From Atractiella rhizophila (lineage: Eukaryota), in contig MU271183.1 of NCBI GenBank assembly GCA_021432655.1, forward strand, positions 145,081 to 193,250: a DNA stretch of 48,170 nucleotides, read 5' to 3'. Below the pieces are notes generated by a model. That model was not told the DNA's origin, made no database searches, and worked only from the letters and a program-made list of their open reading frames with translations. Position numbers and translations under genes: made by a program. This document shows positions 1 through 48,170 of the stretch, one piece after another (the stretch's first letter is position 1; the number at the start of each line of letters is the position of its first letter).

Positions 1-1005
1 CTTTCCAAAACGGTGTTGTTGGAGAAGGTCTTTCTCAGCGAGCGGAAAAATTGGGTGAAAGAAGGACGCCTAATCTCTGTTCAATGACGATGGTTTTATT
101 GCTTCAATTCTTTCATCTTCGCTATCACTGTATGCAGGGTTTTCATTCTTCAAATAATTTCAACAATTTTTGCGTCTTTTCTTCACTCCGTGCCATTAGC
201 ATAATTGTATATAGAAAACGTTTGTAAACGATCTCCCTGTTGTATTGTAACAACAATCGCATGTTTTCTCAAATATTGGGAGGCAATGGTCGGATTATGC
301 ATGCGTTAACACTGCGAAATTCTTACCGCATCTTTTGAGCTTTTTCTTCGTCGTTTGAAGTTGCCAGTATCAATTTTTAACACAAGCAGTATTATCTGCC
401 TTTGCAGAACTGCGGAACCTGCTCGAGAAACAAAAAGAGAACTCACTCGCATGAGAGAGTCCATTTCCCGCTTATTGTACCCTCACCTTGAAATGTCCAT
501 CTAGTTAACTATGGTTTCTAAAACGAACTCCAGGGAGATCGGCAGCACTAAGCGACGGTAGAAATATTCAAATCACGTGATGTTAATTATTTTCTTGTTT
601 TTGGCCATTGGTTCCACTGGTGTCCGCCCAACTCCAATGGCTGATCAGTTTGTACTAGAGATTCCAGGATGTTTTCCTATATTGCTTCACGCGTCGGTGT
701 CGCGGTTGGCACTGAGACCGTCTTTATCTCACAACAATCTGCTGCTGGCCCGTTTTCTGTTCTCAGCAAAACTGTTCGATCGTGGGAAGGCATCCAGCAA
801 CCCTTTCCATCCCGCAATTCCACATCAGCTGACTATTCTACCCTATAAAATCCATGGTTTGCCATCAGGAACTCCATGTCCCTTGCTGCCTGCTTCAGTA
901 CGCCACATTCTTTTCCTGCCCCAAGTCGAATACCTAAACACTCATTATTACTTCTATTCCATCACAAGCCATTGTAAATTCTCAATTTTCACCTAGAAAC
1001 TGTGA

Positions 1006-2809
1006 TGAAGGAACCTAGAGAACCTGATTCTCAGCCTTGTCTTCAATTCTTTCAAGTAGGTCTCCTCCCGTTTTCGTCTGAGAGGAGCCATCAACTAATT
1101 CTCGCTTCTTCATTGTAGATCTATGTCGAGCCAGAGAAAGTCAGTGCCTATCTTTCTGAGTCCAACACCGACCTATCCTCCCACGCAAGCGCAAACGAAG
1201 CTGAGACTATCGCCGTGAACGAGCAGGAGTCGAGGCGTCTCCATGATCAGAGGACAGCAGATGTTGTGTTCGCGTCTGCCGAGCCCGATCACGTATGCTC
1301 GTCCACTCTGGCATCCGAGAAGTCGTCAAGGATTATTTTGAGCGACATCCGCGAGAAGGCGTCGTGCGAAAGTGGTGGACAGAAGACGAGACGGAATACC
1401 TGTTCGAGTTTGCAGTAACTCGACAGGCCCTCTGGGAGTTGGAATTCGAAGAACCAGTTCGTCCCTCTCCTGCTTGTTTCCTTCTCACATTTGTACTAAG
1501 CTGGAAACTTCTTTCTTGGCGACGGATGTAGGTGGAAGTCGCTAGCGAAGAGGAAGAGAACGAATCGTATTCTACTTCCCCTACCGCTTGTCATTCTCCC
1601 GCCGATGATCGCGGGCTTGGATTTCCCAAAATTCCTCAAGGGACGGATGGGGGAGACGCGAATATCGATGGCGCCGAATTCACCGTCGACATCCCTCTTC
1701 ACCCTCTGTCGAAACAGTCTCCTTGTTCTGACAAAACCTCTCCTGCCACGAATGACGTGACGTCCCCGCATGTCACGCATCAGAGCGGAGAGGCGAATAT
1801 AAACAGGATCGTGTCTTTGGATGAAGAAGAGGACGCGAGTGAAAGCGTAGGGGATAACGAGCTCGATGTGATCTATACCCTTCCGTTGGACGAAGACGAG
1901 CTCCATATTCTTTCCACGCCTTCAATTTGCGGCGACATCGAGCTCGAAGAGAGGCTGGAGGGACAGATTCCTCTCGGAGAACTTCATGGTTTATCTTCTC
2001 AGGAGTACCCTGTGGATCCGCACTCTTCCGAGAGTAACTGGATTGAATACACGACCCCTGCCACAAACCTATCTTCCTCAGCCCTTTCGAGGACGACGAC
2101 TGGCAGAGCGAGCGAGACAAGCGTGTGCAGTTTTGATGGCGATTTTTCATTCTCTTCGGATGAAGGAACGGACTCGTCCTTCTCTTCTTCTGACGTCGAG
2201 GAAGTGGCCACTGAAACACGCGAGAAACGAGCGAGCGCCTTGACGTGGAACCCACCTTCTCCTCACGTCCCCCTTCCTCATTCCAAGCGCCCAATCCCTC
2301 ACATTCTCCGGCCGACCTCTTGTCACCCTTCCATCGCCGACCTCCCGCCTGGCACGCTGCCATACATTGAGATCCCCCCAGTCTCACACCTGGATGGTGG
2401 GCGTGGTCGCGAGATGACGCTGTCAGAAAGAAGGTATAGGCAATTCGGGATCTGTTCCCTCCCCTCGCTCTACTCAGGCCCGATGCTGCTCGAAGTCGCC
2501 GTCCACCAGGCGTTCGCCCGTTCTCGCGTCGAAGAACAACAGCATGTTGCAATGTGGTTACAGGCGGCGAGGGAAGGGATGCTCGTCGTTGGAGAAGGAG
2601 AGGAGGAGGAGTTTAGAGAAGCGTGGGATGGCGCGATCAAAATCGAAGAGGAGATTCAGAACGAACTCGAGGACTATAAACGGTGGGCTGTGAGTTGGTA
2701 TAGGGGCATGATGCTGCGTGGGGCGAGGAGAAGACAGGAGAGGCTGGAGGCGTGGGAGCGAAAAGTGGAGAAGGAACTGGGATCTACGGATATCCTCCAT
2801 ATTGTTTGA
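1006..2809 (+). CDS. Hypothetical spliced protein: acidic/Ser-rich low-complexity middle, helical charged C-terminus; 5' structure uncertain
   Basis: Long exon 1532-2809 follows a TAG acceptor. Upstream exons (MKEPREP.., IYVEPEK..) are joined by a GTAGGT..TAG intron. The reading frame is discontinuous near 1290-1295. Confidence 0.5.
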
Positions 2810-3239
2810 ACCATCGCGGTTACCCCTGCACAGGAATGACTGTTGGTGAGCAATACTGTGTAACCCTCTTGGTTTCTCTGCTCTTCTCCGCTCTTTCGTC
2901 AAGGTTGGCGACTGTATACCATGTTGTTGAAAGAATGTCCTCATCTTTGTTATCATCAGTACTAATATCGATTAGACTCGAAGTCCGATTTACCTCCAGC
3001 GTCCTGCCTCATCATCAGACGACTGCTCGATCAATCAGGATGAAAGGGGAATAAGCATTAGTCTTAGTAAAGAAGGACCGATAGTGGTCATTGATAAGGG
3101 GTATAAATGAGTGCTTTGCATCTCCTAGCTCATGCATGCTTCCAGGCTTTTCCTATGGTACATTTCCAATGGACAACATTGACCGCCCGCATCATTATCA
3201 AGAAATTAAAAATAAAGAGCTCATCATCTGATAGCTCGT

Positions 3240-5440
3240 TTAGCATCCTTGACCAGCAGGCGTCAAACCTCCATTGCAGCAGCCATAGTTAGCTGGGTCG
3301 TAGCAAGCCTATCACCAGCCATCAATCAGTACAGAACTACGAAAAGGGGAAGGAAGAGGGGGAGACGCACAGAACCACAAGATTGAGTTCCAGTGGGACA
3401 AAGGACACCAGCATCTGAGCAAGTGTACTGAGAAGAAGTGAATCCTGCGCCGTTGCAGTAGCAAAGAGCGTCGGCAGAGGCGAGGGCTCCGTTAGAGCAG
3501 CATTGGGACGCGGGATCGTAGCAGTTTCCGTTGCAGAGATACTGTCCGGAAGAGCACGAGGTGCTTCCGCCACCAGTGTTGCCACCAGTGTTGCCTCCAG
3601 TGTTTCCGCCAGTGTTTCCACCGTCGTTGCCAGAGTCTCCACCGCTGCTTCCTCCTCCTCCGGAAGATGAGCCGAAGAGATCGGTGCCTTGAGGACAGAA
3701 TTCGATAGTGTAGGAAAGAGTGTTGAATCCGTTCCCGTCAAAGTCGGAGCAGGTGGAGGTGGAAGAGAAGTCGTCGTATGCTTTTCGTCGCAATCCAACG
3801 TCAGCTTTCCCATTTCGGAAAGCTAAGGAAAGGTGACATACGGAAGGTGTATCCGTTGGGAGCTCCCTCCTTCAGCCAACGAAGGGTGGGGAGGATCTCG
3901 GAGGTCCAGACGGGAGAATTGTTCACACAATCGCCAGTTGCTGCCAGGCAACATTCAGTCAGGTGCCAGCCCATTTGCAAAGAAGAGAGCAACACGCACC
4001 TGAAGGGACCTTAGAAGATCCGAGGAGGCTTTCCCATCTAGCATTCCCCAATTAGCACTGCACATGTTAGAGGATCGCAGTCGTGAACGCACTGAGCGCA
4101 ACCACAGCACTTGTCGTCGGCTCCAGGTTGGTAGCACGATCCGGAAGAGACGCCTACGCAGGCGAATTGTTAGGTGGACGGACGAGAAAAGTAGGAGGGA
4201 GGTGTCGACGAACCACATCCTTGGAATGCAGCGATTGTTCCTGTGATTCCTCCGTTATTGACCTGCTTGTTGCAATCGAAGATGGCAGAGTCGCCTTGAA
4301 GGACGCAAGCTGAATTATCCCATGCCACTCAGCATGTACATTCTTTGAGTTGAAGACAGGAAGAGGGAATAAAGACCTTGGTTGGCAGACCAATATCTAC
4401 GTCCTCACATCAGCAAAACCACAACGTGGGAAGGAAGAAACGTACCCGCTGAGGACACCACAAGCTCTTGAGAGCTTTCCATCCGCATATTTCGTACCAC
4501 AATATTGACCGGATCCACAGTCCGAAGAAGCAGAGCAAGAGGCTCCCGAACCGCCAGTGACCTGTCGACAGAATCCGTCGATCAATCATTCCGACAAGAA
4601 CAGGGTAGAAGGAGGACTGACCCAGATATACTTGTCGTCCGGAGGAGAGAACTTCCAAGTGCTAGCACCAAGACCGGTTGCGGGACTGACTCCTCCGAGG
4701 TTGGCGCAGAAGTATGGGTCACCGTCCCGCTTCGTGACTTTGGAAGGAGTGAAGACGACGGGGACGTTGACACCGTGGATGTTCGACTAATAGTTTTTGT
4801 CGGTACAGTTTTCTTTTTTGAATGAAGAGAGGTAAGGATAGGACTTACGACGTCGTAGAAATCTACGTTCTTTTTCGCGAGTGTAATCTCTGCCTTGCCT
4901 CCGACGGGGGCAGAACAACCTTGGCTCGTGCAGGTCGAGTCGTCGGCGAGACACTGTGTTCCTTGCTCGCCTATGTGTTCCTCAGAATTCCTCTTCTGTT
5001 GTGCATATGGAAAAGGAAGGTGACGAACAGAAAGCAAAGTTTCCAGACCAGTTGATATCTTGTCCATTGTCCTACTCATCCTCATCATCAGAAAGACATT
5101 AAAAAATGGGGGGCGAACTGACATAGAAAGGAAGGGTGATTACGCTCTTCTCCCCAGCAGGGAGTTTCCAGTTTCCATTGGACGGCGTAGGGGTATCCCA
5201 GAAACAGATGTTATTCGCTGTCCACTTCTGTCAATCCAATGCAAAAGAATTGAGGGGTAAAGACGGACCGGTGTTACAAGAGCTTCCTTGGGGACAACTT
5301 CCACAAGATCCAGCGGCTCCACTGACGGGTTGGATGAACACTGCGTTGTTACACGAATTGACAAAGGTGAAAGACCTCGAAGGTCCCTGAGCAGAGGCTA
5401 GCTTGGTGAGAGCGGAGAGGAAGATGAAAGCGGCAATCAT
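3240..5440 (-). CDS. Secreted thaumatin-like protein with Gly/Asn/Thr linker and C-terminal Cys-rich CBM52-like module
   Basis: Signal peptide MIAAFIFLSALTKLASA, then SFTFVNSC, AEITL..DFYDV|SNIHGVNVP, WLKEGAPNGYTF, AYDDFSST and YTIEFCP thaumatin motifs across ~10 exons. Ends ...YTC..LCP..SCGS|ACYDPANYGCCNGGL..GC*. Confidence 0.85.
3572..3625 (-). repeat. Imperfect 12-nt tandem repeat encoding a (GGNT)4 linker
   Basis: ccaccagtgttg-like units repeated four times on the + strand. Confidence 0.85.
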
Positions 5441-6616
5441 GTTGCTGTCCTATGGCTGAGGTCGCTGAGATGTAGGTAGACGAGATAAAATGTTCAAGGG
5501 GTAGTAGATATGTATAGGCGAAGGAAGGTAGAAAGAAAGACAGAGCAGGAACTCAAGCCTGAGCGAAGGATGAAGGGGGAGATGATTTGATGCGTGAGAA
5601 GGAAGAAGAGGATAGAATATGGGGACCTCTTCACGACCTCCACCATTTATATCTGTCTGCGCGCCCGCCTGGCTCAAACACCGTCTGATCTGGACGTAAC
5701 AGGAATCATTATCTACGCGCTGTGACGGCTTGGGACAACATGGGCTAAACGCATGGATGAGAGCAGGACTCGACGAAGCAGCGCCTTCAAGATGATGCCG
5801 CACGCTCAACGTTGCAACGAGGGCGTTGCCCCCTGCGCCAAACGAGAAGGTTGAACGATTAAACAGAGGATGGGGACCTCTGCGTGAATCAGCGCGGCTA
5901 TTTTCGCGTTTGATTGACGTCCTTGGAGACGCGTCCGCGGCCTAGCAACGCTGTTTGGCGAGGAGTTCGGCGCCGTCGTCCCCTTGTCCCGCGTGTTCTC
6001 CTTTGGGGGGGAACACAATCCGAGGAAGAAGTGCACGAACATACAGCAATCAAAGGATGCGTATCTACGTTTCAATATGTCTCCAGTGTCAGTGATAATT
6101 GCTGCTGCTTTCATGCAGTGTCGTTGCGAAGATTACAAGAAAGTGAAGGAAGCAGACAAGCGAACCAACCAAAACCAACAGTGGAAATTGACACCCGTCC
6201 GCTTTTGCGTCCTCATGATCCCAAATTACCTTTCCATCGCCTCACCTAATGCATCCGACATCGAGCCAGCACTCCTACACGACGCTGAAAGAACTTCAAT
6301 TCGAGGAAGGTGAAGACTAAAAATGAGTAGAGAATACCACGTGATTTGTTGACCAAACCTTAATTCGCTCATCCAACATTTTCTTATCAGCGCGACTCGT
6401 GCAACATCTTTTGAGTCGAGTTCCCAGTGTTAAAAAGGCACGATTCAGTCACCTTCCCTCTTCCGCCTCTGTATTTCTACTCGTCTTCGTCCATCTCCAG
6501 CCACCTTCACGCGATCGATTGCTTATCGACAGAAATCCATCAACACATTCATCAATACAAACTACAGGAACTACAGCCTCCGTTCATCCTACGCACCGTC
6601 CCTCAGAACATCCAGA

Positions 6617-9465
6617 ATGTCCCTCCCCTCATACTACGTCTCTCCCGCCGGCTCAGACGAGTCGGGGGACGGAAGCCTCGAGAAACCATTCGCTTCGTTG
6701 TTAGGCGCCTTCACTGCGTTGAAGAACAGCGAGGTGAACCTGCTGGTCAAATCTGAACCGAAAGAGGGAGAAGAAGCGAAGGAGGAGTGGGTGCCGGCGA
6801 CCCAATCCGCGTTGAAGAAGTGGAGGAAGATCTACGAGACTCAGTTGCGAAAAGCTTCAAAGGCTGCCTCCACCCCGCCTGCCCAGACACCTGCTCCTGT
6901 CAACGCTGTGGATCCTGCGTCGTATAAGAAACCGGAACCGGAACCAAAGTTGGAGAGAAAGAGGATTAAGGATTTGAGTGAGGAGTTTCATGGGAAGAGG
7001 GTAAAGGTTGGAGGCTGGGTGCATAGGCTGAGAGCTCAGAAGGGCCTCGCTTTCGTCGTTCTGAGGGATGGATATGGGTATCTTCAGGCTGTATTTGCTG
7101 GAAAGGAACTGGTGAGTTTTCGTTTCGGAAAGGATGGGGCGTGATTTGCTGTTCAATTTGACACTGATAAATTTGCCTATTTCTAACTAATTCTTAATCC
7201 TGGTATCACCTACGGATGCCTTGATGTGGATAATAATGCGCGATTAGTACCTTTCACCATTCTTCTTTAGTTATTGTCATATTCTCTTCCAATTCACCTC
7301 CTTCATGAAGGTTCCAAAACGCGGCGCAGCTTGAAACAAGTTTACGCTGCCTCTAACACATTATAAATGCCCTTTCATCAAAAGAGGGAATAATCTTTCT
7401 AATGCTCGTGCGAGACGATTGCCAGATTCGTGTCGGAATTCCAACGCAAATAAAAAAGCTCCAGTTCAATGCAATGAACAATTTGAAGTTCGACGAGAAT
7501 GGTGCATCGATTTCCGTCGATGTTATGGCACTGGATGGTGAAGATAAGTCATGGGTGTAGTGGCTCGATCACGCTTTTGCTTTTTGTCGCTATTGTGCGT
7601 TCCGTTTCTAAGTATGTTCCGCGCAGAGACACTTTTCTGTTTGTTTCATATCTTCATTTTGTATGTGGGAGTTACTGCAGTTTAAGGACGGCGTGACGTT
7701 GGAGGGGCGTACGTCGCCTATGTACTGCCTGCCTTCTTCGACATATGACACTGCAGTCAGGGAATATTTCTGTTCTGACAAACACGTATCCATGGTTGAA
7801 AATGCGGTTGCAAGAGGGTTGGGACAACTATGTTTTACTTCCAGAGAAGGCGATCTTACATGCCTGAGCGACAGCTGCTCTTCCCTACTTCTACCTACTG
7901 GAATCACTTCTGTCTTGGTCTTGAGTTATTGCCTCTCCTTGTGCGATTCTAGCAAGGCATCAATCAAGCCGCTCGTCGTGCGGATCTGTCTCTCCCTTTT
8001 CACTCTCCTAGAAACTATGTGCTGACTTCTTCGAACCAGAGTTCCGCCGCCGCGAACCTTCCCGCAGAGAGTACCCTCTACTTGACTGGCGAACTGAAGA
8101 AAGTGCCAGAAGGCCAGACCGCACCTGGAGGCACGTCCTCCCTTTGTGGATTCTTTGAGTCTAATGATCACATTGTAGGACACGAGCTCGTCGTTGACTG
8201 GTTTGAAGTTGTCGGACTGGCGCCTGCAGAAGGAGAATCCTTCACCAACAAAATCCAAAAAGAAGCCGGACCAGAAGTTCTCGCCGATCTGCGCCACCTC
8301 GTCCTCCGAGGAGAGAACGCGTCCGCCGTTCTCAAAGTGCGATCGGCACTCATGCGCTCCTTCCGTCACACTTACGAAAACATGTCCATCCTCGAAGTCA
8401 CCCCTCCCTGTCTCGTGCAAACTTCGGTCGAAGGCGGCAGCACCCTCTTCCCCTAGACTATTATGGTCAACCCGCATACCTCACCCAATCCAGTCAACTT
8501 TATCTAGAAACTTGTTTACCCAGTTTAGGAGACGTTTTTACCGTCCAAGAGAGCTTTAGAGCGGAAAAAAGTCATACAAGGAGACATTTGAGCGAGTTCA
8601 CACATCTGGAAGCGGAACTCGCTTGGTTGAACTTTGACCAGCTCGTAGATCATATCGAAGAACTTGTACGCTCCGCTCCTCTTTCCTTTCGTATAGATGG
8701 AGCGCTCAAATGAGCGATAGATATGCTCGACTCTCGATCACCTCCTATCCGACCCAGCCAACCGCGCACTCGTCGACTCCCTTCAAGAAGAGGGGAAGCC
8801 TTTCGTTCCCCCTCAACGCCCATTCATCAGAATGGACTATCGGGAAGCCATAAAATGGTTGAACGAACACGGAATCAAGAACGATGTTGGGGAGGATCAT
8901 AAGGTTGGGGATGATATCAAGGAGGCGGCAGAGAGGAAGATGACGGATACGATTGGACGACCCGTCTTCCTGATGCGATTCCCGAAGGAGATCAAGAGCT
9001 TTTACATGAAACTTTGCCCTGGCGATGAAGCGTACACTGAGAGTTGTGATCTGCTCATGCCTGGTGTTGGAGAGATCGTGGGTAGGCAACACCGCCACCT
9101 GTTTTCTCAATGCCGCGCTGACGTGAAAATATAGGTGGAAGTATGAGGATTTCGGACCTCGACCAACTCATGGAGGGATACAAGAGGGAAGGCATCGATC
9201 CGACACCTTATTACTGGTTTACCGACCAAAGGCGGTATGGCACAACTGAACATGGAGGATATGGTCTAGGAGTAGAGGTGCGCCTTTCCATCCATACTCT
9301 AGCTCATGATGTACTAATCGGTTGATCTCAGCGGTTTCTGGCCTGGTTGACCAACAGGTACACAGTGAGAGAATGTTCGCTGTTTCCAAGGTCTGTTCTC
9401 CCTCTTATCATGACAATGTTCTCATTTTTGATGGATATAGATGGATGGGGAGAGCAACGCCGTAA
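6617..9465 (+). CDS. DED81: Cytosolic asparaginyl-tRNA synthetase (class IIb), with one apparent -1 frameshift at ~8453
   Basis: [20 protein letters not shown] (OB fold), [78 protein letters not shown]. Intron 1 spans 7112-8039. Confidence 0.95.
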
Positions 9466-9991
9466 TGTAGTGAATAATTTACGGAAATAGAGATGCTCCG
9501 TTTAATCAGTCTCTTGCCACGGGAACCATTATCAAAGATTCAATCTGAAGCTTCAAAACGCACTGTTGACATTGAATAGTGGAAAGGGGAGTGCATAGCT
9601 CATTAAGAGACGTATTCTAGCAATGATAATTTTTAACCATGAGGATCGTAAAGAGTAAACTTGAAAAGTTGTTCGGCTTCTCATCTCCTTCAGGATGTAC
9701 TACTCAACATGAATCTTTCTGCAAATGGGTCGCGACGCTTGGTAACTTTCTAGTAGCTTCTATTTCGCAAATTTGGAGAACTGATATCTTAAGGGAATCC
9801 ATGCTGGAAACACTGGCACGCACATAGTCAAGTCACGCCGGTCCTGACTCGTCGTCTGCTGGTCACCTTCCCTCACCCTCACCTTTTCCAGCACACTTTC
9901 AGCCCAACCCAGAGTTCAGAGTCTGCAATACCAGTGAGACGATCTACGCCAATTTGTTGAATCTCACTGATCAGATGTAAGAGACGGTATC

Positions 9992-11454
9992 ATGTCCTCC
10001 GAAACAAGCGATGCGAGGCTTCAACGCGAGTCCTCCGGTTTGAACAAGTACGATTCGATGCTTTCTAGACTATCTCAGCCTGTAATATGGCACAAGGGAA
10101 ATGATTCGGTCCGCTTCGCGTTTGCTCATTCTTCAAAAACGAAGACTAAGCAACCATGAAAGATGCTCCTCGAACCCTTCAACTACCTCGCCGCCATACC
10201 AGGCAAAGAATTTCGTTCAGCCTTAATTGATGCCTTCAATGCATGGCTAAAAGTAGAAAATGAAACCTTGGATCGCATCAAAAGAATCGTCGGGATGTTG
10301 CATAATGCTTCGTTGCTGTACGTCTGCCATACAAGTCATAATTCAATTCCATATCGAGTGTTGTCTAGCATGGATGACGTAGAGGACTTTTCAGAGTTGC
10401 GGAGAGGGCAACCAGGTTAGCATTATCTTTTCGGTCCTGAGAAGTAATGGAGGTTGACAGAAAATTCCCTCTGCAGTCGCACATAAAATATATGGGGTGC
10501 CACAGACGCTGAATTGCGCGAACTACGTCTACTTCCTCGTGTATTCCGAACTTTCGCTCCTCCAGACCATCAGAGAGGTCCAACGACCAATCCCGGAAAT
10601 GATTACTGGTGTGCATAATATCAAGCTTCAAGGCTGGCTGACGTAAGGTAATTGCGATAGAGGAGATGATCAACCTTCATCGTGGCCAAGGGATGGACCT
10701 GTTCTGGAGGGACAACCTAGTCTGTCCTACGGAGGACGAGTATATCCAAATGGTGAATAATAGTGCGTCCCTCGACAATCCTTTTTCAGGGAGCTGAATC
10801 GTCGTGACAGAAACAGGAGGGCTTTTTCGGATAGCAATCAAGCTAATGATGGCTACCTCTCCTGAATGTACAGTGTATGCTTATCCATTCAGTCGTTCTC
10901 TCTTCCAATTGAATCAAGCTTATGAGAGCGCGCCGAGCAGCGATTACACGCCAATTGTCAACCTCATAGGGGTTGCATTTCAGATCCAAGATGATTTCCT
11001 GAACCTGCAGTCAAATCAGGTTCGTTTGTGTCATCGTTTGCCTCGTATTTCTTGGAGAATGAGCATCTGATGCTTTACTTGACAGTATACGAAGAATAAA
11101 GGTTACTGCGAAGATTTAACTGAGGGAAAGTTTTCATTCCCTGTCATCCACTCCATTCGTTCTGATCCACATGACCGTAGAATACTCAGTAAGCTCCGTT
11201 ACACTTCTTGTGCCAATACACTAATACGTTCTAATCGAACAGATGTACTGCGACAAAAACCAAAAGAAGAATCGCTTAAATCTCATGCCGTAGAATACAT
11301 GCGCGACTGCACAAAATCTTTCGAATACACGCAACAGGTGCTGGATTCTCTTTGGGATCAAGCGGAGACCGAAATCAAGAGACTCGGAGGGAATGTTGCG
11401 TTGGAGAGGATTGTTAGGGGGATGAGAGAGATGGGGATCTCCAAAGAGGGATAA
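9992..11454 (+). CDS. BTS1: Geranylgeranyl diphosphate synthase (type III)
   Basis: [31 protein letters not shown] (FARM), [26 protein letters not shown] (SARM), [15 protein letters not shown]. Eight exons joined by short GT-AG introns. Confidence 0.93.
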
Positions 11455-11771
11455 ACATCGAGCAGCGTCGAGTCTAGGGTTATATTTGTAAACCTGAGTC
11501 CTCAAGTGATTTGTATGAGAACAGATATATTTCAAGCTGTAAGTAGATGCACCAATGGAAACGCGAGCTAAGTACATAGTCAGCTGAACTCAATTTGTTG
11601 CAACAAGATGAGAAACAATGGGTAATAGCTAGCAAGCGAGCAACGAGCAAATAATGGGAGGATGGATGGACAAAACAAGATGAGTCTGCATTACTAAACC
11701 GGCGAAACACGAATCACTGAAACACGAAATAAGAACGAGGGTGATGATCACAACAGACGAAGACATTGAGC

Positions 11772-14700
11772 TCAAGAAGTAGAATCCTCAACAAGATTAG
11801 CCTGCGTATCTTCTTCGTTTTCTTGCTCTTCAGTGTCATCCCTAAATATCCAATGCGCTTGGATGATGAGCAGTTTGATGGCAGAAGTGGCCTTTCCTAA
11901 GTTTTGCATTTGCACGCCAAATTGGGCATCCCCCGGAGCTGGCCGCATGATGGACGGTGCGAAAACAATCGCCTGGCATAATTGTAAGCAATTTAGCGGT
12001 AGGGGCTTCTAATACCTACCAGCGCATGAGGCTGCATGGAATTCTCTTGCTCATGGTCGCTAACCCTATAAGCAGATCAAACCTCCTCACCCTTGACAAA
12101 AGAAACTAAACTAACGTGAATAGATGTTCCATAAGCCGACGCAAAAGGAGAAAATGAGGTTGCGGCAGTCTCCAAACTAGGTCTCGCAATTGATACATCT
12201 TCTCATTGTAGTCCATGACGCCTACAATATTTCAGTGAGCGAGGCGCTCAGAAAGTTCCAAGGACAAGACAGACTTGCTGCGTCGATAAAACTTTGATAG
12301 AACGCATGAGGAATGACTGTATCAGGCAGCAGCCTGAGCCATAGTTTGAGCGCTCCCGTGACATTATGGCAATCGCTGAACGATCCATTCTCAAGGTCAA
12401 CGATCGCCGCACCTATGATCAATCTTTGGTATAGGTAAAGACACAGGACGGAAGGAGGGACAACTAACCTTTCTTGTCAAAAGCCTCCTTCATCGCATTG
12501 ATTACCTTATTCTCCCCTGAAATCCGATAAATGCCAACCTCAGCAAGACCTGAAGCCATTTGTCAAAGACAATTAATTCTGGGCAAAAAAATTACCTCGC
12601 CGCTCCACCACTGACAAACACTTCTCAACAATGAGAGGTATGGTTCCCTGCTCCTTCTCCAGCAAGTCATAAAGTGGGACACCATACACTAAACATCGTT
12701 GATCAGTCATGAGCGCCGAGGTCAGGAAAGACTACCGACCAGAGTTTTGCCCAGCCAATGGTTTCCCTTCCTTTATGAAATGCTCTGGCCGATTAGTCAT
12801 CTCAACTGGTGGCTGAGTAAGAAGAAAAGTAGCCCGTTTGGTCGCCAGAGTGATCGCAGCTTGATTGATCGCTTTCATCCACAAGTCCAGCTCATGCAGG
12901 TCTTTTGCTTGGAACAAGGTTCGATTGCCATCTTCCACTCCCAATTCGAACAAGAAGGATCGCTGGTTATTAGTGTATCTTGTGAGCGAAACTGCGTCCA
13001 GCGTGATCACCTGGTAAGGTTTCTGAGAAGTCGAGAGAGGATCAAAGGATCTTAAAGCGGACAGTGCTCTGTTGGACGGAACGATGAGATCTTGTGCACT
13101 AGAGTTCGAGGGCTTGACAGCTCTGAACAGCGCGGTCATTCTTTTCGAACGACCAACGACATTGGCACTTTGATCTGGAAGCTTCGTTAGATCCACTGCT
13201 CTGTCCCTCTCCTTTTCCTTCGCCTTCTGATCCCGCAACAGTTTGTCTTGAGCACTTCGGTCGCGACGTGCTTTGTCGTGTTGTTGCTGTACGAGGTTGT
13301 GGAAAGGACGTGGAAGCTTGCTCATGGACCGTTGTTGGCCAGGGATGGGAGAACTCAACCCTTCTTCGTATAGAGCGCAGCTTCGAAGGACTCGCATGGA
13401 AAGATTCCGTGGTTCAATAGTTCCCAGAAATGTATCCGGAGCTGCCCGACTTCTCTCCTTGTTCAAGCAATGCGTTATAAACCAGGAGAGGAGCTGAAAG
13501 CGCTGGAAATCGATTAGCTGATCTGTGGTGTCTCCAGTCTGGGTCTCACGCTTAGATTTTCCGTATGGTGTGAGGATAGACAATAATACTCACCCCGATG
13601 AGAACTTCCATCGAACGCTCTAAAATCCAGCCTAAATCGACGTGGAGGAAGGAGGTTTCAGTCATGCGATGCTTTGTGGGTTTTAAGAGGGTAATCAACG
13701 ACTCAGATGAACCTCCTCTCGCCTCCACAACGTTCTTCCAAGCGTGGTCAAACAATCGAGATTCTGGCGAAAGGAGAGCTGAAACAATTGCACGTTCGAC
13801 GAAGGACGGTATAAGAGATGCCAAAACGTCTTCATTAGCTCTCTTATGCTGCTCTACGAGCGCCATCCGTTGCATCCTCCTTCTGCAAACAACTATCGCA
13901 TCCAAATATCTCTCGATCCGCTCTTGTCGCTGCCAGACATTAAGGTCAGGGTCCGCCAATTCGGTCGTGAGCCACCGGACAATGGTTTGCCGAAGCCCAA
14001 GGTACATTTGGATAGATTCACTGAAACGCTGTAGAAGGATGTGGAGAGTGAGGTAGATATCCGCTATTAGCACTTCAGAATCGTCACCCAAAGTTGTTGG
14101 TCGAAATGGGTGGTAGCCTCTGGAAGACCTCCCAATAGAATACATGACGTGAATGGCAGAATAGAGATCTTGTTCGCTGATGTTTTTACCTCGCAGTCCG
14201 ACCACTGCGTCCAGCTGTGACACCAAATCCTCAGCGGAAAGATCTCCAACCTGCAACCTTCGTTGGACATCACCCTTGACAAGCGGTGTTGGGGAAGGCA
14301 ATGGTCTAAGGCCGTTTAGATCGAATGATCGGACTACATCAGCCACAACCTTCCGGTAGCTCTGCGCACTTGCCGAGTTTGTTGAATCTAGCGGTTGACG
14401 ACGGAGCTGTTCGAGAAAATCAATAAAAGTTCGAGACAGCATCGGATCATCCTTGAAATCCTGAGGGGAGAATTCTATCCATGCTTTGAATGACAAGAGA
14501 GCGAGCGTCTCAATCTGGCGAGTTTCATCAGTAACGGAGGTTGAGTTCCCTGTCCAACTGGGAAAAGGATTCGACGAGGTTGTACCATCGGAAGCAGCAC
14601 TTGGAGCTCCTTGGAAGCGCTTCTTCAGCTCAGTGAAAAGATTCATGGGGGACGTGAGAGCCCTGAAACTCTTGAAGAAAGTCTCGCGGAAATCGTCCAA

Positions 14701-17700
14701 ATCAATAGTCAGGAGGCGACCTGGCGCAAAGGTTGACTCCCCATTATCGTCAATGTGTGGGCTTCTCAAGCGCTCTACACCGAGCACGAGGATATCGAGG
14801 AGCCGTTCCAACGTTCCCGACTTGACCGTGACCAACAGGTGATCCGGTACTAAGGACGTCCTTCGCACTGGACTTTCAATGGTTGGCATGACCGCACTAA
14901 GACTTCCACGGCGAGAGAAGTCTGGTGACACCCGAGCAGTATCTCCTTTAACCTTCAAGACTAGGTCGCCAGAGCCAAAGCTGAAGAGAGGCGAGCCATG
15001 ATCTGCCGAGAGGTTCATTTCTCTCCTGATTTTTGTCAAAGTGCTAGCCCGTCGCGACGATGTGGTTGGGGGAGGGTATGACTGACGCCTAGCAAGTTTA
15101 TGTTTCCCAAGGTGCGGATCAAAATCTGGAAACGGTGCGACATCTTCTGTGCTCCGTAGAGCTGCATCCAATGTATCGAGGAGGGTATGGCGATCAGTGA
15201 ACTCTAGGAAGGGAACTGGCTGTGAAAACAAGAGGGGGGAACAAGCGAGAAGCACAGAGTGCGTCGACACCCGTGCTGTCGCCTCGCCGACTTGAAGGAG
15301 ACTGGAAAGAGGGGCTTCGAGTTGCTTCGACGCAGGATAACAATCCAACGCTCTGCATGGGTACTGAGCTTCCACATTATGCTTCGCAAATCCAGAGAAG
15401 AACGTTTGGAAGTCGAGTATGGCTTCGACTGGCTTGGATGCCGTGCTGGGGATCTTTGAGTTTCGCCAACTCAGCAAAGTGCAATGCAACTTCTGGCAAA
15501 CTGATCTCCACTGAGGAAAGTCGATCACAGTCTCGGCAGTTTCCGCTGGCTGCATCGGTGCTATGGTTGAAATTTGCCTTCCTAAATCGCGCAAGACGCT
15601 TCCGAAGTAAGGAATCCTCCCATCGGCACCTTCGACCTGTGCCGAATCCCCAGTGACAGGGTAGGGAGAAGATCCAATTGCCGCTAGCTGACGCGCCCAA
15701 TTGTGATAGACGGCAGATTGAAGATGCTGCCCAACATGATACCAAGACCTCTGGAGACGCAAAATCGGAGCTGAGCAGATCGATTGGGCCACTGCAATCC
15801 ACCCAGCCATGTCTCCAATTTTTCGCAGCTCCTCCCCCACCTCGATCCAAAATGCAAGCAAGAGACTGCTTTTCTCTTTGTTGAGTGGTGTCGAGTTCTG
15901 GACCAACGAAAATGTGTTTGTCGTCTGATCAATAAGCTTCAGCGTTCCCACAGTGGGGAATAGACTGGCGAAAATGATGTGCGAGAGGAAGTGCGGTCGC
16001 TCATTCGGCTCGAAGGAGAAGAGTTGAAGGAGGAACGGAGGACCAAAATCAAGGTCTTGACTTCTTCCGTACTCGGGTACTCCAGTGAACCCCTTGGCGG
16101 TACGAAGGATGGTTCTGAGTTCGTCTGAGTGATTTGAGAGGTTCTGCCATCGTGTAAAATGGAAGAGGTGGAGTTGTTGAGCGAATTCTACGGGATTGAG
16201 CGTGATCAACATGTCCGCCGTCATTCCGTACCTCAGCATGGGTTTGAGGTCTGGCCTATCCTGAGTCGCTTTCATCGCGCTACCAGAGCTGGAAGAGGCT
16301 GATCTGGCGTACGGAGGTCGAGAGTCTATGAGAACGTCTGCCGTGGAGATAATCCTCAAAGTCGCACCCTTGAAGCTAATGGTATTGTTCAACTTCTCTT
16401 TAAGCGGGATCGCGCCATCCCATCCGTCGGCCTCTGCTTTTTGCAGAAGATCATTTAGCATCCTTCCCAACGCGCTGAAGCTGTTTCCATCAGCCAAATC
16501 TCCTTCAAACTCGTCAATCCAAATCTCCACGACGCGAGCCAGTCGTTTCCTCAACTTCCATTCCACGACCAACTCCTCCTCTTCTTTCTTCTGCGATTCT
16601 ACAGTCCTCCAAGCGAGGTCTGCGCACCTCTCCATCTCACCAACCATCTTCCCCTCTGTGCAACCCCAGATGGGCCATCCCAACAGCAAAGTCCTCACAA
16701 AACCGTCATATTCTGCCGTAGTAGTCCTTGTTGTCTCGTCTACTCCAGCGCTAGAAAACGTAGTCGCAAAGACAGCCTCGTGCATGAACGCGTCAATAGA
16801 GCCTTTAAGTAGTTCCCCATCATCGGAGACTACAAGATCAGGATGCGTTTTATGGCCCCAATATGTTCTCTGTTTCCTCCTTCCGACACCAGAAGCTGCA
16901 GTTTTGACGTCTGTGGACCGTGGTGTCGTTTCGTCTGCAGGAGAATTTGGAGAGTACGAAGGATGGTCTATTATTTTGGTGGGAAACAATGTTCTGGCGG
17001 TATTACTGATATCGGAGGGCAGTTTGAAGAGATACAGTTTTGAACCCTTCAACACAGCTTTGAATGGTTTCCAATTCTTCGACAGGTCGATTTCTGGCTT
17101 GGTATTAGGGAGAGGAGCAGACGGTGGAGGTTTGTTCGAGAAATAAAGGTTAAGGGGCGAGTTTGCAGGGAGCGGAAAGAACGATGTCTGAGTCGGGTTC
17201 GCAGATAACTGGCCGCCCTTCCACCCTCCTCCAATATTAGATGAGGGAGGATAATCAGTTTTCCTCTGCAAGTACCCCGAATAGATGATCGTCTGACTCT
17301 CCCTCTTCTTTCCCTCCTTGCTCTGCTCCTCCTTTTGCGTAGCTCCACCCATACCTCCGATCCCAATTCCTTGGCCCCAATCAAAACTGAAAGCCTTCTG
17401 CTTCGGCGTCCTCCCTCCTCCTCCTGCTGAGGTCGAGCTAGCAGAGATAGGAGTCTTCATGTCATCCTCTTTCTTCCGCACCCCATCCGATATATTCAAC
17501 GAGAGAAGCGGCGCGGAATCCGAAGCGCTCATCTTCCCTCCGGCTGCTCCGCTCTTTCGAGGTGGTCTCCTCTTCTGCCCTGCGCCGTTTAGAGGGAGCT
17601 CGACAGCGATCGGAGTTGGATTTTGCAAGGCATCGAAGGAAGGCGACGAGCGCGAGAGAGGGGAACGATCGTCCGCTGATCGACGAGGAAGCGCGATGCC

Positions 17701-18522
17701 TTGCGAGGACCCGAAAGCGGGAACACTGAGCCCGGTTGGCGTGGCAGGGGCGGAGGAAGGGGGAGGGAAGCGGGAGAGATCGTCTGCAGATTGGGAAAAG
17801 ACTTTCTTCAACTGATACCACAAGTGTTGATCAGCACAAGCGCGGGAAATGGGAACGGGTCGAAGGAAGAGTAGAAATGGGAACGGGTCGAAGGAAGAGT
17901 AGAAATGGCGTACATTACTTAGACCACCTTTCTTCTCCCTCTCCGCCCTCATATCTTCTACCTCCTTAGGGATAGCAAAGAGCGATCCGCTGCTCTCGCT
18001 CTCGCTCATGCTTTCCTTCTTTCCCTTCTTTCCGAACGCTAGCACCGCGACTGGGACATCAGGTTTTGTCGAGCTCTTGCTCCGACCCCACATCTTCCCT
18101 CCACCTGCGACCTTCAGATCTTTTGACTGAGGAGGAGGAAGGGAGGTAGATGCAGAGACGGGAGATGAGGTGGGGAAGGCTACTCCGCCACTCCTCTCCT
18201 CGTTGCCGTTAGCGTTAGGGAACGTCCCTGCTTCACGGTTCGCGTTGTTGCCGTTTGCATTCTTCGGTGCCAAAGCAGCCTCTACCGGAACAGTCCCGAG
18301 AGTGTTGGACCTGTCGCGTTTTCCTGGGTTGTTGAAGCGGGAGAAGATGCCGAAAAATGGCTGCGAGCTGGAGGAGGTCATGCCCTCCTTGTGTGACGGA
18401 AGAGTTGGGGAGCTGGGAAGAGTCGGAGAGGTGGGAGAGGTAGCGGATGCAAGTTTGCCATTAGAGAGGGAGTTAGATGAAGAGGAAGAAGTGAGATGTT
18501 GCTTCTTTCGAAATGGGATCAT
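11772..18522 (-). CDS. Bem2-like multidomain GTPase regulator (PH-like, RasGEF/RasGEF_N-like, PH, C-terminal RhoGAP)
   Basis: 1699-aa ORF with WKPFKAVLKGSKLYLFK and TVKSGTLERLLDILV; PH end LFQAKDLHELDLWMKAIN; RhoGAP exons VYGVPL..IPLIVEKCL, GIYRISG (Arg finger), VTGALKLWLRLLPD, AIVFAPSIMRP. Start codon choice is uncertain. Confidence 0.82.
17846..17908. repeat. Exact 28-bp tandem repeat (2.25 copies) inside a 102-nt intron
   Basis: gaaatgggaacgggtcgaaggaagagta twice, plus gaaatgg. The intron is 17812-17913 on the minus strand. Confidence 0.9.
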
Positions 18523-20259
18523 GATTTTCTGTTCGTGCGGAGGGTGGCAATCGCAGTCAATACCAATATCTGAAAGAGGAGAAAGGGAGGGGCACCCACA
18601 AAGTAATTTTATACTGTTATAAAGATATTGTTGTACACCTTGAAAATCCAAGAAGTATTATGAGGTCTAGTTGAATACCTAGGCCCAAATCGACGCGTTA
18701 ATCAATCTGCAACGGTTCACGCCGAGACGGAGGCCAGATAGTAAAGCTTCGGAGCAGCACTCCTCAACACCAAAACCACAAACCCCAAGTTCTCTTGTGA
18801 GACAGGAATGCAAAGACCTGGCAGGGAAGAAAGAAAGGAACCCCTATCTCTTCCCATCGTAACAGGAACCCAACTGACCTTCTACCAACCAGATTTTGCC
18901 TGAAAATGTAAATGTGCCAACCAATAAACCAAAATTCAATCGCCGCAGTGGATCCTTGGTAAGCTACAAGACAACACAACCGTAGGAATACCTAGAGAGT
19001 GAAATATCGTCGTCGTTCGCACGAATAATCGAACGGGAAGCAATTGAGGGAACACGTAGATGCTAAGTCAACCGCAGCTGGGAGCGTCAAGAAAACCACC
19101 ATCTGAGCGCCATCTGTTAGTTATATGCTCCACAAAACCGCCATGCAAGGTACTTACTTATCTTATTAGTCGCGATGACTATGTGATGTGCTCGTGGGGA
19201 TGCAGCATTTCAGCGTACGTTTTCTCGTTGATAGGGCAATCGATAAACGGTAGCGTTTTAATTGAGCCAAAGTGGCTGTAAGCCAGCAACTCGACCTCGT
19301 CTTCAGGGTGGAGGAGGCCTTGTTGGATTTATGAAAATGTATTGAGGATTCAAGTATGAATATGAATAGCTGTAGCCTCGCTGTAGCAGCAAAGACGTTT
19401 GTAAAGTATCTATGTCACCAGATAACAACACTCTGTCGGACCCAACTGAGATGTTCCTTGGTGCTGGCACACATATAGTTGCACCAAGTGCAAAACTCTT
19501 TGAGTGTTGCTTTAACACCCTGCCCTTCAGTAATTCTCTACTCAAGCTGCCAGTTAGATCACGCACATGAGCTACGTCAAAGATGGCTGTCACCTTTCTG
19601 ATCTTGTTCTGTTGGGATCTGCATAGGACCCGTCAGTCACTGCGCGTAGATTTGTCAAACTTACTAGTTCCAATGGCTGGATATTGGATATAGGACCGTT
19701 TATCTAGAAGTATAAAGCTAACATATAAAGTCGAGCCATGATCCGATAACTTGTTTGACTTCTCATGTGTCCATCGTCAGCTTCCGTTTGGATAACCCGT
19801 CGCGGATCAAGATCATGCATTACTTAGGAAAGAGAATATTTTATGTAAGATTTTCAGCATTGAGGAACCCTAGTTCTACCAACTAGCACATTCTTCCATT
19901 CATGCTGGATATGCTAGTAGTTCTGTCTATCATGGACTTGCTCTTCATTTTACCCTGCCGCGAGAGGTTAATATCACTGCGATAACACAATCCAGTTCGT
20001 GCAGAAATCATTCCTTGGAAAATCCACCGCATACCACGGCTCCAATTATCAAGTAGCTGGAGCAATAGCAAAAGTTTGGATAAGCATAATTTTATTGCCG
20101 TCGATGATGGCAAGTTGTCGTACAATTGCCCTTCCTTGAAGATCAAACCATGAATATGGTTCGAAAGTAACTATCTCTCCTGTACTTTTATTAAATAAAA
20201 CAAACGAAGGAGTCCGTCTCTCCAACATTCACTGCAACAAAAGGATTGCAACGAAAGGA

Positions 20260-23200
20260 TTACTTCCCAAGCGGCCTAATGTCCATCATTCCCAATCCCA
20301 GATCCATCTCGCTCATCCTCTTCTTTGTCCTCTTCTCAAATTTTCCCTCGTCGGAAAATTTCCCTCCGTGAGACGAGTTGAGCGACCTCTTCTTCCCAGG
20401 TTCAGTGAGATAGAGATCGGCGGTAGCGACACTGGAGCATAAGGCTTCATTGCCCGATGGAATGGTCATCGCAGCAATGTCATTTGGTCGGGTGATGATA
20501 GCACTGTGGTCCAAACCTGTCAGCGTTGAAAGACTAGAAGAAAAGGAGATGCCCACGCTAGGAATCCAGAAGCGAGATGCCAACTGATTCAAGATGTTAG
20601 TTGGGTAAACCTTGTAATGTGAGTTCACGCACGCAATGTGACAATGCACCTATGAAACGGAAGATAAGTCAGTCTGGACCTAGAATGACTGGTAAGGGAG
20701 ATTACTCACCACCCAAACTCCAGGGTTGTCATTGGCAAATCTCAGAACGGCATATCCTCTAGAATATTCCTCAGAAAAGTCCGCAACAAAGAAAGCATGA
20801 TAGGCTTACCCTCCAGGGATGACGACTGTGTCCCTTCTTACGGGATTGGTAGTGTTGAATTCCAAGTTTGCGGCATCAGCCAGTGAGAGTTCGCCTGTTC
20901 CCCTGGCCACAACGTAGAACGTGTAACCGTGCAAATGGTACGCTGCGATCAATAATGAGGCAAAGTCACTGAACAAGAAAATAAAGAGCATACGATGGTC
21001 AAGCCCTCGGTCCTTTAGCGCCGCGGTCAGCTTAAGTGAAGAACTTAAAACAATCAGGACGAACGAGGTTATTGATCTACACAGCGCATCATCAATCGAA
21101 ATTTCCTTTTAATAGTAGTAAGGGAACGTACCAAGATGTCACCAACCCAGTATTCATCTTCGAAAGTTGCTGTGGTCACCGCACTTGCATTGGCTGTTCC
21201 ACCAGCATTGATAGTGGCGAGAAGGGGCTGGTTGACATAATTTGCTAGGACCTTCATTAGTTGCAAACTGGGACGGCGAGAGGAAGCATACTGTAGGGAG
21301 CTGCAAACAGGGGAGAGATCAGAGCGAGTTGGTCAACATAATAAAGACGTACTGCTGTTAACCATAAACCTGAATTCAGTCTCTCCAGCCACGGAAATCA
21401 GACCGAAGGCAGAGTCAAAGGCGATCCTCTTCCCAACCTCTGTCGGCGCGTCCTTTGCCACAATTGGGACCAATTCATCATCGTCCATATCGATGCATTC
21501 AGTCGGGAGAGCATCTGACCAGTCTGACGATGTGACATTCGCTACGGAAACTTTACGAGGGAATGTGCGTTTAATCGTGTTGCCTCCGTCTTGAACGGAG
21601 AGGATACCGACGGCGGTTGTGTTGAGCGTGGGATCGACGTAAGCGAAGCAATCCGTATTCTTGTCCACTGGTAAGCACAAGTGAAGAGGACGGAACACTC
21701 TGAAACATACCATTTCTGCCCGCATGTAGAAGGCAGTTCCATTGGTGTCTGAGCTGGTGTCTACGATGCTATGAAGTATCATGAGTGGGAAAAGAGAACC
21801 GGATAAAGCAAGGGAAACCGACACAGAATATCGCTGGCCATTATGGATAGGTACACGGTGGACAGCGTCTGCTCCAGAGACGGGAGTAGAATCGGCTTCG
21901 GTGACGTTGAGTGTGTGTTCGTCCACAGAGAAGTAAAATTGAGCATGGCTTCCGGAGTTGATAAGACGGATACGATATTTAGTGGCTGGGTCGACTGCAA
22001 AGACTGGGTATTGATCAGGCGTTGTACAGTTAAAGGTACGCTGCGATCAATAATGAGGCAAAGTCACTGAACAAGAAAATAAAGAGCATACGATGGTCAA
22101 GCCCTCGGTCCTTCAGCGCCGCGGTCAGCTTAAGTGAAGAACGTAAAACAATCAGGACGAACGAGGTTATTGATCTGCACAGAGCATCATCAATCAAATT
22201 TTCCTTTTAATAGTAGTAAGGGAACGTACCAAGATGTCACCAACCCAGTATTCATCTTCAAATGTTGCTGTGGTCACCGCACTCGCATTGGCTGTTCCAC
22301 CAGCATTGATAGTGGCGAGAAGGGGCTGATTGACATAATTTGCTAGGACCTTCATTAGTTGCAAGCCGTGACGGCGAGAGGAAGCATACTGTAAGGAGCT
22401 GCAAACAGGGGAGACATCAGAGCGAGTTGGACAAAATAATATAAGACGTACTGCTGTTAACCATAAACCTGAATTCAGTCTCTCCAGCCACGGAAATCAG
22501 ACCGAAGGCGGAGTCAAAGGCGATCCTCTTCCCAACCTCTGTCGGCGCGTCCTTGGCCACAATTGGGACCAATTCATCACCGTCCATATCGATGCATTCA
22601 GTCGGGAGAGCATCTGACCAGTCTGACGATGTGACATTCGCTACCGAAACTTTACGAGGGAATGTGTGTTTAATCTTGTTGCCTCCGTCTTGAATGGAGA
22701 GGATACCGACGGCGGTCGTGTTGAGAGTGGGATCGACGTAAGCGAAGCAATCGGTGTTCTTTTCCACCGGTAAGCACAAGTGAAGAGGAAGGAATACTCT
22801 GAAACATACCATTTCCGCGCGCATGTAGAAAGCAGTTCCATTGGTGTCTGAGCTGGTGTCTACGATGCTATGAAGCATCGTGAGTGGCAGAAGAGAACAG
22901 GATAAAGCAAGGAAAACTGACACAGAATACCTCTGGCCATTATGGATGGGTACACGGTGGACAGCGTCTGCTCCAGAGACGGGAGTAGAATCGGCTTCGG
23001 TGACGTTGAGTGTGTGTTCGTCCACAGAGAAGTAAAATTGAGCGTGGCTTCCCGAGTTGATAAGACGGATACGATACTTAGTAGCTGGGTCGACTGCAAA
23101 GACTGGGTATTGATCAGGCGTTGTACAGTTGCCGCTGGTGTCATCGACTAAGCTGTCATCGATGAGGGAGCAGTTGTAAATTCCTGCAATGTTACCATTA

Positions 23201-24484
23201 GCCCTAATCAGGATGTTGTGTAGAGATCTCACCTTGGCCGTTCAAAAGCGCTGACTGAGGTGACGGTGCTGCGATGGAACCTTGATAACCAGAATCGAGG
23301 AGCTAGTGCCGCAGCGATTAGTGACGCATTGAGGGTATGGAAAAACAAACATACTTCGTTGACAATGGTGGATGCTTCGTCGTGGTACCAATCCGCCATC
23401 ATTATGACCTAATGTAGGGTATTAACGCTTGACCTAAGTTCGGAAGAAGAAACTTACTTCTTCGATATCGAAGTCAACGCCGCGTTTCAGCGGATCGTCC
23501 GGAGAATGGATGATGAGGGGGCCTTGCAGGCCATCGGTGTATTGAACCGCAGAATGGGAGTGATACCTAACGCGGATATTGAATATCCTGCTGGAAAACG
23601 TAGCAAAAAGCTAACCAATACGTTCCATAATCCTGAGCAACCCATTCGTAGACGAAAGTTCCGTTCGAAGTATCATCAGCCGCTGGGATAGGGCACTATG
23701 TGTGAAGGTTGTCAACACTCTATACCCGACAGGAAGGAGAGGATTACTTGGGTCATTCCAGGTACTCCATCCATCCAAGGAGTCGAATTCTGATACATCC
23801 CGTGCCTAGCCAACCTTTAGATGTGGAACAAATAAGAATCAGAAGAATCACCAATGAACGCTTGTGCTAGAGGCCAATGTGTTGGTGATGTTAACTAGTG
23901 GTACAAGTCAGCCACAGCCTGCTTCAATTCTCTATTCTCACCAATGACAGTGTCTCCCACGTTGGCTGACGAGCACCTGTTAGTAGAAATTCCTAGAACA
24001 AAACCTGGCATGCTCACCTTCAATCAGTGGCCCCGGAGTAAGACCATTGATTGTGATCAGATTTCTGGAATAGCCATCAGGAGCGGCCGTTTTTGCTCTA
24101 TTGATAATGTTTGCGTCAATGACGATAGAAAGGAAGATGGAGATGACGGACGCTATCAACCAATCATAACTCCTTGTGGCCTTGAATGTCGAAGTAAGCT
24201 ACCTCTTATATTGTGAGGCAGAAGGAGCGGCTTGGACGTACAGGAGTATCAGTAATCTCGAACGAAGAGTTCAGACGATACTGTTGTCCCCTCGGAGGCA
24301 GACCACGCCCTGGACCCCTTGGATCACCAATAGGAACGACAGTCGCGATCGGGACTGCAGTTGATTGGGTCACCGTCGTGACGGGGTCATAGGATGCCGT
24401 TCTTCTTCCAAGCTCGTGTTCATGTTGAGCGGCCAGGCTCAGTGGTAAGAGAGACAGGAGCGAAAAGGCGGCGACAGAAAGCAT
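20260..24484 (-). CDS. Secreted multicopper oxidase (laccase-like, AA1); interrupted as assembled by an internal 1.1-kb duplication
   Basis: Signal peptide; Cu-binding motifs HWHG, WYHSH, HPYHLHG, HCHIAWH; WMDGVPGMTQCPI, GLQGPLIIHS, YRIRLIN, IHNGQRYS, NPVRRDT, NDNPGVW. Confidence 0.9.
20937..23130. repeat. Tandem duplication ~1095 bp x2 (20937-22031 and 22035-23130), diverged by scattered substitutions
   Basis: Both copies run ggtacgctgcgatc...gttgtacagtt and are separated by aaa. Paralogous ORFs at 21333 and 22417. Confidence 0.95.
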
Positions 24485-26445
24485 AGCTATCGACGACTTT
24501 TGACAAAATGCAACGAAAGTGCAAAAGATTGAGAAATGTTATGAGAACTGTGAAACCGATATATCTTCTTGGGAGTGAGTTCTTCTAGCCATAATACCTC
24601 CTGCTTTTATAGTCGAATACTTGAGCTTCCCCTTATCCAGGAATCAATCCTCTCATCAGCGAATAATGCGCGGTCAAGGTTCCCGTTCAACATCGAAAGT
24701 TTACTCTCACGAACCCTCCTCTGCAACCGTAGGTGGAGACGCGAAGTGCTTGAGCGCAGCCGCTGCGCGGGACTAGTTAAGCAGCTTCACGACGTTGATG
24801 GAAGAGCGCAGCTACTTCCACGCATTCTTTCTGCTGTGTGTAAGCATCGGACTTGGGGAATGAAAAGGTACAACAAAAAGGTAACAGAGTAAGACAGAAG
24901 AGCGTGACTGGCGGAAGCGTCGTTAACGACGCGCTTTCTACGACCTAGGAAAGTATGTTTACGTGAGAGCATCCCGGCTGCGAGAATGCTCACGTCTTTG
25001 AGCACAGTCGTCCTCTCACACGATTGCTCTCAGGTATAAGCGACAGAAGAAGCAACCGTAGCAGTAAGAGTGGAGAGAGGACAGAGCAACTCATGATCCC
25101 ACGTTCGTTCGCATACCGCATAACTTGAGAGCGTGGTGTCACACCCGGGGAGAACTAACGAGCTGCAAAGTTCGCAGATGGAAAATAAGAAAGTCAGATA
25201 CCTAATGCCCTCATAACTTAGGTAACGATGTAGGAGGAGGACCAGCCTGCGAAAGACCCGAGCTTCCTTCTCGAAGCTACGAAGCTACGGAGGCAACATA
25301 AGCCATAAGACTACAAAGTTATCGATGGAAGGATTGCAATGAGGTGGAAGCGCAGCGATAGCCTTCGATGGAGGAGGGGAGAAATGACACCTGAATCCTC
25401 AATGGAACATCCTGCGCAACGGCCGCAGAGCAAGCTTCTAGATGACCTGAACCTTTACACCTATCATCCTCATGATCAAAGGGAGACAGGATAGTTTTAG
25501 CATCAAGCAAAGGCAGAGCGAACTCGCGTTGTCAGTTCTGCGGGAAACTGATGGAAGTGACGCAGCTTCAAGTTGCAGATGGGTACGCGTATTCTTTTTG
25601 AATAATTTACGGACGAGACATTCGGAAGGAGGGACATACCATGTTCATGCCCACTTCGAGACCAATAGACAGCAAGAGGTTCTTTCACGATTCATTCTCA
25701 AAACAGACGCGCATCCGCTGGACTGCTTCTAGTAGTACCTCGTATCTGCGACCTCCACCGGCCGTCCTAGTTCATACGCCTCTGGTTGCCTGAGGTAGGT
25801 GTCGTCAGCGAGTCCTTGGTTACATCGACTCGGATGTCTTGAAGACCGTAGAACTTGCAGATTCTCTGATCTGGGAGCTCACTCGCTAGTGGTCACCCTC
25901 GACCCCTGTCACCAACTCCTACTAACCTATCTTTACCTTGTAGAGGAAGCCTCCACTGGTCCCAGCCCAATTCAAAACCATCGCTGACTCAGAGGCGAAA
26001 GGGGAATGCCACCGCATTCTCGAACTTTTCACACATTTTTCGTTGTAGATAGTAGATAGCGTGAATCGAGGTAGAAGAAGCTTATAGTAAGGTAGTTTTA
26101 GGATAGGGTAAACTGGGATTTGGAATGAATACTAGCGATGTTTCAGCGAAACAACGTCTGGAGAGAGACCTTTGTTCCTCATGAAGAGCGAACTTGATCT
26201 CCAACTTCATTGTTAAGGCAGAAAAATAACAGGAACGTAGTTTTCAACACATGTTCAATTCGTCGTCCTATCAAATTCTGTACACTGACTGGCATTCTGA
26301 ACTGACAAACTCTTTCGAGCAAGAGGAAACAAACAACACGAATTAATCATAAGTCATTGATTTGATTTAGTGCCTTAACCTGAGCTAGTTAAAGCGTTGC
26401 ATATGATACGCAAGAAAAGGACTCGTCGAGTCCAGATGCTCACGC

Positions 26446-27872
26446 TCAAGCGTCCACAGCTTCTATGGAGTCGAAGCTGTCACTAGCACTCAAGATGGTG
26501 GTATTGTGAAGGTCGCTCTCGACGTCCATGAGTGCTCCTTCGAGTGAGAAGGCGTCGCCTCCTTCGTAGGACGAACCGAGACTGCCGAATGAAGCGAAGG
26601 AAGTGTTACTCATCGCTGTTTCACAATCCCTTCTCAGCCCTTCGTTCGTTTTGGAAAGGACGTGGAGCAAAGAAGGATAAACCCACACTCCGGAATGGCG
26701 TATCCTGCATAACAGGCGATGATGGAGTTCAAGGAATCGGATTGACTCATTCCCGCCCCGTTGGTGCTGGGAGATCTCATCACTAGTCCAGAAGCAGATT
26801 TTATCAGTGTTCAGTCAAATGGAAGAGGGAGGAGAAGAGAGAGGAGAGATGGAAACACACTCGTAGCCGTTTTCTTTGTAGGCGAGAGCATAACCATATT
26901 GGTTTGATCATTCTTTCCATCTTTGATGCCAGTGGGTGGGGCGAAGGTTGGCATAGCAGGCATAGGAGGGATGAGTTCCTCAGGTTCGATCTCCTCCTTC
27001 AACGAGTGAAGAGATTGAAAGCGCTTCATTTTGGAATCTACCACCCAAACATCATACAATTAGGCGACAGGTTCCACATTCAAAAATTAGAGAGACTTAC
27101 ACTGGGTGTCGATCCTCCTGATAGGCGCAATCGCAGGACGGTGAAAGACGGGAGCAGCTTTCATGGTACCGATGACAGCAGAAGCGGGAATGGCGGCTTT
27201 CACTCTCGCTTGTACGAGAGGCGTCAAAGCCTTGCGACGTTCTTTCTTCTCCGCCGTAGCGTTTTCATCGCCATCATCGGTCTTCCGCCAAGCCTACAAA
27301 CCCAGGGAAGTTATCAGTCTTGCTGAAACATGGAAGATAGACGTACGCTAGGATTCGCTCCCATGGACCCAGTGCTCCTCGCCTTCCTCAACCCCTTAAA
27401 ACTCCCACTCCACCTCTTCCCTCCATCCTCTCCCATCGCCGCTGAGGACCACATAGCTGGTATGGTCTGAGCTGGTCTCGTTGGTCCAGTAAAACCTCCG
27501 GGACCTATAGAGAAGCCAAAGAGCTGAGCTTGACGCCGCCATCGATCTTCCACCAAGCCTACAAACCCAAGGAAGTTATCAGTCTTGCCGCAAATGGAAG
27601 ATAGGACGTACGCTAGGATTCGCCCCCATGGACCCAGTGCTCCTCGCCTTCCTCAACCCCTTAAAACTCCCGCTCCACCTCTTCCCTCCATCCTCTTCCA
27701 TCACCGCAGAGGACCACATAGCTGGTATGGTCTGAGCTGGTCTCGTTGGTCCAGTAAAACCTCCGGGACCGATAGAGAAGCCAAAGAGCTGAGCTTGAAC
27801 CGAAGTCCCATGTACCTTTCCCTCGAGTTTGAGGAGCGTCTTGGAGCGCGGAGAGAGGCAGGAGTCGGTCAT
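26446..27872 (-). CDS. Hypothetical spliced Ser/Pro-rich protein with a duplicated exon+intron
   Basis: MTDSCLSPRSK.. exon, GTACGT donors, later exons AWRKTDDGDE.., RFQSLHSLKEEIEPEE.., ..SFDSIEAVDA*. Head-to-head with CCT8. Confidence 0.55.
27270..27798. repeat. Tandem duplication ~265 bp x2 (about 27270-27533 and 27538-27798)
   Basis: Both copies encode QAQLFGFSIGPGGFTGPTRPAQTIPAMWSSA..GANPS plus the following intron, with substitutions and small indels. Confidence 0.93.
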
Positions 27873-28273
27873 TCTTTCTCGTTATGTGTTCGTAGTATTC
27901 GTATTCTTTCGTTAATTCAAGACTTGTTAAGCGTTGAGTCGTATCCCGTGAGGCCAAGGGCAGAGGCTGTCGTAAATTCAGACGAGACGAAGGTGCAAGA
28001 CTCGGACAGAAAAGCAAAGAGGTCGAAGTGGTCGTCCTGGGAATAGAAAGGAGAGGAAAGAGCAAGAAGGTATAAATAAGGGCCGGATTTGTGAAGCGGA
28101 AGAGGTGGTCGTTCGATTCTCAGACAAACTAAGAAAGGCGGGAAGGAGCACAAGTTACGTAACTGTCTCAGTTTGGTGAGCGTACGTCCACAGAAAGCGT
28201 GACAGAGTGACAAACAGTGACACTCGCACCTCCTCCAAAATTTCCAAGTGCAATCGTGAACAATTCAGCAGCG

Positions 28274-31200
28274 ATGTCACTCAAGCTCCCATCAAAGACT
28301 GGCCTCCCCCTCTTCAAAGAGGGCTACACCTTCTCCTCCGGCCTCGAAGAGTCGATCATCCGCAACATCCAGGCGCTGTCCCAGCTCGCAGAGATCGTGC
28401 GCACGAGTTATGGGCCACAGGGGAGGAACAAGATCGTGATTAACCACCTGGATCGTACCTTCGTCACCAATGAGGCGTCCACCATCTTGAGGGAGTTGGA
28501 GGTCGTGCATCCTGCCGCGAAGATGGCGACGAGCAATGTGGAGGCGATGGGTGAAGAGGTTCGTCTTTCTCCTCTTGAGACGATGGAAAACGCGGAGACT
28601 GCCTTTTTTGAGCTTTCTTTTGAACAGAGCACAATGTGATTTAGTTGTGTTTGTAAATCTTGAACAAGAAGCGCGTCAATATCCGAAAGCTTTCCTTTCA
28701 TTCATGATCTACTTTGACTCCTTTTGGAGGAGTAAATGGTATTTGATAAATACCTTTGATTGATGACACTTCCTTTTAATGTCGCCAAAATGATTGAAGG
28801 ATTGCATCGGATCATATGCCTACTATATGCTTCTAGCTCCTTTCTCCTTCCCTTCTAAGCGAGTGCTTACAGATGAAGAAGACATCTGTCCTCATATCAC
28901 TACAAGAAACGACTCATACAGTATAATTTTGTAAACACTTTCTGCCTTCATCCCTTTCTAAACGAAAAGTTGCGGTAGACAGATCTTCGTGGACTGTGCA
29001 CTGATCCAGCTGTATTGCATTTTATTCCTCCTCTCAATTTCCTTTCCAAACAACAACACTCTTGTTACTCATCAGAAGTCTCTCCTCCTGTCGTATTCCC
29101 CACAAATTGCTGCCTATTCCGTTGCTGAAACCTGAGCGGTGTTCACCGTTTACAACGCGACGAACCACTTTTGGGAGCAGCTGAGGGCAGGTCGAGCTGA
29201 TGTGTTCTCGCTCCTTTGACGATGCCTTGTAGTTGCAGAGTCTGTCCCCTCCTTTAACTACTACATGGTAGTAGCGTGCGTTACATTTAGGTCGTCAGAG
29301 CACGGCTCGACTTTCAAGCTTGTTCTACCCGCAGGCTTTGTCTGCTTCCTAAATGCTCGGGACAACCCGCTAGTAGGGTGGATATTCAGAACGTTCATGA
29401 GATCAATCTGTTTACACATCCGATGATGAGAGGACGAATGGGAAAGCGATGAAGTCAGCTTACGCTCGACTAAATGTTAAACTGAATGCTGCGAAAGAAC
29501 GCATCATACTGACTGAGCACGCATGTCTTCAGTCGTTTCTCTTTCTAGTCCTCTCATCAAAACATCTTCTCTCTATCTAAAACCCTAGACGACATTCGTA
29601 CAGAGGCACTGACTGTTGTTTATTCAGATCGGCGATCGCTCCAACCTCGTCCTCATGCTCTGCGGAGAGCTACTGAAGAAGTCAGAGTCCCTCCTATTGA
29701 TGGGCCTACACCCTTCGGAGATCGTAGAGGGATGGGAGGTTGCAGGTCAAAAGTGTCTTCAAGAACTTGATTGTCCGTCCTTCATTTCACGAAGCAGATG
29801 TCAGACTGACAGAAACGAACCCTACCTAGCACTGGCCGTCCAGACGCTACCGATTCCTCCCACGACGGAAAGCATTACGACCCTACTGAGGACCGTTTTG
29901 GGAAGCAAACATTATGGCAACGAAGATTATGTCAGTTCACTCGTCGCTGAAGCCGTTCTTCAAGTTCTCGTGCGTCTATTTTCTGTATTGTTGCTTCCAA
30001 TTGACGCTTCTCAAAGCCCAATGACTTGACGAAATTCACACCCGACTCCATTCGAGTGGTGAAGATTATGGGCGGTTCATTGTCTCAGTCGAAGGTGGTG
30101 AAAGGAATGGTCTTCCCTCGTGAACCTGAAGGTATGTTCGGTGATAGTATGTGAAAGTGGATTCGAGCAATATCATAGGCAGCATCAAGCGTGTGACGAA
30201 TGCTAAAGTTGGAGTCTTCACCAGCGGAGTCGACATTGCCACGACGGAGACGAAAGGAACCGTTCTGCTGAAGAACTCGGAGGAGCTTTTGGGCTTCAGT
30301 AAAGGGGAAGAGGAGCAATTGGAGAAGGTTGGTAGCCTTTCCTTTATTTCGCGGGTATTGAAGCTAGGTTCGATAGACTATCAAAGAGCTCGCCGATTCT
30401 GGGATGAAGGTCTTGGTCGCGGGTTCGACAGTTGGTGACCTTGCCCTTCATTACCTTTCCAAATACTCCATCCTCCTCCTCCGCATACCCTCCAAATTCG
30501 ATCTCCAACGTTTATGCCGAGTCGTAGGCGCTACTCCTCTCGCCCGTCTCGGTGCTCCCACGGCAGAAGAAATGGGCTACGTCTCCGTTGTCGAGGCGAT
30601 CGAGATTGGTGGGGACCGGGTGACTGTCTTCCGGCAAGAAGAGGGCTCAGATTCTCGCACCTCTACCATCCTCCTGCGGGGAAATACAACGTCTTATCTC
30701 GATGCTCTCGATCGATCTATTGGATCTTCCCTCCATGTCGTTAAGGCGATGCTTCGGGACTCAAGACTGGTGCCAGGTGCAGGAGCGACGGAGCTGGAGC
30801 TGAGCAAGAGGGTTGCTGAGTTCGGAGAGAAGACTGCAGGCATGAAACAACATGCCATCAAACGCTTTGCAGATGCGTTGGAAGTCGTACCTAGGACTTT
30901 GGTCGAGAATGCTGGCGGTGGAGGTGCTGAGGGTTCAGAAGTGATGGGTCGCTTGTATGCACGACATCAACAAGCAGGAGGGGAAGCGATTGGAGTAGAC
31001 GTCGAGGTATGCATTTCCTATGTTCCCTAGATCTTCTCTCACGATTAGCAGGGTGAGGGAGACGGCACACTGGACACGAAAAAAGCTGGAATATATGATC
31101 TCCTCGTTGGAACACAATGGGGTATCAAACTTGCTGTCGACGCAGCGACTTCAATTCTCCGTGTAGACGGTATCATCATGTCCAAGTACTTCGTTCTCTC

Positions 31201-31286
31201 TCATTTCGAAACGTCAACTAAACCATCTGTTTAGGCCGGCTGGGTTGAAAGCACCGAAACAAAACCCGAACTGGGATGAAGATTAG
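28274..31286 (+). CDS. CCT8: Chaperonin CCT/TRiC theta subunit
   Basis: LFKEGY..SGLEE, RTSYGPQGRNKIVINHL, ELEVVHPAAK, IRVVKIMGGS, TETKGTVLLKN, SKFDLQRLCRVVGATPL, VPGAGATELEL, C-terminal NPNWDED*. Intron 1 spans 28559-29627. Confidence 0.96.
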
Positions 31287-31722
31287 ATTGTCAAGTTGTG
31301 CTTGTAACCAGACCTAAATGCAAAAATTTACAATAATCTGATACATTGCAAGAACTACATGATCATCTGAGCTTCCGAACTCTTACCCTAAAGATCTCCT
31401 AACGTCTCAAATTGTGAAGTTTGATTCTTGTAGGATGGCTGTCTGACTCTCTACCCATTCAAGTCGCTCAATCGAATCAAGTACGAGGAGTGATAGAAGT
31501 CGGAAGGACACAGTCAATGGGAGCTATTCCGAAATCCCACTTGAGCCCTTTTCAAAACCCAGCAAAGAGGTGATTCCAATTTGTCTGGCCTCATCAAGGT
31601 CTCCATGTTCAGTGATCAGCTCTAGGTCGGTGAAGGCGTAAGAGGGGAGATAATACTTCGAAAGGACATTGGGAGGGAAAGTTTCTTTAAGTGGCTGGTG
31701 TTAGAAACGGATGGGAAGCTCC

Positions 31723-34700
31723 TCTGATGGCCGACAGGGATAGAAAACTGTCAGCCGCGAGACAGCGATTCCTAGCAATGATAAGGCTTCGAAGTATATG
31801 TAGCCTAGGAAAGGTGAATGCGGGTTCCAATAAAATGGTGTCTAATTCTATGCGAAAGAGGTTAAATGGTTCGCTGCTATTGCTCGTGTTGTTCCAGTTT
31901 CAATCAAAATATCGACGTTGAATACAGAAACATGGCAATTGCAAATGGTTCCGTTCACATTTTGGGCTTCAAGCGGTCAAGTCACACTTACCAGGGTGAT
32001 ATGCGCACCATTCGCTCTGGAGCATAATAGTTTGAATGCCCCTCCTCTTAGCACGGTAGCTATTCGTCCACCAATCAGCATCAAATATAAGAAAGGGGAC
32101 ATGACAACCGACCTCCAGTCATGAAGGCGAGGAAGCGCCTCTGCAACGTCTCCACCTCCACTCCACCAAAGCTCACCTGCAGCGGCAGCTCTGGGCCTGT
32201 TTCCATCCGTTCAACTCCTTCCCATGAAGTAGAAAGAAATATTCACCAGACGATGCTGTCCACGTTCTCCGGCCCAGATTGTTCTGCCCATAGCAGTGTT
32301 TGACCTCCAATGACGAGATCTCTTTTATCATCCGTGACATTTGCGTAAGGGTCGAAGGCGTAGATGTGTTGCCATGTCTTGAATGGCGCACACCAAGAAC
32401 CACAAGTTGGACAGTCGCCAACCCAACCTCCGGCTCCACCTGCAAACGTCTCAGTAAATAGAAGTTCGAGGGAAAATAGACAGCGGCCTACAGTCGAGGT
32501 AGAAATAGTTTGACGCGGCGTGAATGATCTTGTAGTTAGCCTCGATCGCTTCTTTTACGAAGGACGAATCTCGCCAGACAATGACGAGGGACTCGTTGCT
32601 GATCTGGTGGGTTTGACCGACCTGGTGATTCAACGCAATCTCGTCCCAAACGGCGGGAACCTGAGCCCTTTCTTAATGAATTGAACATTGGGAAGGACAG
32701 GCGAGACCTTGCCGTTCTTCGCCAGAGACTGATGAGTCTTTACGACGAAGTTGGTGACAGCATCTTCAATCGTCCAGTTTTTAGCGGCTAGCAAATCCTG
32801 TGTCGGTCCATCATTGTTGTAGCAGTTCAGGTTCTACAGTTGCCAGGATTGAGAGGAATGTCGCAGTAAAGAAATCAACGGGCTTACAACTTCATCTCCC
32901 CCAGTGGAGAAGTAATGACCTTTGCATAATCTCTCAGCATGGTTCAGAGCACATTCATATTTGTAAAAGCTCACCCGGAGTAAGAGACGTCAACTCGTCA
33001 AACAATCCCGCCACAAATTCAACACCATCATCCGTCAACCTCACTTGTCCTGACGGCGGTTCCGCGGCGTAAGTTCCCCAAGGCGAAGCCTCAATGCACG
33101 CTCCAAGCTCAGGGAAAGCCTTTCCGACAGCCGACATATGACCAGGACTGTCCACCTCAACCATGGTGGTGATTCCGCGCTCTTGAGCGTACTTTAGGAC
33201 TTCTACAAAGTCCTTTTGGGAGTAAGTTTGTTCGGGGGAGAAGGCAGCGGCTTCGGAAAGGAGGGAGTAGGGAGCTTTAGAGAGGGAGAGAGGGAAAGAG
33301 TTGGAATCGACGATGTGCCAGTGGAAGACGTTTAACTATTGCGCCGATGGTCAAGGGGGAATGAATATTGAAAGAGTCGTGCACCTTAGCATAAGACATA
33401 GCATCCAGCTGTCTCTTCACCGCATCCAGAGGGAACCAATTCCTTGAGGTATCCAGAAGGAAGCCTGTCAATCACTCTCATCAGGACGTCCGTGCAAGTA
33501 AACAGCGAACGGATCAAGCATACCACGATACGCGAAGGCAGGCTTGTCCTGGATCTTCAACGGCACGTCGACGATGTACCTGTCCTTCTTACCCTTCTTC
33601 GGCAATTGATACACGAGTTGACTGAAGCTCTCCAATCCTCTCAGGAATCCCAGGGCAGGCAACTAGAAAATAGTAGAACATTCCAGAAAACTAAAGAACT
33701 TTGCCACTGAGTGGCACGAAACTAGACTGCAAAATCCAACAGAAACTCATCTGATGGCCGACAGGGATAGAAAAACTGTCAGCCTCGAGACAGCGATTCC
33801 TAGCAATGATAAGGCTTCGAAGTATATGTAGCCTAGGAAAGGTGAATGCGGTATCCAATAAAATGGTGTCTAATTCTATGCAAAAGAGGTTAAATGGTTC
33901 GCTGCTATTGCTCGTGTTGTTCCAGTTTCAATCAAAATATCGACGTTGAATACAGAAACATGGCAATTGCAAATGGTTCCGTTGACATTTTCGGCTTCAA
34001 GCAGTCAAGTCACACTTACCAGGGTGATATGCGCACCATTCGCTCTGGAGCATAATAGTTTGAATGCCCCTCCTCTTAGCACGGTAGCTATTCGTCCACC
34101 AATCAGCATCAAATATATGAAAGACAACCGACCTCCAGTCATGAAGGCGAGGAAGCGCCTCTGCAACGTCTCCACCTCCACTCCACCAAAGCTCACCTGC
34201 AGCGGCAGCTCTGGGCCTGTTTCCATCCGTTCAACTCCTTCCCATGAAGTAGAAAGAAATATTTACCAGACGATGCTGTCCACGTTCTCCGGCCCAGATT
34301 GTTCTGCCCATAGCAGTGTTTGACCTCCAATGACGAGATCTCTTTTATCATCCGTGACATTTGCGTAAGGGTCGAAGGTGTAGATGTGTTGCCATGTCTT
34401 GAATGGCGCACACCAAGAACCACAAGTTGGACAGTCGCCAACCCAACCTCCGGCTCCACCTGCAAACGTCTCAGTAAATAGAAGTTCGAGGGAAAATACA
34501 CAGCGGCCTACAGTCGAGGTAGAAATAGTTTGACGCGGCGTGAATGATCTTGTAGTTAGCCTCGATCGCTTCTTTTACGAAGGACGAGTCTCGCCAGACA
34601 ATGACGAGGGACTCGTTGCTGATCTGGTGGGTTTGACCGACCTGGTGATTCAACGCAATCTCGTCCCAAACGGCGGGAACCTGAGCCCTTTCTTAATGAA

Positions 34701-35677
34701 TTGAACATTGGAAAGGACAGGCGAGACCTTGCCGTTCTTCGCCAGAGACTGATGAGTCTTTACGACGAAGTTGGTGACAGCATCTTCAATCGTCCAGTTT
34801 TTAGCGGCTAGCAAATCCTGTGTCGGTCCATCATTGTTGTAGCAGTTCAGGTTCTACAGTTGCCAGGATTGAGAGGAATGTCGCAGTAAAAGAAATCAAC
34901 GGGCTTACAACTTCATCTCCCCCAGTGGAGAAGTAATGACCTTTGCATAATCTCTCAGCATGGTTCAGAGCACATTCATATTTGTAAAAGCTCACCCGGA
35001 GTAAGAGACGTCAACTCGTCAAACAATCCCGCCACAAATTCAACACCATCATCCGTCAACCTCACTTGTCCTGACGGCGGTTCCGCGGCGTAAGTTCCCC
35101 AAGGCGAAGCCTCAATGCACGCTCCAAGCTCAGGGAAAGCCTTTCCGACAGCCGACATATGACCAGGACTGTCCACCTCAACCATGGTGGTGATTCCGCG
35201 CTCTTGAGCGTACTTTAGGACTTCTACAAAGTCCTTTTGGGAGTAAGTTTGTTCGGGGGAGAAGGCAGCGGCTTCGGAAAGGAGGGAGTAGGGAGCTTTA
35301 GAGAGGGAGAGAGGGAAAGAGTTGGAATCGACGATGTGCCAGTGGAAGACGTTTAACTATTGCGCCGATGGTCAAGGGGGAATGAATATTGAAAGAGTCG
35401 TGAACCTTAGCATAAGACATAGCATCCAGCTGTCTCTTCACCGCATCCAGAGGGAACCAATTCCTTGAGGTATCCAGAAGGAAGCCTGTCAATCACTCTC
35501 ATCAGGACGTCCGTGCAAGTAAACAGCGAACGGATCAAGCATACCACGATACGCGAAGGCAGGCTTGTCCTGGATCTTCAACGGCACGTCGACGATGTAC
35601 CTGTCCTTCTTACCCTTCTTCGGCAATTGATACACGAGTTGACTGAAGCTTTCCAATCCTCTCAGGAATCCCAGGGC
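31723..35677. repeat. Near-identical direct duplication ~1.93 kb (31723-33656 and 33750-35677) with a 93-bp unique spacer
   Basis: Both copies start tctgatggccgacagg and end aggaatcccagggc, with only scattered SNPs and small indels. Confidence 0.96.
31969..33656 (-). pseudogene. 5'-truncated second copy of the GH20 hexosaminidase gene (or the alternate haplotype)
   Basis: Nearly identical to 33997-35677 but lacks the start codon, signal peptide and most of the N-terminal domain. Confidence 0.75.
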
Positions 35678-36218
35678 GGATCCTGCCTCAAGAACAGCCT
35701 CCCCCTTTTGCGGTATTGTTAACGAGTAAGCTTCATCCCACTCCTCTAGAGGTGCATTCGTCTCCTCTGCCACGGTCTTCAACGTCCCCTTAGGAATACT
35801 GGATTCCGAGACTGCGCGTGGGAGAGCCTGGAAGCCAGGCAGGGCAAATTCAGCTTCATTGCCTGCAGCTGAGCGTTTGGTTTTTGGAGAGGAGAGTTTG
35901 AGGACGAGTGCGCTGAGTGTATCGGCGGAGGAGACAGCGGATTCGTCCTCTGCACCACGGGAAGGTATCATACGCCCATGCTCGTCCTTTATCAGGTGTG
36001 ACTTCGTCCGGTCGACTGCTTTTTGGAGGTCCTATTCCATCATATTAGCTCAAATTCATTCGAGGATGTTGGATTCGCACAGAAGGAGCATGGAATCCAT
36101 TCGTTCGTATGCCAAATCCATCTGATAGCCTTACAACTCCTTCTCCCTTCTGGAAGGAAACTGGCGCGGGCCACAGCGCGAGAGCGGCCGGAAGCAGGAG
36201 TGGTAGAAGGAGCATCAT
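33997..36218 (-). CDS. Beta-N-acetylhexosaminidase, GH20, secreted
   Basis: Signal peptide plus LWPAP; IQDKPAFAYRG|FLLDTSRNWF, FHWHIVDSNSFP, EVDSPGH, catalytic FSTGGDEV, YFYLDC, SWCAPFKTWQHIY, GGQTLLWAEQ, VWPRAAA, SEWCAYHPGKCDLTA*. Confidence 0.95.
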
Positions 36219-39200
36219 TATCCTTCTTGCTCGTTGTGGGTTCGACTAGGTGTGAGTGAGAACAGCAATTGCTCGGGATGAGCTGGTTTTGTTGGATGAC
36301 CAGTTTCACCCTAGCGGGCTTAGAACGTCGTGGCGGCCTTGTTTAAAGTGGGGAGGTACAGCGCTCGGAGACTGACTAGTACAGCTAGAGCATTATGATT
36401 ATGGAGGGAGATCAATCCTTGCGTTGTTGATTAATTGTTGTCGAGGAGCACTGCACGCGCCATGCAATCAAGGAGCAACTCGGAATTCAACTTGCGACAC
36501 CAGGTCCACACAAATTGATGGAGTCTCGCTTGGTTCGACAGTCTGTTACTGTATGCTTGTGAAAGCAATACTGTAAACCAGGTTGGCAAGTTGATGACCT
36601 GAAGGCCAAGTGAACTTGAAGCGGGTTGAAGGGAGGCAAGTGGAGGACGGAGAAACGTGCGCTGGGGACAGGTTTGAGCAAAGAGATCAGATGAGGACAG
36701 CTTACAACAATGTGCATACAATAATGTTGCCCTAAGTTATTTGTTATCGTTAGTGATCCACTAGGCAACAACTTGTCCTTCGAATGAAGCAGGTGTGCTT
36801 CAAGTGCCTGCGTGTCTCACTTCAAATCGCGGTACAAAAGCCTCACGATCGGGATCCAAATATCGACAAATATCCTCCACACTACCTCGTGAAATCCTGC
36901 ATCCATGGTTGATCATGTTGTACGTAAGCTCCACACTTGAGGCGACGGGATCACAGCACCTTGCACCGCCTTCAGCCAAGAACTTTGAAGTAGAAGCTGC
37001 TCGTTGTGGTCGGGACTCGGAGAGTTGATATGCGCAGTCTGGCGGGATCCAGGACGTTCGGCGTTTAAAAGATACTTGGGGGATGGTGGCCGGAGCGAGA
37101 GGGCAGCTTGCCTCTGGGCAGAAGGTGCCTGTGCGTTGTCCTGTCACCTCTCTCGTCAATCATAGCCGGAACTCTTCACTGATTCGTAGCCTTAGACAAG
37201 ACTTCCAGCCGAAATCGTGCCTGAGCGAGACTTCTGGCGAGAGTTGATGCAGATGAGTGTCGAGTGACTGTCAGGTAAAGACATTCATGTCTCATCTTTC
37301 CGGACACAACTGATATGCCACCATCAGCAGAAATAGATGCATTAGAAGAGAATCCAACATGCTCAACAAAGTCCATCAATGGTCAGAGCAGATTAAGCCC
37401 TGTCTCTCCTCAGACCTCAATCCACTATTATTGCTGGCAAGACTCCGCTAAGAGCTTTGTTTATGCGGGTGGAGGAGCAGAGAAGGTGCGTGAAACTGTA
37501 TGAGATAAATAGCCTACGGGTTTGACGCCTGCGCCGCAGATACACAAATAGAAGAAGAACCAGCCCTCTTCCAACACTACAGCTTGCTGGAGAGGCAACA
37601 TACGTGTACTCAGAAGGCAGCACCCAGCATCCCCTCTTTAAAGACGCGTACAACCTCACAAACTGTGTCTTGTTCGAACTGGAGCCGACAAGATCATGGC
37701 TACAGCTCAACAACAGCAATCGTCCTCGCCTGATCAGAAGTCCATATATCGGTTTCGACTTTCATGGAAGACTATCCCACGAACCCTCCCATGTAAACGT
37801 TCAATGCCTCCCCCCATAAGCCAGCGCCGCTCTCGTTCTGCTGTAGACCAGCCGAAGAGGTACTAATGGTGATTGTGTGGAGCGGAATTAATCGTATGGA
37901 AGAGGTTTGGAGAGGAACGGGCTCTGAGGTGCGCTAACACTTCATTCTACTTCAGAAATGGGTCAAAGCAACAGTTCAAACTGCTTGCTTACATTAAACC
38001 CCAGAAATGGATAGTCGGACTCGCTCGTTCGAAAGTCTTTTCTGGAAAGCCCTTGCTCGTTGAGAGCTATGATCAAAACTCCCAATAAAATAGAGAGCTT
38101 CGAAAGATCTTGTGAAGAGTGAGGCATCATACGCCAAAGATAAAGAATCAAGAGCAAGATCACAGCTACTTGATCATTTGGCGAAAAAGAGCCAAAAAAG
38201 TTTGCCCCTCTGGTTTGATAATAAACTCGAATGAGACCAGAGTACCACTGGAATGAATGCCACTGCTGAGAGAAAGCAGAAAACGATGGCGAAACATCGT
38301 ACAATAGAAAAAGCTTTATTTCAGGCTGGAAGAAGTCCCATTGTCCTCCACTCCCTGATACAAAAGCTCAGTCAGAAGAGATCTCACCGCGATATCCAAA
38401 GCCGTGACCCCTAAACATGTTCCCTCATCCCCTATCGAACATCAAAACTCATCCCATAGCGTGGGTCCTTCCTCGCCCTTTCATCCTGCGTTGAAGTATC
38501 GGCTCAGATGGTTGAATCTTCAGGCATGTTAGGGAGGACTAGGCGAGGACATAATGCAAGGGAGACATGGGAGACGTCGTTACCTGTCAAAGTGAATGTG
38601 GAGAAGAGAATGCGCGTCACGCTTTCGATCGCGTAAAACGCAACGGAGCGCCTCAAACGCCACAAATCTAAAAGAGATTGGGAACACGTATGCAACCTTC
38701 TCCAGCTCTATAAAAGACTTGCGTGGTGATTGTGACACCGTAAGAGAGTGTGAAGGTGAGATATGTGGAATTTTCGATTTTTCTTAGTCTTTTGCAATTT
38801 TTTTTCTCAAAGAGGCTAGAGAGCGTCTCTATATCTAGCGATAGGGGCATTACCTTCAAGAGCCCATCTACAGGAACTCTGAGCTGCTTAAAGCTCGCAG
38901 GTGAGAATTTTATTAGAGTGATGGGGGATTTCGGGATGAGACCCATTTGCCCCCGCGACTTCCGGTTGGTTGGTTTCTTCGGATTTTCTCTCTCATACGC
39001 ATGTGGTCACCGTAAATCTCTTATCATATCTTCAAGGAGAACGTATCATGGCTCATAATCAGACGGACGATTGATGTTCACGACTTGGTGGTTTGTGACC
39101 ATCGCTTGATGATAATTAGGATTGTCGTCATTGTGTCTCAGTTGTAATTAGCCTGGGAAAGGGGCTTTCTCACGAAATCGAAAGATAAAACGTGATATAA

Positions 39201-39264
39201 ACATTACAAAAAGTGTAATAAGCAAAACAAGAATTATAGTGTCCTGATACAAGATCAGACGTCC

Positions 39265-39271
39265 TATAAAA
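39265..39271 (+). promoter_or_regulatory. Putative TATA box (TATAAAA) of the orphan gene at 39417
   Basis: Consensus TATAAAA followed by CT-rich sequence, ~150 nt upstream of the ATG. Confidence 0.5.
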
Positions 39272-39416
39272 GGCCGGTCGCTCAGCTTAGCTCTCCCTCC
39301 ACCAACGACCACTCTTCTACACTTTTACCTTTCTTGATTAGCTCTCTCCCGAGCAACTTCTTGTTTACAAGCTATCTGCAGCGTATTTTTATCCACGGTA
39401 CTACTAACAGTCAATT

Positions 39417-40263
39417 ATGGCTCGATCCACGAAGAACAACTTGGCGAGAGCTCGTCCTACGCTCTCTTTGAAGGCGATGAAGAAGTAGGTGCCCTCTCCC
39501 GACTCCTCCTGCATATTTCCTCTCCGCTGGTAACGATTCTGACGAGAAATCACCTAGGAGCTCGAAGACGGCGGCGGCGAGAAGTCATGCAAAGAAAGCT
39601 CGACAGGCCAAGATCAAGAAGGAAACAAAGACGACAATCGAGCAACTAGCCACGAGTGCCGCCGTCACTCCTCCCACGTCTCCTCAAAGGTGCACGAAAG
39701 TTCGACCTCCCCATCCTCTCGCCAAATTTATGTACGCCTCTTTCTTCTCCCGTAGTTCAATACTGTGCGCTAACACCTTTCAATGGGGAATAGTTCTCAA
39801 AATACCGAAGAGAAGGCTGACTCCGACTTTGAGAAGTCAACTCACATCCAGAAAGCGTGGGACGACGATGAGGACTCCAACGCTTCCAATATCATGTCTG
39901 CCGAGTGCGTTTTCTCTTCTCCCTTTTCTCTCCTTTGTCTTCAACTTAACTTTATTTGTGAAATTTTGGGCTAGTCTGGCCCATAACTTCTACTCGAAAG
40001 TGGAAATCACCCAACTGCACATTCCACCTCCTGCAACGACGTACGTATTCATTCTCCACCATCTCATGTTCTCGAAAGTCTAATGCTTGTCGTTTGGGAC
40101 AGTTGCACCCCCAAGTTCTTCTCAAGGGTGGAAATTATCGAACTACAAGCACATGCTTCTGCGTCAGTGTGCGTCTCGTCTTCTGCCTTCTGCTCTACCT
40201 GTTGTCAATCGTCGCTTACTGATATTTGTTTGGGGAGACAGGTATGGTAATGCCTCAACCTAA
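39417..40263 (+). CDS. Small orphan protein with Lys/Arg-rich N-terminus; six exons
   Basis: Five GT-AG introns, all phase 2, join an open frame MARSTKNNLAR..KKARQAKIKKE..SQNTEEKAD..NFYSKVEI..KFFSRVEI..YGNAST*. Followed by a T-rich 3' region. Confidence 0.7.
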
Positions 40264-41216
40264 GCGAGTAATCTCAAACATTTGACCCTGTTTAGCCTGC
40301 CTTTATTTTGTGGTTTGATCCATGGTCCATAGCTTAGTTTGATCCGTCTTCGACATTTCTGATATTTCTTTCCGCATCTCGTATTACTCTCCCTCGTTCA
40401 CCTGGACTCATTTGTCCATCCCTCATCACGGTTGTACGTTGTCATTCCTTCTCGGTTGAGGTTACGCTACAACTTCCATGATTCCTTTTCATTTTCTTTT
40501 CATCTTGTTCTCTCTCGAATTTCACATGAGAACATTGTCTCTGTGTGCCTTTTGAGTGTTCTTTGTGTCTGTGTTCCGTCTCGATTTCTCCTCATTCAAC
40601 TCTTGACTTCAAGTTTCTTGAATGATCTTACCAATTCCTTCTCTCAGCCTCTTCGTGTATACCAATTCGAATCCGTCGTGTGTTATCCTCGATGGTCCGT
40701 CTCCCTTTTCTCGATCCATTTGCTTCGACTTTAGTCGTCTCATCTTCTCACTTCCGTCGTTTCTTCCACATTTATCTTAGCTTGAGTTTTCGCACTATAA
40801 GTTATGAGCGACTGTTGTTGTGAGTGTATGAAGAGCATAGTTGTTGTAATGACCAAGCCATAAGCTATAGTACTTGTTCAAACCTCTTCTGCGATTAGTG
40901 AGATTCGGCGGTGACTCTGAACATATCTATCTATAAGGATTAAGCTTGTCATAGATCTGTAGCTGGGACATAGACATTGGCGTTTCAACGGTCACTGGTC
41001 ATAGAAGTCATACCCCCACTGAAAACATTCAAGCTCAAGCTCCCAAGCAGATGATCGTAATGGCTTATGAGGTACACGTTACGATGACTGATCCTGGGGG
41101 TATTCCATTCCACTGATTGCAGCCAGGAAAGCATTTGTGAATTAGTTGAAAGAAATGTTCTAAACAAATCCAATGCAGGAAACATATACAGTGATGTAGG
41201 ACAAGAACATACAAAA

Positions 41217-42219
41217 TCATCCAAACATGCTGTTGTGCGACGACTTCCGCCTTGTCCAACTGCCCTGTCCCATCAACGACTTAGCTTCGTCTATCATTCT
41301 AGCGTGTCCTTCAAAGTTATCAGGTGCCTCCTGGATAAGGCTCTGAATCACAGAGGCAGCTTTCCACGGAGCATAACAACCGTCTTCGACTCCATCAGTG
41401 GCCGTTCCAGCCCTCCTGATCTCCTCCCACAGCCCTATTCCATCTTTCCACTCTCCCCTATCCGGCTCCCACATTCTCGCCCCGATGAAACGCGAGTGAA
41501 TATCCCAGTCATCACGTAGCGATTGTTGACGTTCCTCCACTTCTTCTTCCTCCAGGAACTGCGGAAACAGAGCCGCGAGTACGACTTTACGAGTTTCTTT
41601 GGGACCTAGTTCAGCTGGAGGATCATGATAAGGTCGCTCTTGTAAGCGGATCAAGTCGACGAGTGGCCGTCGACGCTCCATGATTTGATGCCGCCAAAGT
41701 CCAATGGTAGGCATGGGAAGTTGGTGGACAGAGAGGAAGTTCTGACTTCTCGTCCAACACAATTAGTCAAAGCTAGAATGGCAGTAGTGGAAGGACAAAA
41801 CCAGATAGGGCAGCAGGAGTTATCGGCAAGCCACTCATGTATGCAGCTCTCGTCGACGTCATGTCCGCAAGGTAATCGAATAATCTCTTGCTCGACGTGG
41901 TAGCGTTCGCCGCAAATGCAGCAGGAAGGTTCTGATCCTCCAGTTCGTCAGAACGTTGACAAGCGATCCAGAAAAACACACCCGGAGCCTCAGTCGCCTT
42001 TATCCGTTTTGCTTTGATATTCTTACCATACATCTAATCCTTTAATCAGCTCTCGCTTTCTCCTCCTGGACGACAGAAGAGGAAGCTTACTTCCGGACGT
42101 ATCCCACGATGAAAATCCGGGCGACGAATTTCAACTGGTCCATCGTGCTCTATCTCACTATCGCGACGGAAGCGCTGGTCTGGGTCTTTGAATACGTGGG
42201 TCGACTGATTATTGCCCAT
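41217..42219 (-). CDS. Hypothetical protein starting MGNNQS; three exons
   Basis: Exon 42219-42091 ends at a GTAAGC donor and splices in frame to MYGKNIK.. (42033), then to the ~175-aa exon ending 41217. The second donor is unresolved. Confidence 0.6.
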
Positions 42220-42729
42220 GCTCCTTTTGAGTTTTTGGTGGATTTAGGATAGGGGAGAGCTAAGTAAAATACCTGCCAGGTTTTGAACAATGGTAAGGAA
42301 GAGCTTGTAAAAGTTGGTAATTGCTTTGCGTACCTTGTGGTTTTTATGCCTTATCCTCAGCCCAGCCCTTTTCTCTCTCACATAGGAATTACAAGGCCAC
42401 CATGAACCCAACCTTTGTCTCCTGTTCCTTTGTTCTCTTGTGCACATGCGCAGCAAACTCTGCCCAAGTTGAGATTAGGTTCGGTAAACTTTCCAAGCAA
42501 CTGGCGTGGGATTTTGTCTGTGCTGGATATTTCGAACCGTGCATCACCGTGCTCAAAGGACACAGACGCAGCACAGACCATGCATGATAGCGTCGACAAT
42601 CGAAGAAAATTGGGAACAAGGGGGGGGAAAAGAACCGCAACAAAAGGGGTGAGCAGGAGTGCTCTGAAAATGGAGCAGTGGATGGACCTGGCTGAGAAAA
42701 AGGAGCGGTGAAATTGCAACAGAAAGGTG

Positions 42730-45106
<2,377 letters not shown>

Positions 45107-45685
45107 GCTTCTTCTAGTTCGAGCGTGGAGGAGAGGCAAGAGAGTGGCTGCGAACGGAGCAAAGAACCGGCAAAGAACGAACACCAATCAAACAAGAAAG
45201 CAGACGAGAAGACAGATTTAAGATTACGGAACTCAAACTACGGGTAGGCATCCAACGCAGAAGGAAATCATCTGGAGCTTGAAAACGTCGGGCGTGATCG
45301 CTGTTGTTGTGGTCGTGGTCGTATCAGTAACTCACCGAAAAGGATGATGATATCACTTCAGCTGAACGCAATTCAAATCAGTCTCGTTTTCGTAGAGCAT
45401 CAGACCATTTCGAAACATGGATCCTGTTTGTATACGTTCCTATTGCTATTTCAGCTTTCTGAAACCAACGCAGAGCAAGGATATGACTTGTTGGTCTTTA
45501 TTGTAGAGGACTCAGATTGATCAAGCAAGGTGATGACTCGAATTCGAAGGTGGTAGTGGTACTTCCAACGAAGAAATTATATACATTTACACCGCTATCA
45601 CTAACACTGAGCCATACAAGTAATAGACACTCTGTCTTGTCACTTGCGTGCTCTCTGAACCACGAGTTGCACGATCGAACGGAGA

Positions 45686-47068
45686 TCAATTTTTCCCCCT
45701 CCCTCTCCCCCTTCCACGCCCCCGATCCCCTCCCCTCCCTACACTCACCGTGAGCTGGTCAAGAGAGGAAAGGAATAAGAGCCTACCGCGTCCTCTACCA
45801 CCGTCTCCCTTCTTCTCCGTCCGCTGCCGCTGTGCCTGGTGCTCTGCTTCCATTTGCGCGCGAAGGGCATCGATGACTGAATCTGCGACGCGAACGTACT
45901 TTATCTGAGGAACAGTGCGGCGCATCAGATCATATTGATGGAGAAATGGCAGCGGGGGACGAACCGTATTTCCACGAATGTAGACTTCGTCCATTTTCCA
46001 GAACTTGTCCCCTCTCTATCCCCCACGTCCCAAGTATCAGTTAACGACCTGGAAGAGAAGCAAAGAGCATAAGTTCTATGATAGGTTAGGGGAGTCTAAC
46101 TTGTGCAGTCTTTAAAACTTTTCTGTAGGACACGGGTTTTTGTTGTGCAAAGAAGTAACACAAGAAATCAAAATAACAAGGGGACAACCGAATTATCCTC
46201 ACCCTTCACTGCTGTAGCAGGTATTGCGGGCCTGCAGGGTAAGGTGATTTCGATAGCACAAGCTATTGCACTTTTACTGGAAAAAGCAGTCTAGGACGGA
46301 TGAATAGAATTCGCGTCAGCTTCCTTTGGGCTACCGCATCTCATGCTTCGGGACGATCATGCGTCAAAAGTTTTGACGATTCTTCGAGGATTGCGCCTGC
46401 GAAATTAGCTGCATGAATCATAATCGTCGTAATGAGATAGACATGAAGACAAGCAAGCAATTCCTCAGATGTCAAAATGCTTTTTTAGAAGAGATAAAGC
46501 GGTGCCTTAATCATTAACAGGAATAACCTGAAAACTCAGTAATAAACGTCACAGACGACGATGCAGCATCGCTTCATGACCAAAACACTGCCAACAATCA
46601 CAAACACTTGAAGCCAAAAGCACACTCAAACAGTTAATTCATCCACACGACCTAGGGTGTAGAACCCAATGTATGTATAGAACCACCATGCCCTCATTCA
46701 TCTCGCATCGAAGAAACACTCACAGCACTTGTCTGGAACACCTCCCGCAAGAGCAGGTTCATGAAATTATCGCAGCTCTGTAAATGGCCATTGAAAGTCT
46801 CTCCATTCTTCAATTCGACAAAGAGCAGGTTCATGAAATTATCGCAGCTCTGTAAATGGCCATTGAAAGTCTCTCCATTCTTCAATTCGACCAGCTATCC
46901 CCAGCACGAAAAAAAACCAAACGGCACTTCATCAGTGCTACTGCGAGGGAGGTAAGGGAGAGTTGCAACCATAGGCTTGTTGGACGCGGATTTGAGAAGC
47001 GCTAGCGGGAGCTGCAGAACAAGACATAGGTATTAGTTCCTGCATACACATGGAGGGTAACGAACCAT
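45686..47068 (-). CDS. LSM4: U6 snRNA-associated Sm-like protein LSm4
   Basis: [38 protein letters not shown]..|[23 protein letters not shown] plus an RG-rich tail. Long intron at 46016-46723. Confidence 0.95.
46749..46891. repeat. Exact tandem duplication with 72-bp period in an LSM4 exon
   Basis: 46749-46819 is identical to 46821-46891 and duplicates [23 protein letters not shown] in frame. Confidence 0.97.
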
Positions 47069-48170
47069 CTTGGTTGTTCTGGCACGGAAGAAAGACGCGT
47101 CCTATTCGTCGTTTTTGTGGATTAATGGAGGCCGAGGATTGCCGAAACCAAAAACGACGACTTGGAGACGTTGGTTTGAGCAGCTCAGGGCGTCACTGCA
47201 AAAGAAGGAGACGGGCTGTTGATTAGAGAAAGCTGCTGGATTACATTAGAGCGTACTGAAGGGGCTGAAGGAAATCCAGAGGTTCGTCCTTCGCTTTGCC
47301 AGAGAAACGAGGGAAGGAATGGAGCACAATATGCCTATTCTGCGAAGAGCGTAGGAGTGTTTCCAGCTCCTAGTGGAATAATGTCGAGACTTCGATTATT
47401 GGTGAAACATTGACGGTTAACTCGGAGCGTATGATAGATGCTCTTAATTCTCGTACCTGATAACTTGGTGTTGCATGGATGTTGGCAGCCCGTATAATTT
47501 GTCGTTCTTCCTTACGTTGAGGAGTATGTATTAGTTGCTTGTATGATAGGTAATGCTGCCTCTCATAGTAAATAACGGCATACATTGTCTTTAACCATGG
47601 ATGCGGTAATTTTCTTGCTGCCTTCATGTTTTACATCGCACAAGAGAGATTCTCTAGCTTCCTCACCCCAGTGCATCATGGAGCGAAACTGTGACCAAGA
47701 ACATCCGTAATGGTTGTTCGGTGACACCAAACGACAAAGTTGTTGCGTCCTCTTGCAGTTGCAACCCTTTCCACCGGTTGCTTAGCCAATATTCGCAACG
47801 AGAATTGAAACCTTCGTGACTTTTAATTCCCTCACCTTTTCTTAGAACGTTGCATCCCAGAGCTTGGCCTAGGGCGGGGCTCAGAATAGTTTTCTCTGCG
47901 AAAGAGACATATTTCCGTCGTGATTATATGGTGGTGTACTTGGCGCATCCGAATTTTCAATGTGGATCACCCTGATTCTGCACCAACTTACGAGGCAATG
48001 TGGAGCTTGTTGAGCAGAGCAAGACAATTCGATGGTACTTAATGCCATCATCTGCCACATCTTCTCCTCTGAGCTGGGTACGGTAATCATGGGAGAATCA
48101 TCGCGAAAGTTCTCTGTTCTGCAAACTGATATATTCATCTCCTTGCGGCCGATCGTCTCCCCATCTCACC

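Follow-up and report, generated by a model that had tools for sequence, protein, structure and literature searches.

Four conserved genes of the fungus Atractiella rhizophila, encoding cytoplasmic asparaginyl-tRNA synthetase (AsnRS), subunit theta of T-complex protein 1 (CCT8), a mitochondrial-type tyrosyl-tRNA synthetase (TyrRS) and LSM4, each carry a single oversized intron close to the start of the coding sequence. These four are probably ordinary, constitutively removed U2-type introns that have been expanded and tolerated, and that represent the long end of the length range of this fungus. All lie in the window, i.e. the whole stretch of 48,170 nucleotides analysed here. The genes contain 25 introns in total, of which 21 are 44–75 nt long (median about 50 nt), none is 76–647 nt and four are 648–1069 nt. 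The long introns, one per gene, measure 928 (AsnRS), 1069 (CCT8), 648 (TyrRS) and 708 nt (LSM4), 13 to 21 times the size of the other introns of these genes. The genes and their long introns are as follows.

6617..9465, + strand: AsnRS coding sequence (NCBI model P0001, exons mapped exactly); introns of 928, 48 (GC-AG), 55, 53, 54 and 50 nt
7112..8039, + strand: AsnRS long intron 1; 928 nt, phase 0, donor GTGAGT
28274..31286, + strand: CCT8 coding sequence, 549 aa (7/7 joints in RNA contigs); introns of 1069, 57, 47, 47, 49, 45 and 49 nt
28559..29627, + strand: CCT8 long intron 1; 1069 nt, phase 0, donor GTTCGT
42730..45106, - strand: TyrRS coding sequence (NCBI model P0010, mapped exactly); introns of 648, 44, 55, 53, 48, 45 and 47 nt
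44256..44903, - strand: TyrRS long intron 1; 648 nt, phase 2, donor GTGAGT
45686..47068, - strand: LSM4 coding sequence, 145 aa as assembled (RNA joints); introns of 54, 75, 708, 60 and 48 nt
46016..46723, - strand: LSM4 long intron 3; 708 nt, phase 0, donor GTGAGT

AsnRS and TyrRS of the window match NCBI models P0001 and P0010 of A. rhizophila at 99–100% identity, P0001 with 100% across AsnRS exon 1. The exon reading frames of AsnRS matched Pfam families AsnRS_N, OB-fold and tRNA-synt_2, and those of TyrRS matched tRNA-synt_1b. Once joined, the exons of CCT8 form an open frame of 549 aa and those of LSM4 encode a protein with an Sm domain and an RG tail. The fifth intron of LSM4 was placed at 45739–45786 on the basis of the reading frame and of a loose end at 45782 in RNA run X3.

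Removal of the long introns was assessed with contigs from one DNA run (X1) and three RNA runs (X3, X5 and X6), in a comparison that covered 28–48 kb of the window (CCT8, TyrRS and LSM4) and in which 15 of 53 joints were listed. The CCT8 intron was spliced in RNA from X3 (depth 599) and X5, with joint 28556->29626 ('cut +2') and GT..AG ends, and RNA depth inside it was about 1.8 versus 467–869 in adjacent bins. The LSM4 intron was spliced in X5 (depth 311) and X6, with joint 46015->46724 and ends read as CT..AC. Both splices fall exactly where the original prediction had put them. For TyrRS, X3 depth was 21.6 in the bin of the long intron versus 260 and 94 in its neighbours; an RNA joint was found for the 48-nt intron, and none for the long intron among the 15 of 53 joints listed. 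Removal of the AsnRS and TyrRS long introns rests on gene models and homologue alignments: the AsnRS junction is as in model P0001, with homologues aligning through it with a one-residue gap, and the TyrRS junction is as in model P0010, with homologues gap-free across residues 68/69.

The long introns of CCT8, TyrRS and LSM4 are present in the near-identical DNA run X1 and are therefore not assembly artefacts. An X1 contig is identical to the LSM4 region across 45989–46561. Inside the long introns, X1 differs from the window by small indels alone (-26, -4, +2, +1 and +1), with those in the TyrRS intron reaching 26 nt, which is the pattern expected of weakly constrained sequence.

These data bear out the structural part of the original prediction, which had described one oversized intron in each of the four genes, starting some 200–500 nt after the ATG, among introns that were otherwise short. 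All four are at the stated coordinates and have GT..AG ends. Measured from the coordinates, the distance from the ATG to the long-intron donor is 495 nt in AsnRS, 285 in CCT8, 203 in TyrRS and 345 in LSM4. Its statement that other genes had no long intron has weak support: the introns of GGPPS look short by eye, and no further skips of more than 150 nt were present among the 15 of 53 joints listed for 28–48 kb.

The splice signals of the long introns were compared with those of the short ones in the same genes. As predicted, three of the four have the donor GTGAGT, the CCT8 intron having GTTCGT, and all four end in YAG. GTGAGT was found at none of the 21 short introns (Fisher p=0.0017). The motif CTRAY occurs within the last 45 nt of 4/4 long and 8/20 short introns (p=0.09; one short intron was unscored). 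As judged from the motif, a branch-like CTGAC or CTGAT lies 14–21 nt from the AG in every long intron, namely CTGAC at 14 nt in AsnRS and at 15 nt in CCT8, and CTGAT at 15 nt in TyrRS and at 21 nt in LSM4. The four have the termini, the branch motif and the frame-restoring removal of U2-type GT-AG introns, removal being seen in RNA for CCT8 and LSM4 and supported by gene models and homologue alignments for AsnRS and TyrRS.

In composition the long introns resemble one another. Their GC content is 0.43–0.44, compared with 0.525 for the CCT8 coding sequence and 0.486 for the whole window, in line with the predicted AT-richness relative to exons. They show a sense-strand excess of T (T 0.32–0.33, A 0.23–0.25), positive in most 100-nt bins, and the short introns show a similar one (T 0.33, A 0.21).

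The long introns are located early. The first intron is the long one in three of the four genes (chance p=0.015), the ranks being 1/6 in AsnRS, 1/7 in CCT8, 1/7 in TyrRS and 3/5 in LSM4. Long introns close to gene starts are an already documented pattern. The early-position bias and strong donors noted in the original prediction are real (p=0.015 and p=0.0017), but they are known properties of long introns.

Searches of intron content were largely negative. There was no similarity among the four introns or between them and the rest of the 48-kb window. The all-versus-all alignment suggested with the original prediction gave nothing in common longer than 10 nt (blastn-short E-values >=1.6), in accordance with its remark that the four lack common homology or terminal repeats. 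Neither terminal inverted repeats nor target-site duplications were found at the ends, and neither tandem repeats inside. None of 17 intronic reading frames of at least 60 aa matched a Pfam family, and the largest retrieved just three chance-type matches from 1.84 billion proteins. There was no RIP signature or CpG depletion. Rfam gave no matches in the four introns, whether the gathering score or E<=1 per intron was applied, in a database that covers basidiomycete snoRNAs poorly; the AsnRS intron, in particular, had no Rfam, Pfam or repeat match. The recursive-splice motifs AGGTRAGT and YAGGTRNG were absent from all four. Inverted-repeat search and folding identified one structured element:

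29424..29559, + strand: imperfect 136-nt hairpin in the CCT8 long intron

It has a perfect 12-bp stem (29424–29435 with 29548–29559) and a predicted energy of -50.7 kcal/mol (z -4.25), with 0/200 shuffles folding equally well. In a scan of the four introns in 57 windows of 150 nt, this hairpin was the one window with z < -2, the other 56 being unremarkable (|z| within 2.6). Separately, one 12-nt pairing (92%) touches the CCT8 donor and may be due to chance.

The history of the CCT8 intron was examined in 80 metagenome loci, 78 of which cover the site. There was no intron in 73 of the 78; the other five have an intron at exactly the same position, with 47–71 nt between the matched exon segments. 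These five are distant relatives, with 44–56% identity over exon 1, and no gap longer than 200 nt was present in any of the 80 loci. On this comparison of sequences, the site is old and common to distant relatives, and the length of the intron in Atractiella appears to be lineage-specific, since the five leave only 47–71 nt there.

Combined, these results are consistent with the following course. Each of the four would most likely have started out at the usual size of about 50 nt, a starting point for which the comparative support comes from CCT8, and would later have been lengthened in the line leading to Atractiella, through insertions or duplications that can no longer be traced to a source. 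The extra length would be tolerable owing to near-consensus signals, namely the GTGAGT donors and the branch motif CTGAC or CTGAT. With such signals, as the known correlation of intron length with signal strength suggests, the spliceosome would still pair ends 0.65–1.1 kb apart in a genome of ~50-nt introns. The 5' placement agrees with the general tendency for the longest introns of a gene to be the first or 5'-proximal ones. That the long introns seem confined to housekeeping genes is in good part a matter of ascertainment, because without RNA data exons separated by about 1 kb can be linked only in conserved genes.

Against a simple tail of lengths stands the discontinuity itself, because a decaying tail should favour the middle range over what lies beyond it. 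If lengths followed a smooth tail, the chance that all four non-short introns exceed 647 nt would be below about (1/2)^4 = 0.06, for genes selected because they have a long intron. Four long introns among ~16–17 genes in 48 kb also looks like a high number where introns are typically 50 nt in length. An alternative is that the long introns on the 5' side harbour elements acting on transcription or chromatin (intron-mediated enhancement, promoter-proximal enhancers or nucleosome spacing), which would maintain high expression of constitutive genes. Several observations would fit: all four donors lie 203–495 nt past the ATG, the promoter-proximal placement typical of intron-mediated enhancement; the host genes are without exception conserved and constitutive; there is a gap in the lengths (44–75 versus 648–1069 nt), with a similar size range in all four; GC content and T excess are alike; and regulatory elements have been proposed for 5' introns (PMC2518113 and PMC5677156). 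It is nonetheless rather unlikely, given that the four introns have no motif longer than 10 nt in common, that the CCT8 intron is short in five distant relatives and absent at 73 loci, that the TyrRS intron of X1 has indels of up to 26 nt, that GGPPS, also a conserved enzyme gene, is apparently short-introned (by eye), and that the apparent tie to a gene class is skewed by the way in which long introns could be detected at all. A more specific form, in which truly bimodal lengths would define a discrete class of 5'-proximal introns of 0.65–1.1 kb with consensus donors, grown from ~50-nt introns and maintained for expression, is unlikely. In this form the class would occupy a large share of constitutive genes (here 4 of about 5 conserved genes in 48 kb) and would boost or stabilise their expression, by intron-mediated enhancement or as a chromatin spacer.

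Mobile DNA is another possible source of the added length. Introners are families of near-identical copies that would account for intron sequence arising suddenly in genes unrelated to one another, and independent insertions of introners or other mobile elements into short ancestral introns, whether recent and polymorphic or old and decayed beyond recognition, would be the easiest route to a sudden gain in length. The CCT8 intron is indeed some 15–20 times longer than its same-site counterparts, and its 136-nt hairpin could be a foldback remnant. However, the ends lack terminal inverted repeats and target-site duplications, the four are without mutual similarity or copies in the 48-kb window, intronic reading frames have no transposase or reverse-transcriptase Pfam match, and there is no RIP signature. 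The sense-strand T excess in all four is unexpected of randomly oriented recent inserts, and the CCT8, TyrRS and LSM4 introns are not polymorphic insertions in X1, as this run retains all three. Unlike introners, moreover, the four have nothing longer than 10 nt in common, and the CCT8 site is old, being also found in distant relatives. Insertion of mobile elements is improbable. As regards the suggestion, in the original prediction, of a tolerated landing site for decayed mobile DNA, tolerated extra DNA fits better than the distinct functional class also offered there, which none of the tests run supported, but no trace of mobile DNA was seen.

The proposal that the four introns host small non-coding RNAs, such as a snoRNA or a miRNA-like hairpin freed after splicing, is very improbable. 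Intronic snoRNAs are common in fungi, and the CCT8 intron has both the stable hairpin (z -4.25) and the sole RTGATGA C-box-like motif in 3353 nt of long introns, with CTGA motifs 59–90 nt downstream. This is a poor C/D candidate: in the predicted fold the motif is buried in the 12-bp stem, the would-be guide is self-folded, and no terminal stem was found around it. The other three introns lack any C box, one of 57 folding windows falls below z -2, and a snoRNA would account for 80–250 nt of extra length, not 600–1000. The lack of Rfam matches is a weak negative, for the reason of coverage given above. An ncRNA-host role, as put forward in the original prediction, is unsupported. Regulated splicing, by which recursive splicing, poison exons or programmed retention would tune gene output, is hardly credible: retention of any of the four would bring a stop codon within 2–79 nt and hence be coupled to decay, and long introns in short-intron genomes may be prone to retention, but the ratchet motifs AGGTRAGT and YAGGTRNG are absent, which leaves predicted recursive splicing without support, the 15 of 53 joints listed include no alternative joints within the introns, and the depth of intronic RNA contigs is near nil, a weak argument as contigs drop rare isoforms.

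Expanded and tolerated U2-type introns remain the preferred reading, and they can be set beside known systems. Saccharomyces cerevisiae has two intron size classes, the long one (about 400 nt) being that of ribosomal-protein genes, with 'zipper stems'. The similarity to Atractiella is that highly expressed housekeeping genes of an otherwise short-intron genome have long introns towards their 5' ends; the difference is that none of AsnRS, CCT8, TyrRS and LSM4 is a ribosomal-protein gene. An inverted-repeat search of the four, in which the 12-nt pairing at the CCT8 donor was seen, found no stem between 5' splice site and branchpoint of the zipper type, such as that described in PMC12311795.

In eukaryotes generally, and in fungi too, the first intron exceeds the others in length, by about 40% on average (Bradnam & Korf 2008, PMC2518113). 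Three of the four Atractiella introns are first coding-sequence introns and all start less than 500 nt from the ATG, as this rule would have it, but the excess here is 13–21 fold, with no intermediates in the same genes. The intron statistics of PMC5677156 for 226 Fusarium core genes give lengths of 42–529 nt with a median of 57, the longer ones mostly 5'. Conserved hosts, typical introns of ~50 nt and a 5' location of long ones are common to both cases; Fusarium, however, is an ascomycete with that maximum of 529 nt, whereas the present fungus is a pucciniomycete with introns of 648–1069 nt, four per 48 kb. Splice-site information increases with intron length in fungi, as stated in PMC1713244, citing Kupfer 2004, and the GTGAGT donors (3/4 long, 0/21 short) and CTRAY motifs (4/4 long) agree with that, in a sample of 25 introns from genes picked for a long one. 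The four introns are a clean and verified case in which a root endophyte that has been little studied follows known rules. For annotation, they imply that first exons lying behind long introns can be missed when a gene finder is set for introns of 50 nt. If a separate genome-wide mode of 0.6–1.1 kb tied to constitutive genes proved true, A. rhizophila, with its default introns of 50 nt, would be a fungus in which one could ask why some 5' introns stay long, for expression enhancement or for nothing.

The presence of one long intron in each of four genes of the window was confirmed. These genes encode the cytoplasmic asparaginyl-tRNA synthetase (AsnRS), the T-complex protein 1 subunit theta (CCT8), a mitochondrial-type tyrosyl-tRNA synthetase (TyrRS) and LSM4. 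The original prediction, which had described introns contrasting in length with their neighbors, more AT-rich than the exons and in three cases starting with a strong GTGAGT donor, proved right in every checkable detail, coordinates included. The four genes, which had been picked for carrying a long intron, together contain 25 introns, of which 21 measure 44–75 nt and four measure 648–1069 nt, with none in between.

Long introns, their distance from the ATG and the lengths of all introns of the four genes
7112-8039 (+), AsnRS; donor 495 nt from the ATG; introns of 928, 48, 55, 53, 54 and 50 nt
28559-29627 (+), CCT8; donor 285 nt from the ATG; introns of 1069, 57, 47, 47, 49, 45 and 49 nt
44256-44903 (-), TyrRS; donor 203 nt from the ATG; introns of 648, 44, 55, 53, 48, 45 and 47 nt
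46016-46723 (-), LSM4; donor 345 nt from the ATG; introns of 54, 75, 708, 60 and 48 nt

The long intron is the first in AsnRS, CCT8 and TyrRS and the third of five in LSM4; the probability that at least three of the four would be first by chance is 0.015.

RNA contigs from runs X3, X5 and X6, aligned to positions 28171-48170, contained joints skipping exactly 1069 nt in CCT8 (28559-29627, GT..AG) and exactly 708 nt in LSM4 (46016-46723, CT..AC on the + strand), and both introns were covered by the DNA sequencing run X1. RNA depth in X3 was 1.78 in a bin inside the CCT8 intron, versus 467 and 869 in the adjoining bins. Joining of the RNA-supported exons generated an open frame of 549 aa for CCT8, and the joined LSM4 exons encode a 145-aa Sm protein with an RG tail. 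The AsnRS intron lies outside this aligned stretch, and the 15 joints listed of 53 include none for the TyrRS intron, which counts neither for nor against it. For AsnRS and TyrRS, the NCBI models, whose exons were placed exactly on the window, have these same long-intron junctions. The alignment of homologues is gap-free over the TyrRS junction (residues 68/69) and shows a one-residue gap over that of AsnRS (residues 165/166). In addition, X1 DNA contigs bridge exon–intron borders of TyrRS (43831-44376) and LSM4 (45989-46561).

Several irregularities were observed in the exons and short introns of these genes. The AsnRS exon at about 8409-8458 (+) carries an apparent 1-nt frameshift in the catalytic core, reading VEGGSTLFP and a stop before continuing in another frame. 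In the NCBI model a spurious intron of some 50 nt spans the site, so that 16 residues otherwise conserved in homologues are missing; a homopolymer error in the assembly is likely. AsnRS intron 2 (8131-8178, +, 48 nt) is apparently of the GC-AG type (GCACGT...TAG), and no other pair of boundaries restores the APGG/HELVV junction of the NCBI model. Exon 3 of LSM4 (46749-46891, -) contains a perfect in-frame tandem duplication of 72 nt (24 codons) in the Sm1 motif (TRF: period 72, 2.0 copies, 100% match). In X3 and X5, RNA contigs jump from 46819 to 46970 with three letters between, and thus carry a single copy of the unit; the duplication either arose very recently in this strain alone or is an artefact of assembly. 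At positions 28399 (G in the window) and 28459 (C in the window) of CCT8 exon 1, all four runs (one DNA, three RNA) have T, so that either the assembled strain is unlike every run or these are base errors of the assembly.

The DNA of the window is fungal, AsnRS exon 1 being 100% identical to the Atractiella rhizophila protein model P0001 and a TyrRS exon 99% identical to model P0010 of the same species, both models deriving from one contig of 292,263 nt. Of the 351 stop-to-stop ORFs of at least 60 aa, 300 were scanned with Pfam, which mapped about 16–17 genes, including AsnRS, a polyprenyl synthetase (GGPPS), a large RhoGAP/PH/RasGEF gene, two multicopper oxidases, CCT8, two tandem copies of a GH20 hexosaminidase, a RING-finger gene, TyrRS, LSM4 and several ORFs without a Pfam family. 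Seven of the 51 ORFs left out of the scan merely overlap an intron edge (28295-28675-, 28411-28701-, 29549-29767+, 44777-45019+, 44793-45218+, 45881-46069+ and 46656-46952+). The GH20 beta-hexosaminidase copies (about 32100-33700 and 34200-36030, -) lie about 2020 nt apart and have matching ORF patterns, with a Glyco_hydro_20 match on the first copy. Run X1 shows zero depth at 32173-33506 and a spike of 3657 at 33507-34173, and the duplication may be collapsed or different in that run. Upstream of CCT8, where Pfam matched nothing, lies a 265-nt tandem duplication (27275-27798, 2.0 copies, 95% match). A perfect 28-nt tandem repeat of 2.2 copies occurs in the Bem2-like gene (17846-17908, -), within a 1701-codon frame that remains open through the repeat in the stop-to-stop ORF list.

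The GC content of the long introns was 0.43–0.44, versus 0.525 for the CCT8 coding sequence. On the sense strand they contain 0.32–0.33 T and 0.23–0.25 A, and T exceeds A in most 100-nt bins; the short introns share this bias (T 0.33, A 0.21). A T-over-A bias common to all four would not be expected of recent inserts in random orientation. The GTGAGT donor was present in three of four long introns and in none of 21 short ones (Fisher p = 0.0017), and a CTRAY motif was found 14–21 nt from the AG in all four, versus 8 of 20 short introns (p = 0.09). That splice-site information increases with intron length in fungi is stated in a passage of PMC1713244, citing Kupfer 2004. GTGAGT, taken as a possible sign of other long introns, occurs at 16 sites in the window, four of them with upstream coding sequence. 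Two of these are the AsnRS and TyrRS long introns. The other two were rejected as long-intron donors, the site at 2690 being in frame within an ORF that continues to 2806 and that at 45748 lying inside the last LSM4 intron (48 nt). No further GTGAGT-marked long intron was found among the 16 sites. Retention of any one of the four long introns leads to a stop codon within 2–79 nt.

The original prediction had offered two interpretations, decayed mobile DNA tolerated in the introns or a special functional class, and was borne out in part, tolerated extra DNA being plausible. The claim that the four share no obvious homology or terminal repeats was borne out: blastn-short gave just chance matches of 9–10 nt among them (E at least 1.6) and no second copy of any in the 48-kb window, and neither terminal inverted repeats nor tandem repeats were found within them. 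RIP indices and CpG ratios equaled those of the rest of the window, with no RIP signature or CpG depletion. No Pfam family was detected on 17 intronic ORFs of at least 60 aa, the seven ORFs touching an intron edge lying outside the scan. The longest intronic ORF (137 aa, AsnRS intron) had three weak matches among 1.84 billion proteins (E 1e-7 to 2e-4), namely a protein with 11 matches to its internal repeat (the best), one with an Ig domain and one of 292 aa; these proteins are unrelated, and the matches were judged to be due to chance.

A maintained functional class of long introns is improbable, and none of the tests run (Rfam, recursive motifs, folding, shared sequence) supports one. No recursive-splice motifs were found in the four introns. 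Rfam gave no match in the window at gathering score and none on each long intron alone at E ≤ 1; its sole match on the whole window at E ≤ 5 (11859-11891) lies outside the introns. In folding analyses, 56 of 57 overlapping 150-nt windows had unremarkable z-scores. One structure stood out: at 29424-29559 (+), the CCT8 intron, itself devoid of Rfam matches, can form an imperfect hairpin of 136 nt (-50.7 kcal/mol, z -4.25) with a perfect basal stem of 12 bp, which may be what is left of a foldback, the precursor of a small RNA or a product of chance. RTGATGA occurs just once in the four introns (0.41 expected), within this hairpin, which is a poor candidate for a C/D snoRNA because this motif is paired within the stem and no terminal stem was found. 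Its arm motif TGATGAGAGGACGAA had 13 matches with up to three mismatches, versus 2.3 expected, and was rejected as a repeat family: besides the arms themselves (29424-29438 and 29545-29559), these are scattered purine-rich sites with 2–3 mismatches.

Metagenome contigs scanned with CCT8 exon 1 yielded 80 loci, all distant (43–62% identity), and no sister species among them, the top identity over exon 1 being 62%. At the intron site (residues 95/96), 73 of the 80 loci continue straight through, two lack cover, and five (L013, L026, L045, L047 and L053) have an intron at the identical site, with 47–71 nt between matched exon segments. No locus has an intron-like gap above 200 nt in CCT8, the largest being 103 nt. 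Short introns at the same site in five relatives, and the lack of any gap above 200 nt, point to an old site and to a length special to this lineage. The DNA of run X1, almost the same in sequence as the window, may come from the source of the window or from a sister strain. All of the CCT8, TyrRS and LSM4 long introns are present in X1, which rules out a polymorphic recent insertion there; they differ from those of the window by small indels only (deletions of 26 and 4 nt and an insertion of 2 nt in TyrRS, single-base insertions in LSM4), and these fit weak constraint.

The simplest account is that the four are ordinary constitutive introns grown in length, a growth that may be affordable only for introns with consensus signals where the genome is adapted to introns of 50 nt. 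Their link to housekeeping genes is weaker than it looks, because without RNA data exons can be joined over 1 kb only where homology predicts the next exon, that is, in conserved genes. GGPPS, likewise conserved, apparently has short introns only, as judged by eye. The genome may have a real second intron-length mode, to which the length gap of 76–647 nt and the density of four long introns in about 16–17 genes each give a modest hint. The long introns are well verified yet ordinary, being already implicit in public gene models and published rules. The portions of the literature consulted held nothing on introns or gene structure of Atractiella rhizophila. The 5' position of the long introns accords with the first-intron rule as given in part of PMC2518113. 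In 226 Fusarium core genes, according to an excerpt of PMC5677156, introns range from 42 to 529 nt with a median of 57 and the longer ones lie toward the 5' end, a placement shared with the window of Atractiella rhizophila.
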